From positions 2,107 to 66,106 of IMG/VR virus record IMGVR_UViG_3300029822_000002: a stretch of DNA of 64,000 nucleotides. One strand, given 5' to 3'. Positions within the stretch are counted from its first letter, which is position 1. Each line of letters opens with the position of its first letter. Under the pieces are notes generated by a model. That model was not told the DNA's origin. It was given only the letters and a program-made list of their open reading frames with translations, and did not search any database. Below, in pieces: positions 1 to 64,000 of the stretch. The stretch comes from a virus. A program made the translations under genes and the position numbers.

Positions 1-1
1 G

Positions 2-169
2 AAAAAAGTACATGATTATTTAGCTGATATTCTAACAGATAGAATGGACGAAGTTATTGATTTTCCTATATATAGAAAAATAATTGGTAATGAATATGAT
101 ATTTTATCTAAAAAGTTTTTTGATGTTATAATAAATAACATGAATAATATCGAAAAAATTTGTAAATAA
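2..169 (+). CDS. Hypothetical protein, 3' part (truncated by window edge)
   Basis: Open frame from base 2 to TAA at 167-169. Confidence 0.5.
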   Translation, partial: KKVHDYLADILTDRMDEVIDFPIYRKIIGNEYDILSKKFFDVIINNMNNIEKICK

Positions 170-280
170 TAAACTTATGGGAAAATGTAAAAATTGTGAG
201 TATTATAAATACTATGAACTTTATAAAGAATTGAAAAAGAAGAATAAAAAGAAAAAGAAAAAATTAAAAACTAAATAATT

Positions 281-871
281 ATGAAAATTAAATTAACAAT
301 TGGATTAATAATCTTATTAATAACAAAATCATTAATATCATTTGGTAATAAAAATGATATATCTAAAAATTTTATTATAACAGAAAGATTATCAGTAATC
401 GGTAATAATTTTAATATAGATTCTAAATCAGGTCAAAAAATTGGTAATATCGAAGAAAAAGTAATTAGTTTTTCAACATCATTTATATTATATGATAAAA
501 ACGGTGATTTAATTGCAAAATCCAAAGAAACCATATTTAGTTTAGTTACACAAATTAAAATATATGATGAAAATGATAATTATATTGGTAAGATAGAACA
601 TAAAATATTTGAAAATTTATTTAGTATACAAAATACATATGCAATTTATGATAAGTATGATAAAAGATTAGGTACATCTAGGAAATTAGATTTATTTTCA
701 ACATCAGTAGATATATATGATAATTATGGTAAGTTATTAGTGAAAATAAAAAGACCCATGATAAATTTTATAACAGATAAATGGGAAGTTAATATTTATG
801 GTGATATAGATAATAGATTAGTAATGTTTATACCTTGTTATAAGACATATGCTGACAATAAAAGAAAATAA
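281..871 (+). CDS. LURP-one/scramblase (Tubby C-terminal-like) family protein with N-terminal signal/TM
   Basis: Repeated 'I.D..G..IG.I..K..S....F.I.D' beta units; hydrophobic N-terminus; C-terminal 'D.RL' pattern. Confidence 0.7.
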   Translation: MKIKLTIGLIILLITKSLISFGNKNDISKNFIITERLSVIGNNFNIDSKSGQKIGNIEEKVISFSTSFILYDKNGDLIAKSKETIFSLVTQIKIYDENDNYIGKIEHKIFENLFSIQNTYAIYDKYDKRLGTSRKLDLFSTSVDIYDNYGKLLVKIKRPMINFITDKWEVNIYGDIDNRLVMFIPCYKTYADNKRK

Positions 872-875
872 AAAT

Positions 876-1052
876 ATGGACATTAAATTAGATAATTATA
901 TATCTTCCGTAGTAAATGATTTCATTTGTTGGAAAAACGAATTATATTCTGAAATTAGAGGAGGTATATTAATGTATGATATTAAAGGATATTATAAGTG
1001 GTTAAATGAATCAGAATTATTAACATATTATATGGATTTTATTAAACTTTAA
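876..1052 (+). CDS. Hypothetical protein
   Basis: ORF track; ATG at 876 follows the stop of the upstream gene. Confidence 0.55.
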   Translation: MDIKLDNYISSVVNDFICWKNELYSEIRGGILMYDIKGYYKWLNESELLTYYMDFIKL

Positions 1053-1056
1053 TATT

Positions 1057-1257
1057 ATGATAGGATTTGAATTAAAAGGATTGATAGTAATATTATTAAT
1101 AATTACTATAATTATTAATTTTATAACTTACGATGAAAAACATACAAATAATGGAACATCACCAAAAAATAGGTTTTGGTGTTTACTTATTTTATCAAAA
1201 TTTTTATTTATATTTGCATTATATTTAAACGAACAAAACCCAATTTATCTTTTTTAA
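1057..1257 (+). CDS. Small membrane protein (2 TM)
   Basis: Two hydrophobic stretches. Confidence 0.55.
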   Translation: MIGFELKGLIVILLIITIIINFITYDEKHTNNGTSPKNRFWCLLILSKFLFIFALYLNEQNPIYLF

Positions 1258-1275
1258 AACTAAAATAATAAAAAT

Positions 1276-2223
1276 ATGGCAATAAAAATCTTTTCAGGTA
1301 CATCAATTCCCCAACTATCTAAAAAGGTAGTTGAATCCTATTTTAATAATAAGGAAGCAATTCTAAATGACATCGAACTTAAAAAATTTACAGACGGTGA
1401 AATATTAGTTCATTACAATCAATCGATTAGAAAAGATAATGTTTTCATTATACAATCAACAAATTCTAATGATAGTATGATGGAATTATTTTTAATGTTA
1501 GATGCAGCAAAAAGAGCATCTGCTAAAAAAATAACTGCAGTAATACCATATTTTGGTTATGCTAGACAGGATAGAAAAGATAAACCAAGAGTTCCAATTT
1601 CAGCAAAATTAATGGCTGATCTATTAACTACATCAGGTGCCAATAGAATAATTACACTAGATTTGCATTGTGATCAAATTCAAGGATTCTTTGATATACC
1701 TGTTGATCATTTAAGTTCTAGTTATGTATTCATACCATACATTAAAGAAAATTTTGATACTGATAATATGGTTATTGCAACACCAGATGTAGGTGGAACA
1801 AAAAGAGCAAGTCGTTATTCTAATGTATTACAAACAGATTTAGTCGTTATCCATAAAGAAAGATCAAAACCTGGTGTTATTTCTACAATGAAACTTATTG
1901 GAGATGTTCAAGATAAAGATGTCTTTTTAATTGATGATATAATCGATTCCGGTGGTTCTATTTCAAGAGCTGCTGATCTTTTGATGGAATCGGGTGCAAA
2001 ATCAGTAAGAGCTCTTATTTGTCATCCTATACTATCAGGTAACGCTTATAACAATATTAATAATTCTAAATTAACAGAATTAATTGTTACTGATTCTATT
2101 CCAATTAAACATGGATTAAGTAATAAAATAAAAGTATTATCAATTGATGAAATGTTGGCTAAAGCTATTAAAAGAGTTAGTAATGGTAAATCAATTAGTC
2201 AAGAATTATTCGGATCTTTATAA
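1276..2223 (+). CDS. prs: Ribose-phosphate pyrophosphokinase
   Basis: F.DGE, YARQDR, DLH, PDVGG..RA and DDIIDSGGS PRPP-binding motifs; 315 aa. Confidence 0.97.
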   Translation: MAIKIFSGTSIPQLSKKVVESYFNNKEAILNDIELKKFTDGEILVHYNQSIRKDNVFIIQSTNSNDSMMELFLMLDAAKRASAKKITAVIPYFGYARQDRKDKPRVPISAKLMADLLTTSGANRIITLDLHCDQIQGFFDIPVDHLSSSYVFIPYIKENFDTDNMVIATPDVGGTKRASRYSNVLQTDLVVIHKERSKPGVISTMKLIGDVQDKDVFLIDDIIDSGGSISRAADLLMESGAKSVRALICHPILSGNAYNNINNSKLTELIVTDSIPIKHGLSNKIKVLSIDEMLAKAIKRVSNGKSISQELFGSL

Positions 2224-2244
2224 AATATTTAATATATAATTAAT

Positions 2245-2487
2245 ATGGAAAAATCATGTTTGGATTGTTTATATTCTAATTATACAGAATCTACTTTATT
2301 ATTAAATAAGTGGGTTGATGATCAGTGCATGAAATGTGAACACCCAAATAGTCCATACTATGGTGAAATTGTTAATGATAAAAAAATATGTCGGTTATTT
2401 ATTGATGAAAAGGATTATTTTAAAAATAGAGATAGAGAAGAAAAAATAAAGGAATTAAAAACAAAATCTAAATTTAAGAAAAAATGA
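2245..2487 (+). CDS. Cys-rich hypothetical protein
   Basis: CxxC motifs; REEKIKEL tail. Confidence 0.65.
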   Translation: MEKSCLDCLYSNYTESTLLLNKWVDDQCMKCEHPNSPYYGEIVNDKKICRLFIDEKDYFKNRDREEKIKELKTKSKFKKK

Positions 2488-2876
2488 AAAACATTAATAA
2501 TTTTAATGAACAAACATCATATTGGAATGGGTTTTTTGATGTTGGTGTTATTAAAGATGAAGAAATTCTTAAACAATTATATAGATATGCATTATCATTA
2601 TCATATGATCATCATGTGGATGAATTAACTAGTATACAAAGAAAGAAAACTAACAAATTTACTGCAGAAGAATTTATTGATCAAAAATTATCATTAAATA
2701 CACATAATGTTGTTATTGATAGATTTGTTCAAGGTGGATATAATGAAAGTTGGAAATACGGTGAAATTGGGTGTAGAGTAATAAGTGCAATTGATTTTTT
2801 CCTATTTATATATGTATCATATGAAGATTTATATGATTTAGTTGAAAAATATAATTTACCAAAAATGTTAAGATAA
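2484..2876 (+). CDS. Hypothetical protein with CTS-like leader (MKNINNFNE)
   Basis: ATGA overlap with upstream gene; leader similar to other window proteins. Confidence 0.65.
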   Translation: MKNINNFNEQTSYWNGFFDVGVIKDEEILKQLYRYALSLSYDHHVDELTSIQRKKTNKFTAEEFIDQKLSLNTHNVVIDRFVQGGYNESWKYGEIGCRVISAIDFFLFIYVSYEDLYDLVEKYNLPKMLR

Positions 2877-3001
2877 ATGAAAGTTAAAGATGATATACAA
2901 ATAACAAAACTTTTATTTAATAGAATAATAATTCTTAGAATAGTAAATAAAAAAAAGAATAACTAGTTATTATTGGATTAAACTTTAAAAACAATTATAT
3001 T

Positions 3002-3259
3002 ATGAAAATAAAATTTAAATATTTAGGAAAAAACATAGAAATCACCTATAATGAAGATAATGGATATCTAGATTATGTTAAAGATTTAGATACAGATGAA
3101 TATTTAACTATTGAATCTAAATTTCAAGGTAGAGGTATTGATATTAAAAAAGAATCATTTATGATAGGTGGTGTAAGTGATGTATGTGATGCTAGATATT
3201 CTAGAATAGTAGAATTAGATATTTTCATACCTAGATTTATTTACATTAAAAATTATTAA
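3002..3259 (+). CDS. Hypothetical protein
   Basis: ORF track, co-oriented spacing. Confidence 0.6.
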   Translation: MKIKFKYLGKNIEITYNEDNGYLDYVKDLDTDEYLTIESKFQGRGIDIKKESFMIGGVSDVCDARYSRIVELDIFIPRFIYIKNY

Positions 3260-3262
3260 ATT

Positions 3263-3496
3263 ATGATAGAATTTATAGTTAAAGGTTGTAATGACTGCCC
3301 ATTTAAACAAATTAATTATAATGATTATGCAACTGGTCATGATACAATAGAATATTGTAATTTGTGTAAAATTATGGGAGATATAGAAAATATATTAGAA
3401 ATATATGATAGTTTTAAAAAAGATAAACCAACTGAAACTCCAATTTGGTGTCCATTAAAAGGAGATGGTATAATTATAAAAATTAAAAAAAATTAA
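3263..3496 (+). CDS. Cys-rich hypothetical protein
   Basis: CNDCPF, CNLC and P.WCPL motifs. Confidence 0.65.
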   Translation: MIEFIVKGCNDCPFKQINYNDYATGHDTIEYCNLCKIMGDIENILEIYDSFKKDKPTETPIWCPLKGDGIIIKIKKN

Positions 3497-3525
3497 ATAT
3501 ATTAAAAATAATATATAAATATATA

Positions 3526-4260
3526 ATGGGAAATAAATTTAGATTCATATTAGATTATTATGATTATATTGATAATATAGAAGAATTATCGGTTAATGAT
3601 GATATTAATATATTTAATAGTTTCAAAAATCAAACTAAAAATGGATCTTTAGTATTAATAGAAGGATTAATTAAAACATACCCAATAGAAAAATCTATAA
3701 ATATAATTAAAAAAAGATTCCCGTATTTAAATATATCTATTGAAGATGATGGTGAATTATATATTGATAATTTTAAAAAACAATTAAAAGAATATATACC
3801 ACTATTCAATAATTTAGGTTATTTTATTGCTCATTTAAAAATAGATAATGATACGTGGACAAAAGAAATAAATGATGATATAATACCATCTGCTTTATAT
3901 TTAGAAGCTAAGTATGATATAAAAATTGATAAAATCCCTAATAAATTATATCATGCGTCACCTCTAAAATTTAAAGATAAAATATTAAAATATGGGTTTA
4001 TTCCAAAATCTAAAAATAAAATATCAATACACCCTGATAGAATATATTTAACGGATGATATATTAACTGCTAAATTATTTGCTAAAAATTTAGGAAAAGA
4101 ATATAGTGAATATTATAAAGATGGTTATTGTATATATTCCATTGATGGTAAGTGCATAAAAGAACTATACAGTGATGTTAATTTAAGAAAAGGAGGATAC
4201 TATGTATTACATAACATACATCCAAAATGTTTTAAGATTGTATTTGAAGGTAAATTTTAA
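3526..4260 (+). CDS. ADP-ribosyltransferase-fold (Tpt1/KptA/Arr-like) protein
   Basis: LYHAS...ILKYGFIPK...PDRIYLT pattern; paralog of 5943..6632. Confidence 0.6.
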   Translation: MGNKFRFILDYYDYIDNIEELSVNDDINIFNSFKNQTKNGSLVLIEGLIKTYPIEKSINIIKKRFPYLNISIEDDGELYIDNFKKQLKEYIPLFNNLGYFIAHLKIDNDTWTKEINDDIIPSALYLEAKYDIKIDKIPNKLYHASPLKFKDKILKYGFIPKSKNKISIHPDRIYLTDDILTAKLFAKNLGKEYSEYYKDGYCIYSIDGKCIKELYSDVNLRKGGYYVLHNIHPKCFKIVFEGKF

Positions 4261-4270
4261 TATAAACTAA

Positions 4271-4483
4271 ATGAATAATACTTTAAAAGAATTAAAATTA
4301 AGAAGATTAAAAATATCTTCTTTAAATTGGTGGAATGATCTTCCTATACAAGATATTATGGGTAATCATGGGTGGGCTAATTTAACAATGATGTATTATC
4401 CAGATAGAGGTAGTTGTTATGGTTTAACTGATCATGAAATATTAAAAATATACTTAAATGAAATCAATAATAAAAATACTTGA
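4271..4483 (+). CDS. Hypothetical protein (SL.WWN.L family), paralog of 46945..47106
   Basis: Shared 'SL.WWN.L' and 'Y.LT..EI..I' segments. Confidence 0.6.
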   Translation: MNNTLKELKLRRLKISSLNWWNDLPIQDIMGNHGWANLTMMYYPDRGSCYGLTDHEILKIYLNEINNKNT

Positions 4484-4703
4484 TGATGTATCTAATGGTA
4501 AAATTAAACCTTTAGATGCACAAATTGAAATTATTAATATGTTAGATATTAATAAAAGAAAAAATGATGATAAATTCATAGGAAATGTATGTATGTCTTA
4601 CAGACATGATTTTGGATTAATGTCAGATGAAGATAGAGAAAAATTGATTTTTGAAGCAAAAGAATGGATAAGATCAATCACTAATAATTTACCTTATGAT
4701 TAA
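4458..4703 (+). CDS. Hypothetical protein
   Basis: ORF track. Confidence 0.6.
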   Translation: MKSIIKILDDVSNGKIKPLDAQIEIINMLDINKRKNDDKFIGNVCMSYRHDFGLMSDEDREKLIFEAKEWIRSITNNLPYD

Positions 4704-4735
4704 TTTGGAAATATTAAAAAATATAATTATATTTG
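4704..4735 (+). promoter_or_regulatory. Bacteroidota-type sigma70 promoter (-33 TTTG / -7 TAnnTTTG)
   Basis: TTTG 4704-4707, 20-nt spacer, TATATTTG 4728-4735, upstream of ATG 4754. Confidence 0.75.
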
Positions 4736-4753
4736 TATTTAAATTTATAAATT

Positions 4754-5287
4754 ATGAGTACATTTCTTCAATTAGCTACAGAATACGCTTGTAAAAAGCA
4801 CGATTTACCATCTGATTCTCAAAGATATGGGAATGAGTCATATTCTGTGCATCTTTTTGATGTTCTTAAAAATGCTGAAAAATACTCATATTATATTCCA
4901 GAAGATAAAGTAGATATTGTATTTAGTGCAGCTATGTTACATGATGTGATAGAAGATACTGATTCTTCTCCTAATAAATTAAAAGAACAATTTAACGAAC
5001 AAATTGCAGATATTGTATTTAGAGTATCTAATGAAAGAGGGTGGGATAGAAAGGAAAGAAACTTTAAAACATATCCTAAAATATGGGTTAGTGATTTTGC
5101 TATTTTTGTAAAATTATGTGATAGAATTGCAAACACTAAAAATTCAAAAGAATCAGGGCATCATATGTATAAAGTATATGTTGATGAATATCCTATTTTT
5201 AGATATGCTCTAAAAGTAAGAGGATTATATACTGATATGTGGGATGAACTAGATGAATTGAATAACTTTAGAACAATTAAATTATAA
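4754..5287 (+). CDS. HD-domain (p)ppGpp hydrolase, Mesh1/SpoT-like
   Basis: Y..HL, AAMLHDVIEDT, VKLCDRIAN motifs. Confidence 0.85.
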   Translation: MSTFLQLATEYACKKHDLPSDSQRYGNESYSVHLFDVLKNAEKYSYYIPEDKVDIVFSAAMLHDVIEDTDSSPNKLKEQFNEQIADIVFRVSNERGWDRKERNFKTYPKIWVSDFAIFVKLCDRIANTKNSKESGHHMYKVYVDEYPIFRYALKVRGLYTDMWDELDELNNFRTIKL

Positions 5288-5318
5288 TAATATAGAAAAT
5301 TTTAATTTCTTATCCGAT

Positions 5319-5420
5319 ATGGAATTTTGGTATGGTATTCTTGCAGTAGTTGGATCCGTTTGGATTATAACCACAGTTGGAAAATTAATTGGTAAATTTA
5401 TTGAAAAAATTAAAAATTAA
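5319..5420 (+). CDS. Small single-TM peptide (33 aa, below ORF-track cutoff)
   Basis: MEFWYGILAVVGSVWIITTVGKLIGKFIEKIKN. Confidence 0.45.
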   Translation: MEFWYGILAVVGSVWIITTVGKLIGKFIEKIKN

Positions 5421-5424
5421 AAAT

Positions 5425-5670
5425 ATGGGAACAATAGACAGTGTATTAGTAGAAATTGATAGCATGACAAAAAATGCAAATATTTGTAAAGAAATGATAA
5501 TAGATAAACTATTTAAAGATGGTATTATCAATCAAGAAGTTGCTTCTGAATATACAGAAAAATATCAAATAATTATTGTTAAAAAGTCATGGTTTAAAAA
5601 ATGGATGGATAAATTTTCAGATAATAAAGAAGATAGTTATGTTTATAAACTAGTTAAATTTGAAGATTAA
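5425..5670 (+). CDS. Hypothetical protein
   Basis: ORF track, ATG 5425. Confidence 0.6.
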   Translation: MGTIDSVLVEIDSMTKNANICKEMIIDKLFKDGIINQEVASEYTEKYQIIIVKKSWFKKWMDKFSDNKEDSYVYKLVKFED

Positions 5671-5700
5671 TAAATGTTAAATTTTTAAAAATTATAAATT

Positions 5701-5922
5701 ATGTCAGTATTTAAAAATATTAGAGAATATATTACTAATATCAGTGGTTTAAAAACATCAAATGAGTGGTATGATATAGTAAAAGATAAATTCAAAATTG
5801 AAATAATTGATCCTGATGGGTGGGATACAACTAATTTTCAATATTCATTTTATGAAGAAAAAATATTTTCATATGAGTTTATTGATAAGTTAGAACTATC
5901 TACTCTTAATTTTAATATATAA
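5701..5922 (+). CDS. Hypothetical protein
   Basis: ORF track; IIDPDGWD motif. Confidence 0.65.
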   Translation: MSVFKNIREYITNISGLKTSNEWYDIVKDKFKIEIIDPDGWDTTNFQYSFYEEKIFSYEFIDKLELSTLNFNI

Positions 5923-5942
5923 GAATAAAATAAAAATATAAA

Positions 5943-6632
5943 ATGTTAAAATTTAATCAATTTAAAGATGCCTTTGAAAATAAAAATGAACATTTAATCC
6001 AAGAAGGATTAATATACTCATTTTCATACTCTAAATTCAAAGAAAAATTAAATGATATTTTAACTAAATATAAAATAGATGAATATGAACTAATACAATC
6101 CGAAGATGGCATATTCTTAATAAATTTTAAACCCATTAAAGATATAAATTTATATAATGATATTATTAGTTTATTAAATATTTCTGGTTATTATATATCA
6201 TCTTATAAAAAAGACAGTAATGAAACAGAATATTTAAATTTAAACATTAATATTTTTATGAATAGTGAAAAATTAAATATTGTATTTAATAAAAATTTTG
6301 ATTTTGAAGATACAGGTATTAAATTGTTTTTATATCATGTTACAGATGAAAAACATATTAATAAAATAAAACAAATCGGATTAACATCGAAATCCAATAA
6401 AATAATAGATAATCATCCCGATAGAATATATTTATTTGAAAGTATTGATGATTTAAATTCATTTATATCTAATAAATCACAATATATTAAAGATTTTAAT
6501 CCTGTTAAATTAAAAATAAATATTAAATCTTTACCAAAACTAAAATTATATAAAGATCCAAAATATACTAATATCGACGCATATTATACTTATGATAATA
6601 TACCATCATATTCAATAAAAATAATAGATTAA
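5943..6632 (+). CDS. ADP-ribosyltransferase-fold protein with CTS-like leader
   Basis: LYHVT...IKQIGLTSKS...HPDRIYLF; leader MLKFNQFKDAFE...LIQEGLI. Confidence 0.6.
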   Translation: MLKFNQFKDAFENKNEHLIQEGLIYSFSYSKFKEKLNDILTKYKIDEYELIQSEDGIFLINFKPIKDINLYNDIISLLNISGYYISSYKKDSNETEYLNLNINIFMNSEKLNIVFNKNFDFEDTGIKLFLYHVTDEKHINKIKQIGLTSKSNKIIDNHPDRIYLFESIDDLNSFISNKSQYIKDFNPVKLKINIKSLPKLKLYKDPKYTNIDAYYTYDNIPSYSIKIID

Positions 6633-6633
6633 A

Positions 6634-6966
6634 ATGGGAAAATTTGTAGCTTACTTAAAACAAAAAGGTGAAGGTTGTGATTATACAATTGGTTGCGCAA
6701 GAACACTTATTACTATTGATGCTGATAATATGGATGATGCTAAAGATAAAATGATTGAAAAAATTAAGGAAGAATTTCAAGGAGAAACAGAATTATCATC
6801 ATGTATTATTTATGAAGTATCAAATGAAATTAAACTTCCTTTAAATTCTATCTATAAAGAAATAGAAGATGAAAAAAAATTAAAGAAACAAAAAAACGAA
6901 GAAGAAAAAGAAAAGAAAGAATTAGAACGATTAATTAAGAAATATGGAGATTTTAAAAAAGAATAA
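6634..6966 (+). CDS. Hypothetical protein
   Basis: ORF track. Confidence 0.65.
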   Translation: MGKFVAYLKQKGEGCDYTIGCARTLITIDADNMDDAKDKMIEKIKEEFQGETELSSCIIYEVSNEIKLPLNSIYKEIEDEKKLKKQKNEEEKEKKELERLIKKYGDFKKE

Positions 6967-6967
6967 A

Positions 6968-7135
6968 ATGAAAAATATACTTGTTAAATTGTTATATTTA
7001 TTAATTACTTTTATCATATTGGCATTAATAATGAAAATATTAAATATTGAATCAACATGGATATATCCATTTGTTGGATTTATTATTGGTTTTTTCATGA
7101 ATCCTATATTAAAAAAGTTTAAACTAATAGATTAA
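6968..7135 (+). CDS. Small membrane protein (2 TM)
   Basis: Two hydrophobic helices. Confidence 0.6.
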   Translation: MKNILVKLLYLLITFIILALIMKILNIESTWIYPFVGFIIGFFMNPILKKFKLID

Positions 7136-7137
7136 AA

Positions 7138-7395
7138 ATGTCAACATTAATAGAACTTAAAAAAGAATTAAAACCATATAAAAATACATTGGTTTTAGAC
7201 TTTTTTAATGTAGTTAGACTAGTAGATGTAGTAGATGGTGAAGAAGATTACTATTGGGTATATGATACACCAAATGGATTAAAACAATCGTCATGCGTAA
7301 TGGGATGGATACCATTAAAAGGAAAATTGAATGATGATGAATATAATCATTTAGTTAAAATTTGGAATTATAATAATACTGTTAAAGCGATATGA
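7138..7395 (+). CDS. Hypothetical protein
   Basis: ORF track. Confidence 0.65.
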   Translation: MSTLIELKKELKPYKNTLVLDFFNVVRLVDVVDGEEDYYWVYDTPNGLKQSSCVMGWIPLKGKLNDDEYNHLVKIWNYNNTVKAI

Positions 7396-7416
7396 AATTA
7401 TGATTCATATATTAAT

Positions 7417-7447
7417 TTTGTTTATTAAAAATATTTTTATATCTTTG
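7417..7447 (+). promoter_or_regulatory. Bacteroidota-type promoter immediately upstream of structured RNA
   Basis: TTTG 7417-7420, 19-nt spacer, TATCTTTG 7440-7447. Confidence 0.8.
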
Positions 7448-7450
7448 TAC

Positions 7451-7608
7451 TGTATTGATATTTGAACAAATTGGTAGGTAACCCGTTCAACTCGGTGTGT
7501 AAGTAGTGGTTACTATATCAGGTTCGATTCCTGACCGCAGAAATGTGAATGGTTGTAGAAAAGGAGGCATCCGCCTGTTGGTTCGAATCCAACTCAAATA
7601 TCAATACA
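7451..7608 (+). ncRNA. tRNA-like structured ncRNA with two T-arms
   Basis: 15-bp perfect terminal stem (7451-7465/7594-7608); T-arms TCAGG-TTCGATT-CCTGA (7518-7534) and GTTGG-TTCGAAT-CCAAC (7577-7593); higher GC than flanks. Confidence 0.75.
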
Positions 7609-7633
7609 CTTTAATTTTTAAATAAATATAAAC

Positions 7634-8008
7634 ATGATAGCAATAATTAATAAAAACTTATTTAAGGTAAAAGAAGGATACGTTATTACCAATGATGAAG
7701 AAATAAAAGAACCCAATATATTATATATTGATACATTTCAAAATAAAATTAGAACATCACTTTCTGATATTACTGAATATTCATCTTTTTATAAGTATGC
7801 TAAAAAAATTATTGCTACTATAAATTTTAAAATTGATAATATTCCATATGCAGAATTGTCTAAAGTAGATCGTAAATATACAAAAGAACAACTTAGGTTT
7901 ATATATGATACAGCAATTCATGCAACTTTAGGTGAATTAAATCATGATGATGAGTTTAATAGAGTATTATATTTTATAAATACACCAAAAAAATTGAATT
8001 TGAAATAG
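7634..8008 (+). CDS. Hypothetical protein sharing the N-terminus (INKNLFKVKEGYVIT) with 8045 and 9363 paralogs
   Basis: Direct N-terminal sequence similarity. Confidence 0.7.
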   Translation: MIAIINKNLFKVKEGYVITNDEEIKEPNILYIDTFQNKIRTSLSDITEYSSFYKYAKKIIATINFKIDNIPYAELSKVDRKYTKEQLRFIYDTAIHATLGELNHDDEFNRVLYFINTPKKLNLK

Positions 8009-8044
8009 AAAAAAATAATAAATTTATTATTAAAAATATAAAAT

Positions 8045-8728
8045 ATGAAAGCAAAAATTAATAAGAATTTATTTAAAGTAAAAGAAGGATACGTTATTAC
8101 CACAGACGATAAAGTTGAAATTGGTGATTATGGTATTGGATTTGCACATGGTATTCCTGCATCAGGTAGAGGATGGTATCTATTTAAAAATGATGGAACA
8201 CCAAAAGGTAAATTGAACGCAATATGTGAAGATACCAAAAAAGTTATTTACTCTTCATTTAAACTTGAAAATATACCAATGTTTAGTATACATGGATATT
8301 CTGATCCTTGGAAAGTTGGTAATATTATTTCTGTTACAACTAATAATGAATTAATGGAAAGTGAAGATTATCCATTGAAAGGAGAATATAAAAATAGTGA
8401 ATTTCAAACATATACTGGTGAAGTAGTAGAAGTTGATAAAGGATTAGCACTTAAATTGGATAATGGTATAATTTTTAAGACACAATGAACATATTGGTTT
8501 GGTTCTATTTTAGATCAAAGTGTATCTATAGTAAAAGAATCAAATGATTATGTATTTACATTAGACGAATTGAAAAAATTATATAGAAAATTTAATCGTG
8601 AAAAATCTTTTAAAGATGAATTTATTGAGTTTACGGATTATATAAAATCAATAAAAGATATACAAGAAATAGAAATAGAACAAAATGGTGATCAATTAAT
8701 TGTTAAAAATGTTAAAAATGGAAAATAA
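8045..8728 (+). pseudogene. Paralog of 9363..10046 interrupted by in-frame TGA at 8486-8488
   Basis: Frame stays open and homologous to TAA 8726-8728; same 684-nt length; TGA aligns to GGA (Gly) in the paralog. Confidence 0.8.
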
Positions 8729-9167
8729 TAATATTTTATTTAAAAAATTTAAATATATTGATAGTATTAGAATCTATACTCATATACATAATACAAAAAT
8801 AAAAGAATTATATCAAAATGATATTGTTAAATTAATTAAAGAATATACATCAAATGGTAAAACAATAGATTTAAAATCAGTTGATTCGTGGTTAAATAAA
8901 AGTACATTTGTTAATTTTGTTTTAAGTTATAATAAAGAAACTATTAATATAGAAATATCTGTAATTGAACAACCTAAACATTTTTATAACAAAAAGAAAT
9001 ATTATTTAGCTCAATTTACAGATTATCCAATAGAATATTTAAAAATATTTGAAGATGATATAAATTATAAATTTAATGAATATTGTGAAGATCTATATTA
9101 TAAAGAAGAAGAATCGAAAAGAAAAGAAAGAATATTAGAAATATCAAAAAAATTATTAGATGAATAA
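8718..9167 (+). CDS. Hypothetical protein
   Basis: ATG 8718 overlapping upstream stop. Confidence 0.65.
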   Translation: MENNNILFKKFKYIDSIRIYTHIHNTKIKELYQNDIVKLIKEYTSNGKTIDLKSVDSWLNKSTFVNFVLSYNKETINIEISVIEQPKHFYNKKKYYLAQFTDYPIEYLKIFEDDINYKFNEYCEDLYYKEEESKRKERILEISKKLLDE

Positions 9168-9169
9168 TT

Positions 9170-9379
9170 ATGGATGGTAGAAGTAGTAAATTAGCAGAAA
9201 AAATTTATTCTAAATATAAAAAACGCATTATAAATAGAATGAAAAAAGGTTCATTAGTAGGTATGAAGTTTAAAATAAATAATAAATTTTATACTATTAC
9301 TGATGGTGAATTTACATTCAATATTGATAAGTTTAAAAAAGATATATTAAAAAAGATAAAACATGAAAGCGATAATTAA
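9170..9379 (+). CDS. Hypothetical protein
   Basis: ORF track. Confidence 0.6.
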   Translation: MDGRSSKLAEKIYSKYKKRIINRMKKGSLVGMKFKINNKFYTITDGEFTFNIDKFKKDILKKIKHESDN

Positions 9380-10046
9380 TAAAAATCTATTTAGAGTAAA
9401 ACAAGGTTATGTTATCACTACAGATGATAAAATAGAAATCGGTGATTATGGTGTTGGATTTGCAGTAGGTATCAGTGGTGTAGGTAGAGGATGGTACCTA
9501 TTTAAAAATGATGGAACACCAAAAGGTAAATTGAATGCAATTTGTGAAAATACTAAAAGGGTTATTTACTCTTCATTTGAACTTGAAAATATACCTATTT
9601 TTAATATTAGTGATTACATTGATCCTTGGAAAGTTGGTAATATTATTTCTGTTACCACTAATTATGAATTAGAACAACCTAAACCTTTTCCAAATCATTC
9701 TGAATATGAAAATCTAGGTTATCGAACTTATGAAGGTGAAGTAATAGAATTAAATAATGGACTTGCTCTTAAATTAGATAATGGTATAAAATTTATGACA
9801 CAAGGAACATATTGGTTTGGTTCTATTTTAGATCAACAAATAACCGTACTAAGACATTCTGATAACTATACATTCACAACAAATGAATTAAATAAATTAT
9901 ATAGATATTTCGACTGTGATAAATCATTTAAATATGGTTTTATTGAATTTATAGATCATATAAAATCAACAAAAGATATCCAAGAAATAGAATTGGAACA
10001 AATTGATAATCAATTAATTGTTAAAAATGTTAAAAATGGAAAATAA
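9363..10046 (+). CDS. Hypothetical protein (intact copy of duplicated gene)
   Basis: High DNA similarity to 8045..8728. Confidence 0.8.
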   Translation: MKAIINKNLFRVKQGYVITTDDKIEIGDYGVGFAVGISGVGRGWYLFKNDGTPKGKLNAICENTKRVIYSSFELENIPIFNISDYIDPWKVGNIISVTTNYELEQPKPFPNHSEYENLGYRTYEGEVIELNNGLALKLDNGIKFMTQGTYWFGSILDQQITVLRHSDNYTFTTNELNKLYRYFDCDKSFKYGFIEFIDHIKSTKDIQEIELEQIDNQLIVKNVKNGK

Positions 10047-10314
10047 AATGAAAGATATCGCAAAAGAAATTATATCATTAAAATTTAATGACACTGATAC
10101 CATATCAGATTGTAAAAAGAAATTTTATGATATAATGTTGAAATATAATATTAATAAGACCGCTCCTCGTTATAATGATAAAGGTAAAATAGTTAGTAGA
10201 ACAGGTGATAATTATGAATGGACTATGTGTAAATATTTATTTTTAGAAATGTTACAAAGTCAATTAAATATGTCAATGTTATTTGATGATAATATACCAC
10301 AAAAAATAGTATAA
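10036..10314 (+). CDS. Hypothetical protein
   Basis: ORF track; start at 10036 or 10048. Confidence 0.6.
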   Translation: MENKMKDIAKEIISLKFNDTDTISDCKKKFYDIMLKYNINKTAPRYNDKGKIVSRTGDNYEWTMCKYLFLEMLQSQLNMSMLFDDNIPQKIV

Positions 10315-10317
10315 AAT

Positions 10318-10515
10318 ATGAAAAATTTCATAATTAAATCAAACGAATGGTTTGATAAAAGAGAAGCATTATCATTAATCTTAATAATAATCATAACATT
10401 ATTTGTGATTACTATAACATTAGCTCTTAAATGGTGGTGGTTTTTTGCTACATGGGTTATATTATATTCATCATGGAGAATATTATATTTAATAATAAAA
10501 TCTAAAAATAAATAA
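10318..10515 (+). CDS. Small membrane protein (2 TM)
   Basis: Two hydrophobic segments. Confidence 0.6.
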   Translation: MKNFIIKSNEWFDKREALSLILIIIITLFVITITLALKWWWFFATWVILYSSWRILYLIIKSKNK

Positions 10516-10517
10516 TT

Positions 10518-10919
10518 ATGACTAATTCTAATAAAATTATTGCAGACTTTATGAATTTAGAATTTAATAAAGAATCTAATTCATGGAAATCTACTAAAAA
10601 TGATATTTCAATAATTGATACATTATTATTGAATGATAAGGATGGGATTTTAAAATTTGATAAGTCATATGATTGGTTATTAGAAGTTATTAAAAAAATA
10701 TCCAATTTAAAAAAATTAGATATAGATGGATATTATTATAAAACGATTATTAAAAACACAGAACAAAATAATTATGTAGTTACTATAAGTCAAGTAGGTA
10801 AGTATTCTTTTGATAAAATTGTAATAACACATGTTTATAGTGATAATTTAATTGAATCTATTTATAAATCAGTAATTAATTTCATAAATCATTATAATAT
10901 AGAAAATAGTTTAATATAA
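10518..10919 (+). CDS. Hypothetical protein (phage 'NKIIADFM...F..S.DWL..V..KI' type)
   Basis: ORF track; recurrent phage ORFan pattern. Confidence 0.65.
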   Translation: MTNSNKIIADFMNLEFNKESNSWKSTKNDISIIDTLLLNDKDGILKFDKSYDWLLEVIKKISNLKKLDIDGYYYKTIIKNTEQNNYVVTISQVGKYSFDKIVITHVYSDNLIESIYKSVINFINHYNIENSLI

Positions 10920-10923
10920 TTAA

Positions 10924-10955
10924 TTTGTAAAATCAATTTTTATTTTTTATCTTTG
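10924..10955 (+). promoter_or_regulatory. Bacteroidota-type promoter
   Basis: TTTG 10924-10927, 20-nt spacer, TATCTTTG 10948-10955. Confidence 0.8.
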
Positions 10956-10976
10956 TGAAAAATTAAATATTATTTA

Positions 10977-12149
10977 ATGGAAAAAATAACAAATATATCA
11001 CTATTTGATGGTTCTATTGCAACTATTAAGGATACTGAAAATTATAAAGCACTAAGAAGTAGTGAATATAATTTCTTTTTTGATAAAAATAATGGTTTTT
11101 TTATTAGATGGGGTAAAGGTGATTATACAAAAGAATCAAAATTAAGTAAAGATAAAGTTGATTTATATATCTTATGGTGTAATATATGGGGCGAAAAATT
11201 TAATGCTAAAGAATTCATGTTGGATTTAGATACTGATGGTAGTGAAATTAATACTACAATTGAAATAGTGGATTGGGAAATATCTGAACTTTGTGATATG
11301 GGTTGTCCGTTTTGCTATAAAAGTAATACATCATTTAAAGGAAAAAATATATCTTTTGATGATTTTAAAACTATTTTTCATAAACTACCACCAAGCGTAA
11401 TAACTATTGCATATGGTATTGGTTCTATATCACTATGTCCAAATTTATGGGAAATATTGAAATATACTAGATATAATGGTATAATTCCAACTATTACTAT
11501 AAACGGTGATGTAACAGAAGAAGATTTAGATAAATTATCTAATGTAGTAGGAGCATGTGCCGTAAGTATTTATGATAAAGAAAAAAGTTATAATACCATA
11601 AAAGGATTGACAGATAGAGGGTTAAAACAAACCAATATACACGTGATGATCAGTGAAGAAACATATGAAAAAACATTAGAAATATTAAATGATGTTAAAA
11701 CAGATTATCGATTATCTAATGTTTATAGTGTTGTTCTTCTTTCATTAAAAGAAAAAGGTAGAAGTATTGGTAAATTTAACAAATTATCACAAGAAAAATT
11801 TGACAATTTATTTAAATTTGCAATTGATAATAATATAGGGATTGGTTTTGATAGCTGTAGTGCAGCTAAATGTTTTAATTTTATTAATAAAAATAAAACA
11901 TATGATTATATGAGAACATACATAGATCCATGTGAATCATCAATATATAGTAGTTATATTAATGTAAATGGTGATTATTTTCCTTGTTCTTTCGCAGAAG
12001 GTAATGGTGAATGGAAAGAAGGATTATCAGTTTTGAATTGTAATAATGTAATGCAAGATATATGGTTCAACAAAAAAACTATAAAATTCAGAGAAAATGT
12101 CCAAAAATGCAGATCATGTAATATTGGATGCTCAATTTATACAATATAA
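10977..12149 (+). CDS. Radical SAM protein with SPASM/twitch-like C-terminus
   Basis: CDMGCPFC (CxxxCxxC); C-terminal CES...G..FPCSF...CRSCNIGC. Confidence 0.9.
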   Translation: MEKITNISLFDGSIATIKDTENYKALRSSEYNFFFDKNNGFFIRWGKGDYTKESKLSKDKVDLYILWCNIWGEKFNAKEFMLDLDTDGSEINTTIEIVDWEISELCDMGCPFCYKSNTSFKGKNISFDDFKTIFHKLPPSVITIAYGIGSISLCPNLWEILKYTRYNGIIPTITINGDVTEEDLDKLSNVVGACAVSIYDKEKSYNTIKGLTDRGLKQTNIHVMISEETYEKTLEILNDVKTDYRLSNVYSVVLLSLKEKGRSIGKFNKLSQEKFDNLFKFAIDNNIGIGFDSCSAAKCFNFINKNKTYDYMRTYIDPCESSIYSSYINVNGDYFPCSFAEGNGEWKEGLSVLNCNNVMQDIWFNKKTIKFRENVQKCRSCNIGCSIYTI

Positions 12150-12160
12150 AATATTAAAAT

Positions 12161-13096
12161 TCAATCTTTTATTTTATATTGTTCTTCTGTTTTTGATTGT
12201 TTGCTAGCATTATGTTTTCTCTTAGTAAAACATAAATTATCTACAGATGATATATCTTCAATATTAATATTATTTAAAAATCCATATATAATACTTATTT
12301 TATGATCTATATTTGGATAATTTTCATTATTTGATTTATAAATTTGATAATTATCTTTTATATATTCGCCATCGTAGTAATCATAACCATTCCAATCTTG
12401 TTTAAATGTAGATTTTCTAATATTTATTTTAGTTAATGAAACACATTTTTTATAATAATCGTCAAATTTAGTATAATCTTCAGTATTTAATCTATAACCT
12501 TTTTCTGATAATATTTTTCTTATTCGTTTAATTATTTCTGGGTTTTGAAAAACATTTTCGGTTCCATATTTTTTTAAATTTGTTTGTTTTCTTTTTTCTA
12601 TAACATCCTTTCTATTAAGCGAATATTCAACCCCATGATTCTTTAAACATGTGTCTTTCATTTTTTGTTTAATTATTTCTGATTTACCAGGATTATCAAC
12701 ATTATATTTTTTTAAACAAGTATTTATTGATTTATTTTTAATAATTTGTTTTTCTTCTTCTGTTTTGTTTTTATAAATATCGCTATTTAATTTTTTATAA
12801 TAATCTAACTGTGTATTATTCGCAACTCCAAATTTTTTAATATTTGATTCTACAATTTTTTTCTTTATTTCTGGATTATTTGTAGCACATTTAACTGAAC
12901 AATGTGTAAAATAACCAAATCCTCTAAAATTAAATTTTGTATCATTACCACACACAGGACAAATACCTATTGTACCGTTCTTAAAATATTTATTAAAATA
13001 ATCTTTTTTAGACATTTTATTATGACTATATCTCAAATGTTGCCATAATCCTCTACGACTACTAAAGATTCGATTACATATTTTACACTCTTCCAT
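12161..13096 (-). CDS. Homing-endonuclease-like protein (C2H2 finger, KYGVEN-type repeats, HNH-like C-terminus)
   Basis: CKIC..HLRYSH, CPVC..HCSVKC, repeated 'K.GV.N' units, NIDHKISI...NLCFTKRKHNASK. Confidence 0.7.
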   Translation of the reverse strand: MEECKICNRIFSSRRGLWQHLRYSHNKMSKKDYFNKYFKNGTIGICPVCGNDTKFNFRGFGYFTHCSVKCATNNPEIKKKIVESNIKKFGVANNTQLDYYKKLNSDIYKNKTEEEKQIIKNKSINTCLKKYNVDNPGKSEIIKQKMKDTCLKNHGVEYSLNRKDVIEKRKQTNLKKYGTENVFQNPEIIKRIRKILSEKGYRLNTEDYTKFDDYYKKCVSLTKINIRKSTFKQDWNGYDYYDGEYIKDNYQIYKSNNENYPNIDHKISIIYGFLNNINIEDISSVDNLCFTKRKHNASKQSKTEEQYKIKD

Positions 13097-13099
13097 AAT

Positions 13100-13267
13100 T
13101 TAAATGATTATTTTTTTAATTCTATCATCATTTATAAAATTTTTAATATCTTGGTATATTAACCATTCAATATATTGAGATTTATTTATGATTTTTTCAT
13201 CTATAATATCATTCAATTTTATATCAATTGAAATAGATATATTTGTTTTAATTTTTTTTCTTTTCAT
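13100..13267 (-). CDS. Ribbon-helix-helix protein (55 aa, not in ORF track)
   Basis: MKRKKIKTNISISIDIKLNDIIDEKIINKSQYIEWLIYQDI...; alternating beta strand then N[KR]S.YIE.LI..D helix. Confidence 0.75.
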   Translation of the reverse strand: MKRKKIKTNISISIDIKLNDIIDEKIINKSQYIEWLIYQDIKNFINDDRIKKIII

Positions 13268-13382
13268 TTTATTCTATTGTTTTATAGTATATATTAAATA
13301 TTAAAAGTCAAAAAGTAATATTTTTAGATTATTTTTAAAGATAAACAAAATAATTTTTTAAGTATATAAAAGAAAAAAAATT

Positions 13383-13571
13383 ATGAATAAGAAAAAACTA
13401 GGATATTCTAAGAAACAAAAGATAAGTGTATCTATAAATGATGATTTAATCCCATTAATAGATGAACGATTAGAAAATTTAAATACCAATAGATCTCGTT
13501 ATATAGAAAATTTAATTCGTAAAGATTTTGAAGATAGAGGACTTAATATTAAACCATATTTTGAAAAATAA
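13383..13571 (+). CDS. Ribbon-helix-helix protein
   Basis: KISVSINDDL...NRSRYIENLIRKD. Confidence 0.75.
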   Translation: MNKKKLGYSKKQKISVSINDDLIPLIDERLENLNTNRSRYIENLIRKDFEDRGLNIKPYFEK

Positions 13572-13572
13572 A

Positions 13573-13604
13573 TTTGGAAATATTTAAAATTTTAGTTATT
13601 TTTG
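13573..13604 (+). promoter_or_regulatory. Bacteroidota-type promoter
   Basis: TTTG 13573-13576, 20-nt spacer, TATTTTTG 13597-13604. Confidence 0.75.
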
Positions 13605-13631
13605 TATTATGTTTAATTTAATTAAAGTTTA

Positions 13632-14675
13632 ATGGAAAAAAATAAATGCATTATAATAGGTGGTGATTTTGGTGAAATTCCAAAATCATCATCTATTGTT
13701 AAGAAATTATCTGAATTATTACAATGTGATTCATTAAATGGCGGCACAATAGACGATTTAATAAATGTTAAATTAAATGATTATGATCTTATCCTATGGT
13801 TCGCAAACATATCTAATAACGAAGAAAAGAATTATCCAAAAAAACCAAAAGGTTCAGTTTTAATATGTTCAAAACTAATTCATGATGATGTTACAGATAT
13901 TGATGCGGTATCAAGAATATTTAAAATGAACGCAAATGCCGTAATATCAATAAGAACAAATGAAAAACCATTTAATTTTAAATTAATAGATGCTTTAGGT
14001 AATGTTTGGTGTAATACATCAGATTTGAATAATCTATATGATAAAATAAAAGATATTTATAATTTTACAAATGATAGTATACGATATAAATCTATTAGTG
14101 TATCTAATGATATTTTAGATTTATCTGATTATCAACAATTTATAGATTTAAATAAATTAGTTGCAGATAAAACAGAATCAATGGGTGGTAGATATTTTGG
14201 TAATTGCTCAACTAGGTGTGATAAAATGTTACCGTCAATTAGATTTAATAATGATTCGATATTAGTAAGTAGAAGAAATGTTGATAAAAACAGATTAACA
14301 GTCGATGATTTAGTTTTGGTTAAATTAGATTATGATATAGTTCAATATAACGGTAAATATAAACCTAGTGTAGATACCCCTATTCAATTACAACTATATA
14401 GAATATTCCCAAATATAAATTTTATGATACATGGGCATTATTATGTTGATGGTGTACCATTTACAGAAAAATATAATCTATGTGGTGATGTAAGAGAGGT
14501 TAATAGTATTTTTAAATTTATATCTATATCAAAACTTGGCGATAAAAGTAATGGTATTATAAATCTAAAAAATCACGGATTTCTAATTTATGCATCAACT
14601 TTAGATAATTTAGATAAATTGATAAATAATTGCAATTTTATTAAAAGAAATATTGGTTTTGAAAATATAAGTTAG
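13632..14675 (+). CDS. Protein with C-terminal class II aldolase/adducin-like domain
   Basis: KPSVDTPIQ, MIHGH, NLKNHG.LI motifs. Confidence 0.7.
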   Translation: MEKNKCIIIGGDFGEIPKSSSIVKKLSELLQCDSLNGGTIDDLINVKLNDYDLILWFANISNNEEKNYPKKPKGSVLICSKLIHDDVTDIDAVSRIFKMNANAVISIRTNEKPFNFKLIDALGNVWCNTSDLNNLYDKIKDIYNFTNDSIRYKSISVSNDILDLSDYQQFIDLNKLVADKTESMGGRYFGNCSTRCDKMLPSIRFNNDSILVSRRNVDKNRLTVDDLVLVKLDYDIVQYNGKYKPSVDTPIQLQLYRIFPNINFMIHGHYYVDGVPFTEKYNLCGDVREVNSIFKFISISKLGDKSNGIINLKNHGFLIYASTLDNLDKLINNCNFIKRNIGFENIS

Positions 14676-14706
14676 TATACTTGTAAATAATTTAAAAAAT
14701 AAAAAT

Positions 14707-16506
14707 ATGGCAAAGAAGAATAAACAAAAAAATGATTTTAGTATTAAGGATATAATAGCCTTATTTACTGTTATTTTCACAGGTTGGTATTTTACTTACT
14801 TTAGTTTACCTGTTTTAAATTACGGGTTTGTAGGATGGCCTTTCATTTTAATATTGATGGGTGTTGTTTATATATTATTTGATTTTAAAAGTAATGAATA
14901 TGGTGGATCCGAATTTAAAAAAACATATCGAACATCTATATCATTAGGATTAATGTCAATAGGTTTAATATTTTTTATAATATTACCAATTGGTACAATG
15001 CCAGTATTTAGAGCACATGATTATCAAAAATTATTGGATGGAGTTGAAGAAAAAACACTAAGTATAGATATGAGTCCAACATCACCAGATGATATTATAA
15101 TAATTGATCATAAAACAGCGGCTAAATTAGCTGATAAAAAACTAGTTGATGAAAATATGTCGTTAGGTAGTCAAGTTGAAATTGGTGAATTTACTTTACA
15201 ACAAGTAAATAATAAACTATATTATGTTGCCCCTTTGAATCATTCTGGTTTTTGGAAATGGAGAAGAAATAAAGAAGGAACAACTGGTTATATGATTGTT
15301 AATGCTAATAATGATAAAGATGTTAGATTGATAACTAATATTAATGGAGAAGATGTTAAATTAAAATATCAAGAAGGTGCATATGTTGGTGATTATTTAC
15401 AAAGACATATATACAAAAATGGATATAAAACAAAAGCATTCACTGATATTAGTTTTGAATTGGATGATAATATGATGCCATGGTATGTTGTTACACTATA
15501 TGATAAAAAAGTTGGATATTTAGGTAGAGATGCAATTGGTACTATAATAGTAAATCCTAAAAATGGTGATATTAAAGAGTATAGTATTGAAGATACACCA
15601 GAATGGGTAGATAGAATACAACCAAGTCTTTTTATTATTAGTCAGGTAAATGATTGGGGTAGATATATACATGGTGCATGGAATTGGAGTGGTAGAGATA
15701 AAAGGCAACTAAGTGATGGTGTACAAATAGTATATGGTGAAGATGGGAAATGTTATTACTACAGTAGTATAACATCAGTTGGTAGAGATAATGCTAGTCT
15801 TGGTTTTGTTATGGTTGATACAAGAACTAAAAAAACAAGATTATATAGAACATCAGGTGCAATTGAAAGTGCTGCACAAAGATCAGCAGAACAAAGAATG
15901 CCAGAAAAAAATTATATTGCATCTTTTCCTAGACCATATAATATTAATGGGGTATGGACATATGTTATGGCATTAAAAGATCAAGAAGGATTAATAAAAA
16001 GTATTGCTCTTGTATCATATGAAAAATATCAAATTGTTGGAGTAGGAGATAATATTCAGGACGCTATTAGAAATTATAGATCAGTTTTAAATAGTAATGG
16101 TAATGTTATATCGCCATCATCAGATACTAAAAATATTAATTTAACTGGTACTATAGATAGAATTGGTGTTGATATAAGGAGTAGCGATAGTTATTATTAT
16201 TTTGTTATTAAAGAATATCCTAATAAAATATTCGTATCTTCATCTACAATATCTAACAAAATAATTGTTACAAAAGTTGGTGATAAAGTAAATATTAGTT
16301 TTCCTGAAAGTGGTGATGGTGAAATATTTATTGAAGATTTTGAAAATTTAAATTTAAATTTTGAAAAATCAGATACACAATTAAATATCGAAAAAAAATA
16401 TCAAGAAGTTGATGATAGAATAAAAACAGAACAAATTGATGTTAGAATAAAATCTAAAATAGAAAATATGACAAATGAAGAAAAATTAAAAATATTAGAT
16501 AAATAG
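14707..16506 (+). CDS. Membrane-anchored uncharacterised protein (3 N-terminal TM plus large soluble domain)
   Basis: Hydrophobic helices in first ~100 aa; P.WVDRIQP, P.P.NI.G.WTY motifs. Confidence 0.75.
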   Translation: MAKKNKQKNDFSIKDIIALFTVIFTGWYFTYFSLPVLNYGFVGWPFILILMGVVYILFDFKSNEYGGSEFKKTYRTSISLGLMSIGLIFFIILPIGTMPVFRAHDYQKLLDGVEEKTLSIDMSPTSPDDIIIIDHKTAAKLADKKLVDENMSLGSQVEIGEFTLQQVNNKLYYVAPLNHSGFWKWRRNKEGTTGYMIVNANNDKDVRLITNINGEDVKLKYQEGAYVGDYLQRHIYKNGYKTKAFTDISFELDDNMMPWYVVTLYDKKVGYLGRDAIGTIIVNPKNGDIKEYSIEDTPEWVDRIQPSLFIISQVNDWGRYIHGAWNWSGRDKRQLSDGVQIVYGEDGKCYYYSSITSVGRDNASLGFVMVDTRTKKTRLYRTSGAIESAAQRSAEQRMPEKNYIASFPRPYNINGVWTYVMALKDQEGLIKSIALVSYEKYQIVGVGDNIQDAIRNYRSVLNSNGNVISPSSDTKNINLTGTIDRIGVDIRSSDSYYYFVIKEYPNKIFVSSSTISNKIIVTKVGDKVNISFPESGDGEIFIEDFENLNLNFEKSDTQLNIEKKYQEVDDRIKTEQIDVRIKSKIENMTNEEKLKILDK

Positions 16507-16534
16507 TATGACACATTTTCATATTCTAAATAAA

Positions 16535-16550
16535 AGGCACAAAAATTGTT
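16535..16550 (+). promoter_or_regulatory. Possible sigma54-like -24/-12 element; adjacent palindrome AATATTGAT-N5-ATCAATATT at 16561-16583
   Basis: GGCAC-AAAAA-TTGT (GG-N10-G geometry, non-consensus -12) upstream of the dnaJ-containing cluster. Confidence 0.35.
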
Positions 16551-16604
16551 TAACAAAAAGAATATTGATTTAATATCAATATTCTTTACAATAATATAAA
16601 TAAT

Positions 16605-16994
16605 ATGGATATAACTATATATAATGAATTATATAAAGATTTTCAAGACTTATATGAACAATCTAAAAAAGTCATGCATGACTCTGATAAATATAAAGAA
16701 AAAATAATAAATATAAGTCAATAAGATTTATTTAATCCTTTGAGTGATGATATAATTAAACCAATAATGTCAATTGCCAAATATAATGAAATGGCATTTC
16801 ATATTATTGATAAATTAGAAAGTATAAATAGTGAATATACTTTAAAATATAGAAATCAAATTGAAAATAACCCAACACAAATTCCTAAATTACCACAAAT
16901 ATTTATTCTTTTTAGAAAATTAATAAGAAGTTTACATAAAGAAGATTATGATGAGTGTAATAGGTTAAAAAATAAAATATTAACAAAATATTAA
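16605..16994 (+). pseudogene. UVR-motif protein interrupted by in-frame TAA at 16722-16724
   Basis: ATG 16605 in frame with ORF-track 16740; C-terminal EDYDECNRLKNKI resembles the UvrB/C motif. Confidence 0.55.
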
Positions 16995-17007
16995 ACTTTT
17001 ATTAATT

Positions 17008-17220
17008 ATGAAGATATTAGAAATTGATAATAAACCAACAATACATAAACAAGATTCTTTTGGAGATATTTATTTATATCCTGAAGGAACTATTCGAAAA
17101 ATTAGAAAATTAACATTAAGAGGTTATAAAATAATATATGAAAAAGCATCAATTAAATTTGATTCAAATTTAGATACTTCAATATATTTTAATGATTGGA
17201 CAACAATTAATAAAAAATAA
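17008..17220 (+). CDS. Hypothetical protein
   Basis: ORF track. Confidence 0.6.
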   Translation: MKILEIDNKPTIHKQDSFGDIYLYPEGTIRKIRKLTLRGYKIIYEKASIKFDSNLDTSIYFNDWTTINKK

Positions 17221-17229
17221 TTTTATTTT

Positions 17230-18288
17230 ATGAATTATTACAATATACTAGGTGTAGATAAAAATGCAACACCCGATGAAATAAAAAAGGCGTATCGCAA
17301 ATTAGCCATGCAATATCATCCTGATAAAAATCCTGATAACCAAGAATCAGAACAAAAATTCAAAGATATATCAGAAGCATATTCAGTATTATCAGATACC
17401 CAAAAAAGACAAAATTATGATCGTTATGGTAACACTAAAAATTTCAATAGTGGATTTAATTATGATGATTTTATGGGTGGATTTAATATAAATTTTGATG
17501 ATATTTTTAGTGGATTCGGTTTTGGTGGAGGTAGTTTTAATCAAAGAAGTGTTAATAAAGGTGAAGATTTAAGATTAAAAATAAATATTGATTTATATGA
17601 TGTCAGAGATGGACTAGATAAAAATGTAAAATATAATAGAAAAGTAAAATGTAAATCATGTAATGGATTTGGTGGTGAACATGAAAAATGCGACAAATGT
17701 GATGGTGTTGGTAAGTTAAGAATGGGTAGACAAACAATGTTTGGGTTTACATCCACAATTGTAAATTGTGATAAATGTAATGGTTCCGGATATGTAATAA
17801 CCAATAACTGTAGTAGTTGTATAGGTACTGGTGTTATTGATGAACAAACAGAATTAAACATCAAGATACCAAAAGGTGTAAATGACGGAGATAAATTTCA
17901 AATAAGAACTAAGGGAAACTCACCATATAGACCTGGTAGTGGTGGAATATACGGTGATTTAATTGTACATATATCTGTTAAAGAACATGATAAATTAAAA
18001 AGAGATGGCGTAAATTTGATTTATGAATTATATATACCTTTTACAAAAATGATATTAGGTGGTAAATCAATAATACCAACATTAGATGGCGATGTATCTA
18101 TAAATATAAAACCACACACTCAAAATAATAGTACATTAAGATTAAAAGGAAAGGGGTTATGTGATCAAAGAAATAATAAAGGAGATATTTATATAATATT
18201 AAATGTAGATATACCTAAAAAAATAACAAAAGAAGAAAAAATATTATTAGAAGAATTATCAAAATCAGAAAATTTTAATGGAATTTAA
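17230..18288 (+). CDS. dnaJ: Chaperone DnaJ (class A)
   Basis: J-domain with HPD, G/F-rich linker, four CxxCxGxG repeats, C-terminal domain. Confidence 0.95.
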
Positions 18289-18799
18289 TAAATATAAATT
18301 ACCTAATTATAAACAATTACCTATATATCTAATTAAAAATCATTTACATGATATAAAAACTGATACTAATCTTGGTGAATGGGAAATATCTATGAATTTA
18401 CCAGGTGGTTATGTTGGTATCCCTAAATGGCACCCTTTTTATAAAAAAAATTATAGTAAATTAAATAAATATGTTATTATACACGGTGGTTGGGGCAATG
18501 GTTATGTTGGTATCCCTAAATGGCACCCTTTTTATAAAAAAAATTATAGTGAATTAAATAAATATGTTATTATACACGGTGGTTTAACATTTTCAGATTT
18601 TAATGAAGATAAATGTTTATGGATCATTGGATTTGATACAAATCATTATAATGACGATATTAATAATTTTCCATATGATTTTGTTTTAAATGAAACAAAA
18701 TATTTAAGGGAACAGTGTTTAAAACTTAAAGAAGTACAAAGAATTTTAAAATTAAATAAACTTAATAATAAATTATGGGAAAAAAACCAACATTATTGA
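18278..18799 (+). CDS. Phage hypothetical protein (GYV.IP..HP...HGGLTFS family) with internal duplication
   Basis: Motif pattern; 31-aa tandem repeat. Confidence 0.7.
18406..18584 (+). repeat. 86-bp direct repeat, period 93 nt
   Basis: 18406-18491 vs 18499-18584, one A/G mismatch. Confidence 0.9.
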
Positions 18800-19317
18800 T
18801 ATTAATAATAATATTTTTATTATTTTTGTTTTATCTTTTTATTAAAAAGGATAAAGAATTAAATACATTCTATTTCCCTGATACTGTTATTGTTAACAAT
18901 TATACAGATTTAAAAAATGCTGATACTATATCAATGGTAATAACAAATAAAATATTAAATATTGATACTATTCAAATTGATATTTTTACATCACCCATTA
19001 ATATGAATACAGATAAATATGAAATATATGGTTATACATTTCCAAACTTATATGAAAAAGATAAATATTATATATTTTTAGGTCGCACATTTCCTAGAAA
19101 CATGATAATAACATTATTGTCTCATGAAATGGTACATATTCAACAATATAGAGATGGTACATTAATTTATCCAGGATCAGATAAATATTACCTAGAATAT
19201 AAAGGTGAAAAAATATATTTTATTGATGTACCATATAATAAGAGACCATATGAAATAGAAGCATTTGAAAAAGAAAAAATAATAAGAAAAGAACTTAATA
19301 AAATATTATATAAATAA
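18775..19317 (+). CDS. Membrane-anchored zincin metallopeptidase-like protein
   Basis: N-terminal TM; LSHEMVHIQQY (HExxH) and downstream PYEIEA. Confidence 0.75.
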   Translation: MGKKPTLLILIIIFLLFLFYLFIKKDKELNTFYFPDTVIVNNYTDLKNADTISMVITNKILNIDTIQIDIFTSPINMNTDKYEIYGYTFPNLYEKDKYYIFLGRTFPRNMIITLLSHEMVHIQQYRDGTLIYPGSDKYYLEYKGEKIYFIDVPYNKRPYEIEAFEKEKIIRKELNKILYK

Positions 19318-19334
19318 CTAAAAACAATTAAATT

Positions 19335-20012
19335 ATGATTAACAGTTTAGGAAAAGATTTCAATTTATTTAGAAAGGACATGGGTGTTAGTGCTACTGCA
19401 ATGCACCAATATGGGAAAGTTATCGGTGGTTATATTAATCCATCTATTATTGAAGAACGACAAATGAATATAGCTAGTATGGATGTATTCAGTAGATTAC
19501 TTATGGATAGAATAATATTTTTAGGTACTGGTATAGATGATACGGTTGGTAATATTATTACTGCTCAATTATTATTTTTAAATTCTATAGATCAAAACTC
19601 TGATATACAATTATATATATCTAGTGGAGGTGGATCAGTTATATCAGGTCTTTCCATATTAGACACTATGGAATTTATATCAAATGATGTTTCAACTATG
19701 GTGACAGGTATTGCAGCAAGTATGGCTTTTGTATTGGCTATATCAGGTACAAAAGGAAAAAGATCGGCTTTAAAGCATTCTAGATTTATGCAACACCAAC
19801 CCAGTATAGGCGGTGTAGGTGGAACAGCTTCTGATATATTAATAACCGCTAGAGAAATTGAAAAAACTAGAACAGAATTATATAAAATAATATCAGATAA
19901 AACAGGACAACCATATGAAAAAGTAGAAAAAGATTGTGATAGAGATTATTGGATGACCAGCCAAGAAACTATTGATTATGGCGGATTAGATCAAATAGCT
20001 ATAAATAAATAA
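19335..20012 (+). CDS. clpP: ATP-dependent Clp protease proteolytic subunit
   Basis: DVFSRLLMDRIIFLG, YISSGGGSV, GIAASMA (Ser), MQHQP (His), DRD (Asp). Confidence 0.96.
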   Translation: MINSLGKDFNLFRKDMGVSATAMHQYGKVIGGYINPSIIEERQMNIASMDVFSRLLMDRIIFLGTGIDDTVGNIITAQLLFLNSIDQNSDIQLYISSGGGSVISGLSILDTMEFISNDVSTMVTGIAASMAFVLAISGTKGKRSALKHSRFMQHQPSIGGVGGTASDILITAREIEKTRTELYKIISDKTGQPYEKVEKDCDRDYWMTSQETIDYGGLDQIAINK

Positions 20013-20024
20013 AAAAATATTTTT

Positions 20025-20056
20025 AAATACACTCTTTTTTGGGTGTATTTTTTTTA
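20025..20056 (+). terminator. Intrinsic terminator
   Basis: AAATACACTC/GGGTGTATTT stem followed by T-run. Confidence 0.7.
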
Positions 20057-20086
20057 TATATACCATAAAAAACAAATCAAAAAATT

Positions 20087-21382
20087 ATGATTTATATTTA
20101 TGGATTATACTCGAATGATAAGACTAATATTAGATATGTTGGTAAAACAAATAATTTAAATAAAAGATTAAATGAACATATAAAAGATTCAATTAAAAAC
20201 AATAAAACACACAAACAAAAATGGATTAATAAAGAGTTAAGTCAAAATAATAATATTAATATTTTATTATTAGAAAAATGTAATAATGATAATTGGATAG
20301 ATAGAGAACAATACTGGATTTCTTATTTTTCTAATTTAACAAATCATACAATAGGAGGAGAATCAGGTCATGGTTTTTTATATAATAAATCATACATAGA
20401 AGCAAAAAGAATAGTTCACCAATTAAATATTAAAAGTAAAAATGATTGGTTTAAATTTTATGATATAATTATCAAAAAACATAATATACCATATTCACCA
20501 GATACACACTTTAAATCAAAAAATGAATGGATAAGTTGGGGAGATTTTTTAGGAACAAAAAAACAACAAGATAATTTAAAATCTTTAAATTATTTATCTT
20601 ATAATAAAGCTAAAAAATGGATTAAAGATAATTTAATTAAAATTAATACAATTGAAAATTGGAAACAATCAGTAAAAGAAAATAAAATACCAGAAATAAT
20701 ACCAAATAGACCAGATAGATATTATAATAATAAAAATAGAGGTTGGATAAGTTGGGGAGATTTTTTAGGAACTGGTAGAATATCAAATAAAAATATAAAA
20801 TTTATATCTTATGATGAATCTAAAAAAATAATACAATCTAATAATATTACATGCAGACAAGAATGGATTAAAAATAAGATATTTTTAAAGAATATGAATA
20901 TTCCGTTTGATCCAAATAGAGTATATAAAAATAATGGTTGGATAAGTTGGGGAGATTTTTTTGGAACCGGAAAATTACAAGATAATTTAAAATCTTTGAA
21001 TTATTTATCTTATGATGATGCTAAAAAATGGATTAAAAATAATTTAAATATATCAAACGTTAAAAGTTGGAAAATATTAGTGAAAGAAAATAAAATACCC
21101 GAAATAATACCAAATCACCCAGAAAATTATTATAAAAAGAAAAACAGAGGTTGGTTAGGGTGGAAAGATTTTTTAGGAACAAGTAAAGATAACTGTAATA
21201 ATAAAAAATTTATATCATATAATGATGCTAAAATATTAATAAGAAAATTAAATATCAAAACATCTAGAGAATATCATAAAAATATAAAAGGAAATAATGA
21301 TTATAAATTACCAAAAAATCCATATCGATATTATAAAAGTATTAAACAATGGATTAGTTGGAATGATTTTTTATCTAAATAA
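20087..21382 (+). CDS. GIY-YIG homing endonuclease with five 'W.SW.DFLG' (phage-integrase-repeat-like) units
   Basis: IYIYGL...RYVGKT..L.KRL.EH; five W-x-x-W-x-D-F-[LF] repeats. Confidence 0.85.
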   Translation: MIYIYGLYSNDKTNIRYVGKTNNLNKRLNEHIKDSIKNNKTHKQKWINKELSQNNNINILLLEKCNNDNWIDREQYWISYFSNLTNHTIGGESGHGFLYNKSYIEAKRIVHQLNIKSKNDWFKFYDIIIKKHNIPYSPDTHFKSKNEWISWGDFLGTKKQQDNLKSLNYLSYNKAKKWIKDNLIKINTIENWKQSVKENKIPEIIPNRPDRYYNNKNRGWISWGDFLGTGRISNKNIKFISYDESKKIIQSNNITCRQEWIKNKIFLKNMNIPFDPNRVYKNNGWISWGDFFGTGKLQDNLKSLNYLSYDDAKKWIKNNLNISNVKSWKILVKENKIPEIIPNHPENYYKKKNRGWLGWKDFLGTSKDNCNNKKFISYNDAKILIRKLNIKTSREYHKNIKGNNDYKLPKNPYRYYKSIKQWISWNDFLSK

Positions 21383-21431
21383 AAAACATTTTATATTTTA
21401 ATCTATATAATTAAAAAACAATTTTTGTTTA

Positions 21432-21851
21432 ATGGTTTGTATATATGAATATGATGGATTAGATGTAAAATTTAATATTTCAAAGGGAAATATGACATTA
21501 ACACAAAATAATAATTCTCAAATATTTACAAATAATATACGATTAAAAGTAGATAATAATCATTATGTTATAAATAAATTATATGAAATATATTTAACTA
21601 TGTCCAATAATACTAAAATTAGTAATACTAAAAAACCATCAAAGTTAATAATATATGATAATACATGTATGGTTTTTTATAACGCTATTATTGAAGAAAT
21701 GACAATTGATTTTAATTCACATTCATCATATAATGATATAGACATGAATATAATATATGATTGGGCTGAAAGTATCGATTATGATTTATTGATGAGAAAA
21801 GAAAAAATTGAAAAATTATTAAATAGAATGTCTAAGTTAGAAGAGATTTAA
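21432..21851 (+). CDS. Hypothetical protein
   Basis: ORF track; RKEKIEKL tail. Confidence 0.65.
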   Translation: MVCIYEYDGLDVKFNISKGNMTLTQNNNSQIFTNNIRLKVDNNHYVINKLYEIYLTMSNNTKISNTKKPSKLIIYDNTCMVFYNAIIEEMTIDFNSHSSYNDIDMNIIYDWAESIDYDLLMRKEKIEKLLNRMSKLEEI

Positions 21852-22044
21852 AAAATCCAACTACCATTTTTAAAACATATGATAAAATAATTGCACCAAC
21901 TACAAATTTAATAATATAATCTACATATACAGGATATTCAGCAACAATACCAGGATACATACCTAAAATTAAAATTACAAATCCTAATCTTTTTAACCAT
22001 ACGTTTTCACTAAAGAATTTAGGTGTTTCTGTATTTTTATCCAT
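21832..22044 (-). CDS. Small membrane protein (2 TM)
   Basis: Hydrophobic helices; own minus-strand TATATTTG promoter at 22065-22072. Confidence 0.7.
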   Translation of the reverse strand: MDKNTETPKFFSENVWLKRLGFVILILGMYPGIVAEYPVYVDYIIKFVVGAIILSYVLKMVVGFFKSLLT

Positions 22045-22083
22045 AATGTTAGATTTTTATGGTACAAATATACAATATATTTT

Positions 22084-23814
22084 TTAAATATCCAATTTTT
22101 TAAGTCTATAATCAGCAAAAAAGTTGATAACTGGTGCTAATTCTTTACCAAATTCATCAATTAGTTTATTTCTTAATTCTTGAATTTCTTCTCTATTATC
22201 TAATTTGGAGAAAAAATTATCATAAATATGATAGTATAATGCCCAATATTTTACTTCATAATCAATAAATTCATTAATTAATGATTCTCTTATATCAAAT
22301 TTTATATATTTTTTATATCTTTTTAAATCATATTTAGAAAGACTATTTTTAACTCTTTTGTCATTTAATAACAATTCTACAATATCTTTATGTTTATAAT
22401 AATATGCCATAACTATTGCAGAATTATTTAAATCTGATGGATTAACCCCATTAAGACTTAATAATATTTTAACTATTGTATAATATCCACCTGCTGATGC
22501 ATATCTTATAGGATAGTTATCTTGATATGCAGGATTAGCACCTTCATCTAATGATTGTTTAAATAACCAAAGAATACCATATTCACATGCGTGTTGTAAT
22601 TTTTCATGTGGTGATAATTTTTCAATTGATTTTAAAATATCTTCTTTACTTTTAGGTTTTAAAAAATGTTTTATTGATTCGTTTGATTTCATTTTTCTTT
22701 CTATATCTTTAAATAAAGACTTATAACCATATTCTAATTCTATTCTAATATTTTGTTTATCAATTGGTTCTAATTTATCAACAACTCTTTTATCATTCAT
22801 CAATTGTTTAACTACACTTAAATGTTTATTTTTTAATGCATATTTTATAGCAGCATTATTATAATCTGATGGATCAACTCTTTTATCATTCATTAATACT
22901 TTAACAGCATCTAAATGACCATTTTCTGCAGCGTATGCTATTGGTAAATTATTATGAACTATTGGATTAACTCTATCATCTTTTAATAACATTTCTATAA
23001 TATCAGAATAACCATTTTGTGATGCGAATTTTATTAACATTTGATTATTTTTACCGGTATTTACACCATCTAATATAGACTGTTTAATTAAAATTGGTAT
23101 ATTGTGTCTTGTACCTTTATATAACTTTTCATCTGGTGTTAGATCTTTACATATTTCTAATATTTCATCATCGCTAAATAAGTGATTTAACTTAAATCTA
23201 AAAATTTTATCTAGTCTATCTGATGAATTTGAATTCATTATAGAATTTTTTATATCTTCTTCACTTTTAGGTTTTAAAAGATGTTTTATTGATTCATTTG
23301 TATTAAATTTATTTTGTAAATAATTATAAATTTCTGTATACCAATTTTCACTAGCGATAGTTAAAAGATGTTTAATAGATTCATCTGTTCTATTTAATTC
23401 ATAATTAACTCTGTCAGTATAAATACCTAATTGATAAGGAGTTAATGATTTTATCACTCTTTCATCTTTAAGTAATAAATCTAACATTTTCCAATTTTTA
23501 TTAGCGTATACTATTGATGCCATCGATAAATAAGTTGGATCGCACTGTTTAAATTGTAAAAGAAATCTAACTATATCGATATGATTATTATAAACAGCAC
23601 TAAAAAGTGCATTTGAATATGCAAAATCATCTAGTTCATAATTAAACTTATCATCATTTATTACATCTTTAACTATTGATAAAATGCCATATTCTGAAGC
23701 CTTTAAAAGTTTACTTCTATTATCTAATTTTTCTATTGATTTTGAAATATCTTCTTTATTTTTAGGTTTTAGAAGATGTTTTATAGATTCACTATATGGT
23801 TTTAAATATTTCAT
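22084..23814 (-). CDS. Ankyrin-repeat protein with repeated ESIKH[LF]LKPK leader modules
   Basis: Ankyrin repeats (D.RVDPS..NN.AI..A...GH...VK.LL); leader at N-terminus and three times internally. Confidence 0.85.
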   Translation of the reverse strand: MKYLKPYSESIKHLLKPKNKEDISKSIEKLDNRSKLLKASEYGILSIVKDVINDDKFNYELDDFAYSNALFSAVYNNHIDIVRFLLQFKQCDPTYLSMASIVYANKNWKMLDLLLKDERVIKSLTPYQLGIYTDRVNYELNRTDESIKHLLTIASENWYTEIYNYLQNKFNTNESIKHLLKPKSEEDIKNSIMNSNSSDRLDKIFRFKLNHLFSDDEILEICKDLTPDEKLYKGTRHNIPILIKQSILDGVNTGKNNQMLIKFASQNGYSDIIEMLLKDDRVNPIVHNNLPIAYAAENGHLDAVKVLMNDKRVDPSDYNNAAIKYALKNKHLSVVKQLMNDKRVVDKLEPIDKQNIRIELEYGYKSLFKDIERKMKSNESIKHFLKPKSKEDILKSIEKLSPHEKLQHACEYGILWLFKQSLDEGANPAYQDNYPIRYASAGGYYTIVKILLSLNGVNPSDLNNSAIVMAYYYKHKDIVELLLNDKRVKNSLSKYDLKRYKKYIKFDIRESLINEFIDYEVKYWALYYHIYDNFFSKLDNREEIQELRNKLIDEFGKELAPVINFFADYRLKKLDI

Positions 23815-24962
23815 TAAAGTGTAATTCTTTTTGTTCTCATATGAATTGGTTTTAATTCATGACTTTTTCTATATGGTTCAGTATATTTGACATCTTTAAA
23901 TTTAGATGTATTTGATATCATTATAGATAATTTCCTTTCAATCCTATCAAACATTAAATTGTATTTATCGTCACCTAATTCATTTTTAATATCATTTAAA
24001 GGTTTAAATAAATTATCTACATTTAACTTTTGTTGGTTTATTAATGTCATTAAAACGTTTATAAATGGTATTAATAAAGACGTATTCAATAACATATCAT
24101 AAATATTATTTATTACTATATCATATTTTGATGCAACAACCTTAAATATATTTTTTATAGTAGTAAACTTATTAACTAAATTATCTATATCTTTCTGATT
24201 TATATTATATTGTGATAATAATTCGAATAATTTACTAACTTTTTCTTTATTTTCCCTTGTTAATATTGATATTGATGTTATTGTCATTAACATTACTTCC
24301 TTATCAGAAAAATTAGTTAATAATTTAGATAGTTCATATAGATTTGCGACCGACAATTTATATTTTGATGCATAATATAATTTACCTACTTTATTATCTA
24401 TTCTACTATATTCCCAATTATACTTAGATATATTTAGACTTTCGTTTATATTTTCATCATCTTTTTTCGATATATAAAATGATAATTCATCATCCATTTT
24501 TAATCTATTTATAACTCTATCATCATTTAAAAGTATTTTAACAATTTTATTATGTTTATTTTGATCTGCTTTTTTTAATGCTCTATTATGTTTATCAGAT
24601 GGATCAACTCTATCATCTTTTAATAATAGTTTTACCAAATCTTCATACCCATACATTGCAGCAGATATAATAGGGCTATTTCTATCTGTAGAAGGATCAA
24701 CTGAATCAAAAGTTAATAAATATTTAACAATATCTATATTACCATGTTCACATGCTATTTCTAATGGTTCATTTCTACTAATTGATGGATCAACTCCGTC
24801 TTTTTCTATTGCTTCTTTAACAACAGACAATATACCATATGTACACCCTTTATATAATTTATCTTTAGGTGTTAATTTATTTATAGTTTTTAATATATCT
24901 TCTTCATCTTTTGGTTTTAAAAAATGTCTTATCGATTCGTTGTATGTTTTAATATGTTTCAT
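23814..24962 (-). CDS. Ankyrin-repeat protein with CTS-like leader plus unrelated C-terminal domain
   Basis: MKHIKTYNESIRHFLKPK; ankyrins; internal NINESL. Confidence 0.85.
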   Translation of the reverse strand: MKHIKTYNESIRHFLKPKDEEDILKTINKLTPKDKLYKGCTYGILSVVKEAIEKDGVDPSISRNEPLEIACEHGNIDIVKYLLTFDSVDPSTDRNSPIISAAMYGYEDLVKLLLKDDRVDPSDKHNRALKKADQNKHNKIVKILLNDDRVINRLKMDDELSFYISKKDDENINESLNISKYNWEYSRIDNKVGKLYYASKYKLSVANLYELSKLLTNFSDKEVMLMTITSISILTRENKEKVSKLFELLSQYNINQKDIDNLVNKFTTIKNIFKVVASKYDIVINNIYDMLLNTSLLIPFINVLMTLINQQKLNVDNLFKPLNDIKNELGDDKYNLMFDRIERKLSIMISNTSKFKDVKYTEPYRKSHELKPIHMRTKRITL

Positions 24963-24965
24963 ATT

Positions 24966-25331
24966 TTATAAATAAGGTTTTAAGTAATCTTCCATTTCAT
25001 TTATATACTTAAATGTATCATAATCTTCTATTTCTTTAAGATTTTCATCTAATATAATAATTGTATCTATATCATTACCCTGAATAAGAATATGGTATTG
25101 TTTATCTTCAACTTGGAAATCAAACCACTTTCCCATTTCACTTATTTCAGGAGATTTAGATTCAAACTCTTCTAATTCTTTTTCAGTAAATAAATCATAT
25201 AAATCATGTTTTTCTATATAAACATATTTTTTATAGTATGGTAAACTATAAACTATGTTTTTCATTTCATCCTTACTTTTACCTTTTAAAAGATGTATTA
25301 TCGATTCGTTATATGTTTTAATATGTTTCAT
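24966..25331 (-). CDS. Hypothetical protein with CTS-like leader
   Basis: MKHIKTYNESIIHLLKGK, near-identical to the neighbour at DNA level. Confidence 0.8.
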   Translation of the reverse strand: MKHIKTYNESIIHLLKGKSKDEMKNIVYSLPYYKKYVYIEKHDLYDLFTEKELEEFESKSPEISEMGKWFDFQVEDKQYHILIQGNDIDTIIILDENLKEIEDYDTFKYINEMEDYLKPYL

Positions 25332-25384
25332 AATTTTAGACTTTAAATATTTTAGAATATATATAAAATTTATAAAACAAAATA

Positions 25385-25416
25385 TTTGTTATTTAACTTT
25401 TTATTTCTTATCTTTG
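25385..25416 (+). promoter_or_regulatory. Bacteroidota-type promoter
   Basis: TTTG 25385-25388, 20-nt spacer, TATCTTTG 25409-25416. Confidence 0.8.
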
Positions 25417-25437
25417 TATCTAAATGCAATAAAAATT

Positions 25438-25995
25438 ATGATATATTTTATAAGTGATAACCATTGGGGGCATAAGGCAATAATATTTATGCAAAATAGA
25501 CCATTTCATGATATTATGGAAATGAATAAGTCAATGATAGAATCATGGAATTCAGTGGTTAAACCTGATGATGAAGTATATTATTTGGGAGACCTATCAT
25601 ATAAAATGAATGGTAATTTACTTTCAATGATACTTAGTAAATTGAATGGTAAAATATATCTTATTAGAGGTAATCACGACAAAGATAGAGTAATAAATAA
25701 ATGTATTAATAGATTTGAATGGATAAAAGATTATTATACATTTAATTATGAATATAATGATAAAAATTATAAATTTGTTCTTTTTCATTACCCTATATGG
25801 TCATGGGAAGGCATTTGGAGAGGTTCTATACATATATGTGGACATACTCACGATAATTCAAAACACTATTTTGAAAATCACCCAGGTAGAATATTTAATG
25901 TTTCTTGTGAAATGATAAACTATAAACCAATTTCTATTATAGACATCATAAATATTATGAAAGAAAAGGTTGTTATTCCACCACCAAAAAATTAA
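25438..25995 (+). CDS. Calcineurin-like metallophosphoesterase
   Basis: SDNHWGH, LGDL, RGNHD, FHYP, GHTH; real start ATG 25438 after the promoter. Confidence 0.9.
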   Translation: MIYFISDNHWGHKAIIFMQNRPFHDIMEMNKSMIESWNSVVKPDDEVYYLGDLSYKMNGNLLSMILSKLNGKIYLIRGNHDKDRVINKCINRFEWIKDYYTFNYEYNDKNYKFVLFHYPIWSWEGIWRGSIHICGHTHDNSKHYFENHPGRIFNVSCEMINYKPISIIDIINIMKEKVVIPPPKN

Positions 25996-26086
25996 ATGTT
26001 AAATTTTTTAAAATTGTTTTTTAATTTAGAATATTGTTATATCTTTGTATAAAATAATAAAATTATTAATATATTAATTATAAAAT

Positions 26087-27877
26087 ATGAAAAGAGATTG
26101 TATTACAATTTATGGATCACAAAGATTAATTGAATTACTTAGTAAAATTAATCATCGTATATCTAATACCATAATAGAACAATTTAGATATTATAATAGT
26201 TATCCTATATCATATCTTGATATTGGAGAATCTAATGATACTATTAGTTTTATTTATTCTAATAAGGTAAAAGAATTACAAAGGGAATACGATTACAAAT
26301 ATTCGCAAAAAGCATGGAAAGAAAAAAGATCTGAAATGAAAGTTGGTAAAGTCATTAAACTTTTATTTGGTGATTCATTTCCTGTAAATAATCCAAAAGG
26401 TAGTCCTATACCTTGCCCTCCAATAGATATTGAAACATTCGTAAATATGTTCAAAGCCGAAAGGGAAAAGAACGAAAATTACGATAGATTTGAAATTGTA
26501 TCAGGTAAAGATATTGCATTTTGGTATAATTTTAAAAATTATACTAGATTTACACATGGTGATACTCCACTTGGAAAATCTTGTTTAAGATATGATGAAT
26601 CTACTAAATTTCTAGATTTATATGTAAAAAATCCAGATAAAATAAGTATGCTTATTCTTAAAGACGACCAAAATAAATTAAGAGCTAGATCAATATTATG
26701 GAAATTAGATAACCCAGAAAGTAGAATTTATATGGATAGAATTTATTCAGTAAATGATTTTGATGTTGAAATATTTAAAGATTATGCTAGGAAAAATGGG
26801 TGGTTACATAAAGAGAGACAAACCTATGGTTGGAATAATGTAATTGTTGATACTAGAAATGATTCTTTATATACCCCTAGTAATTTTATTATGGATGTAT
26901 ATTTAAATAATAAAAAATTTAGATATTATCCATATTTGGATACATTATCTGTATATAATACAGAGACAGGTAGATTATGTAATGACGGTAGATTATTAAA
27001 AACATCACCACATATTCATTTAATTGATCCACAAGGTAGTTATATAGATGAAGTAGATCATAGACCTAGAGTTTATAGTAGATATTATGATGATGATATA
27101 CTTAGAGATGAATCAGTATATTGTCAAATAGATGATGACTGGGTATATGAATCAGATTCAGTATATGTTCATAATACTGATGGATTACGGGCTATAAAAG
27201 GATCAAATAAGATTGTTAAATCTGAAATCCTTGGTAAACGAAAATACTTTTTATCTGATAGGTGTGTCTATTCAGATTATTTAAATACTTATATTTTTGA
27301 AGATAGTGTAAGAGAAGCTTTCATTGATGATAAAAAAACTCAACGAGTAATTATTCATTTTAAAATGATCGGAAGAGGATTTAAACTAGATGATAATGGT
27401 GATATTATAGTTGATAATTCTCCACCAAAAAAAGTTGTTAAAAAAAAAGATAAAATCGAAGACTATCTTAAATTTCATCATTCTTATTATGATAGTGATC
27501 ATATCATCAGTATTAACCAATCTAGTTCTGAAAATAGGCGAATACACCCAACAGAAAGATATTCAACAGAAGAAGAAGGAGATGGATCGCACATGGATTT
27601 ACCAAGAAGAATTAGAAGATCAAGTGACACCAGATTTCCATCTTCTAGAAGATTAATGGGAGATCAAGAAGAACAAATATTACAAGGAAGACCATTATCC
27701 GAAAATATGGAAAATATAGAAATAAATGATAGAAGTGAAAGAGAACAAAACGTAGATGAAAATACATGGCAAACATTATTAGGAAATTATATGGTATGTA
27801 ATACTAATCGATGGATAAATTCAGATATGTATATTTATGGTACTGATATAAGTGAAAATGAAAATGAAAGTGAATAA
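26087..27877 (+). CDS. Uncharacterised 'SC.RY / R.L.W / MDRIY / YPYLDT' family protein, paralog 1
   Basis: Motifs shared with 54166..55626 and 55660..56850; TATCTTTG promoter at 26040-26047. Confidence 0.8.
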   Translation: MKRDCITIYGSQRLIELLSKINHRISNTIIEQFRYYNSYPISYLDIGESNDTISFIYSNKVKELQREYDYKYSQKAWKEKRSEMKVGKVIKLLFGDSFPVNNPKGSPIPCPPIDIETFVNMFKAEREKNENYDRFEIVSGKDIAFWYNFKNYTRFTHGDTPLGKSCLRYDESTKFLDLYVKNPDKISMLILKDDQNKLRARSILWKLDNPESRIYMDRIYSVNDFDVEIFKDYARKNGWLHKERQTYGWNNVIVDTRNDSLYTPSNFIMDVYLNNKKFRYYPYLDTLSVYNTETGRLCNDGRLLKTSPHIHLIDPQGSYIDEVDHRPRVYSRYYDDDILRDESVYCQIDDDWVYESDSVYVHNTDGLRAIKGSNKIVKSEILGKRKYFLSDRCVYSDYLNTYIFEDSVREAFIDDKKTQRVIIHFKMIGRGFKLDDNGDIIVDNSPPKKVVKKKDKIEDYLKFHHSYYDSDHIISINQSSSENRRIHPTERYSTEEEGDGSHMDLPRRIRRSSDTRFPSSRRLMGDQEEQILQGRPLSENMENIEINDRSEREQNVDENTWQTLLGNYMVCNTNRWINSDMYIYGTDISENENESE

Positions 27878-27992
27878 AGTAATATAATAATTATATTAAA
27901 TAATTTAAAAAATTAAAAAAAATTAAACATTTTAAGAAATTATTACTATAATAGTTTCTTAAAATGTTTAATCAAAAAATTACTTCTTTTTT

Positions 27993-28853
27993 ATGAAAAA
28001 AAATAACAATTTGTCTATTGAATTTGAAAAAATAACAGGTCAAAAATTTGAGTCATTTTACCACAAACACAAACCAAAATTAGTATGGTATTTAACAAGA
28101 TATACAAGAGATCAAGATATAGCTGAAGATTTTGCAGATGACGCATTTACACAAGCATTATTAAAAATAAATAATTATAATAATGAAAAGTCACAAGTCC
28201 ATACATGGTTATATAAAATAGCTGAAAATTTAGTAAAAAAAGATTTTAAAGATAAAAAAAGAATGTCTGTTGTATCTTTAGATAAAGATTATAATGATAA
28301 TAATCTTAATTTAATTAATATTATTCCTAATTTAGATACAGATGATAGTTATAATATTGAAATGGATAAATCAATTATTAAAAAGGCTGAAATAGTAAGA
28401 GATACAATATTTAATCTACCCGATAAATATAAAAAGGTTATGATTATGAGGGAGATAGAAAATAGACCATATTTAGAAATAGCAGAAATGTGCACAAAAG
28501 AAATGGTAATAAATATCAATAAAAAAGATAAAATTGATTTACCAAATGCATCAGAGTTTTTAGATATAAAAATTAAAAATAATGGAACAGAATATTGTTA
28601 TGTGAATTTTGAATATAATGATACGGATTGTTTACAAATGGAAGTAAAACCAGGAAAAACATTTATTTTTAATAAAAATGAACTAAAAAATATTAAAAAT
28701 GTACAAATAGATAATAATAGTCAAATAGATTGTTTATACAGAACATATACAAATTTATCAACAATAAAATCGCAAATAAGTAAAGGTCGATCATTAATAC
28801 AATCAATGGTTAAAAGAAAATTTAAATATATTGATGATAATGGTATAGAATAA
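27993..28853 (+). CDS. ECF-type RNA polymerase sigma factor with ~85-aa insertion in sigma-4
   Basis: sigma-2 (AEDFADDAFTQA..KI..Y.....V.TWLYKIA.N); sigma-4 split as LPDKYKKV..MRE.....YLEIAEM [insert] NLSTIKSQISKGR. Confidence 0.85.
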   Translation: MKKNNNLSIEFEKITGQKFESFYHKHKPKLVWYLTRYTRDQDIAEDFADDAFTQALLKINNYNNEKSQVHTWLYKIAENLVKKDFKDKKRMSVVSLDKDYNDNNLNLINIIPNLDTDDSYNIEMDKSIIKKAEIVRDTIFNLPDKYKKVMIMREIENRPYLEIAEMCTKEMVININKKDKIDLPNASEFLDIKIKNNGTEYCYVNFEYNDTDCLQMEVKPGKTFIFNKNELKNIKNVQIDNNSQIDCLYRTYTNLSTIKSQISKGRSLIQSMVKRKFKYIDDNGIE

Positions 28854-28861
28854 TTGATAAT

Positions 28862-28884
28862 AAACCGGATAATATCCGGTTTTA
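28862..28884 (+). terminator. Intrinsic terminator
   Basis: AAACCGGAT-AAT-ATCCGGTTTT. Confidence 0.75.
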
Positions 28885-29256
28885 TATTTTAAAATATAAA
28901 CAAAAATTATAAATATTATTTTTTATTTTTATAGAAAATAATATTGAAAATATTAATATAAACTACATTTTTCAATTTTTTAATATTTAAATTTAATATA
29001 TACAAATTTTTTATTAAAATAAAATAAAAAATTTATTCATTATTTATTTTTAATTAAAATAAATAATTAAAAATCAAAAAATTAAATTAAATAAAATGAT
29101 ATTTATCGATATTGTATTAAAGTTCTGATTATTATGTATTTATATATTGGGTATTGGAATCATCTATAAAAAATATATAATTTATAATTTATAATTAAAA
29201 CCGATATAATAAAATTATAATAATATTTATTATATCTAGAAAAAATAATTTTTATA

Positions 29257-30081
29257 ATGAATACAGAATTAATTAAAAATGAAGTATATAAAAATGAAAA
29301 ATCAAAAATTGTAAAAAAATATTTATTTTTTAATATTACATTTATTATTGTAGTTTTTTTATCTTTATCTAGTGCATCTATTCATCCAGATGAATCAAAA
29401 ATATTAAATAAATTTAAAAAAGAAACGGAAACAGTATATAAAGAAAGAGATTCATTAAAAAATATACTTTTAAATGAATTAACTGCACTTAAATTAAGAG
29501 AAAAGGATTTAATAAGAAAATCATTGTCTATTTCTGATGATATCAATTATATTGATTATAGTAATTATACAGTAACAGATTTATATAAAGAAATTAAAAA
29601 TCAAAATAATGTTTATAGTGATTTAAATAATAAGATTAATATATCAATTGATTCTATACATCATTTACCAACATTAACACCAATATCATCAAGTGATTTA
29701 ATTAGAATAACAAGTGGATTTGGACATAGAAAACACCCAATAACAAAAAAATGGTCATTTCATGAGGGTATTGACATATCAGCAACAAAAAGAACTGAAG
29801 TTTATGCAACATCAGATGGAATTATAGAAAATGTATATAAAAATAAAACAGGATATGGAAATAGAGTTATAATAAAACATAAGTATGGATATAAAACAGT
29901 TTATGCACATTTAAGTTCAATATCTGTTAAAAAAGGACAAATTATTAAAAGAAATCAAAAAATTGGTTATGTTGGAAGTACTGGTACATCAACTAATAAT
30001 CATTTACATTATGAGATATTATTAAATAATAGACCAGTTGATCCTGTTGATTATATTTATGCATATAATAAAAATTATTGA
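29257..30081 (+). CDS. M23 family metallopeptidase (peptidoglycan hydrolase-like), N-terminal TM and coiled coil
   Basis: HEGIDI, GYGNRV.IKH, YAHL, VGSTG.ST..HLHYEI. Confidence 0.92.
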   Translation: MNTELIKNEVYKNEKSKIVKKYLFFNITFIIVVFLSLSSASIHPDESKILNKFKKETETVYKERDSLKNILLNELTALKLREKDLIRKSLSISDDINYIDYSNYTVTDLYKEIKNQNNVYSDLNNKINISIDSIHHLPTLTPISSSDLIRITSGFGHRKHPITKKWSFHEGIDISATKRTEVYATSDGIIENVYKNKTGYGNRVIIKHKYGYKTVYAHLSSISVKKGQIIKRNQKIGYVGSTGTSTNNHLHYEILLNNRPVDPVDYIYAYNKNY

Positions 30082-30151
30082 ATTCTAACATATAATTTTT
30101 AAACTTATCTGATATCGTAAAATATAAGATATTAAAATTAATTTAATTAAA

Positions 30152-30847
30152 ATGCCAAGAAATAATCATGGTTATAAAATTTATAAAACATATACAATAA
30201 AGGATGTCTTTGAATTATTAAAACAAAATAAAATACCAGATGAATTAATATATCATGTTAAAGATATGAATGATTCATTGAAAAGAGCTAATATAATAAA
30301 AAATTTAATTGATAGAGATGGATTAAAATGTCAGCACTGTAATAAAATACCAGAATATTTTGCTTCTGCAAAAGATAATGCGGGTAGATGGCATTTAGAT
30401 TTATATAGTGATGATAATGGTGAACCATATATGTATACAATTGATCATATTTATCCAAAAAGTAAAGGCGGAAAAAATGAATTAGAAAATTATCAACTTT
30501 TATGCAAACCATGTAATGAAATAAAAGGCGATAAAGTTGATGGTGAAGAACCTAAGCCAAAAACTATAAATAAAAGCAAATATATTAATAAAAAATTGGA
30601 ATCATTATCTCAACAAATTAAAGGAATACTATTAAAATTAAAAAATCACAAATTGGTTTGCATAAAATGTCAAAAAAATTTTACATTAGATAAAGAGTAT
30701 AGTATAATTGACATTAATGTTAAAATTGATAATGAATTCAACACTAAATATTTAATTTATTTAAAAGATGATAATGGTAAAATTGTTAGAACAACATTTG
30801 ATAATTTTATTACTAAAATAGATTATGAAAATTATTATAAACAATGA
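30152..30847 (+). CDS. HNH endonuclease
   Basis: CQHC; TIDHIYPKSKGG.NELENYQLLCKPCNEIKG. Confidence 0.88.
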   Translation: MPRNNHGYKIYKTYTIKDVFELLKQNKIPDELIYHVKDMNDSLKRANIIKNLIDRDGLKCQHCNKIPEYFASAKDNAGRWHLDLYSDDNGEPYMYTIDHIYPKSKGGKNELENYQLLCKPCNEIKGDKVDGEEPKPKTINKSKYINKKLESLSQQIKGILLKLKNHKLVCIKCQKNFTLDKEYSIIDINVKIDNEFNTKYLIYLKDDNGKIVRTTFDNFITKIDYENYYKQ

Positions 30848-31239
30848 TAGAAGAAATTAAAATAGATATTAATGATACCATATCCGTATTACATAATACA
30901 TCAACCATAAATAGACAAATTATTATGGGTATTATAAAATTTTCTAATATTTATAATTTTACGAAAATTAAAACTAATGGTAATATAATATCAAATTTAA
31001 TGGATAATATACCATCACATAGTAAATTATCATTTAATCATGATAAAATAGGTCTTATAGGAATATTAGCGAATAAAATAAAAATATATTTAGATGGTGA
31101 TATGAGATGGGATGATAATAGATTGGTGCCAATGTATGATGATTTATATATAAGAAAATTAAAAATAAATAAAATTAAAAATAAAAATTGTAATTTATTG
31201 ATTTTAAAAGAAATAAAATTAAATAATTATAACTTTTAA
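30844..31239 (+). CDS. Hypothetical protein
   Basis: ORF track. Confidence 0.6.
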   Translation: MIEEIKIDINDTISVLHNTSTINRQIIMGIIKFSNIYNFTKIKTNGNIISNLMDNIPSHSKLSFNHDKIGLIGILANKIKIYLDGDMRWDDNRLVPMYDDLYIRKLKINKIKNKNCNLLILKEIKLNNYNF

Positions 31240-31266
31240 TATTTTATATATAATAAAAAATAATAA

Positions 31267-31455
31267 ATGATTATGAAAGAACAAATTATTAAAGAAACTG
31301 GTCTATCTGAAAAAGATTTAAAAGATCTTAGAGAGAAATTTGTTGATAAATATATCAATGAAAAAGGTTGGGATAAAAATGATCTGAAACCTGAACAATT
31401 AAATGAAATATATCAACAAGAAGAATATAAAAAACCAGGATTACTTTTTAGTTAA
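31267..31455 (+). CDS. Hypothetical protein
   Basis: ORF track; followed by terminator. Confidence 0.7.
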   Translation: MIMKEQIIKETGLSEKDLKDLREKFVDKYINEKGWDKNDLKPEQLNEIYQQEEYKKPGLLFS

Positions 31456-31490
31456 AAATAAATCCCTTATAATTAAGGGATTTATTTTTT
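31455..31490 (+). terminator. Intrinsic terminator
   Basis: AAAAATAAATCCCTT-ATAATT-AAGGGATTTATTTTT. Confidence 0.8.
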
Positions 31491-31539
31491 AAACTATTTT
31501 AATTTTTTATAATAAAATATAAAAATAAAATATAATATT

Positions 31540-31707
31540 ATGAAAACACTAAAGAAAAATGATCAAATTATTAGAGTAAAAGAATCAGAAGTTAATAATT
31601 ATTTAAGTATGGGATATAGTTATACACCTAAATCAATTTGGAAGAAAAATATTAGAGATATTAATAAAGATAGTAAAATGGATAAAAAAGATAAAAAATC
31701 TAAATAG
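31540..31707 (+). CDS. Small basic hypothetical protein (55 aa, not in ORF track)
   Basis: MKTLKKNDQIIRVKESEVNNYLSMGYSYTPKSIWK... Confidence 0.6.
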   Translation: MKTLKKNDQIIRVKESEVNNYLSMGYSYTPKSIWKKNIRDINKDSKMDKKDKKSK

Positions 31708-31732
31708 TTTATTTAATATATAAAAATAAAAA

Positions 31733-32086
31733 ATGTCAAAAATTCTAATAGTAGATGATGTTGATGTTAACAGATTATTATTAAATGAGTTATTATCTGA
31801 TTTTAATATTGACATATTAGAAGCTGATAACGGTAAAGAGTGTATAAATACATTTATTAATAATTCTGATATAAGTTTAATTTTTATGGATATACAAATG
31901 CCATTAATGAATGGAATAGAAGCAACAAAATATATAAGAGAAAACTTAAATAAAGATATACCAATAATTGCTGTTACTGCTTATAGTACAGTTGAATTTA
32001 AAAATATTAATATATTTAATGATATTTTATTAAAACCACTAAATAAGAAAATAGTATCTGATACTATAAAAAAATATTTAGTGTAA
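31733..32086 (+). CDS. Stand-alone response-regulator receiver (CheY-like)
   Basis: ILIVDD, FMDIQMPLMNG.EA, IIAVTA, KP. Confidence 0.92.
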   Translation: MSKILIVDDVDVNRLLLNELLSDFNIDILEADNGKECINTFINNSDISLIFMDIQMPLMNGIEATKYIRENLNKDIPIIAVTAYSTVEFKNINIFNDILLKPLNKKIVSDTIKKYLV

Positions 32087-32132
32087 TTTTTTTTATTATA
32101 ATATTTTTATTATTTTTGTAAAAAATTAAAGC

Positions 32133-32765
32133 ATGCAAAAATACATAAGAACGTATTACAAAAACAAGAAAGTTATAGTTAACTTAAGTAGTTGTAATAA
32201 ATGCCCACTTTTATCTTTAGATTTCAATAATAAAAATTGTAAATGTAGATATTTTAGTTCCGAAGATGGAAATAATATTATAAAAAATAACATATACATT
32301 TATGATATTGATAAATATTCGTTATATGAATTTATTAATATCCCAAAATGGTGTGAATTGCCAAATAATTTATCTGATTTAATTCATAAATTTTATTATA
32401 CATTTAAAGTATATGAAAATAGTTTATCCATAAATACTATGGATTTTGATGCTTTGAACTTAGACACATTATATTATAATTATGATATGAAAGGATTTAT
32501 ACATAGTTATAATGATATAAGAACAGATAATAATACAATTACTACAGATATTAAAAAATATAATCAAGGATTAGTGTGTTCTTTATGTGGAGAAGAAGAT
32601 ACAAGTGTTAATAGGTCAGTTAATTTTGGTATGTGTGATACATGCTGGGAATTATCCCAAAATAATGATTATAATAAAAGATTATCATATCTTAATAACT
32701 TTAGATTAAAAAGAAATAAAAAAATAAAATCTACAATAAAAGTTTTGAAAGATATTAAAATTTAA
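32133..32765 (+). CDS. Cys-rich putative zinc-binding protein, tandem paralog A
   Basis: CNKCP, IPKWC, CSLCG..VNR..N.GMC..C, NNFRLKR. Confidence 0.7.
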   Translation: MQKYIRTYYKNKKVIVNLSSCNKCPLLSLDFNNKNCKCRYFSSEDGNNIIKNNIYIYDIDKYSLYEFINIPKWCELPNNLSDLIHKFYYTFKVYENSLSINTMDFDALNLDTLYYNYDMKGFIHSYNDIRTDNNTITTDIKKYNQGLVCSLCGEEDTSVNRSVNFGMCDTCWELSQNNDYNKRLSYLNNFRLKRNKKIKSTIKVLKDIKI

Positions 32766-32769
32766 TTTA

Positions 32770-33357
32770 ATGGATAAATATATATCTACATTTGTTGATG
32801 ATAAACCAACCTGTTTAAAATTAAACAGTTGTAATTTATGTCCATATTTAAAGATTGACGCTATTAATAAAAAATCATATTGTTTAAAAAATAGTAATAC
32901 TATATCTAAATTAAGATCATACACTTATGAATATGGATATCATAGACCTATTCTAAAAATAGATATACCAATATGGTGTCATTTAAGTAGTGATTTTTTC
33001 AATTGTTTAACGGAAAAATATGTTTATTTTTATAAATATGGAGAAGTTGTTAAAAAAGAAATAGTTTGTATAAATAAAAATTTTTTAAATGATATTGATG
33101 TTAAATATTCGATTAATAGATTAATAAGGAAGAAAAGTAATAATACTGATATTATTAATAATATTATTGAAACTAATAATACTTGTTCATGTTGCGGAAA
33201 ATCTAAAAATAATGTCAATAGGGATATAAATATGGGAATGTGTAAAGATTGCAATGATGTTTTTACTAATGATAAAAAGTATTTTATATACATTAATAAT
33301 TTTAGATTAAAAAGAAAATCTGAATATTTAAATAAAAAATTTAAAAAAGCTTTTTAA
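32770..33357 (+). CDS. Cys-rich putative zinc-binding protein, tandem paralog B
   Basis: Same motif order as 32133..32765. Confidence 0.7.
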   Translation: MDKYISTFVDDKPTCLKLNSCNLCPYLKIDAINKKSYCLKNSNTISKLRSYTYEYGYHRPILKIDIPIWCHLSSDFFNCLTEKYVYFYKYGEVVKKEIVCINKNFLNDIDVKYSINRLIRKKSNNTDIINNIIETNNTCSCCGKSKNNVNRDINMGMCKDCNDVFTNDKKYFIYINNFRLKRKSEYLNKKFKKAF

Positions 33358-33398
33358 TTATAAAAAAATATAGTATTTTTGTAAAAATATTAATATGT

Positions 33399-33746
33399 AT
33401 GATGTATAGTAGAGACAAATATGAGCAAATGTTAAATGATATACAAAGTAGTGTATCATCTGATACTGATAGCATAACCGATTTATTAAGTGAATTAGGT
33501 ATTAAAAATTCGAAATCTGATGTTTATAGACTAATACTATGGAATGATCATGTCAATGATATTATGGATGTAATGTTAGCGTTATATGATATTTGTAAAT
33601 TATCAAGTGAAGAATGTATTAGAGTAACAATGGAAGCACACAACAAGGGTAAATCAGTTGTTAAAACTGGATCATTTGATGAAATGATGAAATTAAAAAA
33701 AGGATTAAATAGTAGAAATTTAGAAGCAACCGTTGAAATTGATTAA
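33399..33746 (+). CDS. clpS: Clp protease adaptor ClpS
   Basis: LILWNDHVN..MDV...L..IC...E.C....MEAH.KGKSVVK.G. Confidence 0.85.
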   Translation: MMYSRDKYEQMLNDIQSSVSSDTDSITDLLSELGIKNSKSDVYRLILWNDHVNDIMDVMLALYDICKLSSEECIRVTMEAHNKGKSVVKTGSFDEMMKLKKGLNSRNLEATVEID

Positions 33747-34164
33747 TAATATGAAAGAAATTTATTGGGGATTTAAAGTTAAAACTGATTCTTATGCAGG
33801 TAATTTTGAGAGAGAAATGTGTGCATATATGACTGGTCAATTAGGAGAATGTGGAGTAGGTGATGAATTTGTTGACATGAATATATCAAATTTATTTAGT
33901 AATATTAAAGATTTACCTGATGATCATGGATGTTATAGACCAGTTGCGTTGGATAATTCAAATTCTGATAATTTTATTATATTTTTTGAAAGTGAACCAA
34001 CCGATGAACAAATTAAAATTATGTCAGAAAGATCTCATAATTTTTCAGAAGTTAGAAAAAATGTTGGTTCACTTTCAGAATTTTATAAAGATAAGAATAT
34101 AAAAGTATTAGGATTTGATTTGATAATGTTTGATAAAGATGGAATTTTAATTCAAAAACTATAG
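33733..34164 (+). CDS. Hypothetical protein
   Basis: TDSYAGNFEREMCAY.TG..GECGVG motif. Confidence 0.7.
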   Translation: MKLINNMKEIYWGFKVKTDSYAGNFEREMCAYMTGQLGECGVGDEFVDMNISNLFSNIKDLPDDHGCYRPVALDNSNSDNFIIFFESEPTDEQIKIMSERSHNFSEVRKNVGSLSEFYKDKNIKVLGFDLIMFDKDGILIQKL

Positions 34165-34166
34165 AT

Positions 34167-34373
34167 ATGGTATATATTTATATCAGATATGACGAGGGAA
34201 ATAAAACCAATTTAAATTACAGTAGTGTTGAATTACATTATGATAAAAATCATAAAAAAATATTTAATACTGGTAATTTTGTAAAAGATTGGTATGATAT
34301 GCGCAAATTTATGGTTATGGAAATTGAAAATGAATCAATTTTCAATCATTCATCAATTGTATTTGGATATTAA
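34167..34373 (+). CDS. Hypothetical protein, possibly frameshifted (continues in +1 frame to 34455)
   Basis: ORF track plus coding-like +1 frame 34330-34455. Confidence 0.5.
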   Translation: MVYIYIRYDEGNKTNLNYSSVELHYDKNHKKIFNTGNFVKDWYDMRKFMVMEIENESIFNHSSIVFGY

Positions 34374-34502
34374 CGGCATTGCAGATGGTATTGAATTTTT
34401 TGTGCACGAAGGAACCACACCTACATGGGAAGAATTAAAAACACTATGTGAATAAATGAACATACCATTTAAAATATGTTAATTTGTCAGTAAGTAAATA
34501 AA

Positions 34503-34518
34503 TGGTACATTTTTTGAC
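34503..34518 (+). promoter_or_regulatory. Possible sigma54-like -24/-12 element upstream of clpC
   Basis: TGGTAC-ATTTT-TTGAC, GG-N10-GA; TTGTCA/TGACAA inverted pair 34484-34520. Confidence 0.4.
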
Positions 34519-34574
34519 AATTTAAACAATTCAATAAAATTAATATATATTATAAAAACTAAAAACGCAACTAT

Positions 34575-37034
34575 ATGGAATATTCAGAAAATTTTAAAAA
34601 AGTAATTAAGAAAGCAAAGGAGTACTCTAATGGTTTAATTGAACCTCCTCATTTATTATTTGGAATAATAAGTATAAATGATTGTAATGGTTATAAAATA
34701 CTATCAAATATTATTGATATTGATGATGCTAAGAAAAAAATGAAAACATTTTTAAATAGTGATCCAATATCTGTTGATACAATTGAAAAAAAAGATGACG
34801 ATTTAGCATCATTAAGTACCGAAGCACAAAATATAATGATGCAATCCCAATTAGAAGCAAAAAAGTTTAATTCAAGTATCGTAAGAACAGAGCATCTTGT
34901 ATTATCTATTATAAGAGCTAAAGTTATACCAAATGTTACATATACCGATGCTGAAAATATTTATAATAAAGTATTTAATAAAAATTCTAATATGGAAAAA
35001 GATGATAATCCAACTGGAACTAATGTACCTTATAAAAAAACAAAAACACCAATTCTAGATGAATTTAGTACAGATTTAACAGATTTAGCAAAACAAAATA
35101 AGTTAGATCCTGTCATCGGTAGAGAAAAAGAAATTAAAAGAATTGCACAAGTCCTTTCTAGAAGGAAAAAAAATAACCCTATTCTTATTGGTAGTGCAGG
35201 TGTTGGGAAAACTGCTATTGTTGATGGTTTAGCACAAGCTATCATCAATAAAGAAACACCTGATATTTTACATAATAAGAGAATATTATCACTAGAAATG
35301 GGTTCTGTTGTAGCTGGAACTAAATACAGAGGAGAATTTGAAGAAAGAATGAAAAAAATTGTCGATGAATTAAAACAAAACTCAGATATTATTATCTATA
35401 TTGATGAAATTCATACAATAGTTGGAGCAGGCGGATCAACAGGATCATTAGATGCTGCAAATATTTTAAAACCAGCATTATCAAGGGGTGAAATTAGTTG
35501 CATTGGTTCTACTACAAATGAAGAATATAAAAAGATCGAAAAAGATGGTGCATTAGAAAGAAGGTTCCAAAAAATTAGAGTAAATGAACCAACATATAAT
35601 GAAACATATGAAATTCTTAAAAATCTTAAAGATAGATATGAAAATCACCACATGGTGGAATATACAGATGAATCCATAATAGCATGTTTAAAATTATCTG
35701 ATAGATATATATCTGATAGACAATTTCCTGATAAAGCGATTGATGTTATGGATGAAGCTGGTGCATCTGTTAGGATTAATATTGAAACACCTGTTGATAT
35801 AATCAATAAGGAAAATGAATTAGATGAAATAACTAAACAAAAATTAAAAAAAGTATCAGAACAAGATTTTTTATCAGCTGCAGAATTGTTAAAACAACAA
35901 AGATCAATAGAATCTGAACTTGAAATAATGAAAAATGATCTTAAAAATAAAAGATTATCAAAAAGAAAAAAGGTTAGAAAAGAAGATGTATATGAAGTTA
36001 TTTCTATAATGACAAATATACCATCTAAAAATATAACAGATGATGATACATCTAAACTTGTAAATTTACCATTTGAATTGAAGAAAAAGATAATTGGACA
36101 ATACGACGCAGTTGATAAAATATCAATGGCTATATTAAGAAACAAGGCTGGATTAAATGATGAAAAAAGACCAATTGGTACATTTTTATTACTAGGTCCT
36201 ACTGGTACAGGAAAAACACATATGGTTAAAAAATTGGCTGAACAATTATTTAATAGTGAAAGAGATTATATTAGAATAGATATGTCAGAATATATGGAGA
36301 AACACTCTGTATCTAGATTAATTGGAGCACCTCCTGGATACGTTGGTCACGAAGATGGTGGACAATTGACAGATGCAGTTAAAAATAAGCCATATTCTAT
36401 TATCCTTCTAGATGAAATCGAAAAAGCACACAATGATGTATGGAATGTACTATTACAAGTATTTGATGATGGTATATTAACAGATAGTCAGGGAAGAACT
36501 GTTGATTTTAAAAATACTGTTATTATTATGACTTCAAATATTGGTTCAAAAGAAGCAAAACTAAGAGGAGCTGGAATTGGATTTAATAGTGATAAACAAG
36601 TTATGAGTAAATCAATTGTTGAAAAAGAATTAAAGAAAAAATTCTCACCCGAATTCTTAAATAGAATTGATGAAGTTGTTCATTTCGATAGTCTTAGTAA
36701 AGATAATATTAAAAGTATTATTGATATTGAACTAGATAATTTTAGAAATAGATTAATTGATAATAATATCGATATTGAATTGGATGAAACTGCTAAAGAT
36801 TTTATATTTGAAAAAGGATGGGATGAAGATATGGGAGCAAGACCATTAAAAAGAGCAATACAAAAATACATACAAGATGAAGTATCTATAAAGATTATAA
36901 CAAAAGAAGTTGTAAATGGAGATAAGATAATTATTGCGAAATCTCAAACAGAAGATAAATTAGAGATAGTTAATATAACTAAAATGTTAATACCAATATC
37001 AGGTGATACTATAACAAATATGAATGACAAATAA
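34575..37034 (+). CDS. clpC: ATP-dependent Clp protease ATPase ClpC
   Basis: Clp-N repeats, two AAA+ modules (GSAGVGKT, GPTGTGKT), UVR middle domain, IGF loop (GAGIGFN). Confidence 0.93.
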   Translation: MEYSENFKKVIKKAKEYSNGLIEPPHLLFGIISINDCNGYKILSNIIDIDDAKKKMKTFLNSDPISVDTIEKKDDDLASLSTEAQNIMMQSQLEAKKFNSSIVRTEHLVLSIIRAKVIPNVTYTDAENIYNKVFNKNSNMEKDDNPTGTNVPYKKTKTPILDEFSTDLTDLAKQNKLDPVIGREKEIKRIAQVLSRRKKNNPILIGSAGVGKTAIVDGLAQAIINKETPDILHNKRILSLEMGSVVAGTKYRGEFEERMKKIVDELKQNSDIIIYIDEIHTIVGAGGSTGSLDAANILKPALSRGEISCIGSTTNEEYKKIEKDGALERRFQKIRVNEPTYNETYEILKNLKDRYENHHMVEYTDESIIACLKLSDRYISDRQFPDKAIDVMDEAGASVRINIETPVDIINKENELDEITKQKLKKVSEQDFLSAAELLKQQRSIESELEIMKNDLKNKRLSKRKKVRKEDVYEVISIMTNIPSKNITDDDTSKLVNLPFELKKKIIGQYDAVDKISMAILRNKAGLNDEKRPIGTFLLLGPTGTGKTHMVKKLAEQLFNSERDYIRIDMSEYMEKHSVSRLIGAPPGYVGHEDGGQLTDAVKNKPYSIILLDEIEKAHNDVWNVLLQVFDDGILTDSQGRTVDFKNTVIIMTSNIGSKEAKLRGAGIGFNSDKQVMSKSIVEKELKKKFSPEFLNRIDEVVHFDSLSKDNIKSIIDIELDNFRNRLIDNNIDIELDETAKDFIFEKGWDEDMGARPLKRAIQKYIQDEVSIKIITKEVVNGDKIIIAKSQTEDKLEIVNITKMLIPISGDTITNMNDK

Positions 37035-37036
37035 AT

Positions 37037-37066
37037 AAAAAACCCCGAATTAATTCGGGGTTTTTT
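37037..37066. terminator. Bidirectional intrinsic terminator
   Basis: AAAAAACCCCGAAT-TA-ATTCGGGGTTTTTT between convergent genes. Confidence 0.9.
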
Positions 37067-37069
37067 ATT

Positions 37070-38242
37070 TTATCTTTTATTATTTGAAGAACTACCTGAA
37101 CTCCTTGATGAACCACTAGAATTTCTCGATGATCCAACTGAACTCCTTGATGAACCACTAGAATTTCTCGATGATCCAACTGAACTCCTTGATGAACCAT
37201 TATTATTTCGTATTTGGTTATTTGAATTTGGTGTTCTATATGAATTATTATTTCTATTATTATTTCTATTATCACTATCTTTTAAAATATTATCGTATGG
37301 ACTGATAGATGGTCTATTATAAATATTTCTATTATTAGATTTTGGTTTATGATAATATTTTGGTCTATCTGTCCTGTTTTCTTGTTTATAATTCCTATTC
37401 ATATTATTTGGTCTATTTACTTCTACTGGTTTATTTGGTCTATTTGATATATTTGGTCTATTTACTTCTACTGGTTTATTTGGTCTAGTTAATTCTACTG
37501 GTTTATTTGGTCTAGTTAATTCTACTGGTTTATTTGGTCTAGTTAATTCTACTGGTTTTTCTTGTTTATAATTTCTATCTCCGTATCTATCCCTGTTATA
37601 TTGTCTATTTATTTCAATTGGATTATTTGTTGGTCTTCTACCATAATGTATATTATTATAATTTCTATTTTGATAATTTCTATTTTGATAATAATTTGCC
37701 CAATGATAATTATGATAATTATGATAATTATAATATGGGTAATTCCAAAAATATGTATATCTATATGTATATCTATACCTATAATTATACCTATAATATA
37801 TTGAATGTGAAAACATATTTGATATATACCAAGGTTCAACCCATACATGATCATTTATAATTATAATTCTATAAAAAGGATCAAATGCGTATGATTGTGC
37901 ATACCAATAGTCATTATTATAAAAATATGTACTAAAACCATATTTTCTAGCATTTAATCTTCTTTCATATGATTCTTGATAAGAATTTGATACTATATTT
38001 TCATATGGATTAGTATTTTCTGATTTATAAATAACAGTATCAATATTATTAGTAGTATCATTACTAAGAATATCATTATACTTATTTTCTAAATCGGAGT
38101 AAAAATCTTTATTTTGGATATTTTTTGTTTCAATATTATCATTATAATAAATATCATCGGAGTTTTTAGATAATTTATTAGATGTAGAACAACTCAAAAA
38201 TAAAATTGAACTTAATAAGAATAAAATAATTTTTGTTTTCAT
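37070..38242 (-). CDS. Bacteroidota-type lipoprotein with low-complexity repeat tail
   Basis: Lipobox LFLSC, DDIYY motif, Tyr/Asn-rich core, RPNKPVE and SSRSS/GSS repeats. Confidence 0.8.
   Translation of the reverse strand: MKTKIILFLLSSILFLSCSTSNKLSKNSDDIYYNDNIETKNIQNKDFYSDLENKYNDILSNDTTNNIDTVIYKSENTNPYENIVSNSYQESYERRLNARKYGFSTYFYNNDYWYAQSYAFDPFYRIIIINDHVWVEPWYISNMFSHSIYYRYNYRYRYTYRYTYFWNYPYYNYHNYHNYHWANYYQNRNYQNRNYNNIHYGRRPTNNPIEINRQYNRDRYGDRNYKQEKPVELTRPNKPVELTRPNKPVELTRPNKPVEVNRPNISNRPNKPVEVNRPNNMNRNYKQENRTDRPKYYHKPKSNNRNIYNRPSISPYDNILKDSDNRNNNRNNNSYRTPNSNNQIRNNNGSSRSSVGSSRNSSGSSRSSVGSSRNSSGSSRSSGSSSNNKR
37098..37200 (-). repeat. 42-bp coding tandem repeat (GSSRSSVGSSRNSS)
   Basis: Visible duplicated units within the lipoprotein gene. 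Confidence 0.8.
37406..37558 (-). repeat. 27-bp coding tandem repeat (RPNKPVE[LV][TN])
   Basis: About five copies within the lipoprotein gene. Confidence 0.85.
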
Positions 38243-38352
38243 AATTTTTGTTTTTTTTAATAATTATAAAACAAATATTATACCATTTATTTTTGTTATT
38301 ATATATTAAAAACTTAATAATAATTTTACACTAAAATAAAATAAAAAATATT

Positions 38353-38649
38353 ATGAAGAATAAAATTGAAATAGAACAATCGAACTTAATTGAATTATTA
38401 GTAGAAAAAGTTAAATTCTTAACAGAAGAATATATGATATTACATGATGCATATAAATCACACAAAGGTAAAATAACAGTAGATCCGCTTATTATATCAA
38501 GCTCACATGAGAAATTCTTAAAAGAATATGGTGATATAAGTAGAATACTAGAACTTTATCAATTGTTCATCTGTAAAGAAGATACACAAAAAGAAGATAT
38601 ACAAAAAAATACAAGAACAAGAAAAAAAGATGACGATAATAATGAATAA
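38353..38649 (+). CDS. Hypothetical protein
   Basis: ORF track. Confidence 0.6.
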   Translation: MKNKIEIEQSNLIELLVEKVKFLTEEYMILHDAYKSHKGKITVDPLIISSSHEKFLKEYGDISRILELYQLFICKEDTQKEDIQKNTRTRKKDDDNNE

Positions 38650-38700
38650 GTTTTGATATTTAAAATTTATTTATTATTTTTGTATTTAAACATTTTAAAC

Positions 38701-39033
38701 ATGATACATTATCCAAATATTGAAAAATTTGACGAAACTAATTATTATAAAGTTGGTCGTTTACCTAAACCAATACCAGAATCTATGTACAATGAACTTT
38801 TTAGTAAAGGTGTTATACCGAAAAAAGATTTAATTATTGGTAATTACTATTTAGGTAGGTGTAGAAATGCCAGTGTTGCTAAATGGGATGGTGATAAATT
38901 TCTTTATATGAGAAATAAATTTGGTCATTGGTCAATTGATAAAATAAATCATATGGAAGATGATAATGGTTATGATTTATTTGTGCCAGTAAAAGTAGTA
39001 GAGCCAACAGAAAAACAAATTGTTAATATCTAA
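38701..39033 (+). CDS. Hypothetical protein (G.YY.G.CRNA.VA.W family)
   Basis: ATG 38701 after TTTG(38652)-N19-TATTTTTG(38675) promoter. Confidence 0.75.
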   Translation: MIHYPNIEKFDETNYYKVGRLPKPIPESMYNELFSKGVIPKKDLIIGNYYLGRCRNASVAKWDGDKFLYMRNKFGHWSIDKINHMEDDNGYDLFVPVKVVEPTEKQIVNI

Positions 39034-39045
39034 AAATAATTTTAA

Positions 39046-39414
39046 ATGAACTTAAATATATTAGTAATAATATTATCTTCAATAATTGCTATTCTATCCA
39101 TTAGATTATGGAGAACTAGTTTAACAATTAAAAAAATAATGAAATCATCTGAATCTATATATGATTCTGCTAAAAAATTAATGAAACAAAATAGCGAATA
39201 TATTGATATTTGTAATAAACAAACAAATTCTATAATAGAGTTAAAGGGTATTATAAAAAGACAAAATGATTTATTAAGAGAAGATGATAAAATTAACTAT
39301 AATAATATACAATCATTAGATATAGATGAAATATTATATAAAATACAAAAATCAGGATTAGAATCTATAACAAAAGAAGAAATTAATTTTTTAAAAAACT
39401 ATAAAAACTTATAA
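39046..39414 (+). CDS. Membrane-anchored coiled-coil protein with DUF6576-like tail (IDEILYKI..SG..S.T.EE..FL)
   Basis: N-terminal TM; C-terminal motif. Confidence 0.6.
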   Translation: MNLNILVIILSSIIAILSIRLWRTSLTIKKIMKSSESIYDSAKKLMKQNSEYIDICNKQTNSIIELKGIIKRQNDLLREDDKINYNNIQSLDIDEILYKIQKSGLESITKEEINFLKNYKNL

Positions 39415-39416
39415 AT

Positions 39417-40103
39417 ATGGACTTAATGAAAAAATATGATATTAATCCTAAAATTAGAGAAATCATAGAAAAACAACAAGCTAAAAAAGGGATAATTAAA
39501 ACATCAAATGATATATCCAATGTAGAAGCTGAAAATATTATATATAGTTCATTTTTAGGTAAATACCCATCTATTAAAGAATACAATGATAAGAGTAAAA
39601 AAAGATTACTTCATCTTATATATGATATTGATATAAATGATTATAAAAAAGATGAATTATTAAATTTTTATAATTATATAAAAAATGTATTTAATGATAA
39701 TGAATTAGATGGTATAATTAAACATTATATAACTAAATATTATAAACCTGGTTATGTTTTTTCTGGATTAAAAACATATCATAAGAATATTATATATCTT
39801 ATGACATTATTCAATATTGAAGTTTATAATGGTATTATTATAAATACATCATTTATAGGAGATATGATTAAAATATTTCCCGATATAAATTTTGATGATA
39901 AAGGTATTATTACTGACGATACAACTAATATGGTATCTAATTTTATAAACGATATTAAAAATAATGTGCCTAATATTAAAATATCAATAAATGACAATAT
40001 TATTGCTTTTGCTATTAATGATAATGATCATCATATTTTAATTGAAAAGTTTAATGGTATGGAAGTTGATTTAATACCTGTTCATTTTTTCAAATGGGAA
40101 TAA
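39417..40103 (+). CDS. Hypothetical protein
   Basis: ORF track. Confidence 0.65.
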   Translation: MDLMKKYDINPKIREIIEKQQAKKGIIKTSNDISNVEAENIIYSSFLGKYPSIKEYNDKSKKRLLHLIYDIDINDYKKDELLNFYNYIKNVFNDNELDGIIKHYITKYYKPGYVFSGLKTYHKNIIYLMTLFNIEVYNGIIINTSFIGDMIKIFPDINFDDKGIITDDTTNMVSNFINDIKNNVPNIKISINDNIIAFAINDNDHHILIEKFNGMEVDLIPVHFFKWE

Positions 40104-40107
40104 ATTT

Positions 40108-40305
40108 ATGAGTATTACAAAAAAATTACATTATGATATCATTTCATCAATTTATAATGTAGATGATTTAATTATTGATAAATATAAAAAAATATACGGT
40201 AAATATCCATGTATTTATTTACATCATTATAATTATATTAAAAGAGATGAAAATAGAATTAAATTATTACTAAGAAAAGAAAAATTAAATAATATAATAA
40301 AATGA
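40108..40305 (+). CDS. Hypothetical protein
   Basis: RKEKLNNI tail. Confidence 0.6.
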   Translation: MSITKKLHYDIISSIYNVDDLIIDKYKKIYGKYPCIYLHHYNYIKRDENRIKLLLRKEKLNNIIK

Positions 40306-40529
40306 TATCAATGTATAATGATAAAATATCAAAATCAATTAAAAAAGATGGCAGTATAAATATACTTAACTGCATATCTATTATGACTGATATTGATATT
40401 GATATTCTAAAAAAATATTATAATTTTTACAAAGATTACCCAAAATTATCTGATACTGTATGTATAGATGAAAAATTTAAAATTTTTGAAAGAAAATATA
40501 AAATAATCAAACTATTAAAAAATAAATAA
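40302..40529 (+). CDS. Hypothetical protein
   Basis: RKYKIIKL tail. Confidence 0.6.
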   Translation: MISMYNDKISKSIKKDGSINILNCISIMTDIDIDILKKYYNFYKDYPKLSDTVCIDEKFKIFERKYKIIKLLKNK

Positions 40530-40530
40530 T

Positions 40531-40932
40531 ATGAAAGATTATTCAAATAGATTAACACAAGAACAAAAAGAGTCTATATATGAATTTTTTGCTAATTGGG
40601 TAATGTCTGGTAAACCAGTTAAATTCAGAGAAAATGATATTGGTGGTTGTTATTTTAATGAGGGTGATTCTTATTATGAATCATATCTAGATATATTTAA
40701 TAAAACAAAATTAAGTAGTATTATTGTAAATACGGGTGATATAATGTTACATGTTAATGTTAAAGATATCACAAATGATAAAAATATTGATATAATAACA
40801 AATTTTATTTTATCCAATAAGAATAAAAAGGGTTTGTTAACTGATGATGAATTTTTTAATTTAACTAAAATATATGTTAATAAATTGAAGTTAAGATTTA
40901 AAAAAATTAAAAAAATAAAAGATGGTATATAA
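40531..40932 (+). CDS. Hypothetical protein
   Basis: RFKKIKKI tail. Confidence 0.6.
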   Translation: MKDYSNRLTQEQKESIYEFFANWVMSGKPVKFRENDIGGCYFNEGDSYYESYLDIFNKTKLSSIIVNTGDIMLHVNVKDITNDKNIDIITNFILSNKNKKGLLTDDEFFNLTKIYVNKLKLRFKKIKKIKDGI

Positions 40933-41243
40933 TGTGTAAAGTAGTACATTGTAAAAAAGAAAAATTTGATATTTATATAGGTAGACCTTCTAAATGGGGA
41001 AATCCATATTCACATAAAAATGATACAATAGCAGAATTTAAAGTTGATACAAGACAAGAATCAATTAAAAAATATGAAGAATATTTATTAAATAACAAAG
41101 AATTAATGAATTCTTTACATGAACTAAAATATAAAACATTAGGATGTTGGTGTTATCCATTATCATGTCATGGTGATATTCTAAAAAAATATGTAGACAA
41201 ATTAGAAGATTTAGATAAAAGAAATCAATTAATTAATGAATGA
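40932..41243 (+). CDS. DUF4326-like protein
   Basis: IYIGRPSKWGNPY...LGCWC.P..CHGDIL. Confidence 0.85.
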   Translation: MCKVVHCKKEKFDIYIGRPSKWGNPYSHKNDTIAEFKVDTRQESIKKYEEYLLNNKELMNSLHELKYKTLGCWCYPLSCHGDILKKYVDKLEDLDKRNQLINE

Positions 41244-41996
41244 TTAAGCACCAATAGCTAATATTAAAGGAGCAATTAATTCTTTTAATGTTGCTATAGA
41301 TCCAATTACAATTATTAAGGCAGTTAATACTAAATTTATAGCGGCTAATACTATTGCGATACCAGCATCCATTATAATAAGTGGTATTTCTATTAAAGGT
41401 CCTAATAGTGGTAATATTTCCAATACTTTATATTGTAAATCAGTTATTGCACTAACTATTGTTTGTACGGCAGCTATTGATGCAGGAACACCAGCACCTA
41501 TTGGTAAAACAGTAGCAGATGCAACAAGAGCAGCAGTTCCTGTTATAATTTGTTGACCAGCAAGTTTAAATGCATCTTTTAATTGGTTTTTTTTAATTGA
41601 TATTTGTTCAATTGAATTTCTTATCTGTTTTTTCATATTTTTAATTTTTTCTTTAAAAATAGGATGATCATCTCCAATTGCTCTATTTTTATCTACACAT
41701 TCAGGATATTTAATTTCATTATCAATTAGTATACCATCATCACCAACTAAATATTTACCATAAACAACCATATGTATTGATTTTTCCATATCTTCTGCTG
41801 GTAATATTCCTTCACCATCTAATGTAGGTATAACAGGTGCACTATTTATCATTATTTTTTTAGCAATTTGTCTAGGTGTTAATAAATATTCCCATATATC
41901 TATTGGTTCTTCTTTTTTTGTTAATCTATAAATTATTTCTTCTAATTCTTCTATATTTTCTTCTAATTGATTAATTTGTTGTTGAGCTGCTGACAT
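41244..41996 (-). CDS. Hypothetical protein with long hydrophobic Ala/Ile-rich C-terminus (possible virion or membrane protein)
   Basis: Antisense singleton with TAATATATA upstream; coiled coil plus hydrophobic tail. Confidence 0.7.
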   Translation of the reverse strand: MSAAQQQINQLEENIEELEEIIYRLTKKEEPIDIWEYLLTPRQIAKKIMINSAPVIPTLDGEGILPAEDMEKSIHMVVYGKYLVGDDGILIDNEIKYPECVDKNRAIGDDHPIFKEKIKNMKKQIRNSIEQISIKKNQLKDAFKLAGQQIITGTAALVASATVLPIGAGVPASIAAVQTIVSAITDLQYKVLEILPLLGPLIEIPLIIMDAGIAIVLAAINLVLTALIIVIGSIATLKELIAPLILAIGA

Positions 41997-42084
41997 AATA
42001 ATTATATTTTTTATAATATATATTAATTTTTAATAATTCTAATAATAATTTTGTTAATTAATTTATTTTATTTAATTTTGTATT

Positions 42085-42486
42085 ATGAATAAAAAAACAT
42101 ATAAAGCTTGTTTAGAAGTAAATTTGATAGGCGATAATAAAGTATCAATAGAAATATTATATTTAGACGATACTTTATTATTGACTAATGATGATGTCTA
42201 TAATATTGTTGTACATAGGAATAAGAAAAATAATTTTTGTATATGGTCAAGTATGTATTTTGTATTTTGTGAGAATTATTTTAGATTTCCTGGTTATATG
42301 AATAATAATATGAAAATAATACATACACATGATTATATTACTGACGAAAAAAGAAAAATCGGATTAAAAAAATTATATGATTCTTTACAAACATGGTCAT
42401 GTGATAAAAAAATATTTATTAATAATTACTCAGACATTAATAACAATAATGTTGAATTTGTTGATAATTATTGGTTTATTAAATAA
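42085..42486 (+). CDS. Hypothetical protein
   Basis: TTTG(42050)-N19-TAATTTTG(42073) promoter; similar to the 42499 ORF. Confidence 0.7.
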   Translation: MNKKTYKACLEVNLIGDNKVSIEILYLDDTLLLTNDDVYNIVVHRNKKNNFCIWSSMYFVFCENYFRFPGYMNNNMKIIHTHDYITDEKRKIGLKKLYDSLQTWSCDKKIFINNYSDINNNNVEFVDNYWFIK

Positions 42487-42498
42487 AATTTATTAAAT

Positions 42499-42850
42499 AT
42501 GAATAATAAATTTGTACTAAAAATAAAATTAACTGGTAATCAAGAATATGGATTAGAAATAACTATAATTCATTGGGATAAAAGATATCTATCTTATAGT
42601 GGAAAAATAAATAATCCATTTGACTTACATATTCATAATGGGTTTGTAATATATTCACAATGAAATGGTAAAATAACTAATACTAATATTTTCAGAATAC
42701 CTAGTTTGGATAAATTAAAAAATAATCATATTTTATCTTGTAATTTTTACAATGATGAATATAGATATACATATCTTAAACAATTATTTTACTGTTTACA
42801 AGATTGGGGATTAAAACAAAATGAATTAAATAAATTCAAAAAATATTATA
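42499..42850 (+). pseudogene. Paralog of 42085..42486 with in-frame TGA at 42661-42663 and probable 3' frameshift
   Basis: ATG 42499 in frame with ORF-track 42706; shares 'F.I.S......FR.P...L..L...LQ.W' pattern. Confidence 0.55.
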
Positions 42851-43280
42851 TGGAAACCAATAAATTACAAAAATTAATTAATATGATTCAAAAAATAGAA
42901 AACGATTTTTTAGTAAAAGTATATAGATGTATTATTGATGATAATATAGATCAAATTGCATTTAATTTTAAAGTTGAAAATGAAGAAAATAATATGCATG
43001 ATTTTTATATAATGTGTATACATGTATTCAGATCAATAATAAATAACAAACTTACATTATTTAATATTAATAATAATATTATAAATGTTACTGAATTTGA
43101 AGATGATTTAGATAGTATAAATGAAAAAATATCTAATTTACTTAATAAAATAGAATATGATAAACGATTATACAATCAGAGTAAAATGGATATAAATGAC
43201 TATATTAAAATGAGAGACAGAAAAAATAAAATTCAAAAAATATTATATGGAAACCAATAAATTACAAAAATTAATTAATA
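42832..43280 (+). repeat. 52-bp perfect direct repeat (42832-42883 / 43229-43280)
   Basis: AAATTCAAAAAATATTATATGGAAACCAATAAATTACAAAAATTAATTAATA occurs twice. Confidence 0.9.
42850..43260 (+). CDS. Hypothetical protein between the direct repeats (METNKLQKLINMIQ...RKNKIQKILYGNQ)
   Basis: ATG 42850; first 11 codons identical to downstream nadD. Confidence 0.65.
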   Translation: METNKLQKLINMIQKIENDFLVKVYRCIIDDNIDQIAFNFKVENEENNMHDFYIMCIHVFRSIINNKLTLFNINNNIINVTEFEDDLDSINEKISNLLNKIEYDKRLYNQSKMDINDYIKMRDRKNKIQKILYGNQ

Positions 43281-44137
43281 ATACATATAAAGAAAATTTT
43301 GGATATACTCCTTTAACCGAAAGATTAAATGATATTCAAAAAGAATTCTTTGAATTAATAAAATGGTCAGATATTCACAATTTAAAAGAAGAAACTGGTG
43401 ATTTATTATCATCATTAATTCAATTATGTAATGAAAGTGAATGGACAATAGATGAATTGATACAAAATAATTTAGAAAAAATAAATTCTAGATCATTACA
43501 ATATAAATCACTTGGTAGAAAATTAAAAGTTGCATTATTTGGTGGAAGTTTTGATCCTATTACAGTAGGACATATAGAAACTGCACAATTTGTTCTAAAC
43601 ACATCAAGAGAATTTGATGAAGTATGGTTAATGCCTGCGTTTAAACATATGTATAATAAAGAAATGGTATCATCTGAACACAGATTAAATATGTGTGAAA
43701 TTGCATCTAAAGTAGATGATAGAATCAAAGTATTTCCTTATGAAATTGATAATCAATTATCAGGTGCCACTTATAATTTTATTAAAAGATTAAAAGAAGA
43801 AAAAGAATTAACAGAAAAACACAAATTTGCATTAATTATTGGAATGGATAATGCAAATACTTTTGATAAATGGGTTAATTATGAAGAACTAGAAAGATTA
43901 ATTCAATTTGTTGTTATTCCAAGAACAGGTATAAAAAGAGACGAATCTGTAAATTGGTATTTAAATTATCCTCATATTTATCTTAAAGATGAAAATAAAA
44001 TTATAGAAGTATCATCAACACTTATCAGAGAAAAATTAAAAATTTTTTATAATGACGGCAGCAATTATGATGAATTATTAAAGTATATGAATAAAGATGT
44101 TTTAAATTATATTATTAATAATAAACTTTATTATTAA
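43247..44137 (+). CDS. nadD: MazG-like domain fused to nicotinate-nucleotide adenylyltransferase
   Basis: N-term E..EL...LKEETGDLL...N..K...R; ALFGGSFDPITVGH, IIGMDN...F..W, EVSSTLIR. Confidence 0.88.
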   Translation: METNKLQKLINNTYKENFGYTPLTERLNDIQKEFFELIKWSDIHNLKEETGDLLSSLIQLCNESEWTIDELIQNNLEKINSRSLQYKSLGRKLKVALFGGSFDPITVGHIETAQFVLNTSREFDEVWLMPAFKHMYNKEMVSSEHRLNMCEIASKVDDRIKVFPYEIDNQLSGATYNFIKRLKEEKELTEKHKFALIIGMDNANTFDKWVNYEELERLIQFVVIPRTGIKRDESVNWYLNYPHIYLKDENKIIEVSSTLIREKLKIFYNDGSNYDELLKYMNKDVLNYIINNKLYY

Positions 44138-44205
44138 TAATTTTTTATAATTAAATATAATTGTTAAATTTGTATAAATATAATAAAAACTAAAAATATA
44201 ATATT

Positions 44206-44826
44206 ATGAAAAAAGCACTAATTGTAGTTGACGTACAGTATGATTTTCTCGAAGGAGGAAATCTAGAAGTAAAAGATAGTAATAAAATCATACCAATCAT
44301 AAATGATTTAACGCAAAAAGGAGAATTTGATATTATTATTTTTACTAAAGATTGGCATCCATCTGATCATAAATCGTTTGCATCACAATACGAAAACAAA
44401 AACGTTTTTGATATTGTTAATTTAAATGGAATTCAACAAGTTCTTTGGCCAGACCATTGTGTTCAAAATACAAGAGGTTCAGATATACATGATGATATTA
44501 TTATAGGAATGCCAAATTCTTATATTTTTAAAAAAGGAATGAATTCTGATGTTGACAGTTATTCTGCTTTTTTTGATAATGATCATAAAAATTCAACAGG
44601 TTTATCGGAATTTCTTAAAGAAAAAAATGTAACAGAAACTATTATATGTGGATTAGCTGGTGATTTTTGTGTTAAATATACTGCTATTGATAGTATAAAT
44701 GAGGGATTTGATACTACTTTAGTATTAGATGCTACTCAATTCATAACAAATGATATTAAACCACACATAGAAGAAATGAAAATTAATGGTATTCGATTTG
44801 AATACTCTGAAAAATATATTAAATAA
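44206..44826 (+). CDS. pncA: Nicotinamidase/pyrazinamidase
   Basis: LIVVDVQYDF..GG.L, TKDWHP..H.SF, WPDHCVQ...G, F.KG....DSYSAF, GLAGDFCV. Confidence 0.95.
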   Translation: MKKALIVVDVQYDFLEGGNLEVKDSNKIIPIINDLTQKGEFDIIIFTKDWHPSDHKSFASQYENKNVFDIVNLNGIQQVLWPDHCVQNTRGSDIHDDIIIGMPNSYIFKKGMNSDVDSYSAFFDNDHKNSTGLSEFLKEKNVTETIICGLAGDFCVKYTAIDSINEGFDTTLVLDATQFITNDIKPHIEEMKINGIRFEYSEKYIK

Positions 44827-44827
44827 T

Positions 44828-45031
44828 ATGGATAAAATAATAAACGCAATTAAAAAAAATATAGGTATTAAACTATTAATATCATTATTTTTAATTATAA
44901 CACTAACAATATCATATAACATAACTGGTTATGATATTCTATTGAAAATTATGTATATTCCTATAGCATTTATATCGATTGTTATATTATTTATGACTAT
45001 AAGTATAATTATTTCAATATTTCAAAGATAA
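44828..45031 (+). CDS. Small membrane protein (2 TM)
   Basis: Hydrophobic helices. Confidence 0.6.
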   Translation: MDKIINAIKKNIGIKLLISLFLIITLTISYNITGYDILLKIMYIPIAFISIVILFMTISIIISIFQR

Positions 45032-45033
45032 TT

Positions 45034-45234
45034 ATGATATTTAATGATTTACATAAACAAAGAGTTCGTTTAAAAAAGAAAATAATGAATGTTAAATGGA
45101 GTGATCCCGCATCATATTCATTATCATTACAGGAAGAATATAGAGATTTATTAAATCATATTGGTAAATTAAAACAAAGAAGATTTAAACTTAATAAAAT
45201 ATTTAAAAATGACAGCAACAAGACAAGATGTTAA
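45034..45234 (+). CDS. Hypothetical protein
   Basis: RRFKLNKI tail. Confidence 0.6.
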   Translation: MIFNDLHKQRVRLKKKIMNVKWSDPASYSLSLQEEYRDLLNHIGKLKQRRFKLNKIFKNDSNKTRC

Positions 45235-45454
45235 TCATTGGATTAAAATAGCAAAAAAGAATAATCATAAATATATAATATCTGTTTGTGATACATGGGA
45301 TTATGATGATTATCCAGTTTTCTTTGATGATGTTAAAACATTAGAAGAAAACTATTCAAAGTACACTACTAATATGCAAAAAATAAATGAAATTATCAGA
45401 ATAAATGATGATGGTACATTTATTGAAAATTTAACAATTTTTAATATTAAATAA
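45209..45454 (+). CDS. Hypothetical protein
   Basis: I.VCDTWDY.DYPV motif. Confidence 0.7.
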   Translation: MTATRQDVNHWIKIAKKNNHKYIISVCDTWDYDDYPVFFDDVKTLEENYSKYTTNMQKINEIIRINDDGTFIENLTIFNIK

Positions 45455-45456
45455 TT

Positions 45457-45972
45457 ATGTATAAAGAAGTTATTAATTTTTTAGAATTAAACGGGTTTAA
45501 GAAATCCACAACACCTAAAGGTAATATAATATTATCTAATGAATCATGCACAGTTCACCAATCTATTGATGAACAATATATTATTACGAATAATCAAGGG
45601 GATAAATTTTTTAGTAATGATCTTAATATTTATTGGTTAATCGGATGTTTAACATATAATGGATATATGGATAAAAATTATAATAAAATTGTAGATAAAA
45701 AAGAATTTAAATCTTACAATATCACATACCAAAAAGCATTAGATATAGTTAGAGATGAACTAGAACCATTTGTTGATAATGATGATTTATTATATAACGA
45801 TGAACCAATATACATATATTTAACTGATGATTTATATATGTCTAACATTGATAAATATGAATTATCTAGTCATTTAGATAAATACTTATCGAGTACAATA
45901 AGTATGATAGAAATCGAAAATTGGGATACAATCGATGATGTAGTTAAATACGTTATGAAAAATTTTAAATAA
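45457..45972 (+). CDS. Hypothetical protein with C-terminal acyl-carrier-protein-like domain lacking the Ser
   Basis: DDLYMSNIDKYEL...I...EIENWDTIDDVVKYV aligns by eye with ACP DDLGADSLDTVEL...TVGDAVDYI. Confidence 0.5.
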   Translation: MYKEVINFLELNGFKKSTTPKGNIILSNESCTVHQSIDEQYIITNNQGDKFFSNDLNIYWLIGCLTYNGYMDKNYNKIVDKKEFKSYNITYQKALDIVRDELEPFVDNDDLLYNDEPIYIYLTDDLYMSNIDKYELSSHLDKYLSSTISMIEIENWDTIDDVVKYVMKNFK

Positions 45973-45976
45973 TAAT

Positions 45977-46357
45977 ATGCATAGAATAGATGATAGTGTA
46001 TTTTTATTATATATAGAACCTGATAAAAATAAAAAAAGTGATACACCTATTAATGATGAATTAACACAAATAATGGAATTTGCATTATCACAATCAATTA
46101 AAGGTGTGTCTAATTATCACGATAAAAAATCAGAACCAAATTTTCGTAAGGGATCAGGATTTAAGGGATTTCATCGAACTGACTGTGGAATGATTTCAAC
46201 TAATAATGATTATCTATTAGAAAATGGTATGATTACAAATAGTTTATGTGTATATTATTTACAATATTATAGAGATTGTATACCTGATTCAGAAATGAAA
46301 AAAGTTAAAAAATTATTAACATATTATAAAAATTTATATTCATACTTTAATAAATAG
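45977..46357 (+). CDS. Hypothetical protein
   Basis: GFHRT.CG..S.N.DYLL.NG.ITNSLC..Y motif. Confidence 0.7.
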   Translation: MHRIDDSVFLLYIEPDKNKKSDTPINDELTQIMEFALSQSIKGVSNYHDKKSEPNFRKGSGFKGFHRTDCGMISTNNDYLLENGMITNSLCVYYLQYYRDCIPDSEMKKVKKLLTYYKNLYSYFNK

Positions 46358-46362
46358 AATTT

Positions 46363-46893
46363 ATGGAAAAAAGAATGTATTTTTTTGTACCTTATAATAT
46401 TTCACCAATTCAACAATCTATTCAAGCAGGACATGCTGCTTTAGAATATGCTAGAAAATATGGTGATACTGAATTATTTATGGATTTTGTCGATAATCAT
46501 AAAACATGGATCATATTAAATGGTGGTACAACAAATGAACATCCAGATAGATTAGGAACATTAAATAAAATTTATATTGATTTATTAAATTATGATGCAA
46601 ATATTAAAAATGGACAAATTAAAATTGCATCATTTAAAGAACCCGACTTAAATGATGCTCTTACTGCTATTTGTTTTATTTGTGATGAACATGTATGGGA
46701 TTATGAAAAATACCCAGATTGGAAAGATTATTTATTAGAACATTCTTTTCATCCATTAGATGATAGAAAAAAATCATATGATGAATTAAAACAAAAATAC
46801 CCAACACTGTTCTATAAATGGACTGAAGAAATAATGAACGGTGAAAAAAATGTATTTTTACGTGAATTATTAAAAGGTAAAAAATTAGCATAA
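46363..46893 (+). CDS. Peptidyl-tRNA hydrolase type 2-like protein
   Basis: MY..V...S.IQ..IQAGHA, IILNGG, F.EPDL..ALTAI. Confidence 0.55.
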   Translation: MEKRMYFFVPYNISPIQQSIQAGHAALEYARKYGDTELFMDFVDNHKTWIILNGGTTNEHPDRLGTLNKIYIDLLNYDANIKNGQIKIASFKEPDLNDALTAICFICDEHVWDYEKYPDWKDYLLEHSFHPLDDRKKSYDELKQKYPTLFYKWTEEIMNGEKNVFLRELLKGKKLA

Positions 46894-46944
46894 TAAATTG
46901 TTTAATTATAAAAATATTTATATCTTTGTAAAAAATAAAATATT

Positions 46945-47106
46945 ATGTTAACTGAATTTCAAGAAAAAAGAATAGCATCATTATCATGGTGGAATAAATT
47001 AGATACCGATGTAAAAGTTGAACTATGTAAACAATATTTCGATGATAGGGTATTATATTCTCTAACAGGTAGAGAAATTCAAATAATTTGGGAATCACAA
47101 AAATAA
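46945..47106 (+). CDS. Hypothetical protein (53 aa, not in ORF track), paralog of 4271..4483
   Basis: MLTEFQEKRIASLSWWNKL...YSLTGREIQIIW; TATCTTTG promoter 46921-46928. Confidence 0.7.
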   Translation: MLTEFQEKRIASLSWWNKLDTDVKVELCKQYFDDRVLYSLTGREIQIIWESQK

Positions 47107-47123
47107 ACTTAAAATATAATTAT

Positions 47124-48290
47124 ATGATAATCAAAAGTATATTAGATACTGATCTTTATAAATTAACAATGCAGTTCGCAGTTATTAAAAATTTTTCTAG
47201 TCAAATAGTTAGATATAAATTTATTGATAGAAATCAAATTTCATTTCCTGATAATTTTGATAAAGATGTCATGGAAGAAATTAAAAATATGGAATCTCTA
47301 TATTTGACACAATCGGAAAAAACATGGGTGAATAAAAATTTAGGAAAATTCCTACCTCCTACATATATTGATTTTTTAAGTGGATATCGTTTTGATTCAT
47401 CTGAAGTTGATGTGTATTTGGATGATGATAATAAATTACATATTGATATTGAAGGATTTTGGTATCGTACAATATTATGGGAAGTACCTTTAATGGCAAT
47501 AATATCAGAACTTTACTTCAAAAAAACCGGTCAAATTATTAATATATTTGATGATAATATTGTTTTAAAAGATAAAAGTAAACTACAAAAAATGGTTGAA
47601 CATAATGCATTTTTTGCAGATTTTGGTACCCGTAGAAGATATTCATTTAATAATCAAGAAAAAATTATTGTACTTTATAAAGATTGTCCTATTTTTACGG
47701 GTACATCAAATGTTTTCTTAGCATACAAATATAATATCAGATGCACAGGTACTATGGCACACGAATGGTTCATGGTACATGCTGCGTTATTTGGATATAA
47801 AATGTCAAATAAATTATCATTAGATAATTGGGTTAATACATATGAAGGATCACTTGGTATAGCTTTATCAGATACATTTACAACTGATATTTTTTTCAAA
47901 TCATTTGATATGAAACAGTCTAAATTATTTGATGGAGTAAGACACGATAGTGGTGATCCTTTTGAATTCACTGATAAAGTAATAAATCATTATAAATCAT
48001 TGGGGATTGATCCAATGTCAAAAACTATTATTTTTAGTGACGGTTTAGATACAGAATTGGCATCACAAATAAAAGAATATTGTGTAGGTAAAATTAAAAG
48101 TGCATTTGGTATTGGAACTTATTTAACTAATGATCTGGGTGTTAAACCATTGAACATGGTTATTAAAATATCTGAAGTTTTAGTCAATGATAATTGGATA
48201 CCTGCAGTTAAACTTTCAGATAATAAAGGAAAAAATACAGGTGATAAAGATGAAGTTGAATTGTGTAAAAAAATCTTAAATATCCGATAA
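47124..48290 (+). CDS. pncB: Nicotinate phosphoribosyltransferase
   Basis: LDTDLYKLTM, FADFGTRRR, GTMAHEW, ALSDTF, GVRHDSGDP, FSDGL, FGIGT, KLSD..GK. Confidence 0.96.
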   Translation: MIIKSILDTDLYKLTMQFAVIKNFSSQIVRYKFIDRNQISFPDNFDKDVMEEIKNMESLYLTQSEKTWVNKNLGKFLPPTYIDFLSGYRFDSSEVDVYLDDDNKLHIDIEGFWYRTILWEVPLMAIISELYFKKTGQIINIFDDNIVLKDKSKLQKMVEHNAFFADFGTRRRYSFNNQEKIIVLYKDCPIFTGTSNVFLAYKYNIRCTGTMAHEWFMVHAALFGYKMSNKLSLDNWVNTYEGSLGIALSDTFTTDIFFKSFDMKQSKLFDGVRHDSGDPFEFTDKVINHYKSLGIDPMSKTIIFSDGLDTELASQIKEYCVGKIKSAFGIGTYLTNDLGVKPLNMVIKISEVLVNDNWIPAVKLSDNKGKNTGDKDEVELCKKILNIR

Positions 48291-49160
48291 AATTTTATCA
48301 ATATTATCATCATGTTTTATTCTAATTAGACGAATATTGTTATTTTGACAATATTCGTTTTTTATTTGGTCTCTTTTTTGTCTTATTTTTAATCCTTCAA
48401 TTCCACCAAATATATTTATAGGCGTTTCATGTTGTTCTCCATCAAATTCAATACATAAATTATATTCAGGTAAATAAAAATCAAATGATAATATCGATTT
48501 ATATTTACAATCTTTAAATTTTTTTTGATATTTGTATTTAATATTTTTATTATCTAATATAAATCGAATATTTCTTTCTCCTTTGCTTTCATTACATATT
48601 GGACAACCTGAACCTTTTTTATGTTCATATGGAGTTTGTTGAAAAATACCATGTTTTTTGCATATTATTTCAATTTTATTTTTCTTTGAATTTTTATATT
48701 TAACTAATGAATAATCATATTTATAACCATGTGTTTTTATACATTGATTTATAAATTCTTCTAATTTAATTTTTTTATTATGTGAACAATTAGGGCATTT
48801 AATACCATTAAGATGATGATGTGGAGTTTGTTCAAAAACACCATGAATAGGACAAATTATTTTAACCTTAGTTTTATTATTTATATAATTAACCATAGAA
48901 TAATCATAAATATTATTATGTTTAATTTTTGATTTTTTTATAAAAACATCCTTATTTAATTTATAATTACTGGCACATTTTGGACAACCATAACCACTTA
49001 AATGATCATTTGGTCTTTGTTCAAAAATACCATGATTTGGACATATAATTTTAATTTTTGTTTTAGATCTTATATAATCTGTTAAAGAATAATCATATTT
49101 ATCATTATGTATATTTTTAGATCTTTCAATAAATTCTTTAGTTGTTATTTGTTTTGGCAT
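48276..49160 (-). CDS. Endonuclease: three CP.HG.FEQ (DUF723-like) zinc repeats plus Vsr/PD-(D/E)XK-like domain
   Basis: SKGE..I, FDFYLPEYNLCIEFDGEQH; ATG 49160. Confidence 0.85.
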   Translation of the reverse strand: MPKQITTKEFIERSKNIHNDKYDYSLTDYIRSKTKIKIICPNHGIFEQRPNDHLSGYGCPKCASNYKLNKDVFIKKSKIKHNNIYDYSMVNYINNKTKVKIICPIHGVFEQTPHHHLNGIKCPNCSHNKKIKLEEFINQCIKTHGYKYDYSLVKYKNSKKNKIEIICKKHGIFQQTPYEHKKGSGCPICNESKGERNIRFILDNKNIKYKYQKKFKDCKYKSILSFDFYLPEYNLCIEFDGEQHETPINIFGGIEGLKIRQKRDQIKNEYCQNNNIRLIRIKHDDNIDKILSDI

Positions 49161-49162
49161 AA

Positions 49163-49327
49163 TCAAAGTAATAATTTTTTTAAATCTTCATCTTTAGTAT
49201 TTCTTAATAAATCTTGGTAAATAAGATGTTCAATATATTTAGATCTATTGAAGATTCGTTCTTCCATTTTGTTAAAAATAGTTTGATCTAAAGAAACCGT
49301 TAATCTTTTTTTAGTTATTTTTTTCAT
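49163..49327 (-). CDS. Ribbon-helix-helix protein (54 aa, not in ORF track)
   Basis: MKKITKKRLTVSLDQTIFNKMEERIFNRSKYIEHLIYQDL... Confidence 0.78.
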   Translation of the reverse strand: MKKITKKRLTVSLDQTIFNKMEERIFNRSKYIEHLIYQDLLRNTKDEDLKKLLL

Positions 49328-49375
49328 AATTATATATTATTTTATATTTATATATAAAATTTAAAAAGCCAAAAA

Positions 49376-49408
49376 CAATTATTTTTCAATTATTTTTCAA
49401 TTATTTTT
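49376..49408 (+). repeat. Three tandem 11-bp repeats CAATTATTTTT between divergent RHH genes
   Basis: 49376-49386, 49387-49397, 49398-49408. Confidence 0.8.
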
Positions 49409-49464
49409 ATCTTTTTTAATCTTTTTATAATAAAAATAATATAATATAAAAATCATAAAAGAAT

Positions 49465-49635
49465 ATGGCAAGAAAAAAATTACCAGAAGACGTAAAAAAG
49501 AAAGAAATATCAATAACTATAAATGAAGTAGTTAATGATAAATTAGATATTTATTTGAATAAGTTAGGTATTAATAATAAGTCTAAATATATTGAGAAAC
49601 TAATAAAAGATGATTTAAAAAATAAAAAAGACTAA
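49465..49635 (+). CDS. Ribbon-helix-helix protein (56 aa, not in ORF track)
   Basis: MARKKLPEDVKKKEISITINEVVNDKL...NKSKYIEKLIKDDL. Confidence 0.78.
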   Translation: MARKKLPEDVKKKEISITINEVVNDKLDIYLNKLGINNKSKYIEKLIKDDLKNKKD

Positions 49636-49641
49636 ATATAT

Positions 49642-49672
49642 TTTGAATATTTAAAACTTTTTACTATTTTTG
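49642..49672 (+). promoter_or_regulatory. Bacteroidota-type promoter
   Basis: TTTG 49642-49645, 19-nt spacer, TATTTTTG 49665-49672. Confidence 0.75.
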
Positions 49673-49697
49673 TACCATAATTTATAAAATAACCATA

Positions 49698-51320
49698 ATG
49701 GATCAAGAAATTAAAAATAATGAAATCGTAAAAAATACATCACAATTAATAATGAGAAAAGGAGAACATCCTAAATTTATTGATTGTACTGTGATGATGT
49801 TATCTGCTAACATTTTACCATATTATGCCGAATTTCAAACATTCTTGAATTACTATGAAACAAATAGTATTCCTACTTGTGGAGTAAATGTTTCTAAGGA
49901 GGGATGTAATTTTTATTGGAATAGAGAGTTTGTAGATAGTTTATTAGATACTGAAGCATTATTCTTATTATTACATGAAGATTTTCACCTATTATTTGAT
50001 CACACAAAAAGATCAATTATGTATAATAAGGAATTCTCTAATATTGCACAAGATATGATTATTAATCAAATCATTCATGATGAAATCATGTCTAATGATA
50101 AGAATAAAGGTAAAGTAACAATTCCAAAAAGCAGAGAAGAATTTTTAACTAAAAAAGATGGAACACCTGTTTTAGATAAAAATGGAAATCCTATTAAAAA
50201 TCCTTTCTATAATAAAAATATGGGATTATTTATTCCTGTTGAATACAAAGGAGAACATATATTCGAAAACCTTTACGAATGGTTAAAAGATAAATATGCA
50301 GAATATAAAAATAGAAAAGAAAAATTACAAAATTATAATAATAAATCACAAAGTCAAGATCAAAATCAAGAACAAAGTCAAGATAAAAGTCAAGAACAAA
50401 AAGGCGGACAAAGTGGTAACAGTAAACAAAAAGGAGGAAAAGGCAAAGGGGAAAACGATGATCTTGGTCAATGTGGACAACAACCAGGTGATCAAGAATT
50501 TGACCAGAATGGTGATAAAGGTGACGTAGATCAAACAAAAGATAGTTTTGGTAAAGATAGAATAGGTAACTATGGACAAAATAATATAGAATGTCAATCT
50601 TTAGATTCAATATTTGATTCTATGGAAAGAGGAGAAAAAACTACATTGGATAGTCATATAGATGATGATGTACCAGAGGATGCTAGAAAATCTATGGTTA
50701 ATGATTTCATGCAAAGACTTAAAAACAGAGGTCTTGTTACATCAGATGTTGAGAAAATTCTTAATAAATTAAGAAAATCAAAACATGATTATCTTAAAGA
50801 AATTAAAAGAACTATATCCCATCATGTATTTGGTACAACTAAGAGAAAATCTATTACTAAACCAAACAGAAGAGGAATTGAGGGCATAAAAGGGAAAAAG
50901 AAATTTAAAAATGTTATAAATTGTGTCTTGGATACATCAGGATCAATGAGTGGTGATTTTGAATCAGTTTTATCATACGTATTCCAAAACGATATTCATA
51001 TAAATCTTATTCAAATTGATACACAAGTTAAAGCAGTAGAGGGCATTAAAACAAAAAAAGATTTGGAAAAATTAGTAATAAAGGGATTAGGTGGAACTAC
51101 ATTGCAACCTGCTTTGGATTATATTAGTGAACCTAAAAACAAACTATTTTCGTATAATACTGTTATGTTAACTGACGGTGAATGTGATCATTTAGATTTT
51201 TCAATGATAAAAGGTAAAACTCTTATATTGACTACTAGAACAGCACCTAGAATAAATGATCCTAAGGGAATTGTTAAAATAATTGAAATTGATGTTGAAA
51301 ACTCATTACATAGTAATTAA
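49698..51320 (+). CDS. Zincin-like metallopeptidase plus VWA domain protein (DUF2201-type)
   Basis: LLLHEDFHLL..H, NIAQD..IN, Q/G/D-rich linker, VLDTSGSMS, GLGGT, LTDG (MIDAS). Confidence 0.88.
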   Translation: MDQEIKNNEIVKNTSQLIMRKGEHPKFIDCTVMMLSANILPYYAEFQTFLNYYETNSIPTCGVNVSKEGCNFYWNREFVDSLLDTEALFLLLHEDFHLLFDHTKRSIMYNKEFSNIAQDMIINQIIHDEIMSNDKNKGKVTIPKSREEFLTKKDGTPVLDKNGNPIKNPFYNKNMGLFIPVEYKGEHIFENLYEWLKDKYAEYKNRKEKLQNYNNKSQSQDQNQEQSQDKSQEQKGGQSGNSKQKGGKGKGENDDLGQCGQQPGDQEFDQNGDKGDVDQTKDSFGKDRIGNYGQNNIECQSLDSIFDSMERGEKTTLDSHIDDDVPEDARKSMVNDFMQRLKNRGLVTSDVEKILNKLRKSKHDYLKEIKRTISHHVFGTTKRKSITKPNRRGIEGIKGKKKFKNVINCVLDTSGSMSGDFESVLSYVFQNDIHINLIQIDTQVKAVEGIKTKKDLEKLVIKGLGGTTLQPALDYISEPKNKLFSYNTVMLTDGECDHLDFSMIKGKTLILTTRTAPRINDPKGIVKIIEIDVENSLHSN

Positions 51321-51343
51321 AATAAAAATAAAATTGAAAAATT

Positions 51344-51604
51344 ATGATTGAAAAAGTTAAAAATTTTGACTATTTGAATGCATCAGATGCACAAGTCGAA
51401 GAACTATTAAATGAAATGGTAGAATTACCAAAAGACGAACTAAAAGAAGTTGTTAATAACATAGTAGATACTATTGATTATAAATTTACTTCAGATGATA
51501 CAGAAGAAAAATTACCAAATTCATATGAAGTTATTTTTAATAATCCTATTATTAAAGATATTCTTGAAGAATTATTAAAAGATTATGAACAAACTGTTGA
51601 TTAA
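51344..51604 (+). CDS. Acidic hypothetical protein
   Basis: ORF between VWA and AAA genes. Confidence 0.65.
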   Translation: MIEKVKNFDYLNASDAQVEELLNEMVELPKDELKEVVNNIVDTIDYKFTSDDTEEKLPNSYEVIFNNPIIKDILEELLKDYEQTVD

Positions 51605-51652
51605 TTAAAAAATTATTTATATATTTGTAATCAAATTTAAAATTTAAATATT

Positions 51653-52837
51653 ATGATGTTTTTAAAAGTAGACGAAGAAAAATTTAATACCTTAACTGCT
51701 AAACAGAAAAAGTATTTCAGAATAATGTATGGTCAATCTGGAGTATTATTCATTACAGCAGAACCAGGTGTAGCAAAATCAGCAATTATGAGAACCATTG
51801 CTAAAAAATTAGGTTTTCAATACTTTGATGTTCGTCTTTCAATGGTAGATGAAATTGATGTTGGTCTTTTCCCATATAGAGAAGAAATGGAAATTGATTT
51901 AAATGATCATACTGGCGAGAGTGTTAGAAAAATTATTAGCGTTATGTCATACGCTATCCCTAAATGGGCATATATGGCAAATCAATCACCAACAATTATT
52001 CACTTCGAAGAATTAAACAGAGCACCCCTTGCTGTTAGAAACGCTGCTCTTCAAATTCTTTTAGAAAGATCAATTGGCGTAGATTTCAAATTTAATGATA
52101 ATGTGTACATGGTGTCATCTGGTAACTTAGGTGAAATGGATGGTACAGATGTTGAAGAATTCGACAGAGCTCTTAATAACCGACTTATCCATATGCAACA
52201 CACATTAACATTACCAGAATGGATAGATGATTTCGCTAACGAAAATGTCCATCCAGTTATTATTAACTTCTTAAAGAGTAATGAAGAACATTTCCTACAT
52301 AGTTTCGATGATAAAAGATCAAAAACTCAAAATGCTTACGCTACACCACGTTCTTGGACATTTTTAAGCGATTATATCGTTAGAAATTACGGAATGGAAT
52401 CTAGTATCAGAGATTTTATCGATGATGTTAGAGAATTGGGAGCAGGTTATGTTGGAACTGGTGCAAATTCTAGATTCATTAGATACTTAGATGAGAGCTT
52501 GAAATTTGGTATAAAAGACTTACTAGAAAGGTATGATGAACTAAAAGAACAAATCGAATCTCTAAACAGAGATAAAAAATCTGAACTATTAAATTCATTA
52601 AAACAAATGAATATAATGGGATTAAAAGATTATCAAAGAGAAAATGTTAAAAAATTCATTCTTTCTATTTCAGATGACGAGGCAGTGTCTTTTATTCTAA
52701 AAATATTAGATGATGACTACAAATATATGAAAGTAAATGATGATGATAATGATGTTGTAGAAGAATTTTTATCAGATGAAAGATTTGAAAAATTCTACAA
52801 TGCAATTTTAGAACATGTACCTAAAATTGACGAATAA
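51653..52837 (+). CDS. MoxR-like AAA+ ATPase
   Basis: AEPGVAKS (Walker A), IHFEELNRA (Walker B), SSGN, DRAL.NR, TPRSW. Confidence 0.9.
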   Translation: MMFLKVDEEKFNTLTAKQKKYFRIMYGQSGVLFITAEPGVAKSAIMRTIAKKLGFQYFDVRLSMVDEIDVGLFPYREEMEIDLNDHTGESVRKIISVMSYAIPKWAYMANQSPTIIHFEELNRAPLAVRNAALQILLERSIGVDFKFNDNVYMVSSGNLGEMDGTDVEEFDRALNNRLIHMQHTLTLPEWIDDFANENVHPVIINFLKSNEEHFLHSFDDKRSKTQNAYATPRSWTFLSDYIVRNYGMESSIRDFIDDVRELGAGYVGTGANSRFIRYLDESLKFGIKDLLERYDELKEQIESLNRDKKSELLNSLKQMNIMGLKDYQRENVKKFILSISDDEAVSFILKILDDDYKYMKVNDDDNDVVEEFLSDERFEKFYNAILEHVPKIDE

Positions 52838-52840
52838 AGG

Positions 52841-52872
52841 AAAAACCGAAGTTTTAAAACTTCGGTTTTTTT
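52841..52872 (+). terminator. Intrinsic terminator
   Basis: AAAAACCGAAG-TTTTAAAA-CTTCGGTTTTT. Confidence 0.85.
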
Positions 52873-52885
52873 TATATATATAAAT

Positions 52886-54169
52886 ATGAGTAAAAAAAGA
52901 ACAATTGATCAATTAAAAAAATGTTGTAATAAAGTTCATAATAATTATTATGACTACTCTTTAATTGATTATATTAATAATAACACAAAAATTAAAATTA
53001 TATGTCCAATTCACGGCGTTTTTGAACAATTACCATCACATCATATTAGAGGATCAAAATGCCCAAAATGTAGTATCTTAAAAAGAATTATTACAAATGA
53101 AGATTTTATAAAAAAATCAATATTAATTCATAATAATTATTATGATTATTCTTTAGTTAATTATAAAAATTCACATATTAAAGTAAAAATAATTTGTCCT
53201 GTACATGGTATGTTTGAACAAAGACCATATGCTCATTTAAAAGGTAATGGTTGTCCATCATGTCATATCGATAAATTAAGATATAATAATGATAAATTTA
53301 TAAATAAATCATTAATTATTCATAATAATTATTATGATTATTCTATGGTTAATTATATAAATAATAAAACTAAGGTTAAAATAATTTGTCCTATTCATGG
53401 TGTTTTTGAACAAAGACCATATGCTCATTTAAATGGTCAAAAATGTCCAAAATGTCAAGATACAAAGAAATCTGAAAAAGAATTTAAAAGATTATCAAAT
53501 ATTAAACATAATAATTATTATAACTATTCTTTAGTTAATTACATTAATAATAAAACTAAAGTTAAAATAATTTGTCCAAAACACGGTGTTTTTGAACAAA
53601 GACCAGATGACCATTTAAAAGGGCACGGTTGCATTAAATGTAGTGGTAAATTAAAAAATAATTTAAATGATATTATAAAAAAATCAAATGATGTTCATAA
53701 TAATTTTTATTCTTATAATAAATCAATTTATATTAATAATTCAACAAAAATGATAGTAACTTGTCCAATACACGGTGATTTTAACGTAACACCAAATAAT
53801 CATATAAGCAAAAAAAGTGGTTGTCCGAAATGTAAAGAATCTATAGGAGAAAGAAAAATAAGAATATTTTTAGAAGATAATAATATAAAATATATCAATC
53901 AAAAAAGATTCAAAGATTGTAAATATAAACTACCATTACCTTTCGATTTTTATTTAACAGATTATAATATTTGTATTGAATATGATGGTATTCAACATTT
54001 TAAATCTTTAAAAGTTTTTGGTGGTGATAAAAGATTAAATGAACAAAAAACAAAAGATAAAATAAAAAATGAATATTGCTCAAATAACAATATTGAATTA
54101 ATTAGAATAACATACAAGGATGATATTAATTTCCAATTAAATAAAATTAAAAAAGGACTAAAATATTAG
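52886..54169 (+). CDS. Endonuclease: five CP.HG zinc repeats plus Vsr/PD-(D/E)XK-like domain, paralog of 48276
   Basis: SIGE..I, FDFYLTDYNICIEYDGIQH. Confidence 0.85.
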   Translation: MSKKRTIDQLKKCCNKVHNNYYDYSLIDYINNNTKIKIICPIHGVFEQLPSHHIRGSKCPKCSILKRIITNEDFIKKSILIHNNYYDYSLVNYKNSHIKVKIICPVHGMFEQRPYAHLKGNGCPSCHIDKLRYNNDKFINKSLIIHNNYYDYSMVNYINNKTKVKIICPIHGVFEQRPYAHLNGQKCPKCQDTKKSEKEFKRLSNIKHNNYYNYSLVNYINNKTKVKIICPKHGVFEQRPDDHLKGHGCIKCSGKLKNNLNDIIKKSNDVHNNFYSYNKSIYINNSTKMIVTCPIHGDFNVTPNNHISKKSGCPKCKESIGERKIRIFLEDNNIKYINQKRFKDCKYKLPLPFDFYLTDYNICIEYDGIQHFKSLKVFGGDKRLNEQKTKDKIKNEYCSNNNIELIRITYKDDINFQLNKIKKGLKY

Positions 54170-55626
54170 TCCTTTAATTTCCAATTATTATTACTGTCTT
54201 TTGTCACTAGTCCTATATCATAGTATTCTTCTCCCACTTTAGCAAATGTTTCATTTTCATTTACTTTATGATCTAAAATACTACTTGTTTTATTTTTATC
54301 TAAATATACTTTTCTTGCACTTGTTTTAAATATCCAAGTATTATGATAATCTGACCATATACATTTTTCTTCTGGGAAATATTTATCTATCTTATTACTT
54401 ATTACAGAATGTACAATACCTTGATAACCAGGTATTGCATATACTTCACTACCTAAACCAGTATTATAAACTCTTAATGCTTCATATCTTAATACCCAAT
54501 CTTCTCCTAATTCACAATATACTGCATCTCTTCTCATTATATCATCGCCATGATAATCACTATAAACAGTATCATAATCATCATCTAGATAATCATAATC
54601 ACCACCTGTACTAGTTAATAAATATTTACATCCTGTCTCTCTATTACTTAACAATCCAGTATCAGGATTATGATAAACCAATGTATCTAAATATGGATAT
54701 TTATTGTGATGTTCTGGTTTTAAATATACTTTTAGTATAATATTTGAATTTATTTCAGTTCTAGGATCAGCAATTTCTCCACTTTGTTGATAGCCTTGTA
54801 TTGATCTAAATAACCAATCTTTTGATTTAGCGTATTCTATAAATATTTTTTCATCTGAATAGTCATTTGTATATATTCTATCCATATAAAATCTATCATT
54901 AGGTTCATCTAATTTCCATACTAATGATCTACCTTTTATTTTTGTTTTTGTTTCATCTGAGTAGTATATTAATAATTGTACTTTATCATCATTATTAGTA
55001 TAAAGTGTAAAATATGATTCACCGTGTCTTGACATACAAGAACCACCTAATGATCCATTATTTCTGTCTAAATAATTATCACAATAATACCATTTTGCAA
55101 TATCTGTTCCACTTACTAAATCAAACATTTTAAATTTTTCTTCCTTATTAGACATTACTTTATACATATTAACAAATGACTCAACATCATTAATTTTATA
55201 TTGTTTATATCTTGATGATGATTGAAACTCACCTGGAAATAAGGTATTTATAAATCTTCCTATTTTCATAGAACCTCTATATCTTTTGTATAAAGGATTA
55301 TCTATTTTTATTTCATCTCTTAATTTCTTTTTAAATTCTATATTAGAATCAAGTTCTTCTTCATCATCAATTTCCAATAAATCACCAGCTTTATTAGCCA
55401 ATATAAATGATATTGAATCATCTGTACCATCTTTAATATCTATAAATGTATGTTTAGTCTTAAAATCTAAATCATTATGTGATTTTAATAGTTTATCTGA
55501 TATATCACTGTATATTGATTTTAATATATCAATTAATCTATCAGATAAAACAAATTTCATTTCTCTTATTGATTCTACTAACATTTTTTCTACTATATAA
55601 TCATTATAACTGGTTATTAATTTCAT
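54166..55626 (-). CDS. 'MDRIY/YPYLDT' family protein, paralog 2, CTS-like leader
   Basis: MKLITSYNDYIVE; LGGSCM, GRSLVW, YMDRIY, YPYLDT. Confidence 0.8.
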   Translation of the reverse strand: MKLITSYNDYIVEKMLVESIREMKFVLSDRLIDILKSIYSDISDKLLKSHNDLDFKTKHTFIDIKDGTDDSISFILANKAGDLLEIDDEEELDSNIEFKKKLRDEIKIDNPLYKRYRGSMKIGRFINTLFPGEFQSSSRYKQYKINDVESFVNMYKVMSNKEEKFKMFDLVSGTDIAKWYYCDNYLDRNNGSLGGSCMSRHGESYFTLYTNNDDKVQLLIYYSDETKTKIKGRSLVWKLDEPNDRFYMDRIYTNDYSDEKIFIEYAKSKDWLFRSIQGYQQSGEIADPRTEINSNIILKVYLKPEHHNKYPYLDTLVYHNPDTGLLSNRETGCKYLLTSTGGDYDYLDDDYDTVYSDYHGDDIMRRDAVYCELGEDWVLRYEALRVYNTGLGSEVYAIPGYQGIVHSVISNKIDKYFPEEKCIWSDYHNTWIFKTSARKVYLDKNKTSSILDHKVNENETFAKVGEEYYDIGLVTKDSNNNWKLKD

Positions 55627-55659
55627 TTAATCTCTTATTTTTTTTAAAATCTAATAATT

Positions 55660-56850
55660 TTAAACACTACCATATCCACCACCATCACTTGTTAACCTAA
55701 TAAATCTATCATCATCGTTATTTTTATCTCTATTTTCAATGTTATATTTTTGAGCATAATCATTATCATTAGTTATTTCACCTGTTACTTGATTATAAAA
55801 TGACATTGTATCTAAATATGGATATCTACCATATTTTTGTGGTTGTAATTTAACCAACATATCTATTTTAGATACTGTATCATTTTCAGGATCATAAATT
55901 TTAACATCATATCCCATTGATTGTGAACTCTTATATAACCAACCTTTTCTTTTTGCATATTCAATAAACATATATTCATCAGAATCATTTGCAGTATAAA
56001 TTCTATCCATAAAATATCTACCTTCTGGTTCATCTAGTTTCCAAACTAATGCTCTACCGATAATTTTATCTCTTATATCTTCTGGAAATAGTATTAACAT
56101 TTGAACTTTATTATCATTATTACAATATAGATCAAAATATTTAGATTTTTCTGAATATTTCATACATGATCCACCTAAAGTTCCTGTACTTTTAAAATAA
56201 TTTTGACAATCATACCAATGTCTAATATCCTCCCCTTTAACTATTATAAATTTTTTAGAGTTTTCTTCTACTGTTGCAATGAACATATTTACAAATGATT
56301 CAACATCATCTGGTTTTTCTTTCTTAACAGCATCTGTTCTTTTAACATTTGCTGGAAATTTATTACCAAATATTCTATTAATAAATCTACCTATTTTAAT
56401 TTCAGATCTAAATTTTGTCCAAACTGGATGTTCTTTTGATTTAAATTGAGGATCAAATAAATCTATCATTTGTTCATCATCAGTAATCCAAGGATTCTTA
56501 TAACTAGGTATATAATCATAATAACCCCCTTTAAATTCTTTATCAGTTGTATTTACATCTCTTATATAATGACCGTGTACTAAATCTGGTTCTATTAACT
56601 CAGGAACCTTGTTTGCCTGTATAAAAGAAACCATATCTGATTCTGAACCTAAATCAACAAATGTTATTTTAAATTTTGGTTCACTATCTATATGTAATTC
56701 TAATAGTTCATCTGCGATTTTATGATTCATCTGTTTTAACATTTTAATCATTTTTGGAGATAGTATTAACTCCAATTCTTTAATTTTAAGATTCATATTC
56801 TCTAAAATTTTATCGGTTAAGTAATCTTGAAAACTTTGTAATTTTTTCAT
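55660..56850 (-). CDS. 'MDRIY/YPYLDT' family protein, paralog 3, CTS-like leader
   Basis: MKKLQSFQDYL; LGGSCM, GRALVW, FMDRIY, YPYLDT. Confidence 0.8.
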   Translation of the reverse strand: MKKLQSFQDYLTDKILENMNLKIKELELILSPKMIKMLKQMNHKIADELLELHIDSEPKFKITFVDLGSESDMVSFIQANKVPELIEPDLVHGHYIRDVNTTDKEFKGGYYDYIPSYKNPWITDDEQMIDLFDPQFKSKEHPVWTKFRSEIKIGRFINRIFGNKFPANVKRTDAVKKEKPDDVESFVNMFIATVEENSKKFIIVKGEDIRHWYDCQNYFKSTGTLGGSCMKYSEKSKYFDLYCNNDNKVQMLILFPEDIRDKIIGRALVWKLDEPEGRYFMDRIYTANDSDEYMFIEYAKRKGWLYKSSQSMGYDVKIYDPENDTVSKIDMLVKLQPQKYGRYPYLDTMSFYNQVTGEITNDNDYAQKYNIENRDKNNDDDRFIRLTSDGGGYGSV

Positions 56851-57023
56851 TGCAAAAGTATATTATTTTTTTTAAATACAAAATATTTTAATGTTAAATT
56901 ATATATTAATTTTTTAACACCATTTTTATTATATATAAAATATTATTTTTATTTTTTGTATATTTTTATTATTTTTGTAAAAATTTTAATTAATCTATAA
57001 TATCATATTTTTTATATGAAAAA

Positions 57024-57055
57024 TTTGGATATTATATTTTTTATTATTACTTTTG
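57024..57055 (+). promoter_or_regulatory. Bacteroidota-type promoter
   Basis: TTTG 57024-57027, 20-nt spacer, TACTTTTG 57048-57055. Confidence 0.75.
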
Positions 57056-57080
57056 TGAATTAATTGTAAATTATAATAAA

Positions 57081-58211
57081 ATGATAGATATTAAAAGTAC
57101 ATTTTTAAAACTAACCAGTAAACGGCACCCTTACAGAACTGAAAACGAGGTAATTGAAATGTTACCTGAATTTACATTTGAAAAAGATGATGTTGGTAAC
57201 TATTATATAATAGTTAAAAAAACAGATGGTACATTTTCAAATACAATGTTTACAAGTCACTTAGATACAATTGATATAGGATCATATTCATATAGTAGTA
57301 TTGATTATTCAAATAGAAAATGGAATATAGATACAAAACAATGGGATATAATTGATCCAGAAAAAGAAAAGAAAAGAGAACAAAACAAAAAAGTTGATGA
57401 TAAATCTATTACTCATGTATTTGATGGTGATTTTATAAAAACTGACGGTGAATCAAATTTAGGTGCTGATGATAAAGCTGGTGTAACTATTATGCTTAAT
57501 ATGATTAGTGAAAATGTTCCAGGTTTATATTATTTTTTCATTGGTGAAGAAAGTGGATGTATTGGTTCTAGTTCACAATCAAGAGTTTTTGATAAATTTT
57601 TAGAAAAGGTAGGTATACCAGAAATTAAAAAATGTATATCGTTTGATAGAAAAGGTTATGATTCTATTATCACATCTCAAATGGGTGGTGATTGTGCATC
57701 TGATACATTTGCTAATGAATTATCTAATAGATTAAATGAATATGGTTTTTGGTTTAAACCTGATAATACAGGTGTTTATACTGATTCTGCAGAATTTATG
57801 GATATTATAGATGAATGTACAAATATATCTTGTGGATATTTCAGTGAACATACTACATCAGAAAAACAAGATATTGAATTTCTTGAACTTTTATCTATAG
57901 TTTGTACCAAAATAGATTGGGAAACACTACCAATTGAAAGAAAGTGTGATAATATAGCATATAAAGGTAAAAAATCTACATATAATACTAATAGGTATAA
58001 TTATGGTGGGTATCATAATGGATATTATGGACATGGATTTAATAATTATTGGGACAGTGATGAATATTTTTATAGTAGAAATAGTACTACTACAAATAAT
58101 AATAAATCTATTAGTAAACCAATAACAGAAAATGATTTATCTAAAAGTATAAATGATTTTGATTTTGATAAATGGTATAATGAACAAAAAGAAAAAACAC
58201 TAGTAAAGTAA
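57081..58211 (+). CDS. M28/M20-like Zn-dependent peptidase or amidohydrolase
   Basis: SHLDT, LGADDKAG, GEESG.IGS, ISFDRKG, YTDSAEF, NISCGY..EHT..E. Confidence 0.85.
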   Translation: MIDIKSTFLKLTSKRHPYRTENEVIEMLPEFTFEKDDVGNYYIIVKKTDGTFSNTMFTSHLDTIDIGSYSYSSIDYSNRKWNIDTKQWDIIDPEKEKKREQNKKVDDKSITHVFDGDFIKTDGESNLGADDKAGVTIMLNMISENVPGLYYFFIGEESGCIGSSSQSRVFDKFLEKVGIPEIKKCISFDRKGYDSIITSQMGGDCASDTFANELSNRLNEYGFWFKPDNTGVYTDSAEFMDIIDECTNISCGYFSEHTTSEKQDIEFLELLSIVCTKIDWETLPIERKCDNIAYKGKKSTYNTNRYNYGGYHNGYYGHGFNNYWDSDEYFYSRNSTTTNNNKSISKPITENDLSKSINDFDFDKWYNEQKEKTLVK

Positions 58212-58963
58212 TGGATTTATTAGATTTAATAAAAAAAGAAAATGTACAAGTTCACCTATTAGAATTATATAATAATGGTGAACTTGTTCACATTTTACCA
58301 GAATTGATTGATTTAGATGATAATACAAAGGGATATAAAAATAACTTTTATCATACTTTACAAGTTTTAAAAAATGTATCAGATATTACCAATGATCATA
58401 AAATGAAATTGGTGGCACTATTCCACGATATAGGCAAACCAAAAACAAAGAATAATAATAATGGTAAATGGACATTTTATAACCACGAATCAGTTGGAGC
58501 TGAAATGACAATAAAAATATTCAATAGATTGAATATAAACGATGAATATTTAAGAGATTATGTTTATAGGATGATTTACTATCATGGTAGAGTTAAAATC
58601 CATAGGGATGTGTCAGAATCAGCTATAAGAAGATTAGATAAAGAAGTAGGACAAGATATCATATTTGATTTAATTGAATTTTGTAAATGTGATATAACAA
58701 CAAAATTTGATGATAAAAGAAATAGAATAATTAGTAATTTAAATATAATAAAAAATAGAATATTAGAGATAAGACAAAAAGACGAAGATGCTAAATGGAG
58801 GTCTCCATTAACAGGTAATATGATTATGGATTTATTAGATATACAACCTTGTAGATTAATAGGTGATATTAAAAAAGAATTAGATACAAAACTTAAAAAT
58901 GGTGATATAACATTAGATGAAGCCATTAAAAAAGTATTAGATTATAAAAAAAAGGAAGATTAA
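58211..58963 (+). CDS. HD domain of CCA-adding-enzyme type without nucleotidyltransferase head
   Basis: ILPEL..L, F.HTLQVL, ALFHDIGKPKT, FYNHE.VGA, L.G..IM. Confidence 0.8.
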   Translation: MDLLDLIKKENVQVHLLELYNNGELVHILPELIDLDDNTKGYKNNFYHTLQVLKNVSDITNDHKMKLVALFHDIGKPKTKNNNNGKWTFYNHESVGAEMTIKIFNRLNINDEYLRDYVYRMIYYHGRVKIHRDVSESAIRRLDKEVGQDIIFDLIEFCKCDITTKFDDKRNRIISNLNIIKNRILEIRQKDEDAKWRSPLTGNMIMDLLDIQPCRLIGDIKKELDTKLKNGDITLDEAIKKVLDYKKKED

Positions 58964-58980
58964 ATCTTCCTTTTTTTTAT
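58948..58980. terminator. Bidirectional terminator overlapping convergent gene ends
   Basis: AAAAAAGGAAGAT-TAA-ATCTTCCTTTTTT. Confidence 0.75.
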
Positions 58981-59573
58981 TTTATACCTTTATGTTTTTT
59001 TATGATATTGTAAGCATTATTCAATTTCTGCATATTTCTTTTAGATATTTCTTGATTTTCTTTAGTGTCATTTGAAAATACATCAGGGTGCCATTTTTTA
59101 ACTAACTCTCTATATCTATTTTTAATTTTAACAATATTATCATTAATTTCTAATCCCATTAATTGATAACTATTTTTAACATTTTGATCAATTATTGGTT
59201 TATTTACTTTTCTATAACTATCACCATAATAATTATGCCCATATGTTGAATCTCTTGTGAAAAACTCTCTATAACTATTATAATAATTATAGTATCTTTT
59301 TTTCATTTCATTTAATTCATATTCATATAATATTTCTTTATTATGAGATAATTCACCCGATATGTCAAAAATAGTTTTTGAAAAATAAAATGCACCAACA
59401 ATATAAACTAAAAGAACTATGGTCATAAAGAATCTAAAAATAATACTATTACCACCAGTTAATAACATAATTATTAGAAAAAATACCATAAGTATAGATG
59501 ATATTAATTTTCTTTTATTACTCTTCAGTTCTTTTTCTAGTTTTTTAATATCCTCTTTTATTTTATTAATCAT
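58977..59573 (-). CDS. Membrane-anchored J-domain protein (C-terminal J domain)
   Basis: Two TM helices; Y..MGL.....IK.RYREL.KKWHPD...MQKLN.AY. Confidence 0.85.
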   Translation of the reverse strand: MINKIKEDIKKLEKELKSNKRKLISSILMVFFLIIMLLTGGNSIIFRFFMTIVLLVYIVGAFYFSKTIFDISGELSHNKEILYEYELNEMKKRYYNYYNSYREFFTRDSTYGHNYYGDSYRKVNKPIIDQNVKNSYQLMGLEINDNIVKIKNRYRELVKKWHPDVFSNDTKENQEISKRNMQKLNNAYNIIKKHKGIK

Positions 59574-60312
59574 AATTTTTATTATTTAAAGGAAATAATT
59601 CTTTCATTTCATTAATATCCAAACAAGTAAAGATAGTATTATCATATGGAAATGTTTTGCTCATATGAAAATGACCATAATACCATCTTAGAATTTTATT
59701 ACCATTTATAATTAAATGTTCATAAAGTTTAGTTACTTCACTTCTTTCTTTTTCCAAATCACCAAATAAATGAATATCTCTGTTTATCCAGTAATCTAAT
59801 CCTATTTTAACATAAGGATATGCAAAGTGAGGAGCAGTATGAGTAACAACAAAATCGATATCTTTTAAATTGTTAGCTTTATTTTCATCATAAACGAATA
59901 TTTCATCTTTCCACCAATCTCTACCTTTTCCTAGAATATATCTTTTACGATTTGTTCTATCGATACTTGTTGCACCACCAACACATAAAATATTCCAACC
60001 ATTTATATCTAATACATCATAATCATTAACAAATTTAACATGTTCTTTGTTAATATCTAATTCACCATTAAAATAATTAGGATCATCATGATTTCCACGA
60101 ACAACAAATACGATGCTGTTGTATTTTTTTAATCTGTTATTAAAATGATTCATTCTTCTATCTTCTTTAATGACATCATCAAACCCAACACCAAAATCAC
60201 CTGCAACAATAATTGCACAGTTTTTTAAATCATTAGCTTTAAAAAAATTTGGAATAACATCTAATTCTCCATGAATATCACCACACACAAATATATAATC
60301 GAAATTTAACAT
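59566..60312 (-). CDS. Calcineurin-like metallophosphoesterase
   Basis: CGDIHG, AGDFG, RGNHD, GGA.SIDR, THTAP, YGHFH. Confidence 0.9.
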   Translation of the reverse strand: MLNFDYIFVCGDIHGELDVIPNFFKANDLKNCAIIVAGDFGVGFDDVIKEDRRMNHFNNRLKKYNSIVFVVRGNHDDPNYFNGELDINKEHVKFVNDYDVLDINGWNILCVGGATSIDRTNRKRYILGKGRDWWKDEIFVYDENKANNLKDIDFVVTHTAPHFAYPYVKIGLDYWINRDIHLFGDLEKERSEVTKLYEHLIINGNKILRWYYGHFHMSKTFPYDNTIFTCLDINEMKELFPLNNKNYD

Positions 60313-60333
60313 TTTTAATTATTTTTGAATTAA

Positions 60334-60366
60334 CAAAGATAATAATAATTTTTTTAAAAAACCAAA
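60334..60366 (-). promoter_or_regulatory. Bacteroidota-type promoter (minus strand)
   Basis: Reverse-complement TATCTTTG 60334-60341 and TTTG 60363-60366. Confidence 0.75.
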
Positions 60367-60386
60367 TATTTTAATTTGTTAAAAAT

Positions 60387-60986
60387 TTATATATTAATAA
60401 TTTCTATCTTATCCACAGTTTTATGACTAATGTACCCTAAATCTATCGCACATAAATGATTATTTTTAATAGTGAAATTTCCTGGATTACGTAAATCTAC
60501 TCTTATACCATATTTATCTGCTTCTTTTAGTATTTTTAAAAAATCTCTTACATATGAATTTGGGTGTATTGTATTAAAATATGACATTTTATAATTAAAT
60601 TTTTTAAATGCATCATTTAATTTATTTAAATTAACTTTTTTTGTATCTAAATATTCCATTTCAATTATATAAAAAGTATGATCGTTATGATTAATTATAT
60701 ATGAATTATAACAATCTACTAAATATTCTAATTTTTTTCCCTTTAATATATATGCTGCGGCTGCATTAAATTTATCTGATGTATATTTAAGAACTGTATT
60801 CTTATCTGTTAAATAACAATATCCGTAATGCCCACCAGAAATATTTTTTATAATATTATAACCTAATTTTTTAAAAATATCAATAAAATATTGATGGTCT
60901 TTATTAGGAGGTAAACTCTCTTCATTTAAAAGATGATATTTTTCTACTTCTTCGTTAAATTGTTTCCATTTTTTAATATTGTTCAT
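60387..60986 (-). CDS. Protein-kinase-like fold protein with CTS-like leader
   Basis: ISGGHYG (Gly loop), VLK, IEMEYL, DLRNPGN, AIDLG. Confidence 0.7.
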   Translation of the reverse strand: MNNIKKWKQFNEEVEKYHLLNEESLPPNKDHQYFIDIFKKLGYNIIKNISGGHYGYCYLTDKNTVLKYTSDKFNAAAAYILKGKKLEYLVDCYNSYIINHNDHTFYIIEMEYLDTKKVNLNKLNDAFKKFNYKMSYFNTIHPNSYVRDFLKILKEADKYGIRVDLRNPGNFTIKNNHLCAIDLGYISHKTVDKIEIINI

Positions 60987-61002
60987 GTTTTATTTTTATT
61001 TT

Positions 61003-61629
61003 TTATTTTGTTATAATAACTAACATTGTATCATTATTAATAATTTCAAATTTCAAATTTAAATGTGGGAATAAATCATAAAACATTTGTTCGTTGTATA
61101 CTCTATATTCAGATTCCCAATAATAATCATCTATTTTAACATTTTTTCCATATAAAAAAGTTAATAAAACTTTTTTATTACATAAATCATGTAATTTATT
61201 TATAGTTTCAATAAATTCATCTTTATCTATATACCATGTAAAAACTCCAATTGCACAAACAATATCAAATTTTTTATTAATTTCATTAGCATCTTTTATT
61301 AATTTAAAATCATAATTTTTATATGTATCTTTAGCAATTGATATATAATTTTTATTTATATCTACACCTAAATAATCAGATAATTGAATATTTTGATTAT
61401 CTAAATGTAATATAAAATCACCCATTCCACATCCGAAATCTAATAATGAATCACCTGATTTAATATGATTAGAAACTAATTCAAAATTTTTAATTTGAGA
61501 ATTATCAGCTTCCCATGCAACAGATGAACTTCTATATCCTTTATATATTGATAAAAATTTATTATATACTTCTATATTTTTTATTAATGTTTGTTCTTTA
61601 AATTCTTCAAATAATAATATTCTATTCAT
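61003..61629 (-). CDS. Class I SAM-dependent methyltransferase with CTS-like leader
   Basis: LLDFGCGMG, YLGVDIN, FDIVCAIGVF. Confidence 0.88.
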   Translation of the reverse strand: MNRILLFEEFKEQTLIKNIEVYNKFLSIYKGYRSSSVAWEADNSQIKNFELVSNHIKSGDSLLDFGCGMGDFILHLDNQNIQLSDYLGVDINKNYISIAKDTYKNYDFKLIKDANEINKKFDIVCAIGVFTWYIDKDEFIETINKLHDLCNKKVLLTFLYGKNVKIDDYYWESEYRVYNEQMFYDLFPHLNLKFEIINNDTMLVIITK

Positions 61630-61651
61630 TTTTATTATTCTTTATTATTTT

Positions 61652-61926
61652 TTATTTTTTTTTATTTCTTAGTTGAATTAATCTAATCTTCAAACTCCTT
61701 ACTGCTCCTTCTTCTGTTTCCCCTTCTCCATAAGTGTTGTCAAATTCACCACCTATTAGATTTGCGGTATAGATTCCTCTAAATACATCATAACTTAAAT
61801 TATATTTTATATTATGTTCTTTACCGCCACTTACCCAAGTATAACTTTTCACATTATCTTATTTAATGAAAAGTCATTATTTTCTTTCAAATTGAATTCT
61901 TTAAATGTGTTTATATACTTTCTCAT
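61652..61926 (-). pseudogene. CTS-leader gene split by frameshift (leader 61849-61926; cargo 61652-61852)
   Basis: MRKYINTFKEFNLKENNDFSLNKIM* overlaps GTG start; ATGTGAAA looks like a TG duplication of ATGAAA. Confidence 0.55.
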
Positions 61927-62225
61927 TTCTTTTGTCTTTATTTTTCATTATATATTAAAAAAATAAATGTATATTTTTATATACTGAAAACCAATAATAT
62001 CAATATAATTTGGATTTTTTTCATATTTTATATTAAATATATAATATTGTAATCGTTTTTATATTACCCAAAAAATAATGTAAATCAATATGGTTATAGT
62101 GGAAAAAAGAACAAAGTGGAAAACCTCCTGACTCACGACCAGGAATTTTAGATTTATGATTGTATTTTGGGTTAAAACTGGTTAATTGTGAAAGGAGGTA
62201 TTCTAAAAATCTAATTAGAAACATG

Positions 62226-62252
62226 GGAGCGGAAATTCGACCGCTCCTTTTT
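62226..62252 (+). terminator. GC-rich intrinsic terminator with no protein gene directly upstream on +
   Basis: GGAGCGG-AAATTCGA-CCGCTCC-TTTTT. Confidence 0.75.
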
Positions 62253-62325
62253 CTTGATATAAACTTTTTTGTTTTCTATACTATAATAAATTGAGATAAC
62301 TTCAAACTAAAAAAAGATAAATTCT

Positions 62326-63141
62326 ATGAAAACAAAAAATCCTATCAATATAGATAACATCGTATATCTATTAAATCAACAAAAATTTACTAATGAACAA
62401 TTTACTTTAAATTCTTTAAATAGATTTTCTATTAAAGATTTCAATAATGTATTTTTAACATTTATCAATTATTTTTTTGAATCATATGAAATAAAAGATA
62501 TTATAATATCAGATGTTCGTTCATACGGTACAACATTAATTAATGATAAATTAAGAAATTATTGGCATACAAATATATGTAAAATCTCATTTAATGCATT
62601 ATACCCTAATATCATAGTTAAATTATATGAAAAAGGTAAATTAAAATTTAATATTGATGAATTTGCTATTATTTATTCGTTTATGGTTAAAAATATAAAA
62701 GAAATCAAAAATCATAAAGATATAAAAGATGTTAGTAAATTATTATTTAAATATTTAATAAATTATACTTATGGTGCATTATCAAATCCTAAATTTTCTA
62801 ATTTTTATGTAGATAAACATCGACTAATATGCGAATACATTCATAACCCATTAGTTACATTTAAAAACGATTATATTGATAATATTATTTATGTAGATAC
62901 TGATGTAATATATTTAGATTTTCTAACAAAAGAAATAAAAAAACAATTTGATTGGTTAGAACTACCTTATGAAATAGAATATGGTATAAATGGTTTCTTT
63001 TTACAAAAAAAGAAATTTATTATTGATAAAAATAATAGTTGTAAAATTAGAGGTATAAGGGAATATAAAAGTAAATATAAATTACAAAAAAGTAGATTAT
63101 ATAAAATATCAAAATTATTTCAAATTATTTCAAATACTTAA
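62326..63141 (+). CDS. Minimal family-B DNA polymerase palm/fingers-like protein, probably inactive
   Basis: SFNALYPNII (motif A, Asp replaced by Ser), KYLINYTYG (motif B), YVDTD (motif C); no exonuclease domain. Confidence 0.7.
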   Translation: MKTKNPINIDNIVYLLNQQKFTNEQFTLNSLNRFSIKDFNNVFLTFINYFFESYEIKDIIISDVRSYGTTLINDKLRNYWHTNICKISFNALYPNIIVKLYEKGKLKFNIDEFAIIYSFMVKNIKEIKNHKDIKDVSKLLFKYLINYTYGALSNPKFSNFYVDKHRLICEYIHNPLVTFKNDYIDNIIYVDTDVIYLDFLTKEIKKQFDWLELPYEIEYGINGFFLQKKKFIIDKNNSCKIRGIREYKSKYKLQKSRLYKISKLFQIISNT

Positions 63142-63478
63142 ATCCTCTAAACCCCTTCATATATATTGGTTCAATCTTATTAAACTTTGGACTTCTTAAT
63201 ATAAATTTACCTTTCCATTTTTTACCTGTCGTTTGGCAGGTAAATTCTTTTTCTTCAAAACCAACTATTTCTAACCAACCTACCATATAATTATCATGAA
63301 CTAAATAACACTTATTTCCCTTTTTGGTATGTTTAGGAAATGAATTAACTTTAAAATTTAATACATAATTATTTTGTTGTGCATCAATTAATTCCTTTTC
63401 ATAATCTTCCCATTTAATAGTTGTTGGTATAGTAACAACAATATCATAATTTTCTATAAATTTTTCGTATGTTAACAT
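63125..63478 (-). CDS. ASCH/PUA-like small beta protein with CTS-like leader (MLTYEKFIE)
   Basis: GNKCYLVH...VG...I...E pattern; P..MKGFRGFKY tail. Confidence 0.5.
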   Translation of the reverse strand: MLTYEKFIENYDIVVTIPTTIKWEDYEKELIDAQQNNYVLNFKVNSFPKHTKKGNKCYLVHDNYMVGWLEIVGFEEKEFTCQTTGKKWKGKFILRSPKFNKIEPIYMKGFRGFKYLK

Positions 63479-63527
63479 TAAAAATAATTTGTTTTATTTT
63501 ATATATAATAAAAAACAAAATTAGATT

Positions 63528-63902
63528 ATGAAAATTAAAAGATTTAATCAATTTGTAAATGAATCTATAATTAATTTGAATTATGAAATATTAATAGATA
63601 ATGAACCATATGATTTATCACAATTTAAACAATATAAATATGGAGTATATATTAAATCATATGACGATTTATATTATATAGGTGATTTAAGAACTTTTGA
63701 TAAAATAAAATATTTAAGTTATTTAAATATAGAAAAAATCAAAAAAGTTAAATATAAATCAAATTTAATACAACCTGATGAAAATCAATTAAAAATAATA
63801 GAAGAAGAATTGGATAAAAATTATTTATCTCCTGATTTAATGGATGATACATTATCATATAAAGAATATATTAAAAAAATAATAAATGAAAATGAAAATT
63901 AA
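63528..63902 (+). CDS. Hypothetical protein with CTS-like leader
   Basis: MKIKRFNQFVNES. Confidence 0.7.
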   Translation: MKIKRFNQFVNESIINLNYEILIDNEPYDLSQFKQYKYGVYIKSYDDLYYIGDLRTFDKIKYLSYLNIEKIKKVKYKSNLIQPDENQLKIIEEELDKNYLSPDLMDDTLSYKEYIKKIINENEN

Positions 63903-64000
63903 AAGATTTAATCAATTAAATGAAAAAAAGGATAACGATATAAATTTAGAAACTTTAAAAGATAAAAATGGTAATATAATCATAAATGTTTCAATATCTA
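63892..64000 (+). CDS. 5' part of a protein with CTS-like leader (truncated by window edge)
   Basis: MKIKRFNQLNEKK... Confidence 0.6.
   Translation, partial: MKIKRFNQLNEKKDNDINLETLKDKNGNIIINVSIS

Follow-up and report, generated by a model that had tools for sequence, protein, structure and literature searches.

The internal proteins IPII and IPIII of bacteriophage T4 start with MKTYQEFIAE, with YQEFIAE as the core of the tag; this capsid-targeting sequence (CTS) of IPI, IPII and IPIII is removed by the prohead protease gp21 and has already been used to load foreign proteins into T4 capsids, and we know of no receptor identified for it in T4. A short terminal peptide is also enough to load unrelated cargo into the HK97-fold shell of encapsulins, although the encapsulin peptide usually sits at the C-terminus, interacts directly with the shell protein, remains uncleaved and has no delivery role. 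The cleavage sites of phiKZ-type phages are S/A/G-x-E and, to our knowledge, no short common N-terminal tag has been described on the ejection or inner-body proteins of phiKZ-like phages. Many proteins inside the head of these phages are processed after Glu by a gp21-related protease (phiKZ gp175, SPN3US gp245), and the DNA is delivered together with a large mass of protein (PMC5694885, PMC7411985, PMC10052503). In T-even phages, internal proteins of varied kinds share a conserved CTS (PMC3012670, PMC12373910), three in T4 and at least 10 in T-even phages (PMC12373910), and the CTS-bearing proteins of T4 stay in the head and are then injected (PMC3012670, PMC12373910). In T4 IPIII, residues 4 and 7 govern targeting and residues 8 and 10 govern processing; gp21 also cleaves T4 Alt, which is packaged into the head, and the scaffold proteins of T4 are likewise cleaved at L/I-x-E and then exit the head (PMC9026906).

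The DNA analyzed here, the window, is a 64-kb stretch out of a 94-kb contig (22% GC) of an uncultivated huge phage, and the contig represents about 13% of the estimated genome. Among complete genomes, those most closely related to it are of the Mahaphage type and span 640-735 kb. One of them, G002 (640 kb, 965 proteins), was the main reference genome for the tag scans, and 636 families out of 154 other related loci were used as a second comparison set. The original prediction proposed that window proteins share a T4-like N-terminal leader, and presented this as its best candidate for an undescribed system. All quoted N-termini (13/13) are present, whereas the claim of novelty was overstated, since the T-even CTS on diverse internal proteins was already known (PMC3012670, PMC12373910). 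Furthermore, minus-strand genes had been listed by their low coordinate, their true starts being 23814, 24962, 25331, 55626, 56850, 60986, 61629, and 63478; the start at 61926 exists, but opens only a 25-codon ORF, and the N-terminus placed at 63892 exists with its start probably at 63886. The 25-codon ORF runs on in another frame (61652-61852), which points to a frameshift, a pseudogene or an assembly error. Tagged ORFs number 12 per 64 kb and, as the three ankyrin genes are one family and 54166 and 55660 another, correspond to about 8-9 independent families (Table 1).

Table 1. Tagged genes of the window and one untagged paralogue, with their N-terminal tags.
Coordinates	Strand	Product	Tag	Remarks
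2484..2876	+	130-aa protein	MKNINNFNE	p 0.04; weak candidate only; single aromatic residue; no family assignment
5943..6632	+	229-aa protein	MLKFNQFKDAFE	p 0.002; multi-paralogue family, G002 members with varied tag forms
22084..23814	-	576-aa ankyrin-repeat protein	MKYLKPYSES	p ~0.03, weak member; paralogue of 23814
23814..24962	-	382-aa ankyrin-repeat protein	MKHIKTYNESI	
24966..25331	-	121-aa ORF, short paralogue of ankyrin genes	MKHIKTYNESI	score 10.8
26087..27877	+	untagged paralogue of 54166/55660		first ~22 residues missing
54166..55626	-	486-aa protein	MKLITSYNDYIVE	full core Y-x-x-Y-I-x-E
55660..56850	-	396-aa protein	MKKLQSFQDYLTD	p 0.0009; paralogue of 54166
60387..60986	-	199-aa protein, phage kinase-like (a lead only)	MNNIKKWKQFNEE	p 0.003
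61003..61629	-	class I SAM methyltransferase, 208 aa	MNRILLFEEFKE	
61849..61926	-	25-codon ORF	MRKYINTFKEF	score 12.4
63125..63478	-	117-aa protein	MLTYEKFIEN	p 0.002; short form nearest T4's MKTYQEFIAE
63528..63902	+	124-aa protein	MKIKRFNQFVNES	strongest tag, score 15.8 (0/2191 null segments as high); full T4-type core F-x-x-F-V-x-E
63886..64000	+	109-aa protein, cut by window end	MKMKIKRFNQLNE	p 0.005

As in the T4 CTS, the tag is located at the extreme N-terminus of otherwise unrelated proteins, comprises 10-17 residues and shows a pair of aromatic residues at a spacing of three, which in part of the tags is followed by [ILV]-x-E. Its form in the window is hydrophobic-x-x-[FYW]-x-x-[FY]-([ILV]-x-E), and the counterparts of the T4 core Y-Q-E-F-I-A-E are Y-N-D-Y-I-V-E and F-N-Q-F-V-N-E. 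Using a PSSM trained only on another genome (G002), with the tag start allowed at any of the first residues, 10 of 102 window gene starts scored above the 99th percentile of internal sequence, while 500 composition-preserving shuffles averaged 1.04 such starts and never exceeded 5. Across the whole contig, 15 of 140 starts exceeded the same percentile against 1.4 expected, which confirms the predicted enrichment of the leader, and two extra short ORFs of the window also scored high (24966 and 61849; Table 1). The expression [FYW]..[FYW][ILVM].E, fixed a priori from the T4 tag, was found at 40 N-termini of G002 versus 3.3 expected (P 1e-29) and at 28 in the 636 families versus 2.75 expected (P 4e-19). 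In total, 78 of the 965 G002 proteins are tagged. Tags on about 8% of all genes, and on proteins as large as 400-576 amino acids, go far beyond the T4 precedent.

The logo of 73 G002 tags shows F/Y at position 0 in 73/73 and F/Y/W at position +3 in 66/73, although its alignment was anchored on the aromatic pair, whose independent test is the a-priori expression. Two residues before Glu, the same tags show I (22), L (15) or V. The full [ILV]-x-E core is present in two window genes (54166 and 63528), in two more genes of the contig and in 40 of the 78 G002 tags. Unlike T4, these phages also show a second form, MK[YH][LI]K.F[EN].[FY], which is longer by three residues and in which a cut site is often hard to place, many of its tags being devoid of a clean [ILV]-x-E. 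It is found at 31-42 of the 965 G002 starts (<1 expected) and at 2-21 of 163,245 internal positions. A PSSM of this long form, scanned over T4, did not rank the internal proteins of T4 first.

Conservation of the tag is seen at the protein level and not in the DNA. Its codons vary synonymously, with third positions carrying the least information, and its residues are constant or swapped conservatively (F/Y, I/L/V, E/D/N). It is also detachable, because paralogues, orthologues and bacterial homologues occur without it. The methyltransferase shows the tag in 31/31 phage orthologues, at 46-89% identity, and its two bacterial homologues do not. The family of 54166 is phage-only, and among its 100 homologues 61 are tagged and about 17 begin directly at the body; the untagged paralogue at 26087 provides an internal control within the window. 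Contig gene 69944 likewise has an untagged orthologue in G002. After trimming 20 residues, all-against-all BLASTP of the mature parts of the window tagged genes recovered two paralogue groups only, and tagged proteins belong to different Pfam families or to none. In the AF2 model of the methyltransferase, residues 1-7 are disordered (pLDDT <50), the first helix starts at residue 12 and the body behind the tag has a mean pLDDT of 92. The leader of the original prediction is therefore supported as a modular, N-terminus-specific tag, and it matches the functional positions of the T4 CTS.

The same data make it very improbable that the tag has no function as a peptide and is either part of a cassette of promoter, leader and first codons, passed between accessory genes by recombination, or simply the best start for translation in an AT-rich genome. 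In G002, a WATATATA box lies 20-25 nt before 57% of tagged and 18% of other genes, which would fit a cassette; however, upstream DNA shows no conservation past this short box, codons change synonymously under kept or conservatively changed residues, the tag persists across the 46-89% identical orthologues, and the distance of its core from Met varies while the core motif itself is kept. The promoter-like box also stands before the DNA polymerase gene, and therefore does not establish late expression of the tagged genes. A Sec, Tat or lipoprotein signal peptide, in which a basic N-region precedes a hydrophobic core of about 7-15 residues, was rejected on reading the sequences, since the tags have no hydrophobic run and alternate K/N/E/D with single hydrophobic residues.

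Like T4, the relatives have a gp21-type protease and a gp20-type portal, in the gene order portal, protease, major head protein. The portal matches T4 gp20 (E 8e-30), and the protease matches the PHROG head maturation protease (E 2e-25) and T4 gp21 (hhalign E 2e-5 over 135 columns, with the H and S motifs aligned); by tblastn it matches T4-like genes annotated as prohead core protein serine protease, while Pfam S77 gives only 13-20 bits, below the curated cut-off of 27 bits. The gp21-like protease which the original prediction proposed to look for elsewhere in the genome is thus found in complete relatives, whereas a search of the 94-kb contig, about 13% of the genome, gave no S77 match, no head genes and no protease. 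All 52 distinct protease sequences of the clade show L-I-[VI]-E at the N-terminus (compare LIE of T4 gp21) and an invariant [LI]-N-E-S-L-G directly after the protease domain, where [LI]-N-E-S is the same ending as that of many tags. A propeptide of the phiKZ/SPN3US type was rejected, since S/A/G-x-E is not what the tags show: their -2 position (P3) is mainly I/L/V, and the protease boundary is [LI]-N-E-S. Unlike T4, the protease of the clade is fused to a repeat scaffold, with 9-15 tandem YSEY[IL]AE repeats of 14-residue period. The tag PSSM places these repeats in the top ~0.01-10% of internal positions, typically ~0.5%, a likeness carried by four key positions.

On this evidence, we consider it probable that the shared N-terminus is a T4-type capsid-targeting propeptide, by which proteins would dock, be cut, be released in the head and leave with the DNA. 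This T4-type reading is well supported, and its support is circumstantial. Against it weigh the tags devoid of a clean [ILV]-x-E, the result of the long-form PSSM on T4, the broad range of the repeat scores, the box shared with the DNA polymerase gene, the low S77 score, the lack of head genes on the contig and the extent of tagging. We infer docking, cleavage, packaging and ejection from sequence comparisons as follows. During head assembly, the hydrophobic/aromatic stripe of the tag (-3, 0, +3) would dock the protein onto the scaffolding core, which in this clade would be the long stretch that extends the gp21-type prohead protease at its C-terminus, with the same Ar-x-x-Ar-[IL]-x-E core in its repeats as in the tag. 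The protease would then cut after the Glu of [ILV]-x-E, so that the scaffold is dismantled and the cargo is freed inside the head. In the next infection, the cargo would exit with the DNA and act before any phage gene expression. The match between repeats and tag suggests a concrete docking mechanism for the signal. More tentatively, the tag may be a mimic: cargo carrying one copy of the scaffold unit would co-assemble with the scaffold because it has the same unit as the protease-scaffold repeats, be freed by the cut that dismantles the scaffold, and stay in the head. We hold this version to be possible but doubtful. If true, the proteins that the largest known phages inject (about 5-8% of genes) could be listed directly from sequence, and the CTS of T4 itself (YQEFIAE) would be what is left of a scaffold repeat of this kind.

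It is unlikely that the tag is instead a handle for another shared partner, such as a modifying enzyme (for example the radical-SAM/SPASM protein encoded at 10977-12149), the Clp/chaperone set of the phage itself or a localization factor. The window does encode that radical-SAM/SPASM protein, a ClpB/ClpC-like ATPase and a DnaJ-like protein, and one G002 radical-SAM gene (357-358 kb) adjoins four tagged genes; nevertheless, the 78 tagged genes of G002 are scattered across its whole 640 kb, where only three radical-SAM genes are found. The window radical-SAM gene is flanked by the tagged genes 5943 and 23814, the nearest tagged gene being 4.3 kb and about ten genes away, and its product has no G002 homologue by tblastn. 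Such partners also do not account for the agreement with T4 at its functional positions, for the motif at the protease boundary or for the repeats of the scaffold. A RiPP-like leader for a neighboring radical-SAM/SPASM enzyme was rejected separately on the distances between enzyme and tagged genes.

Under the capsid-targeting reading, tagged proteins are probably delivered with the phage DNA. The tag could also lead to the prohead and its protease for another purpose, as a propeptide keeping enzymes inactive until head maturation or as the mark of assembly helpers that are degraded and expelled in the manner of scaffold. This would share the sequence evidence of the main reading, and T4 scaffold proteins too exit the head after cleavage at L/I-x-E (PMC9026906); it nevertheless appears quite unlikely, as the CTS-bearing proteins of T4 are retained and injected (PMC3012670, PMC12373910) and the cargo types (ART-PolyVal and Acb3 in G002, ankyrin and methyltransferase in the window) resemble host-directed effectors. 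Tagged proteins of G002 include three ART-PolyVal proteins, the CBASS inhibitor Acb3, a SprT-like protein and an ASCH protein. Among the cargo labels first given to the window, ankyrin and methyltransferase were confirmed, kinase-like is a lead, and the ART-like (2484) and ASCH-like ones found no confirmation; ART-PolyVal and ASCH do occur among the G002 tagged proteins. ART-PolyVal and SprT-like domains recall polyvalent proteins and T4 Alt (virion-borne ADP-ribosyltransferases), although here, instead of one giant fusion, most of the domains form small proteins of their own that are individually tagged. Compared with T4, the putative cargo includes enzymes of 200-576 amino acids.

Should the tag act as it does in T4, it would label virion-carried proteins delivered ahead of gene expression in the largest known phages. 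A list of first-strike effectors (methyltransferase, ankyrin, kinase-like, ADP-ribosyltransferase, CBASS inhibitor) could then be read from the sequence of phages that cannot be grown, and a mechanism of three to about ten T-even proteins would extend to dozens per genome. Foreign proteins could also be loaded into such capsids by means of the tag, as done with T4. Finally, the 23814 protein shows a further I-N-E-S between its ankyrin and C-terminal parts, and in the 22084 protein the stretch after the tag, (N/D)-E-S-I-K-H-[LF]-L, is found again where modules begin, at residues 145, 174, and 379.

The contig studied (94,286 bp, the window being bases 2107-66106) has 22% GC and no tRNA genes. 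According to CheckV it is about 13% complete, and therefore the full genome would be roughly 700 kb. Using the 1124-aa tail sheath of the contig as query, 83 related viral contigs were found, among them G002, a complete genome of 639,979 bp with terminal repeats, and a complete genome of 675,678 bp. The best matches of the G002 head protease are "uncultured phage" genomes of 634-735 kb (LR745206 and LR756501-4), followed by Lak phages, which assigns the group to the Mahaphage clade; Bacteroidetes are the predicted hosts of the largest phages in that clade (PMC7162821).

Coordinates of features in the window, the contig and the relative G002 (other auxiliary genes are also present in the window)
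Feature	Coordinates	Strand	Description
PRPP synthetase	window 1276-2223		auxiliary gene
Three neighboring genes	window 7634-8008, 8045-8488, 9363-10046		common start M-[KI]-A-[KI]-I-N-K-N-L-F-[KR]-V-K-[EQ]-G-Y-V-I-T
Radical-SAM/SPASM enzyme	window 10977-12149		auxiliary gene
Ankyrin protein	window 22084-23814	minus	576 aa, three modules
ORF	window 24966-25331		high tag score
Untagged paralogue	window 26087-27877		related to 54166 and 55660
ClpB/ClpC-like double AAA ATPase	window 34575-37034		auxiliary gene
Nuclease-like paralogues	window 48276-49160; window 52886-54169; contig 81364-84288	minus; plus; 	repeated N-terminal modules
DUF2201 metallopeptidase-VWA protein, then AAA protein	window 49698-52837		auxiliary genes
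Methyltransferase	window 61003-61629		tagged
Interrupted tagged reading frame	window 61652-61926	minus	25-codon tagged ORF, then 66 codons more in another frame
ORF	window 61849-61926		high tag score
Protease-scaffold	G002, L118:4524-6938		gp21-type protease fused to scaffold-like extension; relatives in L126-L203

All the N-termini quoted in the original prediction are present in the sequence, the positions it gave for minus-strand genes being low coordinates and not starts. A strict regular expression derived post hoc from the window sequences, M..[ILVMFY]..[FYW][NQEDKS][DEQNK][FYWSL], matched 8 of the 140 N-termini of the contig, with 0.3 expected from internal positions. Because this pattern was composed after seeing the window data, it was repeated on the independent DNA of G002, where 27 of 965 N-termini matched (1.6 expected). 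A second scoring matrix was trained on G002 only, leaving the tag start free among the first residues, and under it 15 of the 140 contig starts scored higher than 99% of internal sequence (1.4 expected); both ORFs listed with high tag scores were obtained with it. In the window, the proposed N-terminal enrichment was borne out with the same matrix, since 10 of 102 starts passed this level, whereas 500 composition-preserving shuffles gave 1.04 on average and never more than 5. Chance is excluded as the source of the shared N-termini. Genes 2484 and 22084 show weak tag scores taken singly, and about eight to nine independent tagged families remain in the window after collapsing paralogues (three ankyrin genes; 54166 and 55660). 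The entry at 61926 is a real tagged ORF, but of only 25 codons; either a tagged gene has been frameshifted or is decaying, or the assembly is in error there. The common start of the three neighboring genes at 7634-10046 was rejected as a tag, these being a true paralogue family with 72% identity.

An iterated PSSM from G002 yielded a long form of the tag, M-K-[YH]-[LI]-K-[LT]-F-[EN]-x-[FY], found at 31-42 N-termini versus just 2-21 of 163,245 internal positions; several of these internal matches lie after a second Met or 2-7 residues past the called start. Long and short forms combined, 78 of the 965 G002 proteins are tagged, with a median length of 172 aa and a genome-wide spread. The short-form tags of G002 (MKSYKAFINEN, MKTFSQFINEN, MLKYNEFINEN) are nearly identical to those of the T4 record, in which the internal proteins IPII and IPIII start MKTYQEFIAE and IPI starts MKTFKEF. 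The window tags MLTYEKFIEN, MKIKRFNQFVNES and MKLITSYNDYIVE group with this short form.

Mutations in the T4 capsid targeting sequence (CTS) assign targeting mainly to residues 4 and 7, and processing to residues 8 and 10 (PMC9026906). The pattern set a priori from these data, [FYW]..[FYW][ILVM].E within the first ten residues, was found at 40 N-termini of G002 (3.3 expected, P 1e-29), at four of the contig (0.75 expected, P 0.007) and at 28 in a de-duplicated set of 636 families drawn from 154 further related loci (2.75 expected, P 4e-19). A PSSM of the long-form core, run across T4 proteins, did not rank the T4 internal proteins first, so the link with T4 lies in the four functional positions of the a priori expression and not in overall similarity; by the same result, homology of the long form to the T4 tag is not demonstrable. 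T-even phages carry diverse internal proteins with the CTS as their sole common part (PMC3012670); at least ten are reported, and for three of them blocking of GmrSD restriction enzymes has been demonstrated (PMC12373910). The system had been presented as undescribed, and its probable principle is in fact that of the T-even phages. New are the much larger scale in huge phages, the second, longer tag form, and a protease-scaffold whose repeats themselves bear the tag core; the literature searched did not describe tags of this kind for huge phages.

The tag is a signal at the peptide level and not at the DNA level, as judged from the codons of 34 tagged G002 genes. These vary synonymously (TTT/TTC, CAT/CAC, TTA/CTA/TTG, ATT/ATA/ATC, GAA/GAG) and hold less information at third positions than at first and second positions, residue replacements are conservative (F/Y, I/L/V, E/D/N), and conservation of the upstream DNA is limited to a short A/T box. 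This codon pattern contradicts a reading of the shared start as a recombination or translation cassette. The tag is also a detachable module. The untagged paralogue of 54166 and 55660 aligns to both from about residue 25 on, and 61 of 100 database homologues of 54166 are tagged (score above the 99th percentile), while about 17 begin directly at the conserved body. All 31 phage orthologues of the methyltransferase (46-89% identity) open with M..I.LFEEF, a start absent from its two bacterial homologues; its AlphaFold model has a mean pLDDT of 92.5, with residues 1-7 below 50 and the first helix from residue 12. The contig gene 69944 has a G002 orthologue with a different, untagged N-terminus. 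Recognition of the tag by a radical-SAM enzyme does not fit, given that the tagged genes are dispersed and without linkage to such an enzyme. The original interpretation thus finds support in part: the tag is probably a capsid-targeting propeptide; it may otherwise be a propeptide without a delivery role.

The gp21-like prohead protease that a T4-type tag implies was found in G002, where the gene order is portal, protease and major head protein. The portal matches T4 gp20 (E 8e-30), and BLASTP of T4 gp23 against the major head protein gave no match. The protease (804 aa) matches PHROG head-maturation proteases and, by tblastn, T4-like phage sequences labelled "prohead core protein serine protease"; its Pfam S77 score is below threshold. 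Profile comparison to T4 gp21 aligned 135 columns at E 2e-5, and the motifs NRN.R.Y, GE.(D/N)HP and VSSR lined up. No contig from the window's own sample was among the protease loci listed (80 of 338). In 52 distinct clade proteases, an N-terminal L-I-[VI]-E is invariant, at a position equivalent to the LIE of T4 gp21 (PMC9026906), and all 52 show [LI]-N-E-S-L-G immediately after the protease domain, with the same [ILV]-N-E-[SN] that ends many tags.

Beyond this boundary, the extension consists of 14-residue tandem repeats, followed by a spacer rich in acidic residues and Q and by a C-terminal domain that is conserved. The T4-derived pattern matches 9-15 times in the extension of each of the 52 proteases, at a spacing of exactly 14 residues for 494 of about 595, and its chance in a random 14-residue unit is about 0.003, as estimated from contig composition. 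The repeat consensus is K-N-I-x-Y-S-E-Y-[IL]-A-E-N-[LV]-D, with YSEYIAE and YSEYLAE as the most frequent units (YQEFIAE in the T4 tag); scored with the full 13-column tag PSSM, the repeats show no more than a moderate likeness to the tag. This resemblance in sequence suggests that the tag would be a single copy of the scaffold repeat, docking through the same contacts. A complex prediction with the protease domain (residues 1-166) and the N-terminal 60 residues of one tagged protein from G002 scored 0.00, with a partner pLDDT of 35, a result that weighs neither way on docking. The Lak-A1 protease keeps the boundary as R-I-N-E-S-L-G and has no YSEY[IL]AE repeats. In the 40 kb around it (L205), translated with TAG as Q, the recurrent N-termini are MIKFK.K (five small ORFs) and M..NIK.L[LM]ES/Y (three larger), with ..LLESLFD among the leaders; absence of the repeats together with other leaders fits co-variation of repeat and tag, from a single comparison. 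PTm1, a cultured T4-like Bacteroidota phage, has a protease-scaffold with yet another repeat, and tags of this kind are absent in the vicinity of its head genes.

Among the cargo types originally proposed, ankyrin (two proteins) and class I methyltransferase are secure, kinase-like 60387 is a lead only, and function searches gave no reliable assignment for 2484 or the 54166 family. Pfam analysis of the 78 tagged G002 proteins identified ART-PolyVal (three), Acb3, a CBASS inhibitor (one), SprT-like (one) and ASCH (one). By analogy with T4 Alt, a head-packed ADP-ribosyltransferase that is a precedent for virion-borne effectors (PMC9026906), these types would fit host-directed effectors carried in the virion. 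Each module of the 576-aa ankyrin protein opens with (N/D)-E-S-I-K-H-[LF]-L-(K-P-K), which also follows its N-terminal tag, and these openings could be internal protease sites or mere module duplication. Within the tagged proteins of G002 there is no enrichment of the motifs [LIVM]-N-E-[SNTGA], NES or [LI]-x-E, on which ground a general polyprotein idea was rejected; the internal NES-IKH repeats are a trait of this ankyrin family and not of tagged proteins generally.

Genome-wide in G002, a promoter-like WATATATA box lies 20-25 nt upstream of the ATG in 57% of tagged versus 18% of other genes, and in the window an example is found upstream of 61926. The box is uninformative on expression timing, because it also precedes capsid, protease, sheath and DNA polymerase genes. 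Separately, the three nuclease-like paralogues have internally repeated N-terminal modules in common (47-60% identity), and one of them is part of a 974-aa protein adjoining the tail sheath gene. The major head protein gene of G002 has homing-endonuclease genes next to it.

Follow-up and report, generated by a model that had tools for sequence, protein, structure and literature searches.

The gene at positions 27,993 to 28,853 of a 64,000-nucleotide stretch of viral DNA (the window; positions 2,107 to 66,106 of IMG/VR record IMGVR_UViG_3300029822_000002) encodes a protein resembling a sigma factor of the ECF type, in which a domain-sized segment lies within the helix-turn-helix (HTH) that reads the -35 element. 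The locus raises the question of whether this segment is a true insertion and, if so, what becomes of promoter reading in a sigma factor that carries it, and what role the additional domain may have. The window has a G+C content of about 22%, and the record to which it belongs (94,286 bp) is estimated by CheckV to be about 13% complete.

A sigma factor with a divided sigma-4 domain

The open reading frame, stop codon included, yields a protein of 286 amino acids, which is a two-domain sigma factor of the ECF (group 4) type with a split sigma-4. The gene and its parts are arranged as follows.

27993..28853, plus strand: ECF-type sigma gene of a huge phage (open reading frame matched by Pfam, PHROG and NCBIfam profiles; pLDDT of the whole-protein model 85.6)
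28056..28262, plus strand: sigma-2 domain, residues 22-90 (PF04542; model helices 19-38, 41-57 and 69-93)
28344..28493, plus strand: first part of sigma-4, residues 118-167, with the region 4.1 helices and the first HTH helix YLEIAEM (PF08281; helices 118-140, 144-155 and 160-166)
28494..28751, plus strand: inserted jelly-roll in the HTH turn, residues 168-253 (86 aa; missing from orthologues of 197-230 aa)
28752..28850, plus strand: second part of sigma-4, residues 254-286, with the -35 recognition helix NLSTIKSQISKGR and the C-terminal helix (model helix 255-283)

The sequence-only reading had taken the protein for an ECF-type sigma factor, and this is borne out by Pfam, PHROG, NCBIfam and structural matches. 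Pfam Sigma70_r2 (PF04542) covers residues 22-90 at 48 bits (cut-off 24), corresponding to sigma-2, the domain that binds the core polymerase and the -10 element, and TIGR02937 (sigma70-ECF) matches the 286-aa protein at 60.9 bits (cut-off 42.9). The sigma fold that the earlier interpretation presupposed is present, since sigma-2 of the full model superposes on solved ECF sigmas (sigma-H, RpoE, SigW) with Z scores of 10.2-10.7 (e.g., rmsd 2.4 Å over 81 residues). The layout in the model is that of ECF sigmas, namely two helical domains, sigma-2 and sigma-4, joined by a disordered linker (residues 94-115), with neither region 1.1 nor region 3.

The sigma-4 HTH is present but divided. Pfam Sigma70_r4_2 (PF08281) aligns to residues 135-167 only, equivalent to positions 4-36 of the 54 in the profile (25.9 bits, cut-off 25.7); PHROG 1740 and all 25 NCBIfam ECF models among the matches listed end at about residue 166-170, and sequence alignments to solved AlgU, SigW and sigma-E in the PDB (E 4e-8 to 2e-5) stop at residue 166-167. 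The recognition helix missing from the profile match is found at residues 254-283, where it aligns to orthologues devoid of the insert. The motif had been read as YLEIAEMC, followed by a segment running from TKEMV to YRTYT and then by NLSTIKSQISKGR, which is exactly what the sequence holds.

A search of 5.8 billion proteins returned 197 relatives of the 286-aa sigma, about 100 of which measure 276-300 aa and span the whole query, some longer forms being found as well. Insert-less relatives are 197-230 aa long (typically about 199), 47-54% identical to the query, and cover 56% of it; they are contiguous through YxEIsE-LKL-NLSTVKSQIKKGR and align flush on both flanks of the insert site. The long forms carry 78-99 aa in place of the three turn residues (LKL, LNI) of the short ones. 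As the orthologues of about 199 aa align flush on both sides, residues 168-253 represent a true insertion in the HTH turn, and the segment of about 85 aa previously noticed inside the sigma-4 HTH proves to comprise 86 residues. Conservation of the insert, for which a homolog alignment had been proposed as a check, is apparent: about 100 full-length homologues, drawn from independent metagenome assemblies, carry one of 78-99 aa at the same point, and the arrangement recurs in over 100 phage sigmas of the family altogether. In the 97-sequence alignment, N254, S256, T257, K259, S260, Q261, I262 and R266, all following the insert, are invariant, and so are Y160 and I163 in the first HTH helix. Mis-assembly was considered and ruled out, the same architecture being found in independent assemblies from many samples.

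Among deposited phage genomes, tblastn found relatives only in the huge uncultured LR756501/3, LR756504, LR745206 and LR756502, with a full-length match at 41% identity in LR756501/3 (735 kb). They make up the four largest genomes in the study of Al-Shayeb et al. (2020), where they were assigned to the Mahaphage clade with Bacteroidetes as predicted hosts (PMC7162821). The source phage of the sigma gene is a Mahaphage-like huge phage. Across 185,579 species-representative genomes, the sigma family occurs on two MAG contigs only, with conflicting bin labels. One of these two contigs agrees with a metagenome phage contig in both length and match.

Fold and evolution of the insert

The insert had been described as beta-rich, and eight strands are predicted over residues 168-252. 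AlphaFold2, supplied with the 97-sequence alignment, modelled the full protein with a mean pLDDT of 85.6, placing the sigma-4 helices (118-140, 144-155 and 160-166) before the eight strands (pLDDT 86-91) and helix 255-283 after them. Neither junction has a linker in the model: strand 1 begins where the first HTH helix stops, and the recognition helix is entered directly from the last strand. Folded alone, the insert again forms 8 strands (pLDDT 92.9, pTM 0.82) and can thus be regarded as a separate domain.

Exhaustive structural comparison matched the insert to 8-stranded jelly-rolls, the best being Ena1B (7a02; Z 9.3, rmsd 2.7 Å, 86 residues), with Ena3A (8pdz) at Z 8.5 and viral capsid jelly-rolls, GOLD domains and cupins at Z 6-7.7; residues 168-252 within the full model matched Ena1B again, at Z 9.3. 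Foldseek hits of the insert in the PDB and BFVD have TM scores of 0.5-0.65 and include many uncharacterised phage proteins of about 100 aa, and for a functional clue these searches returned generic jelly-rolls only. The small jelly-rolls of this kind (the Bacillus endospore-appendage subunits Ena1B and Ena3A, viral capsid proteins, cupins and the phage proteins of about 100 aa) have the same 8-strand topology, whereas their sequence identity to the insert is 5-17% and the His motifs of cupins are absent from it, no His being conserved in the 43-sequence insert alignment. Judged on the predicted model, the jelly-roll matches are likenesses at the level of fold and are uninformative on function.

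Inteins are characterised by a Hint fold, an N-terminal Cys or Ser, a C-terminal His-Asn followed by Cys, Ser or Thr, and a length of at least about 130 aa. The statement that the insert is not an intein therefore holds, given that it is too short, has a jelly-roll rather than a Hint fold, and lacks C/S...HN conservation at its junctions: the first residue varies by lineage (C, I, T or V) and the last residues are T-T or Y-T, never H-N.

For the insert-only alignment (n = 43), insert-bearing loci were gathered from viral and metagenome contigs, with identities down to about 20%. K169, F189 and N196 alone are near-invariant, and the remainder varies; at the junctions, K169 and T252-T253 show high conservation. 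The insert carries a net acidic charge in 41 of the 43 sequences (mean -5.6), as against about +6 for sigma-4. When its profile was compared with 1.84 billion representative proteins, 28 were found, and the convincing ones were all the same sigma or its truncated gene calls. No stand-alone or otherwise fused homologue of the insert was detected among these representatives, beside insert-less sigma loci, or elsewhere in the 94-kb record; having no relatives outside the sigma family, the insert qualifies as an orphan domain confined to phage sigmas.

Phylogeny was inferred from the sigma core, with the insert columns removed. In the free tree, insert-bearing proteins fall into two well-supported groups (25 and 22 rows) with weakly supported insert-less branches between them, but forcing all 47 into one clade was not rejected (p-AU 0.53) and gave a likelihood 3.9 lnL units better than the free tree, making a single gain compatible with the data. 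Across 14 pairs, dN/dS ranged from 0.05 to 0.54 in the insert and from 0.03 to 0.14 in the core, the rate of the insert being 3-5 times that of the core in most pairs. Values of 0.05-0.54 indicate that the insert is translated and under purifying selection. No frameshifted or decayed copy was seen in some 90 sigmas of full length, nor in the truncated gene calls of 135-183 aa. On this comparative evidence, the insertion has been inherited across a large clade of phage sigmas and is kept by purifying selection.

Further architectural variation was observed in the family. Some lineages hold another insertion of about 140 aa nested within the insert, and some relatives of the sigma have N-terminal winged-helix extensions.

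Promoter recognition, polymerase and neighbouring genes

The recognition helix, NLSTIKSQIxKGR, has one consensus in insert-bearing, insert-less and outgroup sigmas and is the most conserved stretch of the family. Relative to E. coli sigma-E, polar or basic residues are kept at the -35-contact positions Y156, T169, R171, S172, R176 and R178 (PMC1540707). The helix being unchanged, base specificity at the -35 element should be the same as in insert-less orthologues, and -35 reading is thus likely to have been retained. Elements and genes around the sigma gene that bear on its expression and context are listed below.

26087..27877, plus strand: gene for a 596-aa protein, upstream of sigma (accompanies insert-bearing sigma genes)
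27922..27972, no strand assigned: palindrome with a 24-bp stem, enclosing the promoter-like element (RNA fold -22.6 kcal/mol, z -11.6)
27924..27952, plus strand: bipartite promoter-like element TAAACA-17-TATAAT (consensus scan; about 40 nt 5' of the start codon)
28862..28882, plus strand: intrinsic-terminator-like hairpin with a T-rich tail, directly after the sigma gene (9-pair stem with 4 GC pairs)

In an alignment of upstream regions, AAAC and TATAAT are invariant at 9 loci whose sigmas are 53-95% identical, with no conserved sequence block beside AAAC, and AAAC-N18-TATAAT also lies 5' of several insert-less and outgroup sigma genes. The 94-kb record contains 6 gene-upstream matches to this pattern in the sense orientation vs 0 in antisense, while over the whole window the count (5 found vs 6.8 expected) is not above chance. 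Candidate promoters of this pattern lie at window positions 21384, 27925, 44123 and 62261. A clear promoter-like element emerged only from the alignment upstream of sigma genes; neither k-mer enrichment nor a 5-mer/gap/5-mer dyad search of upstream regions in the 94-kb record pointed convincingly to a bipartite motif used genome-wide. A -35 box containing AAC is typical of ECF promoters, for which reason the candidate element may allow the sigma gene to be autoregulated. The enclosing palindrome is kept at a related locus (L087) with compensatory changes (z -6.9); Rfam searches gave no intron match, and only sub-threshold hairpin matches, all on this palindrome. One terminator-like hairpin was found, compared with 0.1 expected in shuffles.

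The complete 735-kb genome LR756501 has the insert-bearing sigma as its sole match to PF04542. Catalytic domains of beta and beta-prime (Rpb2_6, Rpb1_2) were detected neither there nor in a 98%-complete relative of 676 kb, although highly divergent polymerases of the phiKZ type could escape Pfam. With no such domains detectable, these phages would depend on the core polymerase of the host, and the sigma, being the only one in LR756501, would be the main means of redirecting it there. From these gene contents we infer that the insert-bearing protein is a working sigma that takes over the host core RNA polymerase.

The neighbours of the sigma gene encode the 596-aa protein, an M23 peptidase and an HNH endonuclease. 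The profile of the 596-aa family matches in the flanks of 24 insert-bearing loci vs 1 insert-less locus; the protein belongs to no Pfam or PHROG family, and the ESM Atlas gave viral hypothetical clusters only. A co-encoded anti-sigma is typical of ECF sigmas, though not strictly defining, and none was seen among the genes adjoining the sigma gene.

Proposed role and comparison with known systems

We give about an even chance to the reading as a whole, in which the protein is a working sigma on host polymerase that keeps its -35 reading and carries the jelly-roll as a docking or regulatory module beside the -35 site. The sigma would take over the host core RNA polymerase and still read the -35 element. 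The geometry is suggested by the structure of sigma-E4 with DNA, where the start of the recognition helix (T169, S172) contacts the upstream non-template backbone at -34/-35 and the start of the first HTH helix (Y156, E157) the downstream template backbone (PMC1540707). By these contacts, the turn and a domain rigidly grafted into it would lie alongside the DNA, on the outer, upstream-facing edge of sigma-4, the jelly-roll projecting from that edge near the start of the recognition helix. This edge is where activators and alpha-CTD meet sigma-4 in other systems.

At such a site, the jelly-roll would most likely act as a fixed surface for protein contact or regulation rather than as a reader of DNA. 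It could dock a phage or host factor, contact or exclude parts of the polymerase such as alpha-CTD, or provide self-regulation in place of the missing anti-sigma. The role that we prefer for it, a fixed protein-contact module, seems to us somewhat short of an even bet; with its acidic charge and few near-invariant residues, the insert resembles neither a DNA-reading surface nor a conserved ligand pocket, and its poorly conserved surface would fit a fast-evolving interface and equally a mere spacer. More tentative still, and rather doubtful as it stands, is the idea of a docking platform at the upstream edge of sigma-4 that couples the main sigma to a dedicated partner, amounting to an activator-like contact supplied in cis; that partner might be the product of the syntenic 596-aa gene, a factor coupled to replication, or a surface of the host polymerase. 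Were this so, it would be a mode of sigma-4 control undescribed for any cellular or viral sigma, and the nested second insertion and N-terminal winged-helix extensions would be further add-ons to a modular phage sigma.

The main rival gives the insert the part of a built-in sensor or self-inhibitory domain, which would hold sigma-4 inactive or alter its activity until a signal, be it ligand or protein, arrives, replacing an anti-sigma factor, after the manner of the fused extensions of some cellular ECF sigmas or the cupin sensors of XRE- and CRP-type regulators. The lack of an adjoining anti-sigma-like gene is in its favour, as is a rigid, linker-free graft by the DNA-binding helix, which would pass on a conformational change well. 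The fold class, moreover, includes cupin and cNMP sensors of transcription regulators (1y9q, Z 7.1; 6b8w, Z 6.2; SthK, HCN and CooA). The fold matches are, however, generic jelly-rolls of middling Z. Those to cupins (Z 6-7, TM about 0.5) are no better than those to other jelly-rolls, and the cNMP-type SthK, HCN and CooA appear only in the Foldseek list of the full model, at low TM, with no Pfam cNMP_binding match. Since no Pfam sensor family is detected, and no conserved His, metal-binding or ligand-pocket residues accompany the near-invariant K, F and N, we regard a sensor as unlikely.

After the sensor, the rivals rank in descending order as contact with the DNA backbone, a tolerated passenger and loss of -35 reading. 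In the first of these, the insert would extend or re-target DNA recognition by touching either the backbone or adjoining DNA of an UP-like or extended -35 kind. The HTH turn does adjoin the DNA backbone in sigma-E4/DNA (PMC1540707), the graft has no linker, and K169 and T252-T253 are highly conserved. An insert that is net acidic in nearly all sequences and variable over its surface is nevertheless poorly suited to such contacts, and the promoter alignment shows no conserved block beside AAAC on which they might fall; the proposal is accordingly held to be distinctly improbable.

The insert might alternatively be a tolerated passenger, a small phage jelly-roll gene that landed in a permissive surface loop, has no role except to leave sigma-4 undisturbed, and persists because precise removal is rare. 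Many phage proteins of about 100 aa have the same fold, insert-less lineages stand between two insert clades on the unconstrained tree, some lineages have accepted the nested insertion of about 140 aa, and most pairs show the insert changing at 3-5 times the pace of the core. Selection speaks against mere tolerance, with dN/dS well below 1 in 14 of 14 pairs, length kept at 78-99 aa, the fold predicted confidently across sequences only 20-25% identical, and no frameshifted or decayed copies among the sigmas surveyed. A passenger consequently has, in our judgement, only a slim chance of being the explanation.

Besides a sensor or docking domain, still a tenable option, the sequence-only reading offered an insert that abolishes or re-targets -35 recognition, in keeping with single-box promoters such as TWATATATA. 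This finds no support, and a sigma with disabled -35 reading that works on single-box promoters looks very improbable. The motif occurs 37 times in the window vs 43.5 expected from shuffles and is concentrated in very AT-rich spacers. TAATATATA is enriched in intergenic over coding sequence (14 vs 4), commonly standing 15-40 nt 5' of a start codon, which offers the notion some support. Against it are the bipartite promoter-like element conserved at the sigma gene, a recognition helix that is the most conserved part of the protein and identical in consensus to insert-less forms, and, for re-targeting, the acidity of the insert. An artefact or removable element (mis-assembly, intein, or intron with an open reading frame) has a negligible probability, in view of the identical architecture in independent assemblies from many samples, the jelly-roll rather than Hint fold, the absence of Cys/Ser...His-Asn junctions and of any Rfam intron match, and selection at the protein level.

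The preferred reading, a working sigma with a docking or regulatory jelly-roll, can be set against several known systems. Canonical ECF sigmas (E. coli sigma-E, M. tuberculosis sigma-H and sigma-L, P. aeruginosa AlgU, B. subtilis SigW) have the same layout of sigma-2, linker and sigma-4, but their HTH turn is short (5-6 residues) where the phage sigma has an 86-residue domain; the latter is also phage-encoded, with no anti-sigma seen beside its gene. The insert-less sigmas of related huge phages (e.g., P0102, P0110 and P0116; loci L012-L055) share its recognition helix consensus and C-terminal tail and likewise lie on large viral contigs of up to 676 kb, yet the gene for the 596-aa protein is almost never near them. 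Cellular sigmas of the ECF41, ECF42 and ECF44 types likewise join sigma and regulatory domain in one polypeptide chain, an arrangement that often substitutes for an anti-sigma. There the domain is SnoaL-like, TPR or Cys-rich and C-terminal to sigma-4, in contrast with a jelly-roll nested in the HTH, and the phage sigma, which ends 20 residues after its recognition helix, has no appendage like those of ECF41 and ECF42. To our knowledge, the extra domains of ECF sigmas are C-terminal appendages, and the known insertion in a sigma factor, the non-conserved region of sigma-70, is in sigma-2.

In the paper re-classifying ECF sigmas, from which phage ECFs were left out, the words 'insertion' and 'inserted' are absent (PMC7826278), and a jumbo-phage survey (PMC7824862) and the huge-phage paper (PMC7162821) mention phage sigmas with no such insert. 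The full-text literature searched, which is incomplete in coverage, yielded no mention of a domain inserted in a sigma-4 HTH. This suggests that a jelly-roll nested in the sigma-4 HTH of an ECF-type sigma is a new arrangement within a known class of sigma. The turn concerned is among the most length-constrained features of bacterial transcription initiation, and a whole domain is tolerated in it. The largest phages known have long kept this domain in their main, or sole, sigma, and the site carries this cargo with -35 reading apparently retained. The insert-bearing sigma thus offers a handle on transcription in uncultured megaphages, a field that is nearly blank. A role in partner docking or signal sensing, if borne out, would give the phage a compact control of host polymerase; the domain would then also be a natural starting point for designing ECF sigmas that are orthogonal and switchable.

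A further parallel is found in phage T4, where sigma appropriation by AsiA and MotA and late transcription by gp33, gp55 and gp45 act at the position of sigma-4, the beta-flap and the -35 element of host polymerase (PMC7824862), as the insert-bearing sigma would. In T4 separate proteins bind or replace sigma-4, whereas the insert-bearing phage sigma holds its extra module within the sigma itself.

Genes around the sigma gene and elsewhere in the window

The 286-aa sigma factor gene (window 27993-28853, + strand) lies among the following genes, all read from the same strand:

26087-27877, +: gene for a 596-aa protein that matched no Pfam or PHROG family
29257-30847, +: M23 peptidase (its N-terminal segment is membrane-like) and HNH endonuclease, downstream of the sigma terminator
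34575-37034, +: phage-encoded 819-aa double-AAA+ chaperone of the ClpB/ClpA type (AAA_2, E 1e-70; ClpB_D2-small; Clp_N)

In homologues of the 596-aa protein, about 440 aa at the N-terminal end are conserved and contain motifs including YLD, MLIL..RA..W, MDR.Y and YPYLDT. The family was found at 24 loci whose sigma factor carries the jelly-roll insert, versus a single insert-less locus, being encoded directly upstream of the sigma gene in the clade of the query and 0.5-5 kb downstream of it in the other insert-bearing clade. This association may be mere synteny. Neither the M23 peptidase nor the HNH endonuclease located 3' of the sigma terminator bears any resemblance to an anti-sigma factor.

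Promoter-like sites and the palindrome

The pattern AAAC-N17-19-TATAAT occurs upstream of six genes in the 94-kb record, 32-83 nt before their start codons, and all six sites are in the sense orientation (six sense versus zero antisense). It constitutes a candidate promoter class with -35-like and -10-like boxes.

21384, 27925, 44123 and 62261, +: AAAC-N17-19-TATAAT sites in the window, with further ones in the whole record
27922-27972: perfect palindrome with a 24-bp stem, enclosing the promoter-like element of the sigma gene

The left arm of the palindrome holds the AAAC box and its loop holds TATAAT; as RNA, it folds at -22.6 kcal/mol (z -11.6). Compensatory base changes preserve it at the related loci L087 and L088, and among the compared sigma loci it is not evident at those more distant than these two. 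The palindrome could serve a dimeric regulator as its operator; alternatively, it could form a hairpin that terminates the upstream gene.

Sigma factors of complete or nearly complete huge-phage relatives

In the PF04542 search, the insert-bearing protein was the sole sigma factor of LR756501, a complete phage genome of 735 kb. The 98%-complete, 676-kb relative G001 gave four PF04542 matches, three of them exceeding the family cut-off, and its sigma factors include a 283-aa RpoD-like protein (regions 2-4), a 195-aa ECF-like protein and an insert-less orthologue of the present sigma.

G001:C1:660300-661800: sigma locus L166
G001:C1:601300-602500: sigma locus L167

Nested insertions, extensions and tails

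In some relatives (proteins P0011, P0012, P0033 and P0038; loci L107/L108, match at 2501-3766), the jelly-roll itself has an insertion, some 140 aa long and with no Pfam match, nested in the loop between its sixth and seventh strands; the HTH of these proteins holds one insertion inside another. In the database protein P0122 (183 aa), the insert and recognition helix follow straight after some 54 aa of unrelated N-terminal sequence, with neither sigma-2 nor the first half of sigma-4 present; either chimeric assembly or recombination may explain it.

Other relatives carry N-terminal extensions of 100-370 aa, with weak winged-helix matches in that of L099, and some relatives have strongly acidic C-terminal tails with aromatic residues at the end (P0013, P0015, P0028, P0041 and P0050; L099, L100 and L104; among insert-less members, L038, L050, L053 and L054). 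These aromatic-ended acidic tails recall SSB- or clamp-binding tails.
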